The translations under genes and the position numbers were made by a program. From Candidatus Uhrbacteria bacterium RIFCSPLOWO2_01_FULL_47_25 (lineage in GTDB: Bacteria > Patescibacteriota > Patescibacteriia > GWA2-46-9): a stretch of DNA of 54,166 nt. This document shows positions 1 to 54,166 of this stretch, piece by piece (positions within the stretch are counted from its first letter, which is position 1; each line of letters starts with the position of its first letter). A model generated the notes under the pieces. That model did not search any database. It saw nothing but the letters and a program-made list of their open reading frames with translations, and had not been told where the DNA came from. The stretch is from the NCBI GenBank assembly GCA_001791325.1, contig MGEK01000003.1:20741-74906 (forward strand), given 5' to 3'.

Positions 1-26
1 CCTTCGAGAACACCCGCCGCCAGAGA

Positions 27-317
27 TCACCGCTTCGGGCCGGCACGCATGACGTCGTTGATGCCATGCGTGCGAAGCATCATGGCAATGTCTCTCCAAT
101 CTTCCCCCTTCCACCGTTGATCATTCACTAGCTCGGCGAACGCCGCCAACAGCCCCAGCGAGATGCAGCTATCATCCGGCCAGTAGAGTTTGCCGTCCTC
201 GCCTTCCGCCACAATGACTGACTCATCGCCTTCCGGAATGATGGCGAGAAGGTTATCCATCCCTTGACGCAACTGCCCCCGAATCCAATTGTAGGACACT
301 CTCATTGGTTGACTCAT
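27..317 (-). CDS. hypothetical small protein (GC-rich islet)
   Basis: 96-aa ORF. AAGGAGGG Shine-Dalgarno lies 5 nt upstream of the ATG. GC is visibly higher than in neighbouring genes. No family recognised. Confidence 0.5.
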   Translation of the reverse strand: MSQPMRVSYNWIRGQLRQGMDNLLAIIPEGDESVIVAEGEDGKLYWPDDSCISLGLLAAFAELVNDQRWKGEDWRDIAMMLRTHGINDVMRAGPKR

Positions 318-374
318 CCGACCCTCCTTTAGTGTGAAAACACTTTAGGCGCTTCAAGAACATACGTCAATAGC

Positions 375-405
375 AAAAAACGCCTTTGCGGGCGTTTTAT
401 TTTTT
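375..405. terminator. hairpin flanked by A-run and T-run (bidirectional terminator-like)
   Basis: aaaaaacgcc-tttgc-gggcgtttt followed by atttttt. Confidence 0.4.
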
Positions 406-473
406 GGGTCGGCTGGGAATCGAACCCCCGCCTGCCGGCGGGCAGGCACAACCTTAGGCTTAAGAGGCCCCTG
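405..473 (-). pseudogene. tRNA-Lys(CTT)-like 3' portion (anticodon arm to acceptor) without a matching 5' half
   Basis: The minus strand reads ggggcctcttaagcc...ggttcgattccc...gaccca, paralogous to the 3' half of the intact tRNA-Lys. The variable region is replaced by the GC palindrome gcctgcc-cgcc-ggcaggc. The acceptor 3' strand differs and no complementary 5' strand is present. Confidence 0.6.
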
Positions 474-482
474 TGGCATCTA

Positions 483-588
483 CCCCGTCACTCGCCTATG
501 CGTCGCCTGGGAATCGAACCCAGAACCTTGGGCTTAAGAGGCCCCTGCTCTGCCAATTGAGCTAGCGACGCAGGGGCGAGTGACGGGG
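483..588. repeat. 14-bp perfect inverted repeat bracketing tRNA-Lys
   Basis: ccccgtcactcgcc (483-496) and ggcgagtgacgggg (575-588) flank the tRNA at 499-571. Confidence 0.85.
499..571 (-). tRNA. tRNA-Lys (anticodon CTT)
   Basis: Manual fold: acceptor GCGTCGC/GCGACGC, D arm gctc-aattggc-agagc, anticodon loop ctCTTaa, T arm ctggg-ttcgatt-cccag, discriminator A. CCA is not encoded. Confidence 0.85.
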
Positions 589-609
589 GCCAGTTGTCCG
601 CCCGAGGCG

Positions 610-639
610 CCCTGCTCTGCCAATTGAGCTAGCGACGCA
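610..639 (-). repeat. exact 30-nt duplicate of the 5' half of tRNA-Lys
   Basis: 610-639 is identical to 543-572 (acceptor 5' strand, D arm and start of the anticodon stem). It then diverges into the GC-rich ggcgcctcgggcgg. Confidence 0.85.
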
Positions 640-713
640 TATTATACGGGCTTATGTTATGGCTTGTAGCTTGCGATTTGCCTCTAGAGGGAATTTCACC
701 CCGCACCTTTCAA

Positions 714-760
714 TGCTCCCGGAGGGATTCGAACCCCCAATAACGGCTTCGAAGGCCGCT
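714..760 (-). pseudogene. tRNA-Arg(TCG)-like 3' portion without a matching 5' half
   Basis: The minus strand reads agcggccttcgaagccgt-tatt-gggggttcgaatccctc-cgggagca. The upstream sequence (gctacagcaggcggggatatcac) cannot pair with the acceptor 3' strand. Confidence 0.55.
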
Positions 761-785
761 GTGATATCCCCGCCTGCTGTAGCTT

Positions 786-857
786 TGCCCCTGGAGGGAA
801 TTGAACCCCCATCAACGGTTCCGAAGACCGTTGCTTTATCCGTTAAGCTACAGGGGC
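786..857 (-). tRNA. tRNA-Arg (anticodon TCG)
   Basis: Manual fold: acceptor gcccctg/caggggc, D arm gctt-aacggat-aagc, anticodon arm acggt-ctTCGga-accgt, T arm ggggg-ttcaatt-ccctc. Confidence 0.85.
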
Positions 858-877
858 AGAAAAAAGTGCGGGGGAAA

Positions 878-1010
878 CCCCGTTAGAGGATCTCGGCAGA
901 AAAAGTTTTATTCAAAACTTTTTCTGCTAACCCAAAAGACTTATGCTAACAATAAAGATGGTTTGCAGTCTACCCCTTGATAGCGAGACAGAGACTATCC
1001 TCTAACGGGG
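878..1010. mobile_element. TIR miniature element copy 1 (CCCCGTTAGAGGAT ... ATCCTCTAACGGGG)
   Basis: 14-bp inverted termini at 878-891 and 997-1010. It lies between the pilT stop and tRNA-Arg. No TSD seen. Confidence 0.6.
896..927. terminator. perfect 14-bp AT-rich hairpin inside element copy 1
   Basis: gcagaaaaagtttt-attc-aaaactttttctgc. It lies downstream of pilT on the minus strand. Confidence 0.5.
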
Positions 1011-1031
1011 TACACTCTACTACAAATTTTT

Positions 1032-2084
1032 TCACTCGTCTAACCGTTCAGGGTTAAGCATGTACAGCGCGGCAATATTTTTGTCAATAACGCCTTGCTG
1101 ATAAAGATTAATCAATTCCTGATCCATGGGCACCATGCCCTCGCTCGCGCCAGTCTGAATGGCTGTTTTGATCTGGGCAATTTTATTATCACGAATAAGC
1201 GTGGACACCGCCGGAGTATTAATAAGTATTTCGCGCACTGCTGTTCGTCCGCCATTCTTTTTAGGCACCAGACGTTGAGAAATCACACTTTTCAAGGTCA
1301 TAGAAACCTGCAGACGAACCTGATTCTGCTGATATGGCGGGAAGATATCAATAATGCGGTCAATAGTTTGGGACGCACTGTAAGTGTGCAAAGTGGCAAG
1401 CACTAAGTGGCCGGTTTCGGCTATGGTGATTGCCGCGCTTATGGTTTCTAGGTCGCGCATCTCGCCAACCATTATAATGTTTGGATCCTGGCGAAGCACG
1501 TGTTTTAACCCTTCAGCAAATGACAGTATATCAGTACCCAGCTGTCTTTGCTTGACAATGCTCCTTTTTGGCTCAAAGATAAATTCAATCGGATCCTCCA
1601 GCGTGACAATATGAGCAGAACGCTCCTCGTTAATTAAATTGATGATGGCGGCGAGAGATGTTGATTTGCCATGCCCAGTCGGACCAGTAATCAAAATCAG
1701 CCCTTGATCCATGCGCGCTAGTTTAAAAACCACTTCGGGCATTCCCAATTCTTCCATAGTCGGTATTCGTCCGGGAATGACGCGCGCCACCAAACCAATA
1801 TGATCCCTTTCCCAGTGGAGGTTGGCGCGAAAACGACCGACCTTTTCCACTTCATACGCAAAATCAAGTTCCCTTTCCGTAATGAACCTATTTTTTTGCG
1901 CTTCCGTGATCATGACATAAACGATTGATTCCATGACTTTCGGAGACACGGCCCCATACTTCTCCATGGCAATTAACTGTCCATCAACACGGATGGTCGG
2001 AGGCAATCCAGTGGCTAAGTGCAAATCCGAGGCACCGCGCTTAACGGCGATCGTAAGTAATTCTTCTATATTAGGAGTACCCAT
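1032..2084 (-). CDS. pilT: type IV pilus retraction ATPase PilT
   Basis: 350 aa. N-terminal ASDLHL..G.PP..RVDG, Walker A GPTGHGKST, and typical PilT length and motifs. Confidence 0.9.
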   Translation of the reverse strand: MGTPNIEELLTIAVKRGASDLHLATGLPPTIRVDGQLIAMEKYGAVSPKVMESIVYVMITEAQKNRFITERELDFAYEVEKVGRFRANLHWERDHIGLVARVIPGRIPTMEELGMPEVVFKLARMDQGLILITGPTGHGKSTSLAAIINLINEERSAHIVTLEDPIEFIFEPKRSIVKQRQLGTDILSFAEGLKHVLRQDPNIIMVGEMRDLETISAAITIAETGHLVLATLHTYSASQTIDRIIDIFPPYQQNQVRLQVSMTLKSVISQRLVPKKNGGRTAVREILINTPAVSTLIRDNKIAQIKTAIQTGASEGMVPMDQELINLYQQGVIDKNIAALYMLNPERLDE

Positions 2085-2101
2085 ATATTGATGTTAATAT
2101 C

Positions 2102-2791
2102 TTACCACGATTTTTTAACTAACGCAGCCTGGGCAGCCGCCTCTTCGCCCTCCTGCTTGCTCGCCCCAGTGCCCGAAGCCACCTGCTCGTCGTCAAGATA
2201 GACCCCAATGGTAAATACTTTAGCGTGATCGGGGCCTATTTCAGAGAGAACCCTATAGCTTGGCGTGATGCCAACCTTCTCTTGAGCCGCTTCCTGAAAT
2301 CTGCTCTTAGGGTCTAAATGCAATTCATGTTCTAAAATATAGGGCAGACGGGAAATAACCGTGCGGGTCACAAATTCGGATGTTGCCGCGAACCCTTGAT
2401 CCATATACAAGGCGCCGACCACCGCCTCAAAAGCATTGGCCAAAATATACTGACGCGCCTTGGTGTTTACCTCCTTGGCTTCACCGCGCGAAAGATAAAG
2501 ATAATCATTCAATGACAAACTAGCGGCAATTTCAGACAACATTTTGGCATTAACCAAACTGGCCCGCCAATTAGTAAGCTCACCCTCCGGATTGGGATAG
2601 GTGCTATACAAATACTCGGTAACAATAAGCTCAATGACTGCATCTCCAAGAAATTCCAAACGTTCATTGTGCCCGAGTGCGAAATTTGGATTCTCATTTA
2701 GATATGAACGGTGCACCAAAGCCTGCTCAAGCAAGGATGGGTCTTGAAATGAAACACCCAATATTGATTCAAGTTTTTTTAAATCAGCCAT
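2102..2791 (-). CDS. rnc: ribonuclease III
   Basis: ERLEFLGDAV signature and a C-terminal dsRBD. 229 aa. Confidence 0.93.
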   Translation of the reverse strand: MADLKKLESILGVSFQDPSLLEQALVHRSYLNENPNFALGHNERLEFLGDAVIELIVTEYLYSTYPNPEGELTNWRASLVNAKMLSEIAASLSLNDYLYLSRGEAKEVNTKARQYILANAFEAVVGALYMDQGFAATSEFVTRTVISRLPYILEHELHLDPKSRFQEAAQEKVGITPSYRVLSEIGPDHAKVFTIGVYLDDEQVASGTGASKQEGEEAAAQAALVKKSW

Positions 2792-2792
2792 A

Positions 2793-2927
2793 CCCCGCTA
2801 GAAGGCCTCCCCAGCCCCCCGCTTGGCGGGGCGGGGTTGAATAAGATAAGCGGTTGAATAAGTAATCATAATAGCGTTGGTGGTAATAAAGTATGGTTAA
2901 TCCATCAAAGACGGACTTCTAACGGGG
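2793..2927. mobile_element. TIR miniature element copy 2
   Basis: Arms ccccgCtagaaggcc (2793-2807) and ggacttctaacgggg (2913-2927). The right arm overlaps the last codons and the TAG stop of nusB. The left arm ends 1 nt from the rnc ATG. Confidence 0.65.
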
Positions 2928-3455
2928 TTTCTTTAACTTTCCTTTTTTGGCTTTCTTTTGCAGAACGGGAGGAGCGTCGTCAGTCAAATTTTGTATGACC
3001 TCTTCTCCTGCTTCGGTGGTTGGTATTTCTTTATAAATTGCCCCCAAGACCCCGTTTACAAAACGACCGGATGACTCGCCGCCAAAAGTTTTGGCCAACT
3101 CAATTGCCTCATTGATAGCTACTTTGGCCGGAACTTCTTTGCCAAAGATAAGCTCAAAAACGCCCAGCCTTAATATGTTGCGATCTACAATAGTAATCTG
3201 GTCAATCGGCCATTCCGGAGCATAGCGTTCAATGTATTTATCAATGGCTGCCTGATTTTGAAGAACTCCTAAAATAAGCGAATGCACGAATCCTTGATCA
3301 TCAAATTCAGGAGCGAATTCTTTCAAATTACGATCAGCTAAAGCCAAAATCTCCGCCTCGTTGTTATTGCCAGCACCGGCCGATAAAGGGTGCGAAAAGT
3401 CCCACTCATAAAGCGTCTGCATAGCAACTGTGCGAGAGAGATGACGGTTGGCCAT
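2919..3455 (-). CDS. nusB: transcription antitermination factor NusB
   Basis: 178 aa with NusB-like core ([40 protein letters not shown]) and a Lys-rich tail. Confidence 0.85.
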
Positions 3456-3456
3456 A

Positions 3457-3697
3457 CCCCGTTAGAAGGCCTCCCCAGCCCCCCGCTTGGCGGGGCGGGG
3501 TTGAATAAGATAAGCGGTTGAATAAGTAATCATAATAGCGTTGGTGGTTAAACCCCGTTAGAAAGGACGGGGCTCTATCACGCCCTTTTTATAATAATGA
3601 ATTAACGTTTTTGATATCATCTTCGCCAGAAATAACGGGGACTTTCTAACGGGGTAAAGAGGTGGAATTAACACATTCAGACAACCTTCTAACGGGG
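3457..3697. mobile_element. TIR miniature element copy 3 (host of nested copy 4)
   Basis: Arms ccccgttagaagg (3457-3469) and ccttctaacgggg (3685-3697). Homologous to copy 2 over its whole length once the nested copy is removed. Confidence 0.65.
3553..3654. mobile_element. TIR miniature element copy 4, nested in copy 3
   Basis: Arms ccccgttagaaag (3553-3565) and ctttctaacgggg (3642-3654). Flanked by an exact TAAA duplication (3549-3552 and 3655-3658). Confidence 0.75.
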
Positions 3698-3722
3698 CCT
3701 GCTCATAATTCACCCCCCTGGC

Positions 3723-3962
3723 TCATCCTTCTTTCACGCTTCTGCCTTGCTTTTGCCGATGGCCCAGTCGCTTCAATCGCCGCATCGCTACCGTCTCCAC
3801 AACGACTCGGCCACGGTAAGTTCCACAATATGGGCAGACGGTATGAGGTAGAATCTTTTTATGACATTTTGCACAAGTAGTAAATGACCGCTTGGTTAAA
3901 GCGAAATGCGCGGCCCGACGCCGCTTAGAAGATTTAGTTCTCCTTTGACCTGGTAGTCCCAT
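3723..3962 (-). CDS. rpmF: 50S ribosomal protein L32 (with C-terminal extension)
   Basis: Basic N-terminus RRTKSSKRRR.AH and a CxxC...CxxC zinc knuckle (CAKC...CPYC). Confidence 0.8.
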   Translation of the reverse strand: MGLPGQRRTKSSKRRRAAHFALTKRSFTTCAKCHKKILPHTVCPYCGTYRGRVVVETVAMRRLKRLGHRQKQGRSVKEG

Positions 3963-3981
3963 AGTTTATAGGTTAAAAGTT

Positions 3982-4048
3982 TCCGCCCAAGGCGGATCAG
4001 CTTGGAGCTGAAAAATTAAAAGTTTTGAGTTTTCCCGCCCAAGGCGGG
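3982..4048. repeat. two GC-rich hairpin repeats (tccgcccaaggcgga, cccgcccaaggcggg)
   Basis: The palindromic units at 3982-3996 and 4034-4048 belong to the CCGCCC-RAG-GCGG family. That family is also seen near 598, 9311, 9400, 14680 and 40376. Confidence 0.7.
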
Positions 4049-4093
4049 TTGGCCTTGGGTTGAGACCTTTGACTTTTGACCTTGCTTTGCATC

Positions 4094-6577
4094 TTACCCA
4101 ACAATAGTAATTGAGGCAACTCTATCCTTCTCTCCCCTAAACCGCATCAACCGCACGCCTTGAGTCACGCGATTCAGGACACTAACTGAATCATAGGGCA
4201 GACGAATCACCTGACCGCTGGTTGAAATCAAAATAATATCGTGCGCTTCTCCTTTGTGATGTCGCGCTATGATTGCTCCAACAACCTCGCCAGTCTTTTT
4301 AGTAACGGCCATGGTTTTCACCCCAGAGCCGCCGCGCCCTTGAACCTTATACTGTGTAAGTTTAGTGCGTTTGCCAAAGCCATTTTCACTAACTACTATT
4401 AATTCCAACTCTTTTATTTCTCCAACTGTGGTTGGGACGACGCTCAAACTTACCACCTCGTCACCGGACTTTATGCGAATCGCCCTGACACCGCTTGCTT
4501 CCCGACCCATTTCCCGCACACCTTTTTCCTTAAACCGAATGGCTTGTCCTCGCTTGGTTATGATCATTATCTCATCTTGCCCTGAAGAAAGCATGACCCA
4601 TTTCAGGGCGTCACCAGACTTCAGACGCATAGCAATGAGACCAGAGCGACGAACATTGGCAAAATGTTCATAACTAACTTTCTTAATCATGCCCTTGGTA
4701 GTTCCCATAACAAAGTATCGTCCAGTCTTTTTGCCGCCAAAGGGTAAGACAGACGTCACGCTTTCGCCGGGGGCTAATTGCAAGAAATTGACAATGGCCT
4801 GCCCTTTGGATGTTCGTGAACCAGCCGGCACCTCGTAAGCCTTGAGTTGGAAGACACGACCCCGCGTCGTGAAAAACAAAAGGTCAGCATGCGTGGTAGT
4901 CACAAAAAAATGTTCAACCATATCTTCTTCTTTTGTGGTTAACCCCATTACCCCCTTGCCACCGCGGCTCTGGGTGCGGAAAGTTTCCGGTGGTAACCGC
5001 TTAACATAACCGTCGTGGGTTATAACAACAACCGTAGGCTCGTTGGGAATAAGATCCTCCTGCCTGAATTCACCCACTGCTTCAGGCACTATGGTTGTCA
5101 GCCGCGGCATCGGAAATCGTTTTTTCATCTCAAGTAATTCCGATTTGATAACACCTAAAATCTTCTTGGGTGAAGATAACAACGCTTCCAGTTCTTTGCT
5201 AAGCGCAAGTTTTTCTTTAAGCTCCTGCTCAATCTTCAACCGTTCAAGATTGGCAAGTTGTTGGAGGCGCATCTCCAAAATAGCCACGGCCTGACGTTCG
5301 GTCAGTGAAAACTTGCGCATTAAATTACCCCTCGCCTCATCCTTGTCGGCCGATTGCTTAATGGTCTTGATAACCGCGTCAATATTATCAACAGCTATTT
5401 TCAGTCCTTTCAAAATATGCGCCCGCTCTTTGGCGCGCCCCAGATCGTACTCCGTCCGCCGTCTAATAACGGTCTGACGGTGTTTGATATGCTCTTCAAG
5501 TACGGTCTTTAGGTTCAGCACTCGGGGCTGCACACCGTCAACCAAGGCCAGCATATTCATGTGAAAAGTCTGCTGCAGCTCGGTTGATTTATATAACTGG
5601 TTTAGAATCTTTTTGGGATAACTGTCTTTCTTTAAATCAATCACAACACGCACGCCATCTCGATCAGACTCATCACGAAGATCTTTAATGCCCTCAATTT
5701 TTTTATCATGCACCAAATCGGCGATGTGACTAACAAATTCAGCTTTATTGACCTGATAAGGAATGGCCGTAATCACGATGCACCATTGGCCGTTTTTATC
5801 TTCCTCAATTGCCGCCACACCGCGCATAAGAACAGCGCCCTTGCCCGTACCATAAGCCTGATGAATTTCTTTCACGTCATAGATCACGGCACCGGTTGGA
5901 AAATCGGGCCCCGGAATGAACTTCACTAAATCCTCGGTTGTGGCTTCTGGATTATCAATGAGATAAACAATACCATCCACCAGTTCGCCCAGGTTGTGCG
6001 GCGGAATTGATGTCGCCATGCCAACAGCAATACCCATAGTGCCGTTAAGTAATAGCCCCGGAAGTTTGCCCGGCAAAACTCGCGGTTCTTCATGAGTGCC
6101 GTCGTAATTTGGCACAAACGACACTGTCTCTTTGTCTATGTCAATCAACAGCTCTTCGGCCAAAGATGACAACTTGGCTTCGGTGTAACGCATGGCCGCG
6201 GCAGAATCGCCGTCCCTGGAACCGAAGTTTCCCTGTCCGCTGACCAATGGACCGCGCAGTGAAAACTCTTGCGCCATGCGCACCATAGCGTCATACACAG
6301 CCACATCCCCATGAGGGTGATATTTACCCAATACCTCGCCGACGACTGTCGCCGATTTGCGAAACTTGGCCGAAGACTTCAAGCCCATTTGCCACATGGC
6401 GTAAAGAATGCGGCGCTGTACCGGTTTCAAACCGTCGCGAACATCAGGCAATGCCCGCGACACGATAACAGACATGGCATAATCCAAATATGATTCAGAC
6501 ATTTCCTCCACGATGCCGCGGGGCAAAACGGCACCGATCGTTGTGTTGGATTGATTTTCTGTATTGGATATTTTCAT
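4094..6577 (-). CDS. gyrA: DNA gyrase subunit A
   Basis: 827 aa. Active-site region [11 protein letters not shown] and C-terminal beta-pinwheel repeats. Confidence 0.95.
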
Positions 6578-6594
6578 TACAGTATGCTTGGGAA

Positions 6595-7260
6595 TTATCT
6601 AGCAGTTGAAGCAGGACCCGGCGGCGGCGACTGGATAGCTTGTTCTTCAAACTTGCGCTTTAATATCTCAATTTCTTCACTATTCAGTTCAGAGCCTGAG
6701 GCCTGACTAGGCGCCAATAAATTGCCGTTCGGAGAGGTCTCTCCTTTTTGCAAGTCATCTAATGACTGATTAACTTTTTGAAATAAATCAGTCAGATTGT
6801 CTTCTGCTTTATTAAGTGGGAAAGAGTCGTTTGCAATATCCGCGGGAATGGTGAGAGAATAACGCAGAGTCCAGAACCAGCCAAACACAATAATCACCAT
6901 GCTGACAGCAACGCCTGCCCACATCAAAAATTTGCGGCGCTCTTTATCAATGGTCTCGTTAGGAACAATCAGTCTGTCGCCCTTATCTGAGGATCGGGTT
7001 TCCTCAAAAATATTCTCTTTCTGCTCCTTAACCAAAAACGGAGATGGGTTAGTTTTCAAAGCAGCTTCATCTTGCCTGGCGACAACTGGCATCATAGGAA
7101 TTACTGATACGGTTGCTTGACTGGCCGCAAATTTGGTTTTGAACGGCTTGCCGCGAACAGCGCGCTTCTTCTTCAGAATGATGCTGCGTCGTGGAGACGA
7201 AGGCGTGCCCTTGGCGCGCGGTTTCTTAGGCTTCAAGGATGACGAGGCGCGTTTCTTCAT
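6595..7260 (-). CDS. hypothetical membrane-anchored protein (basic N-terminus, one TM)
   Basis: ORF 6595..7359 trimmed to the internal ATG at 7260 (MKKRASSS). The longer form would overlap the upstream gene by 134 nt. Confidence 0.45.
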
Positions 7261-7825
7261 TTGGCAAATCCTTCTTTGTGACTGAGACCTTTGGTAAGCG
7301 CTCTGGCGATTTAACGCCCATAGCTTGACAAAACTTTTCAACCGGCTGGAGCGAGACAAGACCCGGCTGACGGTAATGCATGGGAATAACTAAGCGCGGT
7401 TCAATGGCACTCACGACTTCAGCGGCTTCAGCCGGCCCAAGCACTGCCCCGCCTCCTACGGGCACAAATAAAACATCCACATCTTCAAGAAAGCTGGTCG
7501 CGGCTTCATCGTTCTTTTCAAGATTGCCAAGATGCCCAAGCCGCACTCCCTCAATCTCCAATCTATAAATTGTTTGGGTGCGATTGCCAAACACTTGGCC
7601 CTCAACAAACACTCCCTTCGCTTCAAACTCACCGGGGGTTTGAATGATAAAAGGACTGTTTTTCAAAAAAGAAAGTGCCTTTCCTAAAGAAGGACGCGGC
7701 AATACTAAAATGTCAGCGCTGATCTTAGGCATTTTCAACTCCTGACCATCAATGGGATCAATCAAAACGCTGACTTGTTTCCCCTCAATTTTAAAACAAT
7801 TCTGGCCGAGCCAGGTAATAGTCAT
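7226..7825 (-). CDS. metal-dependent hydrolase, beta-lactamase fold (UPF0173-like)
   Basis: N-terminal MTITWLGQNCFKIEG...VLIDP pattern typical of UPF0173/YtkL-like proteins. Confidence 0.65.
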   Translation of the reverse strand: MTITWLGQNCFKIEGKQVSVLIDPIDGQELKMPKISADILVLPRPSLGKALSFLKNSPFIIQTPGEFEAKGVFVEGQVFGNRTQTIYRLEIEGVRLGHLGNLEKNDEAATSFLEDVDVLFVPVGGGAVLGPAEAAEVVSAIEPRLVIPMHYRQPGLVSLQPVEKFCQAMGVKSPERLPKVSVTKKDLPNEETRLVILEA

Positions 7826-7861
7826 AAATATAATTATGTTCTTTAATAACTATAATTTACC

Positions 7862-7886
7862 ACAAAAAAACAGGCTTGGGAAGCCC
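7862..7886 (-). terminator. weak hairpin plus T7 run downstream of islet ORF
   Basis: The minus strand reads gggcttcccaagcc followed by tgttttttt. The stem is only 5 bp. Confidence 0.35.
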
Positions 7887-7940
7887 ATTTTGAACAAAGA
7901 AAGAGGGGACAGGATTAGTGGATCCTCCCCCCCCTCGCAG

Positions 7941-8210
7941 CTACGTCAGACCTAACATGTGCGCACCGTCCGGTGACAATCTAAAATGGTACCGAATCAG
8001 CCCACGGCTTTTCCGGAAAACCAGCCGATCGTCAACAGCCAATTGCTTCACTAACTCGCGCACCGAAGACTCGGTCTGATTGATGAGATACGGCCTGCCA
8101 TTGATTGACTGCGCCCGACGCTGAACCTTCACACAAACCCGGTGCGAACGCTTGTCATAGCAACAGTAGCACCATATTCCATTCGCGCTGGTGGCTGATC
8201 GTCGTCCCAT
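7941..8210 (-). CDS. hypothetical small protein (GC-rich islet), possible winged-helix C-terminus
   Basis: ORF 7941..8264. AGGAGG (rc of 8221-8226) lies 10 nt upstream of the ATG at 8210. GC-rich relative to flanks. Confidence 0.45.
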   Translation of the reverse strand: MGRRSATSANGIWCYCCYDKRSHRVCVKVQRRAQSINGRPYLINQTESSVRELVKQLAVDDRLVFRKSRGLIRYHFRLSPDGAHMLGLT

Positions 8211-8497
8211 CCTCTTCATTCCTCCTATGGTTGTATTCACCCCACTGACCGACAAGCCAACCACAATCCTACACTCACGGCGGACCGCGTTCCATGCCCT
8301 CCTCCTCTCTCTTTAAAGCTCTATGGCGTTGTGTTTATAAAACTAGTCTTGTTATCAAAAAATTGCAAGTACCCCCTGCCCCATTCCTTAGCGACACGCC
8401 TAAATGGCAACAAGGCCTGTTCAATACGGTGCAATTGGAGTATAATTTAGCACAAAGAAGGTATGAAAAAATAAGGTAATAAGCCCTCTAAATAACT

Positions 8498-9217
8498 ATG
8501 ATTCCCATAGTATCAATTACCGACCTCGTATTGGCCGTTTTATGTTTCGGCATTTCGGCCAAACTCTTTGCTTCTTATAAGACAAAGCCGTCTCAACTCA
8601 TGCGCTATTTTTTGGCCTTTTATCTCTTTTTTGGAATTTCTTTCTTGTTTTTTTCTATCCCCGAAATCTTCAGCAAGCATGCTACGATCATCACTGTCTT
8701 TAATATTCTGGCGTATTTATCTTTCTATCTAGCCCTCGCCTATATTGCGCAGGTACCTTTTGATCTTTTGGGAAAGACAAGATTGGCTATGGGTATCTTC
8801 TATTTCGCGGCTATCTTTGGAATTATCTTCGTAATCATGAGGTTCGTTGATTATCATCCCAGTGTTCCAGAAATAAAAGGGAGTTATATCTTCTGGAAAC
8901 CCATCTATGCCAGCTGGCTCCGTTCAGCAACGGGAATTTTTTCCGGCGCGCTGGCTATTATTACAACAATTATTTTTTACACGCAGGGAATAAAACATCG
9001 CGCCAATCGACTAGTATTTATCCGCTCTATGTGGATGGGTACGGGATTGCTCTTTTTGCTTTTCTCTTCACTCTCAACTTATACTCTGAACCCAGCAGCG
9101 CTATTTACCCCCATTCTTGTTTCCACTATTTTGGCCATGATCGGTCTTATATTGATATTTATTGGAGTTCTCTATAAAACAGAAGAGACGATTGAGCCCA
9201 GTTCAACACTTAATTAA
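8498..9217 (+). CDS. hypothetical polytopic membrane protein
   Basis: 239 aa with about 7 hydrophobic segments. No family recognised. Confidence 0.55.
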   Translation: MIPIVSITDLVLAVLCFGISAKLFASYKTKPSQLMRYFLAFYLFFGISFLFFSIPEIFSKHATIITVFNILAYLSFYLALAYIAQVPFDLLGKTRLAMGIFYFAAIFGIIFVIMRFVDYHPSVPEIKGSYIFWKPIYASWLRSATGIFSGALAIITTIIFYTQGIKHRANRLVFIRSMWMGTGLLFLLFSSLSTYTLNPAALFTPILVSTILAMIGLILIFIGVLYKTEETIEPSSTLN

Positions 9218-9254
9218 TCAAAGCTAGAGTTCACGTTTAAAAACCACAAGGTTT

Positions 9255-9472
9255 AAGCTTTTTTAAAAATTGGGCAGGGAGGAATTTTCAAGCCCATGGC
9301 TGATGCACCTCGGGCGGAGGACTTACTCAAGGTGCAGGGTGAACCATGCTTACTCGCCTGCCGGCAGGCGAGTAAGCCAATGCAGTTTGCCCCGCACCCT
9401 CCGCCCAAGGCGGATTGATGCAAGGCCGCCTGCCCGTGCCAATCATTGTGCCCTAGCAAATGTTGCTGTCAA
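9255..9472 (-). ncRNA. candidate structured GC-rich RNA with its own promoter-like element (orphan copy of the tRNA-Leu leader repeat)
   Basis: TTGACA (rc 9467-9472), 16-nt spacer, CACAAT (rc 9445-9450). Downstream are nested GC palindromes, including the perfect 30-nt palindrome gcttactcgcctgcc|ggcaggcgagtaagc. It ends in a T-run near 9262. About 100 nt are homologous to 14625-14725. Confidence 0.35.
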
Positions 9473-9502
9473 CTCCGTTAGTGCATAGGGAAGTCAGAGA
9501 GC

Positions 9503-10672
9503 TTATTGATGATTTTGTGTGGTTTTGCTCCTTGACGATCTAAAGGTTAGCGCAAAAAGAACAATCAAAACAAGGGCGGCAAAACCAATGCCGATCCAAG
9601 GAACCCAAGGATAACGTTCAGTGACCCGACTCTCTTCTTTGTCACAAACATCTCCCAAGCCATCGTCATCTGTGTCTCTTTGATCCCTATTAGGAAGGTT
9701 GGGACAGTTGTCCTTATTGTTCATTATGCTGTCTTGATCAAAGTCATCACAGGTGTCGCCCCGACCGTTGCTATTTATATCCTCTTGATCTGAATTAGCA
9801 ACAGACACGCAATTGTCGCGCAAGTCCGACACTCCGTCCTTGTCCATATCGGCAATAGTATAATTTGGATTGTTTCGGGGGCTAACGTAGGCAATCTGAA
9901 GCACCCCCTCACTAATTGCCAAATTTCCAGCCTCGCCAACGGGAGGCGCGGCTTGCCTATCTGGATCAAAATAAATACGGTAGGTGTGCCCCGGCTGGGC
10001 CAAAAAACGCAGAGTACGAGAACTAGTCTCGGCCGCATTTTCCTGAATTAAACGCAGTTCCGTTACGCGCAATGGTTGTCCGTAAATGAATGTAACCACC
10101 CACCTATTAGAAGTCGTTTGCGGAAAACGAATTGTTTGCTGATCCATCCGGCGATTGGCCAGCACTATCCTCTCTATACCGCTAATAGTCGCGCGAATTT
10201 CAACAGAACTTGGTAAGGCTACATAATTATCGAGCAGGGTCGTAAGAGCGGAGGAAGTAATGGGATAGACGCTTGTTAAAACAATTTGCACTCGCCCTTG
10301 CTCATTCTCTGATAAATCAAACTCTGCGTATGTATTAACATTGTTGTCCACCAGATAATCCGCCACACTCAAGCCGGAGTTGGCACGGACCGATATTGGT
10401 ATCTGATTCACAAACCTTTCCTGCCGAAAGAAATGGGGCTCAAAAGAATTTGTTGTTTTGTCAAGAACGGCGAAATCAAATCGTTCAATAAATTCATCGG
10501 CAAAAGGAACCTCAACAACTGTCGGTACATTGATTGAAAGATTATCAACCTCTTTAAAATACCGATAGGCGTTAATGACATTAAAAATTGAATCCTGTGT
10601 CATTACTTGAGCATTGGCTGTAGCAGCGGAAAAAATAATAATGCCAAGTAGCAAAGATATTCTAAACTTCAT
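9503..10672 (-). CDS. secreted/anchored protein with thrombospondin type-3-like Ca-binding repeats
   Basis: Signal peptide. C-terminal D-rich repeats ([39 protein letters not shown]) followed by a TM anchor. Confidence 0.6.
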
Positions 10673-10674
10673 AT

Positions 10675-12417
10675 TTATTGATTGGAGCTGGGGTGATCAG
10701 CGATTTTTCGCTGGCGCCCAAAAAATGCCGTACTCACGAGCAAGGCGCCGATCATAAAGAAAGTAACAATCTTACCGGCAATTTCCATTTTCCAAACATC
10801 AACCAAGAGCAATCGGCCAACGACAAAGACGAGCAGTACCGCGCCATAAATCTTCAACACTCTTTTCTCGTTGGCTAGACCGTAGAAATAAGTAATCAAT
10901 CCGATGATGGTATAGACGACCAAAGAAAGCATTACCGCTGTATCATCATTTCTCAAAAGAGCATGCAAAGAAAGCCACAGCAACGCATAGAAATATAATG
11001 AACCGACCACTAGAAGCGAAGTATTAACTTGCGAGGCCTCTTTGTCTTTAGCTTCTCTCACGCGAGGAAGGAAAAATAAGCCCAGCCCCTCTAAAGTTAA
11101 CCCCAAAACCAATAAAACAAAAAAGTGTTTATGAAGTACACTGGTCGCCCAGATGGGTGACGTCAGACTGTTAGAAGAAAGTACTATGGAGCCGAGTAAA
11201 AGCAAACTCACCCCTTCGGCCACGTGCACGTCTTTAAGAATAACATAAGCCACCAGAGCAATCATGCCGCTTTCAATAGTATAGGCAATGGTTAAAGCCG
11301 CCCCATTTAATTCGGCGGCCGTGGCCGCAGCCAGCATGGCCACCCCCACGCCGGCATAGACATAAAACGGTTCTCGCCGCTGGGTCAGGCGAAATGTCAA
11401 AAAAGCCCCAGCGGCAAACACAATCATCCAGGCCGAGATAATTAAACTCTTCCATTCATCTGGCGCAGCCGCCATAATCCACGATAGCAGGAAAAGGCCA
11501 TTGCCTCCGGCGGTGATAAGATCAGGAATAATATCGCGGCCTTTTAATTTCAAAATTCCGGCGGTGTTGGTAATGAAAAATATAGCCGTAAAGGCGTAGG
11601 CAAACGGAAGTAACGCACCTAGATCGGCTGAAGTCAAAGAAAAAAGATGCGGCCAGCTATAGACAGCCACAAGAATAAGCGCGGCCGCCGTTAGCTCTCG
11701 CTGACCGGTCAAGGCCACAATCCAAATCGCACCCAAAATAACCACAAACAAATACAAAAACAAACCCACATAGTCGGGGGCGGGCGAGTTTGTAAACAAT
11801 GGCGCGGCGCCAGCCAGAATTAAACTGGCCAAAGACAAAGACTGGCTGTTGTATTTGACGCTAGCCAGAGCCACAAAGGCCGTACTTAAAAACATCACCA
11901 CGAGCGCGCTTAAGGGAGTAAAGAAATCGTAAATTTCACGCGCGGCAAAAATGGTAAGCAAGATGGTGGTTGACCCAAGCACCAAAAAAACTCCTCCTTG
12001 ATTTAGATAATCTTTTATTCGCCAAGAGCCCAGTATTATAAACAAAGCGCCGGCAATAATGCCAAGAGTAATGCGACCCATCGGGCCAATCCAGTTGTTT
12101 AGAAAGGCGTAAGTGGCCAACCATCCAAAGCCAATCAGTAAAAGAAAAGCTCCCAACTTGAGGAGCCAGTCTTCTTTTAACCAAGCAATAAATTTTTCTA
12201 AATCAATTGACCCCGCTTGTATAGGTTGGACTGACGGCTCAAACGCAGCGTTCAGTGGCGGTGAATAAACTGGCCTTGGAACAGCTGAATAATTTGGTTC
12301 GGGCGTTGATTGAGTAGAACCGGACTGCAAAAATTGCTCAAGCCGTTGTACTCTTTGACGAAGATTAAGCACTAATGCCAAAAGCACTATTCCGCCAACA
12401 AAGAGGAGAAAGTACAT
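10675..12417 (-). CDS. large polytopic membrane protein (DUF2339-like)
   Basis: 580 aa. N-terminal TM plus [10 protein letters not shown] coil, then more than 15 TM segments. The family call is from memory of the DUF2339 architecture. Confidence 0.5.
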
Positions 12418-12425
12418 ATACTCGC

Positions 12426-12431
12426 ATTATA
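12426..12431 (-). promoter_or_regulatory. extended -10 (TGcTATAAT) 8 nt upstream of the ATG at 12417
   Basis: The minus strand reads gtgTGcTATAATgcgagtatATG. No SD, so a leaderless or near-leaderless transcript is possible. Confidence 0.4.
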
Positions 12432-12538
12432 GCACACCTGCTTATTAAATCACTGTCGGCTGTGGTTGTAAAAAATGGATTCCTTAGTCCTTGCAAACCC
12501 CTCTTGGTTGATGGGAGTGCAATAATCGGAAGTAAATG

Positions 12539-12960
12539 CCGAGGGAGGGACTTGGCCGCCGCCATCCGGCGTGGTCCCGCCTACCTCTAGGTTTGAAATT
12601 TTGTGGGCGGGAAACCCTTAAGCTCTTGCGAGCGCCCCGCTCGGCGGGGTTTGCTTTTGCCTCCGAGAGGATTCGAACCTCTAACCCTTTCGGGACGTGG
12701 TCCTAGGCCACGCGCGCCCGCCTGCCATAAGCCTGTGTGCAGTATTCTTAAATTAGTCCGAACCCACCTTCGCTAAAGCTACGGACGGGCAGGCGCATTT
12801 CGCCCTTCGACAAGCTCGGGGCGAGGAAAACCCCCCGCGAAAAAATTCAGAAGTTGCGGCAGAGCCGCACCGTTGACAACCTGCCCGAATGAATTCGTTC
12901 AGGCGGGTTTCAAGTTTTTCTCTGCCCAGTACCGAATTCATTCTGGTGCGGGGTTTGATG
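12539..12960. repeat. direct repeat L (expanded copy) flanking the low-GC gene
   Basis: The 12539-12662 core is about 88% identical by eye to 13505-13626. Further blocks (attcttaaa.tag.tcgaac, gcatttcgcc, ggcgaggaa, cgcgaaaa, tttcaagttt) are colinear with 13640-13740 but interrupted by extra insertions. Confidence 0.75.
12661..12712 (-). pseudogene. tRNA-Leu(TAG)-like fragment (anticodon arm, long variable arm, T arm, 3' acceptor) embedded in repeat L
   Basis: The minus strand reads cgtgg-ccTAGga-ccacg tcccgaaaggg tt agagg-ttcgaat-cctct cggagg. No D arm or 5' acceptor is present. It is absent from repeat R. Confidence 0.55.
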
Positions 12961-12967
12961 GCAAATT

Positions 12968-13414
12968 CTAAAAAATTTTAATCTGGTAAAAATAAAGCCC
13001 CAATAGCAAAATGGTAAAAATTATTTCTGGTTTTGAAAATATTGGCAGGAATCCTCTAATCTTTTTCTTAAATGGATACAAATATTGTTTTTCATCTATA
13101 TCAGGCCAATCAAGAACAAGATGAATGAGATATGCTACAAAATAATAAAGAGCTGCTTCCTTGCTTATGAACAATACTGGAATACTGGTAATAACTGCTC
13201 CAAAGATGGAATGCATGTATTTTGTCTTAGAACGAATCCCATATTTATCCTCAAATCTAATAGCCTCAATAAGTTTGCCCCAAGAAAAAATTTTGTGTTG
13301 ATATAAAACAAATAAATGATCTATATCTGAAATTGCAGAACCAATAAACCAAAACCAAGAGAATTCCGAATTATTTATCGGCATTGCTCCTACTATGAAG
13401 TGGGCTAGAATCAT
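12968..13414 (-). CDS. small membrane protein, possibly membrane-bound metal-dependent hydrolase (DUF457/YdjM-like)
   Basis: 148 aa and very AT-rich (about 30% GC by eye). His/Asp motifs SDIDHL, HSIFG, HLVLDW. The family call is weak. Confidence 0.4.
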   Translation of the reverse strand: MILAHFIVGAMPINNSEFSWFWFIGSAISDIDHLFVLYQHKIFSWGKLIEAIRFEDKYGIRSKTKYMHSIFGAVITSIPVLFISKEAALYYFVAYLIHLVLDWPDIDEKQYLYPFKKKIRGFLPIFSKPEIIFTILLLGLYFYQIKIF

Positions 13415-13504
13415 AAACTAGTATTCATGTCTGAAACAATAAGAATTAAAAATTTTTTTCCCCCAAATTATTTGGTTCGCGTGAAGTGTATAATAACAAA
13501 TGTA

Positions 13505-13745
13505 CCGAGGGAGGGATTTGCCACCGCCATCCGGAGGGGTCCCGCCTGCCTCTAGGTTTGAAATTTTGTGGACGGGAAACCCTCAAGCTCTTGCGAGCGC
13601 CCCGCTCGGCGGGGTATGCTCTTGCCTAAACCCTTGCCCCATTCTTAAAATAGTTCGAACGCATTTCGCCGCCTGCGGCGGCGAGGAAGCCCCTCGCGAA
13701 AATGAGCGGCTTCGCCGCGAACCGGACAATTTCAAGTTTGAATGA
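13505..13745. repeat. direct repeat R (compact copy)
   Basis: See repeat L. It contains the hairpins tcccgcc...ggcggga and ccccgc-tcg-gcgggg. Confidence 0.75.
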
Positions 13746-13765
13746 TTTCAGCATAAATCATTCCA

Positions 13766-13801
13766 GTAAATTTTTCAATCATTTTTCATTGAAAAATTTA
13801 C
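13766..13801. other. perfect 14-bp AT-rich hairpin
   Basis: gtaaatttttcaat-catttttc-attgaaaaatttac. Confidence 0.6.
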
Positions 13802-13854
13802 TACTTTGGCGGCAAATTCTTTTATGAAAATTCTTAAATCAAAATTAAAAAGAA

Positions 13855-13886
13855 AAGAGCCGAATCGCGTGAGCAAGACGGCTCTT
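13855..13886 (-). terminator. rho-independent terminator of the 13914-14273 gene
   Basis: The minus strand has stem aagagccg/cggctctt followed by ttcttttt. Confidence 0.55.
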
Positions 13887-13913
13887 GTGGATTGGCCCCA
13901 GCAACGCGAGTTG

Positions 13914-14273
13914 CTAGGACGGTGGAGAGACGACGGCGGGCTGCTGCGATCTTCGTCGGGCCCGTATTGGAAGCACCACGAATTGCCAGAGCAGGCTGGT
14001 CAACAACAGAGCCAGCGGAAACGCCAGCAAGTACGCTCGGAGATCGTGCGAGGAATACGTCTCCGTATCCTCTCGTTGTCTCTTGACCGCATGGTTGTAC
14101 TCTTCAGCCAGCGCGGGAGCGGCATGTTCGAGGTTCTTCCACGCCTGATCCACTTCGGCTTGGGTCTTGTTGATCTCGGGAGCAACCGATCTGATCTCCT
14201 TCACGCTCGAGATGAAGAAGAAAAGACAGACAGCAAGTCCTACGACTCTCAAGATAATCCATGTCTTTTTCAA
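13914..14273 (-). CDS. hypothetical membrane protein (GC-rich islet)
   Basis: TTG start preceded by AGGAGG (gaaaggaggtgctccTTG). N-terminal and C-terminal TM segments. GC-rich. Confidence 0.5.
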   Translation of the reverse strand: MKKTWIILRVVGLAVCLFFFISSVKEIRSVAPEINKTQAEVDQAWKNLEHAAPALAEEYNHAVKRQREDTETYSSHDLRAYLLAFPLALLLTSLLWQFVVLPIRARRRSQQPAVVSPPS

Positions 14274-14535
14274 GGAGCACCTCCTTTCGGGGTTTGGTTT
14301 TGCCGCAACACCCGCGGCGGGGACTACCGGTTATTCATAATTCCGATAATGCTGGAGGATAGCATTTTGGACCACGAAAGTCAAGAGGCGGCAAGCGCCG
14401 CCTCTTGGGAGTGTTTGAAAAATTTTTCTTTTCTGCTTTTAACGGAATCGGGAATTTCTTTTTGCCCCGAAAACTCCGTACGATTTGGTCGCCGAGCGGC
14501 GCGTTTCGCGCCGCGAGGCATTGACTTTTCCTACG

Positions 14536-14620
14536 TGGTGCCGGAGGAGAGATTTGAACTCTCAAGCCTTTCGGCATACGGTCCTAAACCGTACGTGTAT
14601 ACCAATTTCACCACTCCGGC
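14536..14620 (-). tRNA. tRNA-Leu (anticodon TAG), class II, CCA encoded
   Basis: Manual fold: acceptor gccggag/ctccggc, anticodon arm tacgg-ttTAGga-ccgta, long variable arm tgccgaaaggc, T arm gagag-ttcaaat-ctctc, then A-CCA. Confidence 0.85.
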
Positions 14621-14624
14621 GTAA

Positions 14625-14740
14625 GGCACATGGCGGGCAGGTATGCCAATGGAGTTTACCCCATATCATCCGCCCGAGGCGGATTGGTGCGGGGGCACCT
14701 GCCCATGCCCTCATTTTGCCCTAGTCAATACTATTGTCAA
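14625..14740 (-). promoter_or_regulatory. promoter-like element plus ~85-nt GC-rich structured leader of tRNA-Leu
   Basis: TTGACA (rc 14735-14740), 16-nt spacer, CAAAAT (rc 14713-14718). The leader is homologous to 9370-9470. Confidence 0.45.
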
Positions 14741-15082
14741 TCTTTTACGGCTAACGCTGTGAGAGATGTTTAAAATTTGGCACATCGTAGAAATTATATG
14801 ACACAATAAATTTTTTATAGTAAACGAGGCCCAAATCTGCTGAATGCAGACGGGCCTCGTGTGGTGAAGCGTCAGGGTATGACGCCGATGCGGGTGGTCG
14901 CTATCCTGTTGCTCGCCGAGCTCATCTTCCATGGCCTGAATGACCTCTTCGAGTCGCACGATGTAGGCGAAACACTCGCCCCGTCGCCGCAAGTAAGCGG
15001 CCTCGGCACGGCACTCGGAAATGAGGCGACGCAACGTTCCGCGGCTTGCCCGACCGATCACCAACGTCCTCATGGTAGTCAT
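14711..15082 (-). CDS. hypothetical small protein (GC-rich islet)
   Basis: ORF 14711..15160 trimmed to the ATG at 15082, which is preceded by AAGGAGGG (gagaaaggagggtttcATG). The 3' third runs into AT-rich sequence, so the true end is uncertain. Confidence 0.4.
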   Translation of the reverse strand: MTTMRTLVIGRASRGTLRRLISECRAEAAYLRRRGECFAYIVRLEEVIQAMEDELGEQQDSDHPHRRHTLTLHHTRPVCIQQIWASFTIKNLLCHIISTMCQILNISHSVSRKRLTIVLTRAK

Positions 15083-15306
15083 GAAACCCTCCTTTCTCAC
15101 GCATTGTGAAGCGCGGTGATTATCTATAGAATATATAACCCCACAATGGATGTCAATCACTTCGGTTGTTTCTCAGAGGAGCAAGACATTGCTTGGATGA
15201 TGCTGTTCCTCCAGAAATCGTCACAACGCCCTTGGCTGCGCTGTATCACCCGTCCTTAACACATATTTATTCAAAGTGATATAATATACAGAATACGGAG
15301 TAAAAT

Positions 15307-15747
15307 ATGACTTCTTTTGGCAATCAGCTACATCTTTGGGCTCGTACCCATTTATTGTTGGGTAAATTTACTCGCTTTGTTTTTTACGCTTCACTTGTCC
15401 TGCTTGGCTGGTACTATATAGACAGTGCCGATGCTCTCGGTACAGAAATGGAAAATATTAAACTTGGACAAATATTCAACGTCCTCATCGGCCTTGGCAT
15501 CATTATTATTGCGCTCTTCGCGTTCTTCCATTTCCCGGAAGAAGCTAACCCGCTGGCCGAATACGGCATCTATCGCACCGTCTGGGGCAACTTAGGTATT
15601 TTTATCATTATCATTTGCGCTCTTATATATGGATGGTTATTTTTCTACAACCATTTTGATCGTCCATTTTTTGAAAGAATCATTTTGCTTTATAACGAAC
15701 AATCAACAAGAGGAGAGCGATTACTAAATTACTTTTTCAAAAAATAA
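15307..15747 (+). CDS. hypothetical membrane protein (4 TM)
   Basis: 146 aa. GGAG lies 8 nt upstream of the ATG. Confidence 0.55.
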   Translation: MTSFGNQLHLWARTHLLLGKFTRFVFYASLVLLGWYYIDSADALGTEMENIKLGQIFNVLIGLGIIIIALFAFFHFPEEANPLAEYGIYRTVWGNLGIFIIIICALIYGWLFFYNHFDRPFFERIILLYNEQSTRGERLLNYFFKK

Positions 15748-15748
15748 A

Positions 15749-15846
15749 TCCCGTTAGAAATAATACTCAATCGCTCTGCGGCGTGTTTTACCGCTCGAGA
15801 CCATTCACGAGGGGATCGCAATATCCCGTGGAAATTTCTAACGAGA
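15749..15846. mobile_element. TIR miniature element copy 5 (degenerate arms)
   Basis: Arms tcccgttagaaat (15749-15761) and atttctaacgaga (15834-15846). Exact TAAA duplication at 15745-15748 and 15847-15850. The left TSD contains the TAA stop of the upstream gene. Confidence 0.65.
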
Positions 15847-15918
15847 TAAACAAGAAACACCAAATCGATCAATGTATCTTATTTAATAATCTATTAACTA
15901 TTTACTAACTCAAGCACT

Positions 15919-18900
15919 ATGGATCAATACCAGAATAAAAGTTTGTCATTCGTATTGTGGCCGGCTATCATCGTCGGATTTTTTATTGCCCTGCCCGCGC
16001 TCGCCGCGCCTGACCATATTGTTATTAGCGAAGTTCAAATTGGCGGAGTGACGGCCACGGACGAATTTGTTGAATTATTTAACCCTACTTCATCACTTGT
16101 CAACCTCACGGGTTGGCGCCTGTCAAAACGCACGGCCAGCGGAAACCAGACTAATCTATTAACGGTGTTCCCCGATATCAATTTGCCCGCTCAAGGGCAC
16201 TTTCTCATCACCCACCCCACTGGCTACACGAATACAATAACTAATGACGCCCAGTATTCTACGGCAGAGTCGCTGGCCGCCAACAATACCATTGTTCTGT
16301 TTTCTGATGCTGGAAATACACTCGTGGACTTGATTGGCATAGGAACAGCGAGCTCATTTGAAGGAGCCACCGCGCCTAATCCGCCAAACGGCCAGAGCAT
16401 TGAACGCCAGACCGGAAGTGATGGCATTATTGATAGCGACAACAACATGAATGATTTTGTTCTAACTGCCTTGCCGACGCCACTAAATTTGACAAGCCAG
16501 CCGTCTCCCGAATCAACACCACCTCCTGAAGAGCCTACAACGTCGCCCGCACCGAACGACACCACTACTCCGCGCCCGCCAGCCCCACTTAGCGGAGGTG
16601 GCTCTGCCGGGCCTCTCTCTATCTTGCCGGGCGATATTTTAATCAATGAATTTGTGGCTGATCCGACCGATGAAGATGAAGAATGGATTGAACTCATAAA
16701 TCGCACGGGGCGCGACATTGATCTAACTGGCTGGATAATTGAAGAAGGGGGAGAGCGCCAAACTATTCTTAGCGGCGCTGTCGCTGGCACTGTGCCGAAC
16801 AATTTTTTCGTCGTTATGAAGCCAAAGGGCAATCTCAATAACGCCGGCGACCACATCGCTCTAAAAACCCAAAACGGACAAATTATTGATGAGTTAAGTT
16901 ATGGCAACTGGGCTGACGGGAATCTCGCCGACAATGCGCCGGCAGCTAGCGATCCAATGTCGGTCGCAAGAACGATTGACGGTCTCTACACAGGCAACGA
17001 GGCGATTGATTTCACTGCCACCCTTACGCCCACGCGAGGATTGTCAAATATTGTCACCGCCACTGGATCAACCGCCGTGTCCGGACCAGCCACCCTGCGT
17101 CTCTCGGAACTTTTGCCAAATCCAACCGGCACCGACACAAATGAATTTATTGAAGTAACCAATATCGGCACTGCCGAGGTCAACATTGTCGGCTGGCGCG
17201 TGGCTGACGCCAGCGGCAACGATTATACAGTACGCGACAATGATTTTACAAATCCCATTATCCTGCCTGGCGCTTATATTTCTCTGTCACGTACCTTGAC
17301 GGGCATTGCTCTCAATAACACGGGCGGAGAAACGGTTCGTCTTTTTCCGCCCAATAATTCCTCACCAGTGCATGAGGTAAGCTACCGCGATAGCGCGCCA
17401 GAAGGCGCGAGCTGGGCGAGTACGACAGATCAATGGAGCTGGACAACTACCCCAACACCGGGAACGGCCAACATCTTAACTATCATCAATCGTCCACCAA
17501 TTATTTCCATAGATTTGCCGACAGACGGACTCACGAACGATAAATTGTTATTCAGCGCCGAAGACTCAACTGATCCTGATGGTGACGCTTTAACCTTCCA
17601 GTGGACTTTTGGCGATGGAGAGAGCGCCGGGGGCGAAACCGTATCTCATGCTTATGCTAAAGCCGGCCGCTATCGAGTTAAACTAGTTGTTAATGATGAA
17701 CACAATGGCAAAGACAGCATGGAACGTACTGTAATTATTGAATCAGCAACAGAGCCAGGGCCGCAAGTTCTTGGCCTTAGCGCTGTTTCCGGCACAGCAG
17801 AAATCATCTTAAATGAAATTTTTCCCGCGCCGCAAAAAGGGGAAGAAGAATGGATTGAATTATTTAATACAGGCGCCGAGTCAATGTCTCTGACGGGCTG
17901 GTCAATCCAAGATGCCAGTGGCCGAAATTATATGATGCCCCAAGGTTTAACCATTTTGCCCAATGGCTATCTGGTTCTTAAAAAATCTCAAACTCGTCTG
18001 GCTCTAAATAATACCGGTGACGATGTCGTGCTGTTAAATGCCGCTGGCGAAATTGCCGACGAAACGTCTTACCCGACAGCCAAAATAGGAAGAAGCTGGG
18101 CGAGGGACGAAAATGATGAATGGAATTGGACGAACGCCCCCACTCCGCTGGCAGATAATATTTTTAGCGCGGAGGAAAACAATGTTGAAACCGAAACAAC
18201 GGCTGCCGCAAAAACAAAACAAGCTCCAGGTGGTCTCATAACAATCAGTGGTATAGTCACGGCCGCGCCGGGCATGATTGGCGAGCGCGTGGTTTACCTG
18301 GGGGGGATTAAAGTGGCCGGTGTGGTGCAAAATTTGAGAGTTGATCTGGCCGTTGGACAAACTGTTCCTGATATCAACATGAACGATGAGGCTCAAGTAA
18401 CCGGCAAAATCCGCCAAGTGCAGGGAGAACAAAGAATGAGTGTGGCAGACAACAATGACGTGGTGGTTTTGAATAAAAATAATCAAATGATTGAGCCAAC
18501 GGCCCTTGAAGCTACTGATTTGGAAAATAATTTGGGACAACTGGTTGTGGCCGACGGAACCGTCAGTAAAAAAACAAGCGGTGGATTTGTGATGGAGCTT
18601 ATAGACGGAGAAACGATACGCGTCATTATTCCGCCGGCGCTTAAAAGCAAATTAGCATATCCTGTTAACGCGGAAGTGACGACCATCGGCATTCTTAGCC
18701 ACACCAATGCTGGCTTTCGGCTACTGCTTAGAACCGAAAAAGACCTTGTCGTAAATGCATCGGCTATTGTAGAAGAGGCCGCTCCGGCAGATGCCCCTAC
18801 TCCCGTTTTGTCGTCATATCTAACAGTAACGATTTTTGGTTCATTGATATTGGCTGGCGCCCTGTTTTATCTTTATTGGCAAAAACGAGACAAGACGTCT

Positions 18901-18942
18901 CTAGTTATGGTAGAAGGCATAGATGAGGAAGAGATGGTATAA
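15919..18942 (+). CDS. large surface protein with four lamin-tail (LTD) domains, one PKD domain and a C-terminal TM anchor
   Basis: Repeated I.(I/L)(S/N)E......(D/E)E(F/W)IEL.N......L.GW motif four times. PKD motif FQWTFGDGE...HAY...G.Y.V.L.V.D. Signal peptide, Pro/Thr linker and C-terminal hydrophobic anchor. Confidence 0.8.
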   Translation: MDQYQNKSLSFVLWPAIIVGFFIALPALAAPDHIVISEVQIGGVTATDEFVELFNPTSSLVNLTGWRLSKRTASGNQTNLLTVFPDINLPAQGHFLITHPTGYTNTITNDAQYSTAESLAANNTIVLFSDAGNTLVDLIGIGTASSFEGATAPNPPNGQSIERQTGSDGIIDSDNNMNDFVLTALPTPLNLTSQPSPESTPPPEEPTTSPAPNDTTTPRPPAPLSGGGSAGPLSILPGDILINEFVADPTDEDEEWIELINRTGRDIDLTGWIIEEGGERQTILSGAVAGTVPNNFFVVMKPKGNLNNAGDHIALKTQNGQIIDELSYGNWADGNLADNAPAASDPMSVARTIDGLYTGNEAIDFTATLTPTRGLSNIVTATGSTAVSGPATLRLSELLPNPTGTDTNEFIEVTNIGTAEVNIVGWRVADASGNDYTVRDNDFTNPIILPGAYISLSRTLTGIALNNTGGETVRLFPPNNSSPVHEVSYRDSAPEGASWASTTDQWSWTTTPTPGTANILTIINRPPIISIDLPTDGLTNDKLLFSAEDSTDPDGDALTFQWTFGDGESAGGETVSHAYAKAGRYRVKLVVNDEHNGKDSMERTVIIESATEPGPQVLGLSAVSGTAEIILNEIFPAPQKGEEEWIELFNTGAESMSLTGWSIQDASGRNYMMPQGLTILPNGYLVLKKSQTRLALNNTGDDVVLLNAAGEIADETSYPTAKIGRSWARDENDEWNWTNAPTPLADNIFSAEENNVETETTAAAKTKQAPGGLITISGIVTAAPGMIGERVVYLGGIKVAGVVQNLRVDLAVGQTVPDINMNDEAQVTGKIRQVQGEQRMSVADNNDVVVLNKNNQMIEPTALEATDLENNLGQLVVADGTVSKKTSGGFVMELIDGETIRVIIPPALKSKLAYPVNAEVTTIGILSHTNAGFRLLLRTEKDLVVNASAIVEEAAPADAPTPVLSSYLTVTIFGSLILAGALFYLYWQKRDKTSLVMVEGIDEEEMV

Positions 18943-19023
18943 ATAAAAGCCGTAGGCTGTAGGCTGTAATGGGTACAAAACATGCGATGTGCAACATAAA
19001 CAAATTATTGGTATAATTACGCT

Positions 19024-19881
19024 ATGACAAAAGTTACCACAGCGGTAATCCCAGCGGCCGGATTTGGCACACGTTTCCTGCCAGCCACTAAGGCCCAGCC
19101 CAAGGAAATGTTGACTGTGGTTGATAAACCAGTCATTCAGTACGTCGTTGAAGAAGCGGTAGCGGCTGGCATTACCGACATCATTATTATTACCGGGCAA
19201 AGCAAGCGCGCCATTGAAGATCATTTTGACAGAAACTTTGAGCTGGAAGCGCTTCTCCGAGAAAAGAAAAAAAAGAATGCCCTAAAGGAAGTTAAAAATA
19301 TATCTAACCTTGCTAATTTCATCTATATCCGCCAAAAAGAGCAACTGGGTGACGGCCACGCGGTGCTAGAAGCTAAATCGCTCCTGCGAGGACGGCCTTT
19401 CGCGGTGCTCTCGGGCGATGACATTATTGAGGGTTCAGAGTTAAAAGAAATGATTACCACGTATAATGAGTTCAGCGCACCAGTGGTCGCTGTAACCAGG
19501 GTGCCAAAACTAAATGTACAACGATACGGAATCATAGACGGCATTAAAATTCGCCACAATCTTTATCAGCTCACCAAGGTCGTGGAAAAGCCGAGTGTTA
19601 AAAAAGCTCCGTCTAACCTGGCTATTATTTTTCGCTATATTGTGACTCCCGAATTTTTGACAGTGCTTGAACGCACACCGCGCCGCCACGGGCATGAACT
19701 TCGCATGGCTGACGCCATGGCCCGCTACATTACTTATCATCCCGCTTATGGCTACCTGACTACCGGCACTTGGCATGATTGCGGCAGTAAGCTTGGACTG
19801 CTTAAAGCCTCGGTAACATACGGCTTAAAACATTCGGAAATAAAACGCGATTTCAAAAATTATCTTAAAACACTGTCATGA
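19024..19881 (+). CDS. galU: UTP--glucose-1-phosphate uridylyltransferase
   Basis: N-terminal AAGFGTRFLPATKAQPKEML..VDKPVIQYVVEEA. TATAAT (19012-19017) lies 6 nt upstream of the ATG and there is no SD. Confidence 0.9.
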   Translation: MTKVTTAVIPAAGFGTRFLPATKAQPKEMLTVVDKPVIQYVVEEAVAAGITDIIIITGQSKRAIEDHFDRNFELEALLREKKKKNALKEVKNISNLANFIYIRQKEQLGDGHAVLEAKSLLRGRPFAVLSGDDIIEGSELKEMITTYNEFSAPVVAVTRVPKLNVQRYGIIDGIKIRHNLYQLTKVVEKPSVKKAPSNLAIIFRYIVTPEFLTVLERTPRRHGHELRMADAMARYITYHPAYGYLTTGTWHDCGSKLGLLKASVTYGLKHSEIKRDFKNYLKTLS

Positions 19882-21269
19882 AACGCCACCGCCCCATTAT
19901 TCTTTTTGTGCTTTTGCTTGCCGCCTTGCCGCTGCTTGGTCTTAGATGCAAACCGCAAGTAACAGCCCAGCCGGTTAAGCTCACGTACTGGCGGGTTTTT
20001 GACGACCCAGACTCAATGCAAGAAATAATCAGCGCCTATCGCGCCATTCATCCCAACGTTAATATTGAATACAAAAAAATCCGCTATGAAGAATATGAAA
20101 AATTATTCTTGGAAGCGTTAGCCGAGGATCGCGGCCCTGACATTTTTTCCATACACAATACCTGGATAGGTAAATATCAACCCAAAATCTTGCCTCTGCC
20201 CAAAACGGTAACTCTGCCGTTTCAAAGCATTCAGGGCACGTTCAAAAAAGAAGTCATCACCGAGTTAAAAACTATGCCCACGATCACACCAGCGACTATC
20301 CGTAAAAATTATTTAGACGTGGTGGCAAGCGACGTAATAAGAAAGGCTAAAACTGAAGACAATAAAATAGAAGAGCAGGTTCTGGGATTACCATTGTCAG
20401 TTGATACATTGGTGCTTTTTTACAATAAGGATATTTTGAATGCCGCCGGCATTGCTACTGAACCCAAGGATTGGACTGAATTTCTTCGCGACGTAACCAA
20501 AATCACCAAATTTGACGAACAAGGAAATATTGCCGTAGCTGGGGCATCGCTCGGAACATCTAACAACATCCCCCGCTTCAACGACATTCTCTCTATTCTG
20601 ATGATGCAAAATGGCGCCACTATGACGGACGCTAACGGCTTTGCTACTTTTCACCTAGTACCGCCCGGATCCACGGATAAAACATATCGTCCGGGCATTG
20701 AAGCGTTACGCTTCTATACGGACTTTGCTTCGCTTAATAAAGAAGCCTATACCTGGAACGCGAGCATGCCTGATGCTCTGGAGGCTTTTACTACCGGCAA
20801 AACTGGTTTCTTTTTTGGCTATGCCTACCATATACCGACAATCAAGTCGCGAGCGCCGCAGCTTCGCTGGGCCATTGTTCCCTTGCCTCAAGCAGACGCG
20901 GAGCGTAACCGCATGAACATCGCCAATTATTGGGTAGAAACGGTGTCCAAAAAAACCAAGCACACCGACGAAGCCTGGGATTTTATTCAGTTTGCCGCTT
21001 CAGCCGCCCGAGTGGAAAGTTATCTTAATAAAACAAATAAACCAACGGCCCTGCGCGCCCTAGTGGAAAAACAGCAAAGCATACCGGAGCTGGAGGCTTT
21101 TGCCGGACAGCTCCTGACTGCCAAAAGCTGGTACCGCGGACGCGACGCTGGTCTTATGGAGTCGGCTATGGCTGACATGGTTACTGGAGCATTAGCGGCT
21201 ACAGAGCCGGGTAAGCTAGAGCAGGCTGTGAATTTGGCCATTCAGAGAATTAACCAGACCATCTACTAG
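19878..21269 (+). CDS. ABC-type extracellular solute (sugar)-binding protein
   Basis: 463 aa with a signal or lipoprotein-like N-terminus. SBP family-1-like composition. ATGA overlap with the galU stop. No permease or ATPase in the window. Confidence 0.6.
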   Translation: MKRHRPIILFVLLLAALPLLGLRCKPQVTAQPVKLTYWRVFDDPDSMQEIISAYRAIHPNVNIEYKKIRYEEYEKLFLEALAEDRGPDIFSIHNTWIGKYQPKILPLPKTVTLPFQSIQGTFKKEVITELKTMPTITPATIRKNYLDVVASDVIRKAKTEDNKIEEQVLGLPLSVDTLVLFYNKDILNAAGIATEPKDWTEFLRDVTKITKFDEQGNIAVAGASLGTSNNIPRFNDILSILMMQNGATMTDANGFATFHLVPPGSTDKTYRPGIEALRFYTDFASLNKEAYTWNASMPDALEAFTTGKTGFFFGYAYHIPTIKSRAPQLRWAIVPLPQADAERNRMNIANYWVETVSKKTKHTDEAWDFIQFAASAARVESYLNKTNKPTALRALVEKQQSIPELEAFAGQLLTAKSWYRGRDAGLMESAMADMVTGALAATEPGKLEQAVNLAIQRINQTIY

Positions 21270-21310
21270 TCCACTAACGAACACTAATGTTTTACTAATT
21301 AACACCAATC

Positions 21311-21772
21311 ATGACCAAGCGAATACTAGTCGTAATTGTCCTAATTGCGCTAACAGCGCCGTCTATTGCCAATGCCGCCTTCCCAGAAGACCCACTAATC
21401 CCTTCGGGGTGCATAAGTAGTCAGGGATATGATGCACAGGGCCGACCCTTACCCAGAGAAGAATGCGGACTTAAAGAGATGGTTAAGGTGGCTGTGAATA
21501 TCTCAAAACTCATTCTCGGAGTCCTGGGCAGTGTCACTCTATTATTTTTTATCTATGGCGGCTTTGTCTGGATAACTGCCGCGGGAAATACCCAACGTAT
21601 TGAACAAGGTAAAAAAGTTTTTGAAAGCGCTTTGGTTGGCCTAATTATTGTTTTGTCTTCATGGCTGATTATTTACTTTATTACGGCGGCCTTGACCGGA
21701 ACGCCAGTCGGCGAACAGGTAAAACTCTTTAATGGCGGCGGGGAGCCCTTCCAACTGCCGCCAGAACGGTAA
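21311..21772 (+). CDS. TrbC/VirB2-like T4SS pilin family protein, paralog 1
   Basis: Signal peptide, variable region, TM, then YGGFVWITAAGN..RIEQG, then a second TM. Confidence 0.7.
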   Translation: MTKRILVVIVLIALTAPSIANAAFPEDPLIPSGCISSQGYDAQGRPLPREECGLKEMVKVAVNISKLILGVLGSVTLLFFIYGGFVWITAAGNTQRIEQGKKVFESALVGLIIVLSSWLIIYFITAALTGTPVGEQVKLFNGGGEPFQLPPER

Positions 21773-21804
21773 TACATTGGCTTTTTTGCATCTGGTGGCA
21801 AACA

Positions 21805-21833
21805 TTGACGACATCGGCTTACTTTTGTATGAT
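21805..21833 (+). promoter_or_regulatory. sigma70-like promoter TTGACG-N17-TATGAT
   Basis: -35 at 21805-21810 and -10 at 21828-21833, upstream of pilin paralog 2. Confidence 0.5.
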
Positions 21834-21895
21834 TATCCTTAAGGAATCTTAATTGGTAAAAGACTTAACACCATTAGAGAAAAGGGGGTGATAAC

Positions 21896-22267
21896 ATGAA
21901 CAAACAGTTTATCAAACGCTTGGTGGCTACCGGTTCTGCTGTCGCCCTTTTGGCTCCTTTGGCCGTATTGGCACAGGTGGATTATGGCACTACACTGGGG
22001 GAGCAATTTGGACTCGGCACGGGTACTGATGTAAAAGGCGCCATTATCAATATTATTAAATTCCTCCTAACTTTCCTCGGTCTAATCGCCGTGATTATAG
22101 TACTATATGGCGGCTTCCAGTGGATGACCGCAGCTGGCAACGAAGAGAAGATTACCTCGGCTCGCTCAACCCTTACTGCCGGTCTTATTGGTTTAGTTAT
22201 TATTCTGGCGGCTTACGCTATCACCTCATTTATCATTCAGACCGTTGTATCCGAGGTCACGAACTAA
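21896..22267 (+). CDS. TrbC/VirB2-like T4SS pilin family protein, paralog 2
   Basis: YGGFQWMTAAGNEEKI motif between two TMs. SD-like AAGGGGGTGA lies 4 nt upstream. Confidence 0.75.
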   Translation: MNKQFIKRLVATGSAVALLAPLAVLAQVDYGTTLGEQFGLGTGTDVKGAIINIIKFLLTFLGLIAVIIVLYGGFQWMTAAGNEEKITSARSTLTAGLIGLVIILAAYAITSFIIQTVVSEVTN

Positions 22268-22289
22268 TACTGATTGATGATTTTTCTAT

Positions 22290-22320
22290 ACACCCCTCCC
22301 CAAAATTTGGGGAGGGGTGT
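22290..22320 (+). terminator. 12-bp GC hairpin after pilin paralog 2
   Basis: acacccctcccc-aaaattt-ggggaggggtgt followed by attatatatt. Confidence 0.55.
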
Positions 22321-22344
22321 ATTATATATTCATACCAAAAAGCT

Positions 22345-22779
22345 ATGTCTGCCCAGTATATAGTACAATGCCCCCGTTATCGTGCTATTTTTGTATTGAC
22401 TATATTAATGACCACGTTCCTCATAGCGCCGACGAACGAGGTTGCTGCCGTTGAATGCGGCCCGAATGACCCGTATGGAACCAATTGCACGGCCGCCAAC
22501 GCCAATCTCAAGCCCACAACCTCCTTAACCCCTCAACAAGAAATCAACAAACTAATTGCCACCATCATTAAAACCATCCTTGGCCTCACTGGCGTTATTT
22601 TTATGATTATGATCGTAGCGGCGGGCGACTTATGGATGACGGCTGGAGGCAACGAAGAAAAAATTACTAAAGCCAGAACCATGCTTTTTAACGCGGCAGT
22701 TGGCATTCTTCTTGTTTTTGGCGCCTATATTGCCACGGAATTTATCACCACCGTAGCCATTGAAGCAATAGGAGGATGA
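22345..22779 (+). CDS. TrbC/VirB2-like T4SS pilin family protein, paralog 3
   Basis: ORF 22120..22779 trimmed to the ATG at 22345 (MSAQYIV). Motif AAGDLWMTAGGNEEKI. Confidence 0.7.
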   Translation: MSAQYIVQCPRYRAIFVLTILMTTFLIAPTNEVAAVECGPNDPYGTNCTAANANLKPTTSLTPQQEINKLIATIIKTILGLTGVIFMIMIVAAGDLWMTAGGNEEKITKARTMLFNAAVGILLVFGAYIATEFITTVAIEAIGG

Positions 22780-22935
22780 CATTAGTGAAGAATATAGAAT
22801 ATGGAATTTAGAATATTGAATCAGGAATCATGAATATTAAGTCCCAATGACAAAATTTGACATTGATTCTACATACTACTCACTACATACTACCCATTAT
22901 CTCTACTGATACTTCAACCCTGATTCACGAATAAT

Positions 22936-23364
22936 ATGTTCTCTTCCCTATATTATAGCCGCCTATATAAAACCTTTCTCCTCTGGCTTGCCTTTGGCCC
23001 TCTAATGGCGCAAGCAGAGACACTCACTAATATAGTTAAAGACCCGCTCAAAGACGTGGCAGAAAAAGCGTTTCTAATTAAAAGAGGCGCGACCGTGGGC
23101 TCTCCCTTAGACCTTTTTGGTCTATATTTATCGCTAATGTTGGGATTCGCGGGCGTTGTTTTTATTGTTGAAGTTGTTCACGGCGGCTATATGTGGATGA
23201 CAGCCGGCGGCAATGAGGAACAAATCAAAAAAGCCATAAGCAGAATTACCAATGGCGCGGTTGGCGCGGCCGTTATTTTCTTTGCCTATTTGATTACCGC
23301 CTTCGCCTTAGGCCTGATAACGGAAGGAGCGGGTATAGACGCGGGGTTTACCCAGCCCGAATAA
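22936..23364 (+). CDS. TrbC/VirB2-like T4SS pilin family protein, paralog 4
   Basis: Motif HGGYMWMTAGGNEEQI. Confidence 0.7.
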   Translation: MFSSLYYSRLYKTFLLWLAFGPLMAQAETLTNIVKDPLKDVAEKAFLIKRGATVGSPLDLFGLYLSLMLGFAGVVFIVEVVHGGYMWMTAGGNEEQIKKAISRITNGAVGAAVIFFAYLITAFALGLITEGAGIDAGFTQPE

Positions 23365-23377
23365 TAACCACAAATCA

Positions 23378-23821
23378 GTGAAACGAATTATTAATTCAAT
23401 TATTTTGAGCATAGTAGTTGGCTCTGGCCTATTGCTGGCTACTCCTGTCCTGGCCGCATCTCCAGCAGAAAAATGCCCAATAGATCCATCTGTTTCTTTT
23501 GCGAATGTTCTTCGCCGCGTGGCCTGCACGGCCGGATTTATTCCAGCGAGCGACACCTCAACCCCTAATGAAGGAGATATCGCCAGAATTATCGGAACAT
23601 TCATTAACATAGCGCTCGGTTTTGCCGGAGTGGTTTTTGTTGTTCTTATTCTTTATGGAGGGTGGCTCTGGGGATCGGCTAGGGGCAACGAAGAGCAGGT
23701 GCAAGAGGCTGAAAAATTAATACGCAATGCCGTTTTGGGAATAATTATAGTTTTTGCGGTATTTACCATTTCCCGATTTGTGATTAGTGCCATGGAATTG
23801 GGTTTTACAAACAGGGTTTAA
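23378..23821 (+). CDS. TrbC/VirB2-like T4SS pilin family protein, paralog 5
   Basis: GTG start. Motif YGGWLWGSARGNEEQV. Confidence 0.7.
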   Translation: MKRIINSIILSIVVGSGLLLATPVLAASPAEKCPIDPSVSFANVLRRVACTAGFIPASDTSTPNEGDIARIIGTFINIALGFAGVVFVVLILYGGWLWGSARGNEEQVQEAEKLIRNAVLGIIIVFAVFTISRFVISAMELGFTNRV

Positions 23822-23822
23822 T

Positions 23823-24236
23823 ATGAAAAACAAAAGACATTCAGCTTTTGCCGCCATTATCTACACAATTATTGGAGCGCTAACAGCCCCGACGCAAATA
23901 CTGGCGCAAAGTAATCCCACAAACAAAGCCAAGGACCTGCTTAACTCTCTAGAAAATGGCGCTGGTATCACTGAAACTTTAACGCCCGAACAGATAATAG
24001 CCAACTTGATACAAATCGCGCTCGGAGTAGTAGGTCTCATCCTAATTGTCCTAATTATTTACGGCGGCTGGCTCTGGGGATCAGCCAGAGGCAATGAGGA
24101 ACGAGTCACCCAGGCGCAAAATCTAATTCGTAATGCTGTTATTGGCGTAATTATTATTTTTAGCGCGTACTTTATCACGGCCTTTGTGGTTGGCAAAATC
24201 GGTGAAGCCGTATTTGAACCACTATTTCCTTTTTGA
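23823..24236 (+). CDS. TrbC/VirB2-like T4SS pilin family protein, paralog 6
   Basis: ORF 23787..24236 trimmed to the ATG at 23823 (MKNKRHS). Motif YGGWLWGSARGNEERV. Confidence 0.7.
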   Translation: MKNKRHSAFAAIIYTIIGALTAPTQILAQSNPTNKAKDLLNSLENGAGITETLTPEQIIANLIQIALGVVGLILIVLIIYGGWLWGSARGNEERVTQAQNLIRNAVIGVIIIFSAYFITAFVVGKIGEAVFEPLFPF

Positions 24237-24243
24237 AACTATG

Positions 24244-24388
24244 CCCCGTTAGAAGTCTGACTTAGCATAATCATCAATCTTTTGCCCATGATACAATTCA
24301 TTAACCAATTGAATACTATCCCGCAGAGCGGGACCAAAGAATATAAAATTATCTTAAGAATTTTATATTCCCATGACTTCTAACGGGG
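24244..24388. mobile_element. TIR miniature element copy 6
   Basis: Perfect 14-bp arms ccccgttagaagtc (24244-24257) and gacttctaacgggg (24375-24388). Exact TATG duplication at 24240-24243 and 24389-24392. Internal hairpin at 24339-24370 and GC micro-palindrome tcccgcagagcggga. Confidence 0.8.
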
Positions 24389-24389
24389 T

Positions 24390-24797
24390 ATGAAAATTTT
24401 TCTGCTGGCAATTGTTCTAATATCCGAAGTATTTGTACTGACTACTAGGCCAGTTCGGGCTCAAACCGGCCCCCTCATCATGATCAAGGATAAACTGGAA
24501 CCGATCGCCGACGTATTCAATCAGCCTGGTCTTTTGGGAGGAAGCATAGATCCACAGGCGGCCTTGATCAGCCGAGTTGTGGCAATCGTTAATATCTTTC
24601 TTGGATTCTTTGGCCTCATTTTTATTATTCTAATTTTTTATGGAGGATATTTATGGATGACAGCCGCGGGAAATGAACAAAGGGTGGAAGAAGCGCAAAA
24701 TGTATTAAGAAGGGCGATTATTGGCGTGGTGATTGTGCTTAGCGCTGGAGTCGTCACGAACACGATTATCCTCCAGGTTTTAGACGCAGTCTTTTAA
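24390..24797 (+). CDS. TrbC/VirB2-like T4SS pilin family protein, paralog 7
   Basis: Motif YGGYLWMTAAGNEQRV. The ATG lies within the right TSD of element copy 6. Confidence 0.7.
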   Translation: MKIFLLAIVLISEVFVLTTRPVRAQTGPLIMIKDKLEPIADVFNQPGLLGGSIDPQAALISRVVAIVNIFLGFFGLIFIILIFYGGYLWMTAAGNEQRVEEAQNVLRRAIIGVVIVLSAGVVTNTIILQVLDAVF

Positions 24798-24810
24798 TTT
24801 AACAACAAGA

Positions 24811-24848
24811 AAAGCAGAGGATGGTAAAGTGATCACAACCTCTGCTTT
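24811..24848 (-). terminator. 10-bp hairpin downstream of the lipoprotein gene
   Basis: aaagcagagg...cctctgcttt, followed on the minus strand by tcttgttgtt. Confidence 0.45.
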
Positions 24849-24870
24849 ATGTCCCAAGAACCGCTGGCGA

Positions 24871-25257
24871 TCAGTACCAGCAGACGCCCGGGAAGTATTC
24901 TTCCCCTTTATTTCCCCGACATGGGCGCTGGCCACTCGGAGCAGAGTAATGCAGCTCCTTGGGGCTATCCGACGGCGCACGGTCATGGCCGTATGTTTTG
25001 CAAACATCCAGCTTGGCATGCTCGGGGTCAGCACAAAATCTGCTGAACTGCAGACGATCCGCGGCATTACCGCAATCAATCACCCCCTCCGAGGTCACGT
25101 TGTAGGTTTCACACATGACCGTTTGGCCATCCGACAGGACAATCCGTGCCTGCCTAGAACCGCACCCGACCAACAAAAAAATCAGCCACGCCGACACTCC
25201 CGTCAAGACTAGAACCAAAAGAACTTTCGCGACTGGCCTCTGTCCTCCGCTTTTCAT
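24871..25257 (-). CDS. hypothetical lipoprotein (GC-rich islet)
   Basis: Lipobox LLVGC after a hydrophobic signal. Cys-rich mature part. AAGGAGGG directly upstream. GC-rich. Confidence 0.55.
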   Translation of the reverse strand: MKSGGQRPVAKVLLVLVLTGVSAWLIFLLVGCGSRQARIVLSDGQTVMCETYNVTSEGVIDCGNAADRLQFSRFCADPEHAKLDVCKTYGHDRAPSDSPKELHYSAPSGQRPCRGNKGEEYFPGVCWY

Positions 25258-25353
25258 TTGCCCTCCTTGCCCCGCCTTGAGCGGGGATTGTTATATTTTT
25301 TTGTTTCTGCTACCTATACCATAGGAATGCCACCTTACTGCTGAAGCGCGTAT

Positions 25354-25383
25354 TTGTCAATACTCGCGTTATTGCTTTACAAT
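25354..25383 (+). promoter_or_regulatory. promoter-like TTGTCA-N18-TACAAT
   Basis: -35 at 25354-25359 and -10 at 25378-25383, about 200 nt upstream of the GT39-like gene. Confidence 0.4.
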
Positions 25384-25582
25384 GAATTTATTCTCCTTAG
25401 CCGAATACTCTGTCGGTCTTGGCCTACTTTGCAGAAGTCCCGCCGAACGGAACGAAGCATGGGGCATGGCTTCGCCCGTCCTCCGCAGTAGCTGCGCTAC
25501 AGCTACGGAGGATAGAGAAGAATGAAAATAGAGAGATACCCCCTAGATTGTTAGAGGGAGTACAAATGAGTTTCATATACCT

Positions 25583-27196
25583 ATGAGCAATCCTTTTCAA
25601 CGGCAGTTATTTTTTTTAAACGAACAAAATTCGCGTCTCGCAGAAATCATAATTATCGGCGCAATTGCCGCGCTTTCTCTTGCCCTCGGGTTGTGGAACA
25701 TCAGCGGAGACTTGCCCTATGCTTCACGCATTGATGAAAGCATATTTGTGAACAGCGCGGTAAACATGGCCGCCACTGGCGACTTGAATCCCCGATGGTT
25801 CGGCAATCCCGGTTCAACGGTTATTTATCCACTAGCCGCTGTATATGCGATTCAAAACTTCACCTCTAACAGTTATTCTTTTAATAAATTCTCCGAACAC
25901 CTAACAAGCCGTCTGTTGGCAAATCCATCGGACTTATATTTAATCGGTCGTTTTTTTGTTTTGTTTTACGCCGTGCTTACTATCGCGATTGTGTATTTGA
26001 TTGGTCGCGATTTTTTTGACCGCAAAGTTGGGTTATTGGCCATTTGGCTAATGGCTATTTATCCGATATTTATTATTCATAGTCAATGGGTGCGATCAGA
26101 TACAGCAAGCATATTTTTTGGCTATTTAGCCTTATGGTTGATGCTCAAATTAAATGATAGACCAACCAAAAAAAATTATATTCTCACCGGCGCGTCAATA
26201 GGATTGGCCATGGCCAGTCGCTATTTTTTTCTGGCGCTTTTGGTTCTATTTATATTAAACCATTTTTTCTTTTTACGAAATAATTCCGCTAAAACTTGGG
26301 GTAAACTGACGCTAGGGATTGCCTCCGCCTTGATTTTTTTCGCCGTCACAACGCCATACTTTTTTCTGGACTTACCTACATCCATGGCCAACTTAGTTCT
26401 TGAGGCGCGGACTCTTCAGCCCGGGGCTGATGGCTTTTCTCCGTTTGGAAATTTTAGCTGGTATATCTTTAGGGCTATTCCGTGGAGTATTTCATGGCCA
26501 CAGTTTTTGCTCGCACTGGGGGGATTATTATTTGTCATAAAGCAGCGAAAAACTCCACAGCTGCTTATGGCTATTTTTTTAATTATCTATATACTAGAAA
26601 TAAGCCTATCGCCTCTACACTGGCAGCGCTGGATTATTCCCATATTGCCGATACTGGCCATACTCGTGGTGCAGGCGCTCGTCAAAATTATTACGTATCT
26701 AGCTTACCGTCTTAAACTTCATCCCTCTTTAAGCTCAATCATCGCAGCATTGGCAATTATTTTTATATCAATTCCTCCTTTGGGTGATATTTATTCAATT
26801 AACTTAAACCGACAGCAAGTTAGCAACCAAGTATTGGTTGGGCATTGGATACAAAACAACTTACCGGTAAATGGCCTTATCGCTTATGAGTTCTCTCCAG
26901 ATCCGTTACTTAGCACCGATACTAGAATACATCAGGGCCTGCCGCTCGCCGTTATGGGCACGGTCAGTTGGTACAAACAACAAGCCTATCGTTATATTAT
27001 TATAAGTGAGGAAGAACGGCAGTGGTTGACGCAAACGCCGAATCGTTATGGCGCTCTGTCAGTCTTTTATAAAGATCTTGACGAACAAGGTTTGTTATTA
27101 AAGTCTTTCCCTTCTAGAACCAAATGCCCTCGTTCGCTGGGAGATCAGTTCTGCGGATCTCCGGCCATAAAAATATATGAACTGTCTGATAACTAA
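25583..27196 (+). CDS. GT-C membrane glycosyltransferase (family 39 / ArnT-PMT-like)
   Basis: 537 aa and polytopic. N-terminal loop with DE motif (RIDESIFVNSA) typical of PMT_2/ArnT-type enzymes. Confidence 0.65.
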   Translation: MSNPFQRQLFFLNEQNSRLAEIIIIGAIAALSLALGLWNISGDLPYASRIDESIFVNSAVNMAATGDLNPRWFGNPGSTVIYPLAAVYAIQNFTSNSYSFNKFSEHLTSRLLANPSDLYLIGRFFVLFYAVLTIAIVYLIGRDFFDRKVGLLAIWLMAIYPIFIIHSQWVRSDTASIFFGYLALWLMLKLNDRPTKKNYILTGASIGLAMASRYFFLALLVLFILNHFFFLRNNSAKTWGKLTLGIASALIFFAVTTPYFFLDLPTSMANLVLEARTLQPGADGFSPFGNFSWYIFRAIPWSISWPQFLLALGGLLFVIKQRKTPQLLMAIFLIIYILEISLSPLHWQRWIIPILPILAILVVQALVKIITYLAYRLKLHPSLSSIIAALAIIFISIPPLGDIYSINLNRQQVSNQVLVGHWIQNNLPVNGLIAYEFSPDPLLSTDTRIHQGLPLAVMGTVSWYKQQAYRYIIISEEERQWLTQTPNRYGALSVFYKDLDEQGLLLKSFPSRTKCPRSLGDQFCGSPAIKIYELSDN

Positions 27197-27207
27197 TTTT
27201 TTCAATA

Positions 27208-29253
27208 ATGTCGCAAGTTATGGTCAACCGTAACAACGTGGAACCTAGTGATGGAATTTTGGGAACCATTGAGAGAAGGGCCGGATTTTTAGTCGGTTTG
27301 TCTATCGTAATTTATTCCATTTTGTGGTTGGTGATAGTATTTTGGAAATACAATAATTTTCTCTACGATGCCCTTGATTTAGGGATTTATGCGCAAGTCT
27401 TCTGGAACACGAGCTATGGCCGCTGGTTCCAGATGTCCGTTCATCCCCAATCTTATTTAGGGGATCATTTTGAATTATTCCTTCTGTTATTGACGCCCCT
27501 CTACTCCCTTTGGAGAGACCCCCGAATGCTTCTCATTTTACAAACGCTCTTTGTTAATCTTGTCGCCGTTCCACTTTATTTTTTAGCTAAAAATATCTTT
27601 AAAAAAAATGGCTCAATAAAATTTCCCTCTCTATTAGCTCTATTAATTACCGCTATATATTTAACCAATCCCTTTACACACAACGCACTGGCTTTTGAGT
27701 TTCACTTGTTGCCATTTTTCCTCTTGCCCTTCTTTGTCGCTTTATATTATGCCGAGCGCGCAAAATTATGGCCCTTCCTGGGCGCCCTGCTAATCGCTCT
27801 GACCATAAGAGAAGATATTGCTTTCGTTGTGTCGCTCGCTGGTCTCAGTGTTGTTTTGTTATTTTCGGACAAAATTAAATCCAGGCGTTCTGTCTGGATA
27901 ACCGCTCCCATGATCATGGCAGTTATATGGTTTTTTGTAGCAGTCAGTATAGTGAGCTTATTTTCGCCAACTGGCGAATATAAATTCGCTATTTACTATA
28001 CCCCCCTCAAGGGTAGCTGGCAACAAACCTTTGGGGGGATTATAACTAACTCCCTGCCGATAATTGGAAGAATATTCAGGTTTCATAATATTGGCACTTT
28101 AGCTGGTCTCCTTATGCCTGTCTCATTTTTGCCTTTGATAGCTCCAACAGCCCTGCTATTAATGTTATTGCCATTCCTTGAATTCGCCATGCCGCTGGTC
28201 AACAGTGCGCAGGTTCTTGTTTTGCACTATGGGGTTTTATTCTTGCCGGCGCTCATGGTGGCGACAATTATGGCTATTAATAAATTGACAAATGTCCATC
28301 CGCCCCTTGCCTTGCAGCAACTCCTAGCAAGGATGCATTGGCCAGTCCGTTGGCCAATGCATCTTGGGATACTGCTACTTATTACAGGCTCGTTTTATAG
28401 CACCATTGTTCTGGGCCCAATCACTGGGTCCAATGGTATGTTTAAAGACATGAGAATTAAAGATGATATTGAACAAAATACTCTTAAACAAGCCGTAGCA
28501 ACGATCAATAATTTGCCGTTAGTAATCAGCACCAATCGTTTACTCCCCCAATTAAGCAATAGAGAAAATCTTTACACGCTTAGATACGTCTTAGCTGGCC
28601 GTCAACAATTTACCAACAAACCCTATATGGTTCCTGGTCGCGTTGACGCCTTGTTAATTGACCAAGAAGATTTATTGCGTCCGGTGCGCGCCACGGACAA
28701 TAGCAAAGTTAATATCATAGAGCCGAAAGATATGGCTAACCATCTGCGTTTATTCATCGCTGATAAAAATCTTCATCCTATTTGGTCAAGAGATGGGATG
28801 GCAATATTCGTTCCCAAAGATCAGCCAGCAGAAACAATACCGCTTGTTAACACATCAAGCGGCGACAACGCCAATGATGGCATACTTATAGCGCCAAACA
28901 TTTTTGCCGACACTACTCTCATTAAATATAACCGCGATACGGCTGATTTAAAAATTAGATGGCGCGTCAAAAAAGACATTAGCCAAACTTATGCTCTTTA
29001 TCTTCAAACTGAAAACGAAGACCACAAAATCATCAATCGCCGACTGCTGGAACCAGGATGGGGGCTGGCTCCAACGGATACTTGGAAATCAAATAAAATT
29101 ATCACTTCCTTTTTCCGCTTGTCATGGTCGGCAGAAGCAAAAAGAATATCTTTTGCCCTAATTACAATTGATAACAATTCTTATCAATTGACAGATGTCA
29201 TTAAAAAAATTGATACCGACAAACTTATCGCCGTTGACATCAAAAATCCATAG
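27208..29253 (+). CDS. large polytopic membrane protein (DUF2079-like)
   Basis: 681 aa. N-terminal YDALDLGIYAQVFWNTSYG...GDHFE pattern recalls DUF2079. Soluble C-terminal domain. Confidence 0.5.
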   Translation: MSQVMVNRNNVEPSDGILGTIERRAGFLVGLSIVIYSILWLVIVFWKYNNFLYDALDLGIYAQVFWNTSYGRWFQMSVHPQSYLGDHFELFLLLLTPLYSLWRDPRMLLILQTLFVNLVAVPLYFLAKNIFKKNGSIKFPSLLALLITAIYLTNPFTHNALAFEFHLLPFFLLPFFVALYYAERAKLWPFLGALLIALTIREDIAFVVSLAGLSVVLLFSDKIKSRRSVWITAPMIMAVIWFFVAVSIVSLFSPTGEYKFAIYYTPLKGSWQQTFGGIITNSLPIIGRIFRFHNIGTLAGLLMPVSFLPLIAPTALLLMLLPFLEFAMPLVNSAQVLVLHYGVLFLPALMVATIMAINKLTNVHPPLALQQLLARMHWPVRWPMHLGILLLITGSFYSTIVLGPITGSNGMFKDMRIKDDIEQNTLKQAVATINNLPLVISTNRLLPQLSNRENLYTLRYVLAGRQQFTNKPYMVPGRVDALLIDQEDLLRPVRATDNSKVNIIEPKDMANHLRLFIADKNLHPIWSRDGMAIFVPKDQPAETIPLVNTSSGDNANDGILIAPNIFADTTLIKYNRDTADLKIRWRVKKDISQTYALYLQTENEDHKIINRRLLEPGWGLAPTDTWKSNKIITSFFRLSWSAEAKRISFALITIDNNSYQLTDVIKKIDTDKLIAVDIKNP

Positions 29254-29256
29254 CCA

Positions 29257-29997
29257 TCACCTATCCCAAACAGTACATTTGATAATTGTAACTATGGCTT
29301 TTAGACCGTCGCGCCAACCGATCTTTTTACCCTCTTCATAGGTTCTACTTGTATAGGTAATAGGAACCTCAAAAATGCGCCACTGGCGGTGGGCGATTTT
29401 AATGGTGAGTTCCGGCTCAATGCAAAAGTCGTCTGATTTTAAAATGGGCGTGAGTTCTTGAACCACCGAGCGACGAAACACCTTATAGCCAGTTTCCATA
29501 TCAGTTAAGATTAGACCAGTGCAAAGGTTGGTCAGAAATGTCAGAAAACGATTACCAAGCAAATGCCAAAAATAAATGGGGCGGACGCTTGCTGGCGCGA
29601 GAAAACGTGAGCCGTAGACCACATCGGCCTGGCGTTTATCAAAAAATGGAGCGAGAAGAATGGGAAAATTTTCTTCAGGATCATATTCAAGATCGGCGTC
29701 TTGTATGATAATAATGTCGCCACTGGCTATTTTGAGGCCTTCCCTGATGGCCCGTCCTTTGCCGTAGTTGCGGTCAAGTCGCAATAACGATATGCTTTTG
29801 CCTTCCGGGTGACGACTGGCAAATTGCTGAACCAAAGCCGCCGTATTGTCACTTGAGCCGTCGTCAATAACGATAATTTCTTTAAATAAACGTTCGCTCA
29901 ATATACTGTTATTCAGCGAGACGGCGCACACAGATTCTAAAATATTAAACACCGTGCCCTCCTCATTGAAGGCTGAAATGATAATTGATAACTTCAT
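29257..29997 (-). CDS. family 2 glycosyltransferase (polyprenyl-phosphate sugar synthase-like)
   Basis: LSIIISAFNEE, VIDDGSSDNT and IIQDADLEYDP motifs. Confidence 0.85.
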   Translation of the reverse strand: MKLSIIISAFNEEGTVFNILESVCAVSLNNSILSERLFKEIIVIDDGSSDNTAALVQQFASRHPEGKSISLLRLDRNYGKGRAIREGLKIASGDIIIIQDADLEYDPEENFPILLAPFFDKRQADVVYGSRFLAPASVRPIYFWHLLGNRFLTFLTNLCTGLILTDMETGYKVFRRSVVQELTPILKSDDFCIEPELTIKIAHRQWRIFEVPITYTSRTYEEGKKIGWRDGLKAIVTIIKCTVWDR

Positions 29998-30139
29998 ATT
30001 TTCGTTAAATAGGCAATCTTATTATTTGTTGTTATAATAATAGCACAGTCCTAGTATAAAATAATACTTATCCCAAGAAAAACATCGGGCGAAAATCAAT
30101 TTAGATTATTAGATTGGGTTACTCAAGGCCAGCAATAGT

Positions 30140-31396
30140 ATGAATGAAATGAAAAGAGGGCGGTATCAATTATTGAATGACCATGGTTCTATCATCATAG
30201 TCCATATGATCATTGTTTTTTCCTCTCTCGCTATTTATTTCAATTCCATAAGTGGTGTACATCAGCACTTCGTATATATGGCCAAATCGTTTCTTCAGGG
30301 TAAACTTTATTTAGTAGAAATGCCCGGGAACTGGTTTGATGCTGTAAAATATGATAATCATTACTATTGGCCCCTCGGGCCGGCGCCAGCCATAGTTCTT
30401 ATGCCCTTTGTCGCCGTCTTTGAAAAAATGGGGTTGTTTTTTTATCAAAACTATTTACAGATGTTGTTAACGGCGGCGATTTTTTACTTTTGTTTTGTCT
30501 TAGCCCAAAAATTTAATTATTCAGCGACGGACAGTCTCTACTTGGGTTTCGCCTTTGTTTTTGCCTCTGTTTATCATTTGAGCGCTTTTATACCCTGGAG
30601 CTGGTATTTTGCCCAGACCTTAACCGTTTTTTTAACTTTTGCGAGCATACACGAGTATTTTGGAAGGCGCCGTTATTGGCTAATCGGCGCGCTCTTGGCA
30701 TTAGTGTTTGCCACGAGATTTACTGCCGGGTTCGGAATCATTTTTTTTGTGGGTGCCATTATCCTAGAGGCTGAAAGTAACATCAGCCAAAAAATCAAAA
30801 ATTTGATGGCCCTTATCGTCCCGATCATAATTGTGGGCGTACTGCTTTTGACATATAACTACCTAAGATTCGGCGATCCATTTAATAACGGATATTACAA
30901 TGTTAACAATCATATTTTGACAGACCAAGAACAATTTGAACGAAAAAATTACGGTCTTTTTCAATTAAGAAATATTCCTACGAATTTTTATTATTATTTT
31001 CTTAAATCAGTTGATCCAGTGCGGCTAGACGTTTTTTCATACGGCGAACAAACATATGTCCTTAAACCACCTTACCTCAATGTCAGTTATCCGGGGGTGA
31101 GTTTTTTCGTGGTGGCGCCAATCTTTCTTTATATATTTAGAGCGCGTTTTGGAGAAAAAATCGTAAAACTGGCGCTTCTTTCCGTGTCGGTAACACTTTT
31201 GGCTCTCCTGTCGTATTTCTGGCCGGGGTGGACACAGGTCGGACCGCGCTACGCACTGGATTTTCTGCCCTATCTTTATCTTGTTCTATTATTTTCTTTT
31301 CCACATTTCGCGCTGACCAAATTATCAAAGGGGGTCATCGTCGGAAGCGCCTTCTTTAATTATTTTTTGTTAATGACGACTATCCTAAAAATGTGA
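30140..31396 (+). CDS. polytopic membrane protein, GT-C-like (paralog A)
   Basis: Shares FLQGKLY, Y(Y/F)WPLGP.PA..LMP, RYWLIG and GPRYALDFLP blocks with 31607..32866. Confidence 0.5.
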   Translation: MNEMKRGRYQLLNDHGSIIIVHMIIVFSSLAIYFNSISGVHQHFVYMAKSFLQGKLYLVEMPGNWFDAVKYDNHYYWPLGPAPAIVLMPFVAVFEKMGLFFYQNYLQMLLTAAIFYFCFVLAQKFNYSATDSLYLGFAFVFASVYHLSAFIPWSWYFAQTLTVFLTFASIHEYFGRRRYWLIGALLALVFATRFTAGFGIIFFVGAIILEAESNISQKIKNLMALIVPIIIVGVLLLTYNYLRFGDPFNNGYYNVNNHILTDQEQFERKNYGLFQLRNIPTNFYYYFLKSVDPVRLDVFSYGEQTYVLKPPYLNVSYPGVSFFVVAPIFLYIFRARFGEKIVKLALLSVSVTLLALLSYFWPGWTQVGPRYALDFLPYLYLVLLFSFPHFALTKLSKGVIVGSAFFNYFLLMTTILKM

Positions 31397-31406
31397 TCTA
31401 AAATTA

Positions 31407-31532
31407 ATCCCGCACCTTACATCCCCCGCCGTGGCGGAGCGGGAGTATTTACCTCGCGGGAAGAATTTATAGCTTGCCTTTATTCCTGCGGTCCCGCCTT
31501 GGCAGGACAGGGTATTCTGGAGGGTGCGGGAT
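31407..31532. repeat. GC-rich inverted-repeat-bounded element (ATCCCGCACC...GGTGCGGGAT), copy 1
   Basis: 10-bp terminal inverted repeat. The interior is homologous to the reverse complement of 32883-32999. Confidence 0.7.
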
Positions 31533-31606
31533 AAATATCAAACTGTTGCTATGATAAAACAAATGACAGTCAACCATTTTTATCCTTATCAGAAAAGTCT
31601 TTAAAT

Positions 31607-32866
31607 ATGCTTAATAAAAGGAATGTATTTGACGTAACGGTAGTCGCCGATAGATTTAAAAATTTTGGCTTTGTCGTTATTTTGACCGTCATGTTAATTT
31701 TTCTGGTGCTACTGGCGTCATTTAATTTAAGCGATCATGGAGATCAGCAATTTAGCGAGCTGGCGCGATCTTTCTTGCAAGGCAAGCTGTATTTCACCCA
31801 GTTACCGGCCGATGCGGGACTGCATGACGTAGCGTTTTTCAACGGTAAATATTTCTGGCCGCTTGGGCCGCTGCCAGCCTTTTTGCTTATGCCATTGGTC
31901 GCGATATTTGATCAATTTAATTTGTTTTTTTACCAGGGATATATTGAATTTTTTATCACCTTGTCAATTTTTTATCTTATATTTCGTATTTCTCGCATAT
32001 TTAAATATGCGACGACTGATTCACTCTATCTGGCTTTGGCTTTTGGCGCGGGCTCTTCCTATCTTCATATTGCCTTAATACCCAAATCGTACTTTTACGC
32101 GCAGTCTTTAACGGTTCTATTGTTGCTTTTGGCCATTCATGAATTCTTGACAAAAAAACGTTACTGGCTTATTGGCCTATATTTAGGAAGTGTTTTAATG
32201 ACACGAATCACCGCAGTCAGCGGCGCTATTTTTTTTATTTTGATGTCACTAACTTCTAATAAAAAATTTACAGATAAAATTCGTGAATTGTTAGAGATTG
32301 TTGCCCCCTTAACAGCATCTTTTATTATATTGCTTATATATAATTATTCTAGATTTCATAATTGGTGGGAGTCTGGTTATAATTTACAGCTTGTAATGAA
32401 ACAATTCATCGTAGCCCGTTCTTATGGATTATTTAGCCTCGCCCATCTGCCGGGCAATCTTTACTATTTTCTGCTCGGCCACCCCTTGCCGATATTCAGA
32501 GATGAGGTGTCGCATGTTCTTAAGCCGCCCTATATTGTTGCTGATCCGTGGGGAATGAGCATATTTATCACTTCTCCATATTATCTTTATTTATTTTGGG
32601 GATCCTACCGCGATCGCTTAGCTAAAATATTGTGGATAACTGTCATAGCCACGGCCGTGCCGATTTTTATGTATTATGGAATCGGCTGGATTCAATTTGG
32701 CTATCGCTACGCCCTTGATTTTTTGCCCTTCCTTTTCCTGTTGTTTTTAATCGCGATAAAACAACAGACTGATAAGCTGTCACTTAAACTAAAAATACTC
32801 ATTGTTGTTGGCGCGTTTTTCAATATATATTTGATTAGTTCGCTTATTAATTATACTGTAAAATAG
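31607..32866 (+). CDS. polytopic membrane protein, GT-C-like (paralog B)
   Basis: See paralog A. Confidence 0.5.
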   Translation: MLNKRNVFDVTVVADRFKNFGFVVILTVMLIFLVLLASFNLSDHGDQQFSELARSFLQGKLYFTQLPADAGLHDVAFFNGKYFWPLGPLPAFLLMPLVAIFDQFNLFFYQGYIEFFITLSIFYLIFRISRIFKYATTDSLYLALAFGAGSSYLHIALIPKSYFYAQSLTVLLLLLAIHEFLTKKRYWLIGLYLGSVLMTRITAVSGAIFFILMSLTSNKKFTDKIRELLEIVAPLTASFIILLIYNYSRFHNWWESGYNLQLVMKQFIVARSYGLFSLAHLPGNLYYFLLGHPLPIFRDEVSHVLKPPYIVADPWGMSIFITSPYYLYLFWGSYRDRLAKILWITVIATAVPIFMYYGIGWIQFGYRYALDFLPFLFLLFLIAIKQQTDKLSLKLKILIVVGAFFNIYLISSLINYTVK

Positions 32867-32882
32867 CTCAATAATTGCCTTT

Positions 32883-32999
32883 ATCCCTCACCTTCCAGAA
32901 CACCCCGCGGTCTCCGCTCGCTGACGGACAGGTTGCCGCAGGATGGAAACTATATATACTTCCCGTGGGGTTTAATATCCCGCGATGAAGGTGTGGGAT
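32883..32999. repeat. GC-rich inverted-repeat-bounded element, copy 2 (opposite orientation)
   Basis: ATCCCTCACC...GGTGTGGGAT. It abuts the stop codon of the gene at 33000. Confidence 0.7.
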
Positions 33000-33746
33000 T
33001 TATTTTCTTAGTTTTAATCGCCGCCTCATTGCAATCAGGGCCGATATGTATTGCTTGATGATTTTAAGTAATGGAATGCCTGAATTGCGTCCAGAATACT
33101 TATATTCAATCCAAGAGACCGGCACCTCACTTATTTTATAGCTAGCCGCTTCGGCCAGCAAAAGCAATTCTGTGTCAAAGAACCAATCTTTATTCAGCAC
33201 TTGTGGCACAAGTTGGAGGACGACATCTTTATTTACTCCCTTACATCCACACGGTAAATCAGATAAACGCGTGTCGGTCATAACGCGTGCTAACCAGCGA
33301 TAACCCAAAGATATTAAACGACGATAAAGAGGACGAGTAACAGTTGAGTGAGCGAGCGCTCGTGAACATGTCGCGATATCGGCCCCTTGGACGAACGCTT
33401 GCATCATTAGCGGTAGGGCTTTCGTTAAATCAACGGAAAGATCGATATCACTAAAAAAATAATAATCAGCCTGAACTGACATCCATGATTGAAGAACCGC
33501 CCTTCCCTTACCGGGCTCTGACAGTACGCGGGCAACCACATTCGGAAGTTGATCGGCCAAACGCTTGGCTATCGGCAATGTTTCATCCGTAGAATCATTG
33601 ACAGCAATAATAATCAGCCACGGAGAGGGCAAAAATTTGAGAGCTACGGTGTGGGCTAAACGAATACTGCGCTCTAGAATAAGTGCTTCGTTTCTTACCG
33701 GAAAGACTAAGACGGCAGCATATTTTTTTCTTTCAAGGAACGGCAT
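33000..33746 (-). CDS. family 2 glycosyltransferase
   Basis: VLVFPVRNEA, AVNDSTDET and FSDIDLS motifs. Start set at the ATG at 33746, which gives a 14-nt overlap with the upstream gene. The ORF track extends to 33794. Confidence 0.7.
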   Translation of the reverse strand: MPFLERKKYAAVLVFPVRNEALILERSIRLAHTVALKFLPSPWLIIIAVNDSTDETLPIAKRLADQLPNVVARVLSEPGKGRAVLQSWMSVQADYYFFSDIDLSVDLTKALPLMMQAFVQGADIATCSRALAHSTVTRPLYRRLISLGYRWLARVMTDTRLSDLPCGCKGVNKDVVLQLVPQVLNKDWFFDTELLLLAEAASYKISEVPVSWIEYKYSGRNSGIPLLKIIKQYISALIAMRRRLKLRK

Positions 33747-35361
33747 AAATGGTTGCCTCGCTATCTTTATAAATAATTGGAAATTTATGAGCATTAAACA
33801 TTTTAACGGCTTCCTCAGTATGAAAATCGCTTACCAACACATACTCGGCTTTAAAACTATTTCTTATTACTGCCGCTGGATCTGAAGAAACCCCACGATA
33901 AATATTCTCCCACTCTTTAAGCCTGGCCTCATTATCGCCATCCAAAAATCTCAAATCCAGACCACTCACATACGATAAATTTGGAGCAAAATAAAATAAC
34001 GCCGGAAAATCATCCCATCTTAAATTATACACCATGGTACGCGAAGGCACTCTGCTCTCCAACCATTGGGATGCGCCTTTTAAATAAATAAAGGACCAGC
34101 CATTTTCAAATCGCTTATCAAGCAAACGTACTGTTCGTGTTGTGTAGACAACTATAAAAAAAATAATGAGCAGCGCTGTCATGGCGTACCACCATTTGCT
34201 CAACGACCAATCTTTAATAATTTGATAAAACGGATTCGTGGTCCCGGAACGCCAAAGAACGCTTAACCACAACGCTGTTGCTAAATGACCAAGGGGTATA
34301 AAATATTCAACATAACGCCTAGATATTAAAGTCAACAACAGAAAAGAGCAGCTAATAATCCCCATGGTTAAATAAAAAACTTTTTCTTTTGAATCATTAA
34401 ATCGCAAGGTCTGGTCCGTAAGCCAATCAATGATTAAAATGGTTATAACAACTAGAGATACAACAAAAAGCGGCGCGGCAGCCGTGAAAAGTTCAACCCA
34501 CGGGAACCGAAACCATTCGTTCCCCACGACACTAATGCTGGTCGGTATTAAAGCAATGTCAATGATTTGACGTTGAAAAAATGTAAGGTTCGTTGGAAAA
34601 TACGGATTGATAATAATACCAGCCACGCTGCCAAAAAAAGACCAACCCAAAGGGGCGATAGATGAATATAGTTTTTCTTTGCCAATAAAGAATAATCCCG
34701 CGCTATATAAAGCTACGCTAACCAATAATAACGGCCAACCGCCATATGTCCATACGTAAATAAAAGACAGAACGGCTAACCAATGATAACGATTCTCTTT
34801 TAAGCACACCAACCCCAAAAAATAGATAATCAGAGAAAGCGGCAGGGCTTTTACTAAATTGAGACGAAATAGGAGCGGCCAAGATGTACCGGCGAAAAAG
34901 GTCCACCAAAAAGCGCCGATCACTTGGAAACGACGCATGGTCCAAAAATAAACCAACAAAGCTAAGGGGCCAAGAATTACAATGGCCACTTTTAGTACGA
35001 CAATCGGATCAAACAACAAAACAAAGGGCACTAAAATTAGGTGATATAAAAAATGGTGATCGGTATAATAATTAGCCAAAAGTGTCAGCGGCAACCAAGG
35101 AAAATTTTTAACTAAGATTCCTTGCGATAAAAACTCGACTATTTTCGCGTGATAAAGAGAGTCGGAATCAAGAATGGTTGGATGACGCTGTAAGAAACCA
35201 AATAAAGCAACAAAAATAACGACCAGCACAGAGCCGGCCAGCCAAGGATGCAGCTCAAGAATGATAAGGACAGAACGTAATTTATTCAAAATTTTTTGGG
35301 CAATCACCCCGTTAGAAGTCCAACTATGCATCATTTCCGTCTCTTTGTGCTTTGCAATCAT
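33733..35361 (-). CDS. large polytopic membrane protein, GT-C-like
   Basis: About 14 TM segments with a DSDSLYHAK loop. The annotated ATG (35361) lies inside TIR element copy 7. An in-frame GTG at 35307 is an alternative start. Confidence 0.5.
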   Translation of the reverse strand: MIAKHKETEMMHSWTSNGVIAQKILNKLRSVLIILELHPWLAGSVLVVIFVALFGFLQRHPTILDSDSLYHAKIVEFLSQGILVKNFPWLPLTLLANYYTDHHFLYHLILVPFVLLFDPIVVLKVAIVILGPLALLVYFWTMRRFQVIGAFWWTFFAGTSWPLLFRLNLVKALPLSLIIYFLGLVCLKENRYHWLAVLSFIYVWTYGGWPLLLVSVALYSAGLFFIGKEKLYSSIAPLGWSFFGSVAGIIINPYFPTNLTFFQRQIIDIALIPTSISVVGNEWFRFPWVELFTAAAPLFVVSLVVITILIIDWLTDQTLRFNDSKEKVFYLTMGIISCSFLLLTLISRRYVEYFIPLGHLATALWLSVLWRSGTTNPFYQIIKDWSLSKWWYAMTALLIIFFIVVYTTRTVRLLDKRFENGWSFIYLKGASQWLESRVPSRTMVYNLRWDDFPALFYFAPNLSYVSGLDLRFLDGDNEARLKEWENIYRGVSSDPAAVIRNSFKAEYVLVSDFHTEEAVKMFNAHKFPIIYKDSEATIYAVP

Positions 35362-35441
35362 CTATAATTCTATTAGGCACCGCAATCCCAACGCAGATAA
35401 ATTCTTTCAAGAATTTTATCTGCCTAGGACTTTTAACGGGG
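35307..35441. mobile_element. TIR miniature element copy 7
   Basis: Arms ccccgttagaagtcc (35307-35321) and ggacttttaacgggg (35427-35441), with 1 mismatch. Internal hairpin at 35393-35423. No TSD. Confidence 0.6.
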
Positions 35442-35464
35442 CAAGTCACCCTACACCAAAATCT

Positions 35465-37498
35465 CTAAAGCAGGCCAATGATAAGAAGAGCGACGATGTT
35501 TAAAATTTTTATCATGGGGTTAATGGCCGGACCGACCGTGTCTTTGTAGGGATCGCCAACCGTATCGCCGGTAACCGCCGCCTGATGGGCAAACGATCCT
35601 TTGCCGCCATGGTGTCCGGCTTCAATGTATTTTTTAGCATTGTCCCAAGCCGCGCCGCCCGTGGTCATACTGATAGCCAAAAATAAACCAGTCACAATGC
35701 TGCCGACCAAGAGTCCTCCTAGGGCATCGGCCCCAAGCGTCAATCCAACCGCTATCGGCGCAACTACGGGAATCAAAGCCGGCAATATCATCTCCCGAAG
35801 CGCCGTTTTGGTCACAATATCAACCGCTTTGGCATAATCTGGTTTTCCGGTACCGTCCATAATTCCTTTAATCTCCCTGAATTGCCGACGCACTTCTTCC
35901 ACCACTTCACCGGCCGCCTTGCCGACTGACTCCATAGCCAGTGACGCAAACCAGTAAGTGATTATGCCTCCCAAAAATAAACCAATGATAACGTTTGGAT
36001 TGGAGAGAGAAAAATTCACGTTACCAACCTCATTGGCAAAAGCCGCAAAAAGCACGACAGCCGCGAGGCCCGCCGAACCAATAGCATAACCCTTAGTCAC
36101 GGCCTTGGTGGTGTTGCCAACCGCGTCCAAAGGGTCGGTCACAGCTCGCACGCTCTCTGGCAATCCGGCCATCTCGGCAATACCGCCGGCATTATCGGTT
36201 ACAGGGCCATAAGCGTCAATTGTCACAATAATGCCGGTCATTGAGAGCATGGAGAGAACCGCGATAGCCACGCCGTACAAACCGGCAAAATACCCAGCGG
36301 CTAAAATTCCTAAACCGATAACCAAAACTGGCAAAACAGTGGAGCGCATGCCAATCGCCAGTCCCGCTATAATGTTCGTGCCGTGTCCAGTTGTTGAGGC
36401 ATTAGCAATATGCTGAACCGGCTTGTATTTTGTGGAAGTAAAGTAATCAGTAATCCAAACCATTAAACCAGTAACGACCAAACCAATAAGAAGACTCATA
36501 TAGAGACCGTTGGGAGACAGAACGAAGGGAGAATTAAGAAATGCTTCAGCCCATATATCGTTGACATCAATGTTATATAACGTTTGTCGCGTATAGATCG
36601 TAGTGACAAAATAAAACGCACCAGCGGCTATCAAACCGCTCGCTACGAGCCCCTTGTAAAGGGCGCGCATAATACGTTCGTCCCCAGACTTCAAACGAAT
36701 AAACCAAATACCAACAATTGAGGCGAGAATTGACACACCAGCGATTACCAAGGGATAACGTAAAATAGCCGGATTATTCCCGAACAACTGTTGACCCAAA
36801 ACCATCGCCGCGATTATTGTCACGGCGTAAGTTTCAAACAAATCGGCGGCCATGCCGGCGCAATCCCCCACATTGTCGCCAACATTATCCGCGATAACCG
36901 CCGGGTTCCTGGGATCGTCTTCTGGAATACCGGCCTCAACCTTGCCAACCAAATCAGCACCGACATCAGCGGCCTTGGTAAAAATACCACCGCCCAGACG
37001 GGCAAAAACAGAAATTAAACTTCCCCCAAAACCGAGACCGATCAGCGCTTGAACATTTTGAGTAATGGCGTAAAAACCAGTTACTCCCAAGAGCCCCAAA
37101 CCCACGACAAGTAATCCTGTTACTGAACCAGCATCAACAGCCACGCGAAAAGCGGCAGGCAAACCATTCTTGGCCGCTTCGGTCGTGCGTACATTGGCCT
37201 TGACCGAAACGCGCATACCAATATAGCCGGCCAGAGCTGAAAATAAAGCGCCAACCACAAATCCAGCTGCAGTAGTGAAAGAAATTAAAAACCACAGCAG
37301 CAAAAAAATTGGCACCGCCACCAAACCAACGGTGCGGTATTGGCGCTTGAGATACGCCCTAGCCCCTTCTTCAATAGCCGCGGCAATACTTTGCATTTTT
37401 TCGTCGCCGCTTGGCAATTTAAGAAGGCGGCGAATAATCACGACGCCGTAGGTCAAAGCGATAAGCGCCGTCAAAATGGCAAACCAAATTGCGTTCAT
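35465..37498 (-). CDS. hppA: membrane-bound proton/sodium-translocating pyrophosphatase
   Basis: 677 aa with conserved GDNVGD, DxxGDPxKD and other H+-PPase blocks. Confidence 0.95.
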
Positions 37499-37531
37499 AT
37501 AATTATGACACTATTAAATGACTTAATTAAT

Positions 37532-38788
37532 TTATTCTGAAGAAATCTTCTCGGCCTCATCTCCTTCACCGTCATCTTCAACTGCGTCAGCCAACGACTC
37601 ATCGTCAATAATCGGCTGCAGGTCGCCGCTTTCCGAGCGGATGTCTATTTTCCAGCCGGTGAGTTTGGCGGCCAAGCGAACATTTTGTCCGCCCTTACCA
37701 ATGGCGAGCGACAATTGATCTTCGGCCACCGTCGCTACTGCCACTCTGGCCGCTTCATCAGTTTCAATCATCAGCACCTTGGCTGGCGAGAGGGCATTAG
37801 TGATATAGCGCACTGGATCAGGGCTATACTCAATAATATCTATTTTTTCGCCGCCGAGCTCCGAAATAATCGTTTGCACTCTCGTGCCCCTTTGCCCGAC
37901 ACAAGAGCCGATTGGATCAACATTGGGGTCAAGCGCTTCTACTGCTATCTTAGAGCGTGATCCGGCTTCCCGAGAAATACCGCGAATGGCAATAAGTCCG
38001 TTGGCAATTTCGGGAATCTCCATGGTAAAAATTTGGCGAACCACTTCTGGATGAGACCTTGAAACGATAATTTCAGGACCCTTGGGCGTGGCATTAACGG
38101 ACACAATATAAACCTTCAGACGATCGCCGGGAGTATATCGCTCTTTGGCAATTTGTTCTTCCGACGGTAAAATACCAATACCTCTACCAAGATCAACATA
38201 AACTGCACGATTGTCGCGGCGTTGTACTACGGCCGTTACTATTTGATGTTCTCGCCCTTTCAATAGCTCATATACATTAGTATGCTCGGCCTCGCGGAGT
38301 TTTTGAATAATTACTTGCTTAGCTGTTTGTGCGGCCATGCGCCCGTAGGCGCTCGGCACCTCTAGGCGGGTTCTGATTTCATCACCAACTTTAGCGTCGG
38401 ACTTTATTGCTTTGGCCTCGGTAAGACCAACATCTGTTTTGGGATTAAATCTTCGCTCTATTTCCTCACCGGCCTCCTCTCCCGCGGCAGCAACCGTTGA
38501 CAAGGGTTGCCTTAATTTAGCATATTCAGCCACTTGAGGTTCCTCTTCTTCACGGGCCCGCGCCGCGGCAACCAATTCATCTTCAACTACTATTTTCACG
38601 TCAAAAACATCAGCCACGCCAGTGGCCGGATTGAAAGTCACTCTAATATTCTGATTTTTCTCGCCGAAATCCTTGCGGTAGGCAGCCGCTAAGGCCGCCT
38701 CAATTGCGCTAATAATTGCTTCAGCGCTAATTCCTTTTTCTTCCGCAATCTGCTGAATGGCTCCTAAAATTGAAGTTTCTTCGGACAT
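37532..38788 (-). CDS. nusA: transcription termination/antitermination factor NusA
   Basis: N-terminal domain, S1 and two KH domains (GxxG: IGKGGQN). Acidic tail. Confidence 0.9.
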   Translation of the reverse strand: MSEETSILGAIQQIAEEKGISAEAIISAIEAALAAAYRKDFGEKNQNIRVTFNPATGVADVFDVKIVVEDELVAAARAREEEEPQVAEYAKLRQPLSTVAAAGEEAGEEIERRFNPKTDVGLTEAKAIKSDAKVGDEIRTRLEVPSAYGRMAAQTAKQVIIQKLREAEHTNVYELLKGREHQIVTAVVQRRDNRAVYVDLGRGIGILPSEEQIAKERYTPGDRLKVYIVSVNATPKGPEIIVSRSHPEVVRQIFTMEIPEIANGLIAIRGISREAGSRSKIAVEALDPNVDPIGSCVGQRGTRVQTIISELGGEKIDIIEYSPDPVRYITNALSPAKVLMIETDEAARVAVATVAEDQLSLAIGKGGQNVRLAAKLTGWKIDIRSESGDLQPIIDDESLADAVEDDGEGDEAEKISSE

Positions 38789-38808
38789 ACCCCAACTCTC
38801 TAACGGGG
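38789..38808. repeat. stub resembling a collapsed TIR element
   Basis: The minus strand reads CCCCGTTAGAGAGTTGGGGT immediately followed by the nusA ATG. Confidence 0.4.
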
Positions 38809-38811
38809 AAT

Positions 38812-38838
38812 AAAAAAACTCATTCTATCAAGAACGAG
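38812..38838 (-). terminator. rho-independent terminator between yraN and nusA
   Basis: The minus strand has ctcgttct-tgat-agaatgag followed by ttttttt. Confidence 0.55.
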
Positions 38839-38863
38839 CTACTAAAACACTATAGCAAAAACC

Positions 38864-39235
38864 CTAAAGAAAAGCAAGGGAGCCACCCACCGCCCGAAAA
38901 TGTTTCAGGGTTCTAGTTCCGTCAGGCGGTAAGAAAACAGCCACCACATCAAATCGCACTTGCTTAACTTCGGGATGACGTCTCACGTAGGTGACAATTG
39001 CTCGTTCAATTGACTGCCGTTTGCGTCGGGTGATGGATTCTTCTGGAGGACCAAAAAGATCACTGGTGCGGGTTTTGACCTCCACAAAAACGGTAACGCG
39101 ATCCTGCCGCACAATTAAATCAATTTCATCGTGCTTTCCTAATCTGACATTTTGCCCCAGCACTTCATAACCATGACGCTCTAAATATTCACGAGCCATA
39201 CACTCGCCCAAATTTCCTAACTCCCGACGGCCCAT
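38864..39235 (-). CDS. yraN: YraN family endonuclease (UPF0102)
   Basis: GE..A..YL...GY.vL..N.r....EIDLI......vFVEVK.R pattern. Confidence 0.85.
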   Translation of the reverse strand: MGRRELGNLGECMAREYLERHGYEVLGQNVRLGKHDEIDLIVRQDRVTVFVEVKTRTSDLFGPPEESITRRKRQSIERAIVTYVRRHPEVKQVRFDVVAVFLPPDGTRTLKHFRAVGGSLAFL

Positions 39236-39299
39236 GGATTAAAATTGAATATTCAACAACCGCCCCGCCATGGAAGTGCGGTCGGCCAACAACATATTT

Positions 39300-39722
39300 T
39301 TAGGGAAGATATTTGCGTAGGCGCTGGCGACGTTCTTCATCAACAACCTCCAGCGGTACTTTGACTTTCCTTTGCCAAAGAAGTCGCCCCAAATCAGCTA
39401 GTGTCGCGACCAACAAAATCACCATGAGGATACGTGCTCCTAAAATGGGCGCGTGTTCATAGCGGAAAAACAGCAACAAAAAAGAAACAAGGCCTGACAA
39501 TATAAGCGTCGTACCCACCCTCCGCCACCAGCGCGCCAGAGAAACGGGCAGGGCACGTCGAAATCTGGCATAAAATTTTAGGGCAAGGCCTATGACAACC
39601 AAAACACCGCCGCCGATCAGCCAAGCGAGCATAAATGGCCGACTTAAAGGCGAAGGAGCGCGAGCCAAGAGGTACCAGGGCGTAAAAAATTGTTTGAAAT
39701 CAAAAAACTTAGTAATCAACAT
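39300..39722 (-). CDS. hypothetical membrane protein
   Basis: 140 aa with 3-4 TM segments. Confidence 0.5.
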   Translation of the reverse strand: MLITKFFDFKQFFTPWYLLARAPSPLSRPFMLAWLIGGGVLVVIGLALKFYARFRRALPVSLARWWRRVGTTLILSGLVSFLLLFFRYEHAPILGARILMVILLVATLADLGRLLWQRKVKVPLEVVDEERRQRLRKYLP

Positions 39723-40270
39723 GCCTGAAAAATTATTCCATAATGATGAGGTCCGGCCTTAAACTGTTCTACTGACCTAAACCCAACTCTCTCCGCTAGA
39801 GCAATGGTTTTTTCTGGCATAATACGACGATCGGCTGATGGCCCAAAGGGACTGCTCGCACCACTCCAATCTATCACCAACAATAAACCTTCTCGTTTAA
39901 GTAATCGCCGCGCCTCTGTGAATATGGCCGAAAGATCATGCACTTGAAATAAAATATTTATTAAAGTGGCTCTGTCTAGCTCGCCATTGGGAATTTTAGT
40001 CGCCCCAACGATTTCTAAATTAGACCACACCGTCATAACGTGCGGCCAGTGTTCCTCTGTGGCTTGATGCTCAATAGCTGTGAGGCAAGCCTTGAGAATG
40101 TCCACCGCATAAACCCGCCCTTTAGTTCCAACCAATCGCACGGCCGGAAAAACAAAATGCCCGCGCCCACCACAGCCCAGCTCGCCCACGCGCATACCCT
40201 CGCCAATCTTAAGATGGCTTAAAATCTTTTCGGCATCAAGAAGGATGCTTTCGCCAGAGACTATTGACAT
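39716..40270 (-). CDS. class I SAM-dependent methyltransferase
   Basis: Motif I VGELGCGGRGHF and downstream acidic residue AVDI. Confidence 0.65.
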   Translation of the reverse strand: MSIVSGESILLDAEKILSHLKIGEGMRVGELGCGGRGHFVFPAVRLVGTKGRVYAVDILKACLTAIEHQATEEHWPHVMTVWSNLEIVGATKIPNGELDRATLINILFQVHDLSAIFTEARRLLKREGLLLVIDWSGASSPFGPSADRRIMPEKTIALAERVGFRSVEQFKAGPHHYGIIFQAC

Positions 40271-40308
40271 AACGCATGTAAATACTAAATTCTAAGCACT
40301 AATCTCTT

Positions 40309-40456
40309 CAGCCCAAGGCTTGAACCCGAGGCTCATCAGCCTTGGGCTGAGATCCCTGCCCGTCCGGCAGGCGGGCGCCTCGGGCGGAAAACTCTAAATC
40401 ACAAATATCAACGGTTTGGAGCATTGTCTCCCTGCGGGAGATGTCCCGTAGGGACA
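40309..40456. repeat. array of five consecutive GC-rich hairpins
   Basis: The five hairpins are cagcccaaggct...agccttgggctg (12 bp), cctgcc-cgtcc-ggcagg, gcgcc-tcg-ggcgg, tctccc-tgc-gggaga and tgtccc-gta-gggaca. Confidence 0.7.
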
Positions 40457-40481
40457 GAATTTCGAGCTTAGTCATTGTTTA

Positions 40482-40583
40482 CCCCGTTAGAAATATAATC
40501 AATGTTTACCATGAGGGGAATAAGGTTGTTTTGCATAAAGTACATATGAGATATGATATATTGTGGTTTAATTTCTAACGGGG
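40482..40583. mobile_element. TIR miniature element copy 8
   Basis: Arms ccccgttagaaat (40482-40494) and atttctaacgggg (40571-40583). Exact TTTA duplication at 40478-40481 and 40584-40587. Confidence 0.8.
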
Positions 40584-40633
40584 TTTAGAGATTAGAGATT
40601 GGAGATTATCAACATTATACCACGCCAATCGCA

Positions 40634-42031
40634 TTAAGATGAAGAGTGCGCCCCAAGTTGTTGAACGACCGCCCGAAACTGGTCACCGCGATCGCCCGCG
40701 TTTTTGAAGCGATCAAAGCTGGCGGCGGCTGGCGAGAGCAGCACCACATCTCCGGATTTCGCGAACTTACGCGCAGTTTTTACCATCTCGCTCATTATTT
40801 CACCGCCACTGACGCACGAGGGCGCTTTAAAATTACGCGCCTTGGCCAAGCGCCGAATGGCAGCATACATTTTATCGGCACTGAGTCCGATAGCCACAAT
40901 GGTCTTAACAGAATTCTCCAAAATACATTCGGCCAAATGATCATAAGATAATTTTTTCTCTGATCCGCCCAGCATTAAAATAATCGGCTCGTCAAATGAG
41001 CGAATGGCGGCAATGGTGGTTTCGGGTGTCGTGCCATATGAATTATTCCAATAAGATACCCCCCCATATTCACCGACAAATTCTAGACGGTGTGGGAGAC
41101 CAGTAAAACTTTTCAAAACTTGGCGGATGGCGTTCATAGACGCGCCGGCCAAGGTGGCGGCCACAATAGCGGCAGTAATATTTTCCAGGTTGTGTTTGCC
41201 CTTGAGGCCAACCTCGTGGCGAAACAAAACGTGCTCCGTGCGATTATTCATCCGACGAAATATCACATCACCAGCAACGTACGCACCATCCGCTACTGGA
41301 ACATCTCGGCTAGTTTCATAAATTTTACCTTTGGCTTCAACCATCAAACGTTTTGTTTCCGGATAATCAATGCTAAAGATGACCGCATCATTTGGCTTCT
41401 GAAATTTTAAAATATTTGATTTTGCCGCAAAATATTCTTCCGGACTCTTATGGTAGTCTTGATGATCAATCGTAAGTCCAAGCACCGCCGCAATGTGCGG
41501 TGACTTGTTTAAATCCTGTAATTGAAAACTGGAAAGCTCATATGCCACCCAGTGTCGAGGCGTTAATTTAGGCAAAACGGAAATGGCCGGTACGCCGATA
41601 TTGCCGACTAAAAAAACTTTCTTTTTGGCCGCCGTGAGTATTTTGGCAATCAGCGTGGAGGTTGTGCCCTTACCCTTGGTTCCCGTTACGCCGATAATGG
41701 GAGCCGGGCACAGTTCAAAAAAGATTTTTGTTTGGCTAGTAATTTCCACACCCGCCCTACGCGCGGCAAGGAGCGCCGGCAAACTCAAAGGAACGCCCGG
41801 ACTTCTGAAAATAGATGAAAATTGCGTAAGGTTTTTTAGGTAAGATGGCCCAAGCCGCCAATGTATATCGCGCCCTTGCCATGATTCGTACGCCTCGCCC
41901 AATGCCGCCGGCTCGCGCTCGTCAAGAATGGTAATGTGCGTCCCTTCTTGCAATAAATACTCGGCCATGGCTTGGCCTTCCTGGCCAAAACCCAAAATCG
42001 CAACTTTTTTGCCCTGATAATTCATTGACAT
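40634..42031 (-). CDS. murD: UDP-N-acetylmuramoylalanine--D-glutamate ligase
   Basis: GVTGTKGKGTT P-loop and Mur ligase architecture. 465 aa. Confidence 0.9.
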   Translation of the reverse strand: MSMNYQGKKVAILGFGQEGQAMAEYLLQEGTHITILDEREPAALGEAYESWQGRDIHWRLGPSYLKNLTQFSSIFRSPGVPLSLPALLAARRAGVEITSQTKIFFELCPAPIIGVTGTKGKGTTSTLIAKILTAAKKKVFLVGNIGVPAISVLPKLTPRHWVAYELSSFQLQDLNKSPHIAAVLGLTIDHQDYHKSPEEYFAAKSNILKFQKPNDAVIFSIDYPETKRLMVEAKGKIYETSRDVPVADGAYVAGDVIFRRMNNRTEHVLFRHEVGLKGKHNLENITAAIVAATLAGASMNAIRQVLKSFTGLPHRLEFVGEYGGVSYWNNSYGTTPETTIAAIRSFDEPIILMLGGSEKKLSYDHLAECILENSVKTIVAIGLSADKMYAAIRRLAKARNFKAPSCVSGGEIMSEMVKTARKFAKSGDVVLLSPAAASFDRFKNAGDRGDQFRAVVQQLGAHSSS

Positions 42032-42084
42032 TACTTACAGCTTATAGCTTATGGCTAGCGTAGCGATTATGGCTTATCGCTTTA

Positions 42085-42173
42085 CCCCGTTAGAGAATGC
42101 CTCGCGTCTTGCCGCATGGTCTGGCTCAATACGAGTGCGGGGTCCAATACCTCACGCGAATTCTCTAACGGGG
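42085..42173. mobile_element. TIR miniature element copy 9
   Basis: Arms ccccgttagagaat (42085-42098) and attctctaacgggg (42160-42173). Exact TTTA duplication at 42081-42084 and 42174-42177. It overlaps the last 22 nt of murI. Confidence 0.8.
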
Positions 42174-42952
42174 TTTACGGCTTCGCTGGCCTCCACCCTC
42201 TCTCCCAACCACCACTTGGCGGTCTCCTGAAAATGCCTTGGGTCACTGCTGACATAAAACAACGAACGGCTATTTTTGGATAAACCCGCGTCAATAGCCG
42301 GATTTTGCTCCAAAAAATTTTTAACGGAGGCGGCCGTGGATTCGGCCGGGTTAACTATCTTAACTGTTTTTCCCATCACCCTCGCGATGAGTGCTTGCAA
42401 AAAAGGATAGTGCGTGCAGGCCAAAATAAGCGTGTCCACATGCGCGTCTTTCAAGGGTTTTAAGGAACGACGAATAATGCGCATGCTTTCCGGATATTTC
42501 CACCATCGCTCCTCCACCAGGGGCACAAGCATAGGCGTTGCCCGCGATATAACCAATATATTTTTATCCACCGCCTGAAGCAAGCGTTCATACACGCCGC
42601 TCCCCACTGTGGCCCTTGTGCCAATAACGCCGATGCGGCCACGCGTTATTCGCTGGGCCGCTTCCACGGCTGGCTGAACAACATCAAAAACCGGTACCTT
42701 GAGACGCTCGCACAAATGATCAGCGGCCACAGCCGAAACGCTGTTGCAGGCAATAACAATCAAGCGCGCCCCGCGAGAGAGCAAAAAATCGGCGTCTTCT
42801 TCGGCGTACTGGCGCAATCGCTCCGGCGACTGGGAGCCATAAGGGAACCGCGCCGTATCACCAAAATATACTAAATCATACTTTGGCAACAACTCACGGA
42901 TCGCTTTTAGGGTAGTTAACCCCCCAGCTCCGGAATCAAAGATACCGATCAT
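42152..42952 (-). CDS. murI: glutamate racemase
   Basis: IGIFDSGAGGLT, ACNS and CTHYP motifs. Confidence 0.9.
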   Translation of the reverse strand: MIGIFDSGAGGLTTLKAIRELLPKYDLVYFGDTARFPYGSQSPERLRQYAEEDADFLLSRGARLIVIACNSVSAVAADHLCERLKVPVFDVVQPAVEAAQRITRGRIGVIGTRATVGSGVYERLLQAVDKNILVISRATPMLVPLVEERWWKYPESMRIIRRSLKPLKDAHVDTLILACTHYPFLQALIARVMGKTVKIVNPAESTAASVKNFLEQNPAIDAGLSKNSRSLFYVSSDPRHFQETAKWWLGERVEASEAVNPVREFA

Positions 42953-43088
42953 ACCCCCACACTAGTTGGACACTAAAACGCCTGCGAGTTTTGTGTGGTT
43001 CATTGTTTTAGTATTGTGTTATTTATTATCTTTAAGAGTGAAGCAATCACTGTGCTTAAAAATGTGCCCAACTAGTAGTGGGGGCTAT

Positions 43089-43889
43089 TCAACGTTTCTG
43101 CAGAATCTCCAAACACTGTTTCTTGGTGCCCTGAGTAATAACGGCAATAATATTTGACTCGCTTTTTATTCTTAGAGCTTTTCCTTCACCATCACTCACC
43201 AACGCTCCCGCCTCCTTGGCGATTAATAAAGCAGCGGCCAATCTCGGCAACGATCCCACCCCCTTAAAACCAATGAAAGCGTCAAAAACTCCGGCAGCGA
43301 GATAGCAAAGTCCGAGGGTGCTCACGCCGAAATCATGAATGCGGCATCCTTCTTTAACAAACCGCTGCCTGATACTTATTTCGCTCGCTTGACGCATTGC
43401 ACTCATTGACTCCAGATATATACAAGCATTTGCCAAGTCTTTCTCATCAGAAACTTTCAATGGCCTGTCCCCCATAAACGCTCCTTCACCCTTCAGGGCA
43501 TGAAATACAATCTGTGTAGACGGCTCAACAATTAATCCCAACACAACTTCACCTTCATGCTTCAGGGCCAAGGCGATGGTATAGAGGGGCAACCCTCGGA
43601 AATAATACCTGCCACCATCTATAGGAGTAACTATCCACTGCCACAATGCTGCCTCTCCGATAGCTGGTTTCTCTGAATCATAGACAGAATGTTTGGGAAA
43701 AAGTTGTACTAAAGTTGTACCCAAAAAAGACCTGATTTCTTCTTCTATTACTTGGCCGCGTTCATGGCGTGCTTTAGGGGCAAGTCCAAGGAGTTCCTTT
43801 TGCCGGGCCGCCAAAATTTGCCCAGCTCTTATTAAGAGCGGCAATACCACATAGTATATTTGTCCAATAGTTGCTTCAGATAAGGCCAT
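43089..43889 (-). CDS. inositol monophosphatase family protein (divergent metal-site motifs)
   Basis: WIVTPIDGGRYYF corresponds to the W..DPIDGT.NF signature. C-terminal ...AAALLIAKEAGA block. Confidence 0.65.
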   Translation of the reverse strand: MALSEATIGQIYYVVLPLLIRAGQILAARQKELLGLAPKARHERGQVIEEEIRSFLGTTLVQLFPKHSVYDSEKPAIGEAALWQWIVTPIDGGRYYFRGLPLYTIALALKHEGEVVLGLIVEPSTQIVFHALKGEGAFMGDRPLKVSDEKDLANACIYLESMSAMRQASEISIRQRFVKEGCRIHDFGVSTLGLCYLAAGVFDAFIGFKGVGSLPRLAAALLIAKEAGALVSDGEGKALRIKSESNIIAVITQGTKKQCLEILQKR

Positions 43890-44006
43890 AATAAGGCAAG
43901 ATTTGTTAATAATTGTACTTAGTACATTACCACCACTTTGGGGCTAGTGGCAAATGAGGGCTTGACTTTGACATCAACCAATTTAAAACATAACATTATA
44001 ATCATT

Positions 44007-45293
44007 ATGTCACATCTTGCACACACCGACCCAGCGATTGCCGAACTAATCGGGGCCGAGCTAAAACGCCAGCAAAATGGCTTGGAGATGATACCGTCGG
44101 AAAATTTTACTTCGCTCGCGGTCATGGAAGCTATGGGCTCGGTGCTCACTAATAAGTACTCCGAAGGCTATCCGGGCAAGCGCTACTATGGCGGCAATCA
44201 AATTATAGACCAAGTTGAAGAAACTTGCCGCACCCGCGCTAAAGAACTTTTTGGGGTCGCGCATGCCAATGTTCAACCGTATTCCGGCAGTCCAGCAAAT
44301 CAAGCTGTATATTTTGCCCTGCTGAATCCGGGCGACACCGTGCTTGGTATGGAGCTTGCCCAGGGCGGGCACTTGACGCACGGCTACAAACTTAATTTTT
44401 CAGGGAAATATTATCACTCTGTTTCTTACGGCGTTGACCGAGAAACAAAACTTTTAAATTACGACGTCATAAAAGAAATTGCCAAAAAAGAAAAACCGAA
44501 ACTTATTGTCTGCGGCGCGACTGCTTACCCCCGAAAAATTGATTTTTCTGAATTTCAAAAAATAGCTCTTGAAGTAAGCGCTTATCTTTTGGCTGACATT
44601 TCTCATATCGCCGGCCTAGTTATTGCTGACGCTCACCAATCACCGGTGCCTTATGCCGACGTTATCACAACGACCACGCATAAAACCTTGCGCGGGCCAA
44701 GAGGCGCCATGATTTTATTGCCAAAAGTTGAGGACCGCCTGCACGATCTTTATCATACGACAAGCAAACGCAACTTAGCAGAACTCATTGACGCGGCTAT
44801 TATTCCGGGCCTTCAAGGCGGGCCGCATAATCACCAAACCGCGGCCATCGCTGTGTCCCTGAAAGAAGCAATGACCGATGAATTCAAGGTTTATGGCCGG
44901 CAAATTGTGGCTAACGCCAAGGCCTTGGCCGAATCTTTAGCGCAAAATGGTTTGGAGCTGGTTACCGGCGGCACTGACAATCATCTAATTTTAATTGACC
45001 TTACTGACGCCGGCCTCTCTGGCGCTGAAGCGGAAAAACTTCTGGACGAAGTCGGCATCACCGTCAATAAAAACATGATTCCCTTTGACCTTAGAAAACC
45101 GCTTGACCCCTCCGGCATACGCCTCGGCACTCCCGCTCTTACCACCCGCGGCTTTACCGAAGACAATATGCGAGTTATCGGCAAAACAATCGCCGAAATT
45201 ATAAAAAATCCAAACGACGAGACCAATAAGAAACGAGTACGTCGAACGGTCCACGCCCTTACCCAAACGCACCCGCTCTATCCTGAATTCTGA
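44007..45293 (+). CDS. glyA: serine hydroxymethyltransferase
   Basis: ORF 43938..45293 trimmed to the ATG at 44007 (MSHLAHTDP). PLP site TTTTHKTLRGPRG. Confidence 0.93.
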   Translation: MSHLAHTDPAIAELIGAELKRQQNGLEMIPSENFTSLAVMEAMGSVLTNKYSEGYPGKRYYGGNQIIDQVEETCRTRAKELFGVAHANVQPYSGSPANQAVYFALLNPGDTVLGMELAQGGHLTHGYKLNFSGKYYHSVSYGVDRETKLLNYDVIKEIAKKEKPKLIVCGATAYPRKIDFSEFQKIALEVSAYLLADISHIAGLVIADAHQSPVPYADVITTTTHKTLRGPRGAMILLPKVEDRLHDLYHTTSKRNLAELIDAAIIPGLQGGPHNHQTAAIAVSLKEAMTDEFKVYGRQIVANAKALAESLAQNGLELVTGGTDNHLILIDLTDAGLSGAEAEKLLDEVGITVNKNMIPFDLRKPLDPSGIRLGTPALTTRGFTEDNMRVIGKTIAEIIKNPNDETNKKRVRRTVHALTQTHPLYPEF

Positions 45294-45347
45294 ACTATTG
45301 ACGAGAGGCAAACATTGTTAGTAAGATGGCCGGAGGAGGAATTGACA

Positions 45348-45701
45348 ATGAGCCAACAACAGGATCGCGTCTTCATTGAAATCGCCCACCGCTCCATCGC
45401 AGCGGTGGGCACAAACGACGAAGAGGTCTGGAGCCGGCTTCACGGTTTGATGGGTGTCGCACACGCCATTGTTCGAAGCGGTCATGCGCCGCTGCGCGGA
45501 CTTCTCGACCACGTGGTGGAAACTGCCCGCGCCATTCTTCACCGACAGATGTTTGGCCTCGACCCAGCGCTCGATGAGCAGGGGACCGAGACACTCCAGC
45601 GCATCGTGGCGATTTTCGATCTCCATGACGACACGTTTGATGGGTCGTCGCTGAATCCGTTTGCGATGCCGTGGCTCTTGCCGCCGAAGATTTACCGATA
45701 A
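45348..45701 (+). CDS. hypothetical small protein (GC-rich islet)
   Basis: ORF 45315..45701 trimmed to the ATG at 45348, 8 nt after GGAGGAGGA. GC-rich insert between glyA and folD. Confidence 0.45.
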   Translation: MSQQQDRVFIEIAHRSIAAVGTNDEEVWSRLHGLMGVAHAIVRSGHAPLRGLLDHVVETARAILHRQMFGLDPALDEQGTETLQRIVAIFDLHDDTFDGSSLNPFAMPWLLPPKIYR

Positions 45702-45767
45702 GCCAGGCGGTCTTCAAATGGTGGCGGCGATGGTGGCGGGGACACACATCGCTTCGAGTGAGCGCAA

Positions 45768-45798
45768 AGAGCCGACCCAAGCACCGCGGGTCGGCTCT
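45768..45798. terminator. 11-bp GC hairpin between convergent genes
   Basis: agagccgaccc-aagcaccgc-gggtcggctct. Confidence 0.5.
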
Positions 45799-45801
45799 GC
45801 T

Positions 45802-46707
45802 TCATTTCAAGGGGTGGAGTTTTAAATTCAAGAGGTTGGCGTAGAGCATGGCCACGGTCACTGGCCCGACGCCGCCGGGAACGGGCGTTGCGGATCGTGC
45901 TTTTGTGCTGATACTTTCCCAATCTACATCGCCAACGGTTTTGCCTTGAACGAGCGTTGTGCCAACGTCAATCACAGTCGCCTCTTTGGCAACCATATCA
46001 CCTTTCAGAAATCCGGGCTTACCTACGGCGGTTACAACTAATTGACTCTGCCGCAATGTTTCATCTAGAGAAACTCTATCGCTTCGCTGAACATTTGCTC
46101 GCATTCCACCGTCTTCAAGCACAAACTTTAAGGTTGGGCCAAAAACATCACCGTCAGAAATGATAACTGCCTGCTCTCCATGGAGTGCTACTGGCACAAG
46201 TCTTGGAAGTTTACCGGTTTTAAATTGCAACTGCTCTTCCCGGCGCGTCTCTGGATACAATGACGCCAAAATGGTCATAACCGCGCCAACGGGCGTTGGC
46301 AAAAATGCACCCTGCTCATGATTGAAAAGTCGCGAACGATTGAATTCAGTAAGACCGTCAACGTCGCGCTTGGGGTCAATTAAATTAATCAGCCGATCAG
46401 TATGCGGACGCAAATTCGGCGGCAAAGGAAGCTGAACAATGTAGCCATCTAACGCAGCTCGTTCATTTAGCTCATAGATCTTATTTTCCACCGCTTTCAA
46501 GGGCGCGTCTTGGAGCAAGCGTTCAACTGTAAAATTAATACCCAAACGCTCGGCCGCTTCAGCTTTTCTTTTGGTGTATAGCACCGAATCGGCCGCCTCG
46601 CCAATAAAAAGACTGGCCAGCGACAGCGACATTTGCCGCTTTTTTGTTTCTTCAATAATTAACTGCTCAATTTTGCGGGCAATCGCCCGTCCGTCAATTG
46701 TAATCAT
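45802..46707 (-). CDS. folD: methylenetetrahydrofolate dehydrogenase/cyclohydrolase FolD-like (divergent)
   Basis: YIVQLPLP, AVGKPGF, IDVG and PVPGGVGPVTVAML blocks. Start at the ATG at 46707, in an ATGA overlap with the cutA stop. Confidence 0.75.
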   Translation of the reverse strand: MITIDGRAIARKIEQLIIEETKKRQMSLSLASLFIGEAADSVLYTKRKAEAAERLGINFTVERLLQDAPLKAVENKIYELNERAALDGYIVQLPLPPNLRPHTDRLINLIDPKRDVDGLTEFNRSRLFNHEQGAFLPTPVGAVMTILASLYPETRREEQLQFKTGKLPRLVPVALHGEQAVIISDGDVFGPTLKFVLEDGGMRANVQRSDRVSLDETLRQSQLVVTAVGKPGFLKGDMVAKEATVIDVGTTLVQGKTVGDVDWESISTKARSATPVPGGVGPVTVAMLYANLLNLKLHPLK

Positions 46708-47009
46708 CTGCACTCGCTGGTCAACCACTTTTTGTATTTAGCATTGAACTGTTTGGCCGACAAAACCGCGATACACGGCGCCTTGTAAGGATGCCGCTCT
46801 TCAATCAAGCGCTTGGCACGATCAATGTGTTTCTTTATGGTCTTAATCAACAAGGCCGCTTCGCGATCGTGTTGAATCTTATCCTTCCACCGATAACTTG
46901 ACTGAATCGACCAGTAATTACAACAAGCGGCCAGCCGTTTTTTTAGCAAACTCTCGCCAATTCTTTTCGCCGACTTAACATCCGGGCATGTTGTATAAAT
47001 AAATACCAT
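46704..47009 (-). CDS. cutA: divalent-cation tolerance protein CutA
   Basis: 101 aa. The CutA1-like pattern ...LAACCN...I.S.Y.W...I....E..LLIKT. Confidence 0.75.
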   Translation of the reverse strand: MVFIYTTCPDVKSAKRIGESLLKKRLAACCNYWSIQSSYRWKDKIQHDREAALLIKTIKKHIDRAKRLIEERHPYKAPCIAVLSAKQFNAKYKKWLTSECR

Positions 47010-47010
47010 C

Positions 47011-47286
47011 TTAACTCTTATCCAATATTCTTAAGAATTTGAGAATAGTTTTCCCGAGGCCGGTCAACCCATGTCTAACACTGCTACCCCTATATCGCTT
47101 GGTCACCAACCCAGCCAGTGACAAACGACGCACGTGCTCGGAAGCGGTCTTCATATTCATGTGCAAAATCTCAGATATTCCATAAAGCGGAAGCCCTGGT
47201 CTTTTATCCAAAAGCTCCAAGACAGCAATGCGCCATTTATTAGCCGCACCTTTCATTATTTTTTCCAGCTTGATAATTTTTTCCAT
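47011..47286 (-). CDS. ArsR/SmtB-like winged-helix transcriptional regulator
   Basis: 91 aa. R..vL.lL......l....I...l.m......H.r.L..aGLV. Confidence 0.55.
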   Translation of the reverse strand: MEKIIKLEKIMKGAANKWRIAVLELLDKRPGLPLYGISEILHMNMKTASEHVRRLSLAGLVTKRYRGSSVRHGLTGLGKTILKFLRILDKS

Positions 47287-47333
47287 AAAATCGTTAATTT
47301 ATTCTCAAATTCTTAAGAATATTAGAATAGCAT

Positions 47334-49067
47334 TTAGAGACAATTATCACAAGCGCCACAATTATCACTGGCCGAGTTGTCGCCAAAATATTTTAAAATA
47401 AAACCGCGACGGCAACCCAAGGTATAAGTATACGCCTCCATGAGATTGAGTTTATTGTACTCGCGCTCACGCTTCAAGGATAAAGCCGACCAATCAAGAT
47501 TTAATTCGTCAGCATTGACTTGTTTTAAAAGATAAATTTCCTGCCCGCGAAACGGCGGCTCGTAAATGCATAGGCCTTTTTCGCTCATGGCTCTGAGCGA
47601 TCGGCTCAATCCCTCTCGACTGATGCTGGCCTCGCGCACTATTTCTTCAATATTAAAATAAAGACCAGCTTCCAGCTCTGAACCATAGCGCGACTTTAAG
47701 GCCTGCCAGACCTGATTTTGAATTTTGGCCCGGGGATTTAAGGCGGCTTCGGTGGCGCCAACTGAACCAACGAGACGCACAAAGGCGTTGGTCGCGCCGG
47801 CGTGCGGGCGCCGCAGATAACCGCCCCTCTCCAAAATGTTCAGGGCCGTGCCAATGGCGAGTTCTGGCGCTCGCACGCCCGCCCCTTCAAGGATTTCCGC
47901 GTAAGTTGTATAGATGGGCTCGCCCACCTGATAAGTGAAATAGTGCCAAATAGCCCGAATGAGCTCTGGTGATGGGTTTTCTCCTTCAAGAAAAAACTCG
48001 CGTAAATAACGATCGGACGGATGATAAAAAAGAACGACGTAACTCTCAGCGCCATCGCGCCCGGCCCGCCCAGCCTCTTGATAATATGCTTCAAGCGTGC
48101 CCGGCAAGTCATAATGAATAAGCAGGCGCACATTGGCCTTATCTATCCCCAGACCAAAAGCGTTGGTGGCAACCATTACCAGCACTTGATTATTCATAAA
48201 ACTTTGCTGATTCTCGTCGCGCTGACGCTTATCCATGCCAGCATGATAACCAACCGCTTTTATGTCGTTCATGTTTAAAACGTCCAATAATTGATCAACT
48301 GTGTCGCGCGTGCCCGCATAAATTATGGCGGGGCCTTTAATTTCATTGATAAGATCCAAGGCGCGCGCAATTTTTTCTCCAAGATCAATTCGGAAAACTC
48401 CATAACGCAAGTTGGGACGGTCAAAACCGGTTACTAAGACATAAGGATTATTCAACCCAAGGGCCGAAATAATATCATCTCTAACATCGGGAGTGGCCGT
48501 GGCTGTTAAAGCGACAATAGACGGTCGACCCCACTTCGTCCCGCTCTGCGGGACTCCGCGAGGCGAGCCCAAGACAGCGGCCGCTGACTTTAAGGTTAAG
48601 TAGCTGGGCCTAAAGTCATGCCCCCATTCTGAAATGCAATGTGCTTCGTCAACGGCAAATAAACTCACTTCCACGTCTTTGAGCGCCTCCACGAAACGCT
48701 TATCATAAAAACGCTCTGGCGCAATGTAGAGCAATTTATAATGACCGAGAGCAATCTCCCTCAAGCGTTCAGTAATGGACGAGGAACTCATCGTGCTATT
48801 TATAAAAGCGGCCGGTAAACCACGTCCATTCAGATCATCCACCTGATCTTTCATTAAGGCGATCAGGGGCGAGACAACAATAGTCACGCCGGGCAAACAC
48901 AAGGCCGGCAACTGATAACACAAAGACTTGCCGGCGCCGGTCGGCATCACAATAAGGGCGTCGCGACCGTCTAAGATAGCGGCAATGGCTTCTTCTTGGC
49001 CGGCACGATATTCAACATGACCGAAAGATTCTTCAAGATGAATTTTTGCTTTTAATAAAGCATTCAT
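47334..49067 (-). CDS. recQ: ATP-dependent DNA helicase RecQ
   Basis: PTGAGKS, DEAHCISEWGHDFRP, ALTATA, and zinc-binding Cys cluster. TACAAT lies 7 nt upstream of the ATG and there is no SD. Confidence 0.9.
   Translation of the reverse strand: MNALLKAKIHLEESFGHVEYRAGQEEAIAAILDGRDALIVMPTGAGKSLCYQLPALCLPGVTIVVSPLIALMKDQVDDLNGRGLPAAFINSTMSSSSITERLREIALGHYKLLYIAPERFYDKRFVEALKDVEVSLFAVDEAHCISEWGHDFRPSYLTLKSAAAVLGSPRGVPQSGTKWGRPSIVALTATATPDVRDDIISALGLNNPYVLVTGFDRPNLRYGVFRIDLGEKIARALDLINEIKGPAIIYAGTRDTVDQLLDVLNMNDIKAVGYHAGMDKRQRDENQQSFMNNQVLVMVATNAFGLGIDKANVRLLIHYDLPGTLEAYYQEAGRAGRDGAESYVVLFYHPSDRYLREFFLEGENPSPELIRAIWHYFTYQVGEPIYTTYAEILEGAGVRAPELAIGTALNILERGGYLRRPHAGATNAFVRLVGSVGATEAALNPRAKIQNQVWQALKSRYGSELEAGLYFNIEEIVREASISREGLSRSLRAMSEKGLCIYEPPFRGQEIYLLKQVNADELNLDWSALSLKREREYNKLNLMEAYTYTLGCRRGFILKYFGDNSASDNCGACDNCL
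48521..48573. repeat. GC-rich palindromic segment embedded in-frame in recQ
   Basis: It contains gtcccgctctgcgggac (48538-54), which matches 16 nt of the reverse complement of the unit in element copy 6 (~24318-24333). It encodes SPRGVPQSGTKWGRP between the DEAH and ALTATA motifs. Confidence 0.6.
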
Positions 49068-49168
49068 GAAAAGTATTGTAGCACATCAGCAAAAATGTCA
49101 CTCGTCCTCTGGATGAACAAGTTATCGTCCTGACTAGTGTTATGCGTGGTGGTCTGTGACGAAAATAT

Positions 49169-49204
49169 AAAAAAACGGGAACGCCGCGCGACGCAACGTT
49201 CCCG
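49169..49204 (-). terminator. rho-independent terminator after islet gene X1
   Basis: The minus strand has cgggaacg-13 nt-cgttcccg followed by ttttttt. Confidence 0.7.
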
Positions 49205-49229
49205 ATTACCGCCAGCCTAAGTTTGTGGC

Positions 49230-49643
49230 CTATCCGCCACGACGTTTGGGCCTGATGCGCCCAGTGCGACGGACATTAGGGCGGGTACGAACCCGCCAAG
49301 CTCCTGTCTGCTGTCGATTGGCCTTAGCAATCAGGCGTTCCCTCAATGCCTCTGGGTTAATACAGAAGCTGGTACAGATAGAGTGGAGGCTAAAAACGTA
49401 GTTTTGATACCTATCACATCTCACATACCAGTCTGCCTCCCTAAATTCAGCCTGGTTTTTTTGCGATTTGCCAGGACCCTTCAAGAAGACTCTGATGGCA
49501 TCTTCAAGAATGGTGAGCTGTAAAAGCCGCATTCCAGTGAGCTGCTGGCGTGCCCATGATTGCTCCAGCGGCACTTCGTGGAGTTTAACGACATCTTCAG
49601 GTTCCAATTCCACCCATCTATCATATACTCTTCGTGCCATCAT
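49230..49643 (-). CDS. small HTH-like protein, family X paralog 1 (GC-rich islet)
   Basis: Shares L.(I/V)LEDA...(F/Y)....F.EA..W(I/Y)......(F/V)(S)F/L..IC....(L/I/V).P..(L/V)R..L blocks with 50059-50493 and 51458-51895. GGAGGG upstream. Confidence 0.55.
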   Translation of the reverse strand: MMARRVYDRWVELEPEDVVKLHEVPLEQSWARQQLTGMRLLQLTILEDAIRVFLKGPGKSQKNQAEFREADWYVRCDRYQNYVFSLHSICTSFCINPEALRERLIAKANRQQTGAWRVRTRPNVRRTGRIRPKRRGG

Positions 49644-49649
49644 CCCTCC

Positions 49650-50058
49650 AAATTAAAGATCTCTCTGATCCTCTTCGCAGTGCCATACTGCGAACTATCA
49701 ATCATAGCCATACCCTAGCTTCTAGTCTTATTCCTGTCAACCCATTCGGTAACCCCGATGGCAAGCACCATTCGGCCATGAGCCCAAGGCCGAATGGTCG
49801 GGGCTTGCTCAGGCCTTCGGCTCTGAGGCCGCTCAGGCTCGAAGAGGTTGACACTGAGAGACAAGCCCTTCGGGCTTGCGGCTCTGACCTTTCGGCTTCG
49901 CTCAAGGTCATCCTGAGCCCGTCGAAGGATGAATCCCCAATGACAAGCATTAGGGCTTGTCGCCGAAGTGTCAACCGCCGGAATACAAAAAAAGCGACCG
50001 GGGGAGCCGTAAACAAACGGACCCCGGTCGCCTTGAACGTACAGCAACTGCAATCCCC
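49650..50058. repeat. GC-rich hairpin-dense non-coding spacer
   Basis: Overlapping ORFs occur on both strands with no consistent frame. It contains tcatcctgagcccgtcgaaggatga-type palindromes, which give spurious ..GLRMT.. peptides. Confidence 0.55.
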
Positions 50059-50493
50059 TCAAATGCAGTCGCGCCGCTTAATCGTGCGTAGTGGAGCGGC
50101 ATTAACACTACGACGCTCCAGAGCCTCACACCTCCAACGCAAAAGTGCTTGCCTGACGCATTGCGGCACCACACCCAGCACTTCGCAGATGTTATCAAAA
50201 GAGAACAGCCCTCGCTTGTCGCCGTTCTCTATCCACTCTTGCGCCTCCTTAAATACTTGTCTACCACGCCGGCCTCCATCGTACCTTTGGTAGCAACGAA
50301 TCGCGTCCTAAAGGACCGCCAGCATTAAGCAACACTCTGGAGACTGAGCCTGCGCGTTTGAGGCCCAATACTGGGATGGCAAAACCGCTTGGTTACCCAA
50401 CAGCTCCCGTAGCCCTTTGGGGAGACTGTCAAACGTGAGAATAGCATTGGGGGCGTTGCCCGCCGGCTCACATATTTGCTTATTCGTATTCAT
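50059..50493 (-). pseudogene. family X paralog 2 interrupted by an in-frame TAG
   Basis: ORF 50308..50493 ends ...CLMLAVL-TAG. The same frame continues DAIRCYQRY...FKEAQEWIENGDKRGLFSFDNICEVLGVVPQCVRQALLRW to the TGA at 50059-61. The TAG aligns with Glu of LEDA in the paralogs. Confidence 0.65.
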
Positions 50494-50520
50494 GAGAATC
50501 CCCCTACTCGTAGACCACTG

Positions 50521-51471
50521 TCACGGGTGAGCAGTCTTGGCGATGCGAGCCAACCGTTGCGTGAGCTTGCGATTCTTGCGAAGAAGAACCTTCTTCTCGG
50601 TCTCAAGCTGTCTCACCCGTTGACGGCCACCGTCATCGCTCTCCTTGAGCTTGGCAATCGCCCAAGCCAAAGTTTCGGCCAAATTGCTACGCCGCCCAAA
50701 CAAAGCGAGCAATGTCTGAAGATTGCTGATGTTGCCTAACGCTCGCAGAGGTTTGACGGACGCGGTCGCAGGGCGAGCTGATACTTGCCGCCCTTTGGAG
50801 TTACCGCCTGCCGACGCCAGCGGTTTGACTTTCTTCTGAGACCGGGGCGGGCACTGCCGTATGAACTCTTCCAGCGTCCAGCCTTTTTTGGTCCCGCCCT
50901 TGGTATAGTACGCGATCCCACACGACGGACAGAGACCGCGATTATCGAGTACCCTCAGATTCTTGCAGCGTGGGCACTCGACCGGCTTCTTGTCGTCTCG
51001 CGGCCGAGATGGTTTGCTCTTTCGTTTTGTCGAGTTAATGGGCGACTGGTTGCCGCCATCCGCTCGTTTGATCAAATCATCCATTCTCACATCCCCTGAC
51101 ATCTCTCCTCCTCCTTTTGTTGTCTGCGTAGGCATTCCACCAGTGACGCTTGTTTCTGCTTTGGCCATATCTGCGCGCAACGCCACCCCCATAGCTGACG
51201 GCAGCTCTGGCTTTGGTGACGCACGAACAGTTGGAAGTCGCGTGATTGTGGCTTGACGTCTGACCCGCCACTGCCCATCGCCCCGAAGGACAATGACGCC
51301 TTTCCGCTTTAGCTCTGCAACCACAAGCTGTGCTTTCTCTTCGTTGACCATCAAATGCCCAGCGATATCTTCCAGGCTGCCTTTTCTTAACCCTCTGATG
51401 TATGCCTCGGCATCGGCATACATCTGATAATCAATCTCCCCCGTCTCAACCGGTTGCCTAAACAACGACAT
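50521..51471 (-). CDS. hypothetical protein with N-terminal winged-helix-like region, zinc ribbon and C-terminal coiled coil (GC-rich islet)
   Basis: Start at the ATG at 51471 (MSLFRQ), 7 nt after GGAAGGAGGG. CPRC...CPSC zinc ribbon. Confidence 0.55.
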   Translation of the reverse strand: MSLFRQPVETGEIDYQMYADAEAYIRGLRKGSLEDIAGHLMVNEEKAQLVVAELKRKGVIVLRGDGQWRVRRQATITRLPTVRASPKPELPSAMGVALRADMAKAETSVTGGMPTQTTKGGGEMSGDVRMDDLIKRADGGNQSPINSTKRKSKPSRPRDDKKPVECPRCKNLRVLDNRGLCPSCGIAYYTKGGTKKGWTLEEFIRQCPPRSQKKVKPLASAGGNSKGRQVSARPATASVKPLRALGNISNLQTLLALFGRRSNLAETLAWAIAKLKESDDGGRQRVRQLETEKKVLLRKNRKLTQRLARIAKTAHP

Positions 51472-51895
51472 CGTCCTGCCCTCCTTCCTCTTCGCTTGTC
51501 TTGCCAAACAGGGCTTTCTCGCCGGAATGCCTCGCATGTTCCTCTTTTTTCTTATACCACCGCTCCAACCCCATTCTTAGGTACTGGGGGTTGAGATCAA
51601 AATGGTCACAGATGTTTTCAAAAGAGAACGACCACTCTCTCTCCCCGCTCTCTATCCACTGGCGCGCTTCCTCAAAGAGGCGACAGTCATCTTCGTCTCG
51701 TGAAAAAGCGTACTTATAGAAACAGCCCAAGGCATCTTCAAGAACTGCCAACATCAACCCTTCTTCAGGACGAGGCCTCTTCCTCAAAAAGTGAGCACGC
51801 CAAGCCTCCGCGGCGTGCACATCTACAGAGAATGCCGAGTCGTGATGCCGAGTGGCAGCATCCACGCCCGACGCTATACTATGACTCCGTGCCAT
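51458..51895 (-). CDS. small HTH-like protein, family X paralog 3 (GC-rich islet)
   Basis: LMLAVLEDALGCFYKY...FEEARQWIESGEREWSFSFENICDHFDLNPQYLRMGLERW. GAGGAGGG lies 7 nt upstream. Confidence 0.6.
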   Translation of the reverse strand: MARSHSIASGVDAATRHHDSAFSVDVHAAEAWRAHFLRKRPRPEEGLMLAVLEDALGCFYKYAFSRDEDDCRLFEEARQWIESGEREWSFSFENICDHFDLNPQYLRMGLERWYKKKEEHARHSGEKALFGKTSEEEGGQDDVVV

Positions 51896-51933
51896 ACGGC
51901 ATCCCTCCTCTCGTTTCGTTGTTGGGTTTCAAG

Positions 51934-51961
51934 ATTTCAGAGAACGAACATTCGCTGTCAA
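51934..51961 (-). promoter_or_regulatory. promoter-like TTGACA-N16-TGAAAT upstream of X3
   Basis: -35 is rc of 51956-51961 and -10 is rc of 51934-51939. Confidence 0.4.
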
Positions 51962-51978
51962 TTATAACCCTACGAGAA

Positions 51979-52548
51979 CTAGACTCGGGTGTCAATGGGC
52001 CGAGCTGACAGCTCCAGAAATCGCAAGAGTACTTGTCTCGTAATAGAAACATCCGCCGCGGCACGGTGAGCGCCCGCCGTGGGAATGTTGAAATGAGCGG
52101 CCACTGTGCCAAGTTTGTAATTTGGAAGAGTAAGATATTCGCGAGCGAGCTCAAGCGTGTCGCAGAGCTCATTGTCTGGCATTCTTAAATCTAGCGCCTG
52201 AAAATGGGCTGCTATAAATGGCATATCAAAACGGCGGATGTTATGGCCAACGAGCACAGTCCCGGCAATAAATGTGGCAAAGCGCGGGAATACCTCATTA
52301 TGATCCTGTCCATGCTGCCGCAAGTAATCGTCTGCCAATCCATGAATGGCCACAGCGTCTGGGGGCACGGGACGAGTTGGGCGCAAAAACGCGTGGAAAG
52401 TTTCAACGACTTCACCTCGCACAAGTTTCTCGGCCGCGAGTTCCACCACCTCATCGCCCCCTTCAGGATAGAGGCCTGTTGTCTCGGTATCCAAAATGAC
52501 GAAAGTGCGAGAATGAAGTAATGACGAAGTATAGCGCATAAGTATCAC
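51979..52548 (-). CDS. DnaQ-like 3'-5' exonuclease (DEDDh)
   Basis: ExoI LDTETTG, ExoII GHNIRRFDMPF and ExoIII HRAAADV. Confidence 0.8.
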   Translation of the reverse strand: MILMRYTSSLLHSRTFVILDTETTGLYPEGGDEVVELAAEKLVRGEVVETFHAFLRPTRPVPPDAVAIHGLADDYLRQHGQDHNEVFPRFATFIAGTVLVGHNIRRFDMPFIAAHFQALDLRMPDNELCDTLELAREYLTLPNYKLGTVAAHFNIPTAGAHRAAADVSITRQVLLRFLELSARPIDTRV

Positions 52549-52551
52549 CCC

Positions 52552-52580
52552 AGTATAAATGAGTTGCCTTGCCTAGGCAA
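52552..52580 (-). promoter_or_regulatory. promoter-like TTGCCT-N17-TATACT upstream of the exonuclease gene
   Basis: -35 is rc of 52575-52580 and -10 is rc of 52552-52557. A GGGGTGA SD follows. Confidence 0.45.
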
Positions 52581-52627
52581 TAAAACGCTGCTACAGTGTG
52601 CGCATTACAGCTTGTTAATCATACTTT

Positions 52628-53677
52628 ATGAAAATCGGTATTGTCGGCCTCCCAAATGTTGGCAAATCAACACTGTTTAAGGCCTTGACCAAAAAGCAAG
52701 TTATCATAGAGAATTACCCATTCGCCACGATTGAGCCGAATGTTGGAGTTGTCGCTGTGCCCGATGAACGTTTAGACAAACTCGCAGCCGTTTCAAAATC
52801 TGAAAAAATAATTCCGGCGACCATTGAATTTCTGGACATTGCCGGCCTTGTTAAAAATGCTCACCAGGGTGAGGGTTTAGGTAATCAATTCCTCTCTCAT
52901 ATCCGAGAGGTTGATGCTATAGTTGAGGTGGTGCGTGATTTTATTGACGAGAACGTGATTCACGTTGAAGGAGCGCCTGATCCCAAGCGCGATCGAGATA
53001 TTATTCATCTTGAACTCGCTATGGCTGATTTGGAAACTATCACTCGCCGGTTGGAGCGCGCTTCGGGTAAAGTTAAAAGCGGCGACAAAACGGCGGCCGC
53101 TGAGACGGCGCTGTTGGAAAAAATAAAAAATGCCATTGATGAAGGACGAGCCGTGCGCGATCTTGAACTGTCGCCAGAAGAAAAAAAAGAACTTAAATCA
53201 TTAAGCTTGCTTACCGCAAAACCAGTACTGGTCGTGCGGAACATCGCCGAGAATCAAATTAAAAGCACCGCAGATGGGGAACTGACAATTTCTGCCAAAA
53301 TTGAGGCGGAACTTGCCGATCTTGAGCCAACAGAGGCGGCTTCTTATTTACAGGAGCTTGGTCTGCAATCATCCGGCCTTGATCGCCTGATTAAAAAAAG
53401 CTACGAACTTTTAAACTTAATAACCTTTTTTACGTCAGGCCCCAAAGAAACTCGCGCCTGGACCATTCGGCGTGGCACACGGGCGCCGGAAGCGGCCGGT
53501 GTCATTCATACTGATTTTGAAAAAGGATTTATCCGTGCGGAAATTATTCCTTGGAAAAAACTCGTGGAAGCGGGCGGCGAAATCCCGTCAAAAGAAAAAG
53601 GATGGCTGCGCCTTGAAGGAAAAGAATATATTATGCAAGACGGAGACGTAGCGCATTTTAGATTTGCGCCTACTTAA
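52628..53677 (+). CDS. ychF: redox-regulated ATPase YchF
   Basis: MKIGIVGLPNVGKSTLF, DIAGLV and a C-terminal TGS-like domain. Confidence 0.93.
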   Translation: MKIGIVGLPNVGKSTLFKALTKKQVIIENYPFATIEPNVGVVAVPDERLDKLAAVSKSEKIIPATIEFLDIAGLVKNAHQGEGLGNQFLSHIREVDAIVEVVRDFIDENVIHVEGAPDPKRDRDIIHLELAMADLETITRRLERASGKVKSGDKTAAAETALLEKIKNAIDEGRAVRDLELSPEEKKELKSLSLLTAKPVLVVRNIAENQIKSTADGELTISAKIEAELADLEPTEAASYLQELGLQSSGLDRLIKKSYELLNLITFFTSGPKETRAWTIRRGTRAPEAAGVIHTDFEKGFIRAEIIPWKKLVEAGGEIPSKEKGWLRLEGKEYIMQDGDVAHFRFAPT

Positions 53678-53793
53678 TACTCTATAATCTTGGCACTTAA
53701 ACTTCTTAGCCTTAATTACCTAATCCTAAAGTACGAGATAAACAAAAACTAGACACCCGAAAATGGGGTGCCTGGTTTTATTACAATACTGAA

Positions 53794-54027
53794 CTAAACC
53801 ATTGTTCCACCACCAGTAGATGGGCTGGTATTAACGCCGCATTGCCTGCAATTCTGTTTGTGGGTGGCCACTTCATAGATAGCCGCAAGCCCGACCAGGA
53901 TATAAATGATACGACTAATCAGATCGCCAACTAAATTGCCTATTCCCCAGCTGAACAGCCCAATAAGCAGCCAATTCAAACCCCCTATAACCAGCAGGGT
54001 AAAGGCGATCGTATGATACATCTTCAT
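53794..54027 (-). CDS. DUF378 family small membrane protein
   Basis: ORF trimmed to the ATG at 54027, 7 nt after GGGGGTGA. IAFTLLVIGGLNWLLIGLF....L.....SRIIYILVGLAAIY is typical of DUF378. Confidence 0.75.
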   Translation of the reverse strand: MKMYHTIAFTLLVIGGLNWLLIGLFSWGIGNLVGDLISRIIYILVGLAAIYEVATHKQNCRQCGVNTSPSTGGGTMV

Positions 54028-54166
54028 AATATAATCACCCCCTTCCCTTGATATATAATAGCATGGTGTCAATTATTATTGTTTTAGGCAGGCACATTTG
54101 GCGGGTTGATTAGTTGATAATTTGAAAGAAATTCGTTTGGTGTTTTACCATTCAATCCGCAGTGTT

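Follow-up and report, generated by a model that had tools for sequence, protein, structure and literature searches.

The 54,166-nucleotide stretch of a CPR genome analysed here (the window; Candidatus Uhrbacteria bacterium RIFCSPLOWO2_01_FULL_47_25, contig MGEK01000003.1) raises the question of what the short inverted-repeat insertions at its gene boundaries are, and what could have placed them there. The analysis showed that they are mobile DNA. The ten features found are probably miniature, non-coding representatives of a widespread family of tiny mobile elements, that is, gene-less relatives of a cassette encoding a GIY-YIG nuclease that would act on them in trans. The 279-bp GIY-YIG element, which occurs across numerous uncultured bacterial phyla, together with such gene-less relatives, may represent a new kind of very small transposon.

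Arm pairs and copies in the window

The window contains nine arm pairs, CCCCGTTAGA...TCTAACGGGG, and one stub. An initial annotation had placed the pairs at the positions listed below, where they were recovered by scanning the window for CCCCGTTAGA with at most one mismatch. The scan gave 18 matches, against 2.07 expected from shuffles (largest 6), which were assigned to the nine pairs and a solo arm at 38799-38808. The inverted repeat is perfect over 13-14 bp in six pairs, and covers 12-15 bp with one mismatch in the pairs at 2793, 15749 and 35307.

878..1010, miniature element of 133 bp, 14-bp perfect arms, flanks GAAA/TACA, no duplication; an AT-rich hairpin (896-927) adjoins its left arm; neighbours, a tRNA gene (786-857, minus strand) and the stop of a T2SSE/PilT-like ATPase gene (1032-2084, minus strand)
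2793..2927, chimeric miniature element of 135 bp, left arm CCCCGCTAGA (one mismatch), flanks CATA/TTTC; the ATG of rnc (2102-2791, minus strand) abuts its left arm
3457..3697, outer element of 241 bp with a nested copy, 13-bp arms, flanks CATA/CCTG; 135 bp after subtraction of the nested copy and one TAAA; the ATG of nusB (2919-3455, minus strand) abuts its left arm
3553..3654, nested miniature element of 102 bp inside 3457-3697, 13-bp arms; target-site duplication TAAA at 3549-3552 and 3655-3658
15749..15846, miniature element of 98 bp, T...A-ended arms TCCCGTTAGAAAT / ATTTCTAACGAGA (one mismatch); duplication TAAA at 15745-15748 and 15847-15850, the left one including the TAA stop of ORF 15307-15747 (plus strand)
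24244..24388, miniature element of 145 bp, 14-bp arms, hairpin at 24339-24370; duplication TATG at 24240-24243 and 24389-24392, the right one providing the ATG of the last PF18895 pilin-like gene (24390-24797, plus strand)
35307..35441, miniature element of 135 bp, right arm TTTTAACGGGG (one mismatch), flanks ATCA/CAAG, hairpin at 35393-35423; neighbours, an H+-pyrophosphatase gene (35465-37498, minus strand) and ORF 33733-35361 (minus strand)
38790..38808, stub of 19 bp, CCCCAACTCTCTAACGGGG, in which the right arm is complete and the other arm is reduced to CCCC; immediately next to the ATG of nusA (37532-38788, minus strand)
40482..40583, miniature element of 102 bp, 13-bp arms, downstream of murD (40634-42031, minus strand); duplication TTTA at 40478-40481 and 40584-40587
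42085..42173, miniature element of 89 bp, 14-bp arms; duplication TTTA at 42081-42084 and 42174-42177; inserted into the last codons of the glutamate racemase gene (42152-42952, minus strand), whose new stop falls within the element

Exact 4-bp direct repeats flank the five copies for which they had been annotated (TAAA at 3553 and 15749, TATG at 24244, TTTA at 40482 and 42085), and are absent at copies 878, 2793, 3457 and 35307. The nesting of one copy in another was likewise confirmed. The pair at 15749 was correctly located but its arms are of another type, with T...A ends; this variant is also found in full-length elements elsewhere and constitutes a distinct subfamily. Similarly, the copy at 2793-2927 keeps its limits but is not a simple copy, since the left part of 3457-3697 is repeated in its left ~100 bp together with 6 bp of flanking sequence (GCCATA), and the arm on the right comes from another subtype. 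The CATA/CCCC junction at the nusA stub is identical to that at rnc and nusB. By BLAST the interiors are mostly unrelated, as had been proposed, except for the 2793/3457 pair and for copy 878, whose interior clusters with copies from nine other CPR genomes. An AT-rich hairpin beside one arm is common to a subset of copies, in variable orientation relative to the genes. Within the window neither a transposase, in agreement with the initial annotation, nor a GIY-YIG ORF or remnant was found.

Evidence for mobility

Duplication statistics were obtained from 141 copies in more than 100 metagenome-assembled genomes. An exact 4-bp duplication is present in 81 of them, against 11.7 expected by permutation (largest 24), and the signal is seen only at length 4 and offset 0. 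All 81 exact duplications are located at T/C-N-N-A/G sites. The target tetranucleotides are Y-N-N-R, mostly T-N-N-A; YNNR flanks amount to 131/141 and 132/141 (about 93%, against a background of 23%), and the outer flank positions on both sides are T (80%) and A (79%). By contrast, a bias that the proposed mechanism does not account for is seen in copies lacking the duplication, with TTYA or CTTG 5' of both arms and never the reverse. A related strain (locus L126) carries a perfect empty site, ...ACCG TAAA GCCATAAGCCATAATCGCTACGC..., with a single TAAA, whose counterpart in the window is TAAA[89 bp]TAAA (copy 42085-42173). Hence two of the checks proposed with the initial annotation, comparison of the flanking 4-mers with controls and a search of relatives for empty sites, uphold its view of the copies as mobile MITE-like insertions with 4-bp target-site duplications. 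In two further related strains (L210 and L211) the murD locus, at which the window has copy 40482, also lacks arms, and nested insertions occur both in the window (3553 in 3457) and within the GIY-YIG genes of two further loci (L009 and L204). In the DX4.bin27 genome a seemingly multi-copy 94-bp element sits within a larger repeat and is therefore not independent evidence.

The annotated location at gene boundaries holds for the wider set, in which only 18 of 142 element midpoints fall within long ORFs, compared with an ORF coverage of 80%. In 14 copies (0.3 expected) an ORF of 80 or more codons ends in a stop codon that forms the start of the duplication. Because the targets include stop codons and T-ATG starts, the duplication leaves the stop or start of the neighbouring gene intact, which would explain the survival of copies exactly at the gene boundaries of compact genomes.

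The full-length cassette and the short copies

Two aspects go beyond the initial annotation: the spread over many phyla and a coding parent, a ~279-bp cassette whose gene ends in the right arm. The arm-bounded family is not restricted to one lineage, with members in Patescibacteria, Omnitrophota, Planctomycetota, Desulfobacterota and other phyla. The full-length form, found in genomes other than that of the window, is bounded by 13-bp inverted arms, CCCCGTTAGAGAN ... NTCTCTAACGGGG. An ATG located 8-10 nt downstream of the left arm opens its sole ORF, which encodes an 86-aa single-domain GIY-YIG nuclease and whose final four codons, TCT CTA ACG GGG (S-L-T-G), are the right arm. No stop codon closes the ORF within the element; one is often provided by the flanking target copy (TAA-A, TGA-A). 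In a 281-bp copy (L079, 6919-7199) the 86-aa ORF matches PF01541 (E = 5e-14). Both arms were located for 81 of 82 GIY-YIG genes from metagenome contigs, the left one upstream of the gene and the right one, in 80 of those 81, as its last codons, the arm-bounded elements being 275-286 bp long; exact duplications were found in only 21 of 80 full-length copies. Complementarity of the arms is kept by changes on both sides, even where the protein is altered, with compensatory C:G to T:A replacements at arm position 1 (18/69) and changes at position 13 (23/69); a sister clade with a YLTG terminus has arms CTCCGTGAGATA / TATCTCACGGGG. Pairing ends after position 13. The complementary inner positions, previously read as long terminal repeats or an RNA stem, are instead the last positions of a 13-bp inverted repeat that compensatory changes preserve. 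Insertion is recurrent at equivalent positions of ORF6N-type genes in several genomes, which may be inherited copies in a multigene family.

A homolog search yielded 1744 proteins, most of exactly 86 aa; neither the GIY-YIG core residues nor the C-terminus, NRLKRFLSLTG, varies among them. The AlphaFold model (pLDDT 91.8) predicts a minimal GIY-YIG fold whose nearest structures are UPF0213, Slx1, HIGLE, I-TevI and UvrC; no DNA-binding domain is attached to this 86-aa core. The nearest relatives from cultured bacteria (e.g. Sinorhizobium, 37% identity) are placed among hairpin repeats, and phage records gave only two weak matches. No description of an CCCCGTTAGA-type element was found in the literature searched and the arm motif has no Rfam match, in line with the earlier statement that the terminal repeat was not recognised from any described IS or MITE family.

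Of 144 short copies, 107 have an interior without relatives elsewhere in the sample, and 15 short copies share contigs with GIY-YIG genes. One (L099) retains the N-terminal 23 residues of the ORF (E = 1e-8), and four (L058, L122, L013 and L085) show weak matches to C-terminal pieces (E = 0.2-0.9). Some short copies are therefore internal-deletion derivatives, an origin shown for a minority only, since about five copies have ORF remnants. Most of them, including all those of the window, consist of arms and unrelated filling, often with an AT-rich hairpin by one arm.

Proposed mechanism, alternatives and known systems

The arms would be mobilised in trans by the GIY-YIG nuclease, which could recognise paired or duplex arms, cut the arm/flank junctions and open the target with a stagger of 4 nt, after which host repair or ligation would finish the insertion. 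As the window has no GIY-YIG ORF or remnant, the source of enzyme for its nine copies is assumed to be a full-length copy elsewhere in the genome or community. No strand-transfer activity is known for GIY-YIG enzymes, which are hydrolytic nucleases, and a 4-bp duplication is not obviously expected because the characterised Ssn relatives cut only single-stranded DNA. Nevertheless, a precedent exists in the single-domain Ssn-family GIY-YIG nucleases, which bind and cut beside repeats flanking their own genes (PMC11893778).

Short elements and GIY-YIG cassettes could instead be passengers of a conventional DDE transposase, one candidate being of the IS1380/piggyBac kind, that would act on the CC-ended 13-bp arms and produce the 4-bp duplication, with the nuclease gene as cargo. 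Inverted terminal repeats with a fixed-length duplication are the hallmark of DDE transposition, the ends resemble those of piggyBac/IS1380 (CCC..., 13 bp, 4-bp duplication), nine copies lie in a window with no nuclease gene, and no GIY-YIG enzyme is known to join DNA. We regard this explanation as unlikely. The GIY-YIG gene is the only ORF ever found between arms in about 200 loci. A transposase bounded by the arms, such as the initial annotation had suggested looking for, is not enclosed by any long arm pair in the loci sampled, and no other protein family recurs near the copies. TTAA is missing from the 81 duplications, and the paired-arm pattern from 2.9 million viral contigs. Furthermore, cargo status alone would hardly account for a right arm that sits within the nuclease ORF and varies along with it from clade to clade.

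GIY-YIG nucleases are also classic homing endonucleases, I-TevI being among the fold matches, and the cassette might have spread as a free-standing homing endonuclease gene, with the nuclease breaking the target, repair copying the element in from another copy and the flank repeats arising as by-products of microhomology-mediated repair. The recurrent ORF6N-type insertions resemble a site preference, although they may be inherited in a multigene family, and many full-length copies lack the exact duplication. However, homing requires flank homology and produces no duplication, whereas these elements occupy a wide variety of sites and 57% of the short copies show an exact duplication of a single set length, 4 bp; with a protein devoid of a DNA-binding domain outside its 86-aa core, this scenario appears very unlikely. 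Extremely improbable is that the arms are a conserved functional signal, be it an operator, a stem acting in RNA processing or as a terminator, or the inverted repeats around promoter segments that can be flipped (phase variation). Several copies abut starts (rnc, nusB, nusA, pilin), many have a hairpin beside one arm and arm complementarity is kept, but such a reading, in part foreseen in the initial annotation, is contradicted by the empty site in a close relative and by duplication statistics unlike those of a fixed signal. In addition, no flipped segment occurs in six assemblies 99.7-100% identical over the window overlap, Rfam matches are absent, promoter- or terminator-like sites are not enriched, hairpin orientation relative to genes varies, and the same arms enclose a protein-coding cassette in other phyla.

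The preferred reading, mobilisation in trans by the GIY-YIG nuclease, has its closest published parallel in the Ssn nucleases with NTS/SRM repeats (Chenal et al., Nat Commun 2025, PMC11893778). Both systems have a single-domain GIY-YIG protein of about 90 residues and a specific repeat on both gene flanks that is also gene-free in many intergenic copies. The authors noted that the repeat-gene-repeat layout resembles an insertion sequence and proposed domestication, an IS-like origin being speculative (PMC11893778). The flanks of the cassette, in contrast, are 13-bp half-sites inverted relative to each other, the right one being part of the ORF, whereas every NTS flank forms a hairpin by itself. 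The two proteins also diverge in their C-terminal half (...KRFLSLTG versus ...WKLNLIEELNPEW...). Neither the window nor 80 GIY-YIG loci contain a match to the published SRM search motif. Here transposition is shown by exact 4-bp duplications, an empty site and nested insertions; for NTS it was not reported.

The free-standing GIY-YIG homing endonuclease genes (I-TevI, Seg proteins) have in common the catalytic fold and a small selfish gene, but their enzymes carry extra DNA-binding domains, reside in phage genomes or introns and depend on homology to spread, and the genes have neither terminal inverted repeats nor duplications. REP/REPIN sequences with RAYT (IS200/IS605-like HUH) transposases also combine a small nuclease gene and flanking repeats thought to be dispersed by the nuclease, as short hairpin-forming doublets scattered in intergenic positions; REPINs, however, leave the target unduplicated, are species-specific and rely on an HUH tyrosine enzyme, whereas the present family has 4-bp duplications, cross-phylum arm identity and a GIY-YIG enzyme. 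By description, piggyBac/IS1380 elements share the CC-initiated ~13-bp terminal repeats, the 4-bp duplication and the T...A outer bases, and differ in that no locus here has a DDE transposase between the arms and TTAA accounts for 0/81 duplications. Finally, the short copies are like bacterial MITEs (Correia elements, Nezha, MITEAba12) in being short and non-coding, with terminal inverted repeats, a fixed-length target duplication and many intergenic copies, nested and chimeric ones included. Known MITEs, however, derive from IS elements with a DDE transposase and usually share their interiors within a family, whereas in the family described here the sole coding relative encodes a GIY-YIG nuclease, most interiors are unrelated and the arms are the same across many phyla.

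Arm pairs of the window

With one mismatch at most, CCCCGTTAGA occurs 18 times in the window, where 2.07 occurrences are expected, and the matches resolve into nine pairs of arms and one solo arm (38799-38808). The nine pairs and the stub located by the initial annotation were recovered, together with one nested copy and exact 4-bp direct repeats at the flanks of five of the nine copies; its description of the arms stood for the pairs and is corrected in the list for the ends of copy 15749, for 2793-2927 and for the stub.

Arm-bounded copies in the window (span, or start of the left arm)
878: arm pair
2793-2927: chimera; the left part of 3457-3697 recurs in its left ~100 bp together with six flank bases
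3457-3697: outer copy of a nested pair
3553-3654: copy nested within 3457-3697
15749: arm pair with T...A ends
24244-24388: copy separating the last of seven tandem PF18895 (T4SS_pilin-like) small-protein paralogs (21311-24797)
35307: arm pair
40482: arm pair
42085-42173: copy inserted in the final codons of the glutamate racemase gene, whose end now lies inside the element
38790-38808: stub with the whole right arm, the other arm being reduced to CCCC

The arms are perfect over 13-14 bp in six of the nine copies and extend over 12-15 bp with one mismatch in the other three. The copies, present at a density of about one per 6 kb, are 89-241 bp long, and neither a GIY-YIG domain nor any other was detected inside them. 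Core genes adjoin them, namely those of a PilT-like ATPase, rnc, nusB, nusA, the H+-pyrophosphatase, murD, glutamate racemase and the PF18895 pilin-like paralogs. Wherever six other assemblies overlap the window they are 99.7-100% identical to it. No GIY-YIG gene or remnant was found in the window by tblastn and a profile scan in six frames, none of the nine copies carries ORF traces, and a promoter and terminator scan of 700-4100 gave no enrichment.

Just upstream of rnc and nusB, on the minus strand, the stretches 2787-2890 and 3451-3554 are near-identical over ~105 bp that hold the first codons (ATGGC), an arm, a GC-rich hairpin and a doubled CTTATTCAACC motif; the upstream region of one of these genes, with part of an element, is a copy of that of the other. 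The same junction, GGGG-T-ATG, stands at the starts of rnc, nusB and nusA (2787-2796, 3451-3460 and 38784-38793), and in each of them an arm directly abuts the start codon, which would push any ribosome-binding site away by an element's length. The window contains other repeats as well. A 131-bp direct repeat of 91% identity (12534-12662 and 13498-13627), unrelated to the arm family, flanks a ydjM-like gene (12968-13414), and a further repeat family, with no relation to the arms, may be represented by the GC-rich motif CCGCCCGAGGC, which lies at 598, 14670 and 40377 (-) within GC-rich, structured stretches close to tRNA genes and downstream of murD. At 14414-14452, near a tRNA gene (14539-14620, minus strand), several independent assemblies (loci L003, L005 and L006) break or change context, with different genes upstream in L003, and the region 14414-14620 may be a hot spot of rearrangement or integration.

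Dispersal and target duplication

The distribution of the arms was followed by scanning one genome per GTDB species (596 Gb) for CCCCGTTAGA-N(69-129)-TCTAACGGGG. At least 119 stretches matched, and the matches listed include Patescibacteria of many classes, Saccharibacteria, Omnitrophota, Planctomycetota with anammox lineages, Desulfobacterota, Nitrospinota, Thermodesulfovibrionales, Spirochaetia, Edwardsbacteria and Stahlbacteria. By our own estimate chance would give ~33 matches for 20 specified bases in such a volume of DNA; the matches are not accounted for by chance because they carry the duplication, the target rule and other features of the element. The family thus extends beyond the lineage of the window. 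Viral contigs contained no arm pairs, and phage and plasmid records gave only distant relatives of the protein (<42% identity).

The elements are mobile DNA, as the initial annotation had proposed. Among the matches listed, identical 4-mers stand at both flanks in 81 of 141 copies with readable flanks, compared with 11.7 by permutation and 24 in the largest permuted set, and this excess over permuted and offset controls is restricted to length 4 and offset 0. About 93% of the copies have Y-N-N-R, mostly T-N-N-A, at both flanks (background 23%), and the 81 duplications comprise 35 of TAAA/TTTA, 19 of TGAA/TTCA and eight of TTGA/TCAA, with TATG/CATA also among the commonest. Among the short copies only 4 have exact inverted flanks, against 13 by permutation, and an inverted instead of a direct duplication was accordingly rejected. 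An empty site was found for 42085-42173 in the related strain L126, whose MurD is 86% identical: it reads ...ACCG TAAA GCCATAAGCCATAATCGCTACGC..., where the window has TAAA, 89 bp and TAAA. The murD loci of two further related strains, L210 and L211, lack arms.

Insertion is also unevenly distributed with respect to genes, element midpoints falling in long ORFs in only 18 of 142 cases against an ORF coverage of 80%. In 14 copies, window copy 15749 included, a long ORF ends on a stop codon made up of the duplication's first three bases (0.3 expected), and copy 24244, which lies on TATG, leaves the pilin gene its ATG through the duplicated copy of the target. The window copies at TATG and TAAA are explained by one logic, the restoration of host starts and stops, and it would be owing to this design that only junction insertions survive.

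Several arrangements were seen beside these. Where the flanks differ, in copies without duplication among the loci L007-L209, both arms are preceded on their 5' side, reading into the arm, by TTYA or CTTG (for example TTCA[...]TGAA and CTTG[...]CAAG), the opposite arrangement never being seen. In the genome DX4.bin27 a 94-bp miniature copy occurs at four places (L015, L023, L078), each time inside a larger repeated unit; the flanks are homologous over at least 60 nt, so that these copies do not count as independent evidence of recent transposition, and their number is put down to amplification of the larger repeat and not to movement of the small element.

The GIY-YIG cassette and its probable miniature forms

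No transposase gene was found between such arms; the ORF that they enclose in other genomes is a GIY-YIG nuclease gene. The first coding copies came from two Omnitrophota loci, L079 (6919-7199, 281 bp) and L009 (3773-4160), which have both ends in common and whose complementary strand codes for an 86-residue protein with the PF01541 GIY-YIG catalytic domain (E = 5e-14). A homolog search returned 1744 proteins; most of them have exactly 86 residues, and both the GIY-YIG core residues and the C-terminus, NRLKRFLSLTG, are invariant; their source annotation is only 'GIY-YIG nuclease family protein' or 'putative endonuclease'. Among 1.84 billion representative proteins the family profile reaches 13,345 clusters (50% identity) at E ≤1e-3 and 2,915 at E ≤1e-10. 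The predicted structure is a bare GIY-YIG fold (pLDDT 91.8) with UPF0213 BH0048, Slx1, HIGLE, I-TevI and UvrC as nearest structures, and the sequence matches in the PDB are UPF0213 proteins.

The relation between arms and gene was established at 80 metagenome loci with 82 nuclease genes. A left arm, (C/T)CCCGTTAGAGA, precedes the ATG by a few bases in 81 of the 82, and the right arm, TCTCTAACGGG(G/A), constitutes the last four codons, S-L-T-G, in 80 of 81. The cassette so defined is most often 279 bp long, within a range of 275-286 bp. Directly beyond the right arm stands a stop codon in 54 of 81 copies, and these take their stop from the flank. The arms form a 13-bp inverted repeat that is kept by compensatory change: two-sided changes occur at 8 of 16 tested positions, position 1 passes from C:G to T:A in 18 of 69 distinct sequences and position 13 is changed in 23 of 69, a covariation reached by no shuffle, and the pairing stops after position 13. 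Some of the compensatory changes alter the encoded residues (ALTG, TLTG, ILTG, SVTG), and hence the constraint acts on the DNA. A sister clade whose protein ends in YLTG has matching arms, CTCCGTGAGATA and TATCTCACGGGG. The arms are associated exclusively with one small nuclease gene whose core GIY-YIG residues are conserved.

The design of the cassette also seems suited to compact genomes. In the subfamily with T...A ends, 14 of 21 full-length copies occupy an ATGA(A/G) of the host, whose ATG is in frame with the left arm (M-N-P-V-R-E...) and with the nuclease ORF beyond it; the last base of the element with the duplicated TGA gives ATG-A again, which opens a long downstream host ORF. The element can accordingly use host start signals and returns the start codon. 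Full-length copies of this subfamily, TCCCGTTAGAG...CTCTAACGGGA, were seen at host ATGA(A/G) starts in loci L146, L150, L159, L169, L172, L174, L185, L192 and L194. An exact duplication is found in only 21 of 80 full-length copies. Many full-length elements (L133, L143, L168, L171, L180, L193, L207 and others) lie towards the 3' end of ORF6N-type genes, which have the motif ...LNQAVKRN..RFP.DFMFQLT..., at one of two equivalent positions, an uninterrupted paralog being also present in L133; these copies may have been inherited within a multigene family or may reflect a site preference.

Short and full-length forms share the arms, the 4-bp duplication and the type of target. In one locus a 136-bp copy retains the first 23 codons of the ORF (L099, 4775-4910), and four other short copies give weak matches to C-terminal pieces of it (E = 0.2-0.9). 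Many Omnitrophota and Planctomycetota copies have inside one arm a covarying hairpin that corresponds to two palindromic, KRF-coding stretches of the ORF joined together, and a deletion between these two stretches would have produced it. Fifteen short copies, down to 29-31 bp of arms and loop, are on contigs of nuclease genes, and the nuclease genes of L009 and L204 are interrupted by short copies. An ORF trace is absent in most short copies, and the interiors of 107 of 144 match nothing else sampled; an AT-rich perfect hairpin beside one arm, its sequence covarying between copies, recurs in those of CPR genomes. The minimal forms, two arms with a loop of 3-5 nt (L060 3405-3435, L080 1262-1291, L116 3952-3980, L174 2567-2595 and 2781-2810), may be collapsed elements or excision products. 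The ~279-bp cassette, known from other genomes and absent in the window, is the candidate coding partner, having the same arms, duplication length and target type, and the features of the window are very probably miniature members of its family.

Proposed mobilisation and comparison with known systems

Other enzymes and other readings of the arms were considered. No convincing long autonomous copy was found at arm spacings of 400-6000 bp among the 119 genome loci of the matches listed, no transposase-like ORF stood beside solo arms, and the neighbouring ORFs, when all were clustered, yielded no protein family that recurs near the copies. The CC-type ends resemble those of IS1380/piggyBac elements, which are kept as a rival of low weight; no long arm pair encloses a DDE transposase ORF, the only enclosed ORF being the GIY-YIG gene, and none of the 81 duplications is TTAA. 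A REPIN/RAYT system is contradicted by the 4-bp duplications and by the nature of the flanked gene, which is GIY-YIG and not HUH (Y1). An invertible promoter segment would invert between assemblies, and no inversion was seen over 15749 and 24244 in the six that are 99.7-100% identical there; the direct flank repeats and the empty site also speak against it. Sites of the attC or XerCD type were rejected, the order of the core being reversed with respect to attC, cassette arrays being absent and the flank repeat differing from copy to copy. As to an Rfam RNA family, only tRNAs reach the gathering score, and nothing credible appears at E up to 5 over 700-3900.

The nuclease would act on the arms in trans, cutting at the junctions of arm and flank and making a 4-nt staggered cut at the target, and host functions would seal the joints. 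Its fold matches include Slx1 and HIGLE, which are structure-specific nucleases, and this suggests that the stem into which the two arms pair may be what it recognises. Caution over this mechanism is called for on two counts: GIY-YIG enzymes are hydrolases, and the Ssn relatives that have been characterised cut only single-stranded DNA, beside a hairpin (PMC11893778). We regard the case for the nuclease as mobilising enzyme as evenly balanced. The combined explanation, miniature copies of a family mobilised by the nuclease, is likely. We advance with more reserve, and as slightly the weaker case, that the transposase is none other than the 86-residue nuclease. On that reading no known autonomous DNA transposon would be smaller than the ~279-bp cassette, which would represent a new mechanistic class of prokaryotic transposon (nuclease-only, TIR-bounded, with a 4-bp duplication at YNNR), with many miniature derivatives in Patescibacteria, Omnitrophota, Planctomycetota, Desulfobacterota and further phyla; the duplicated target would give the element its stop codon and the host an intact start or stop.

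Known DNA transposases belong to the DDE, HUH, tyrosine, serine, Cas1 and DEDD classes. If the proposal holds, GIY-YIG would join them, and a bare domain of 86 residues could drive transposition, setting a new lower size limit for an autonomous element. For CPR biology the copies show that even ~1-Mb genomes nearly devoid of classical insertion sequences can bear much mobile DNA, about one copy per 6 kb in the window, at the junctions of core operons (rnc, nusB, nusA, murD, pilins). A nuclease so small, and sequence-specific for a defined 13-bp site, would moreover make an attractive molecular tool. Should the transposase prove to be another enzyme, thousands of 'hypothetical' 86-aa genes still gain a new annotation from the cross-phylum family, from its target rule and from a design that preserves start and stop codons.

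The miniature copies have the attributes of MITEs, being short and non-coding, with terminal inverted repeats, a duplication of fixed length and insertion polymorphism. From each of the known classes compared, namely classical MITEs, piggyBac/IS1380, REPIN/RAYT, homing endonuclease genes, invertons and Rfam families, the system departs in at least one defining feature. In the full-text literature covered, which is not all journals, searches for the motif 10-mer, for MITEs in these phyla and for GIY-YIG transposons yielded no description, and one paper lists a GIY-YIG protein among the genes exchanged between Patescibacteria and other bacteria; as far as found, a widespread GIY-YIG-only element has not been described previously. 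Among published systems Ssn, with its NTS/SRM repeats, comes closest: a single-domain GIY-YIG nuclease of ~94 residues, assigned to CDD family cd10448, whose gene is flanked by a genome-wide repeat, in a layout that its authors likened to an insertion sequence, suggesting domestication (PMC11893778). The likeness lies in a single-domain protein of ~90 residues, which here, in the full-length relatives outside the window, has 86 residues, PF01541 and a minimal fold; the minimal 29-31 bp forms also resemble the short hairpin repeats of Ssn/NTS, and a Sinorhizobium GIY-YIG protein that sits among hairpin repeats is 37% identical. The SRM motif HGTCWY...RNCYNB has no match in the window or in the GIY-YIG loci L130-L209, and the same motif search does find the NTS consensus. 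If the proposed mobilisation is true, the recently described Ssn/NTS systems would no longer be an isolated curiosity, since an active mobile element would be known among their relatives. The two systems differ in that the flanks of Ssn are hairpins, whereas here they are half-sites of one inverted repeat, in that the right arm of this family is coding, and in that transposition is seen here from duplications, empty sites and nesting.
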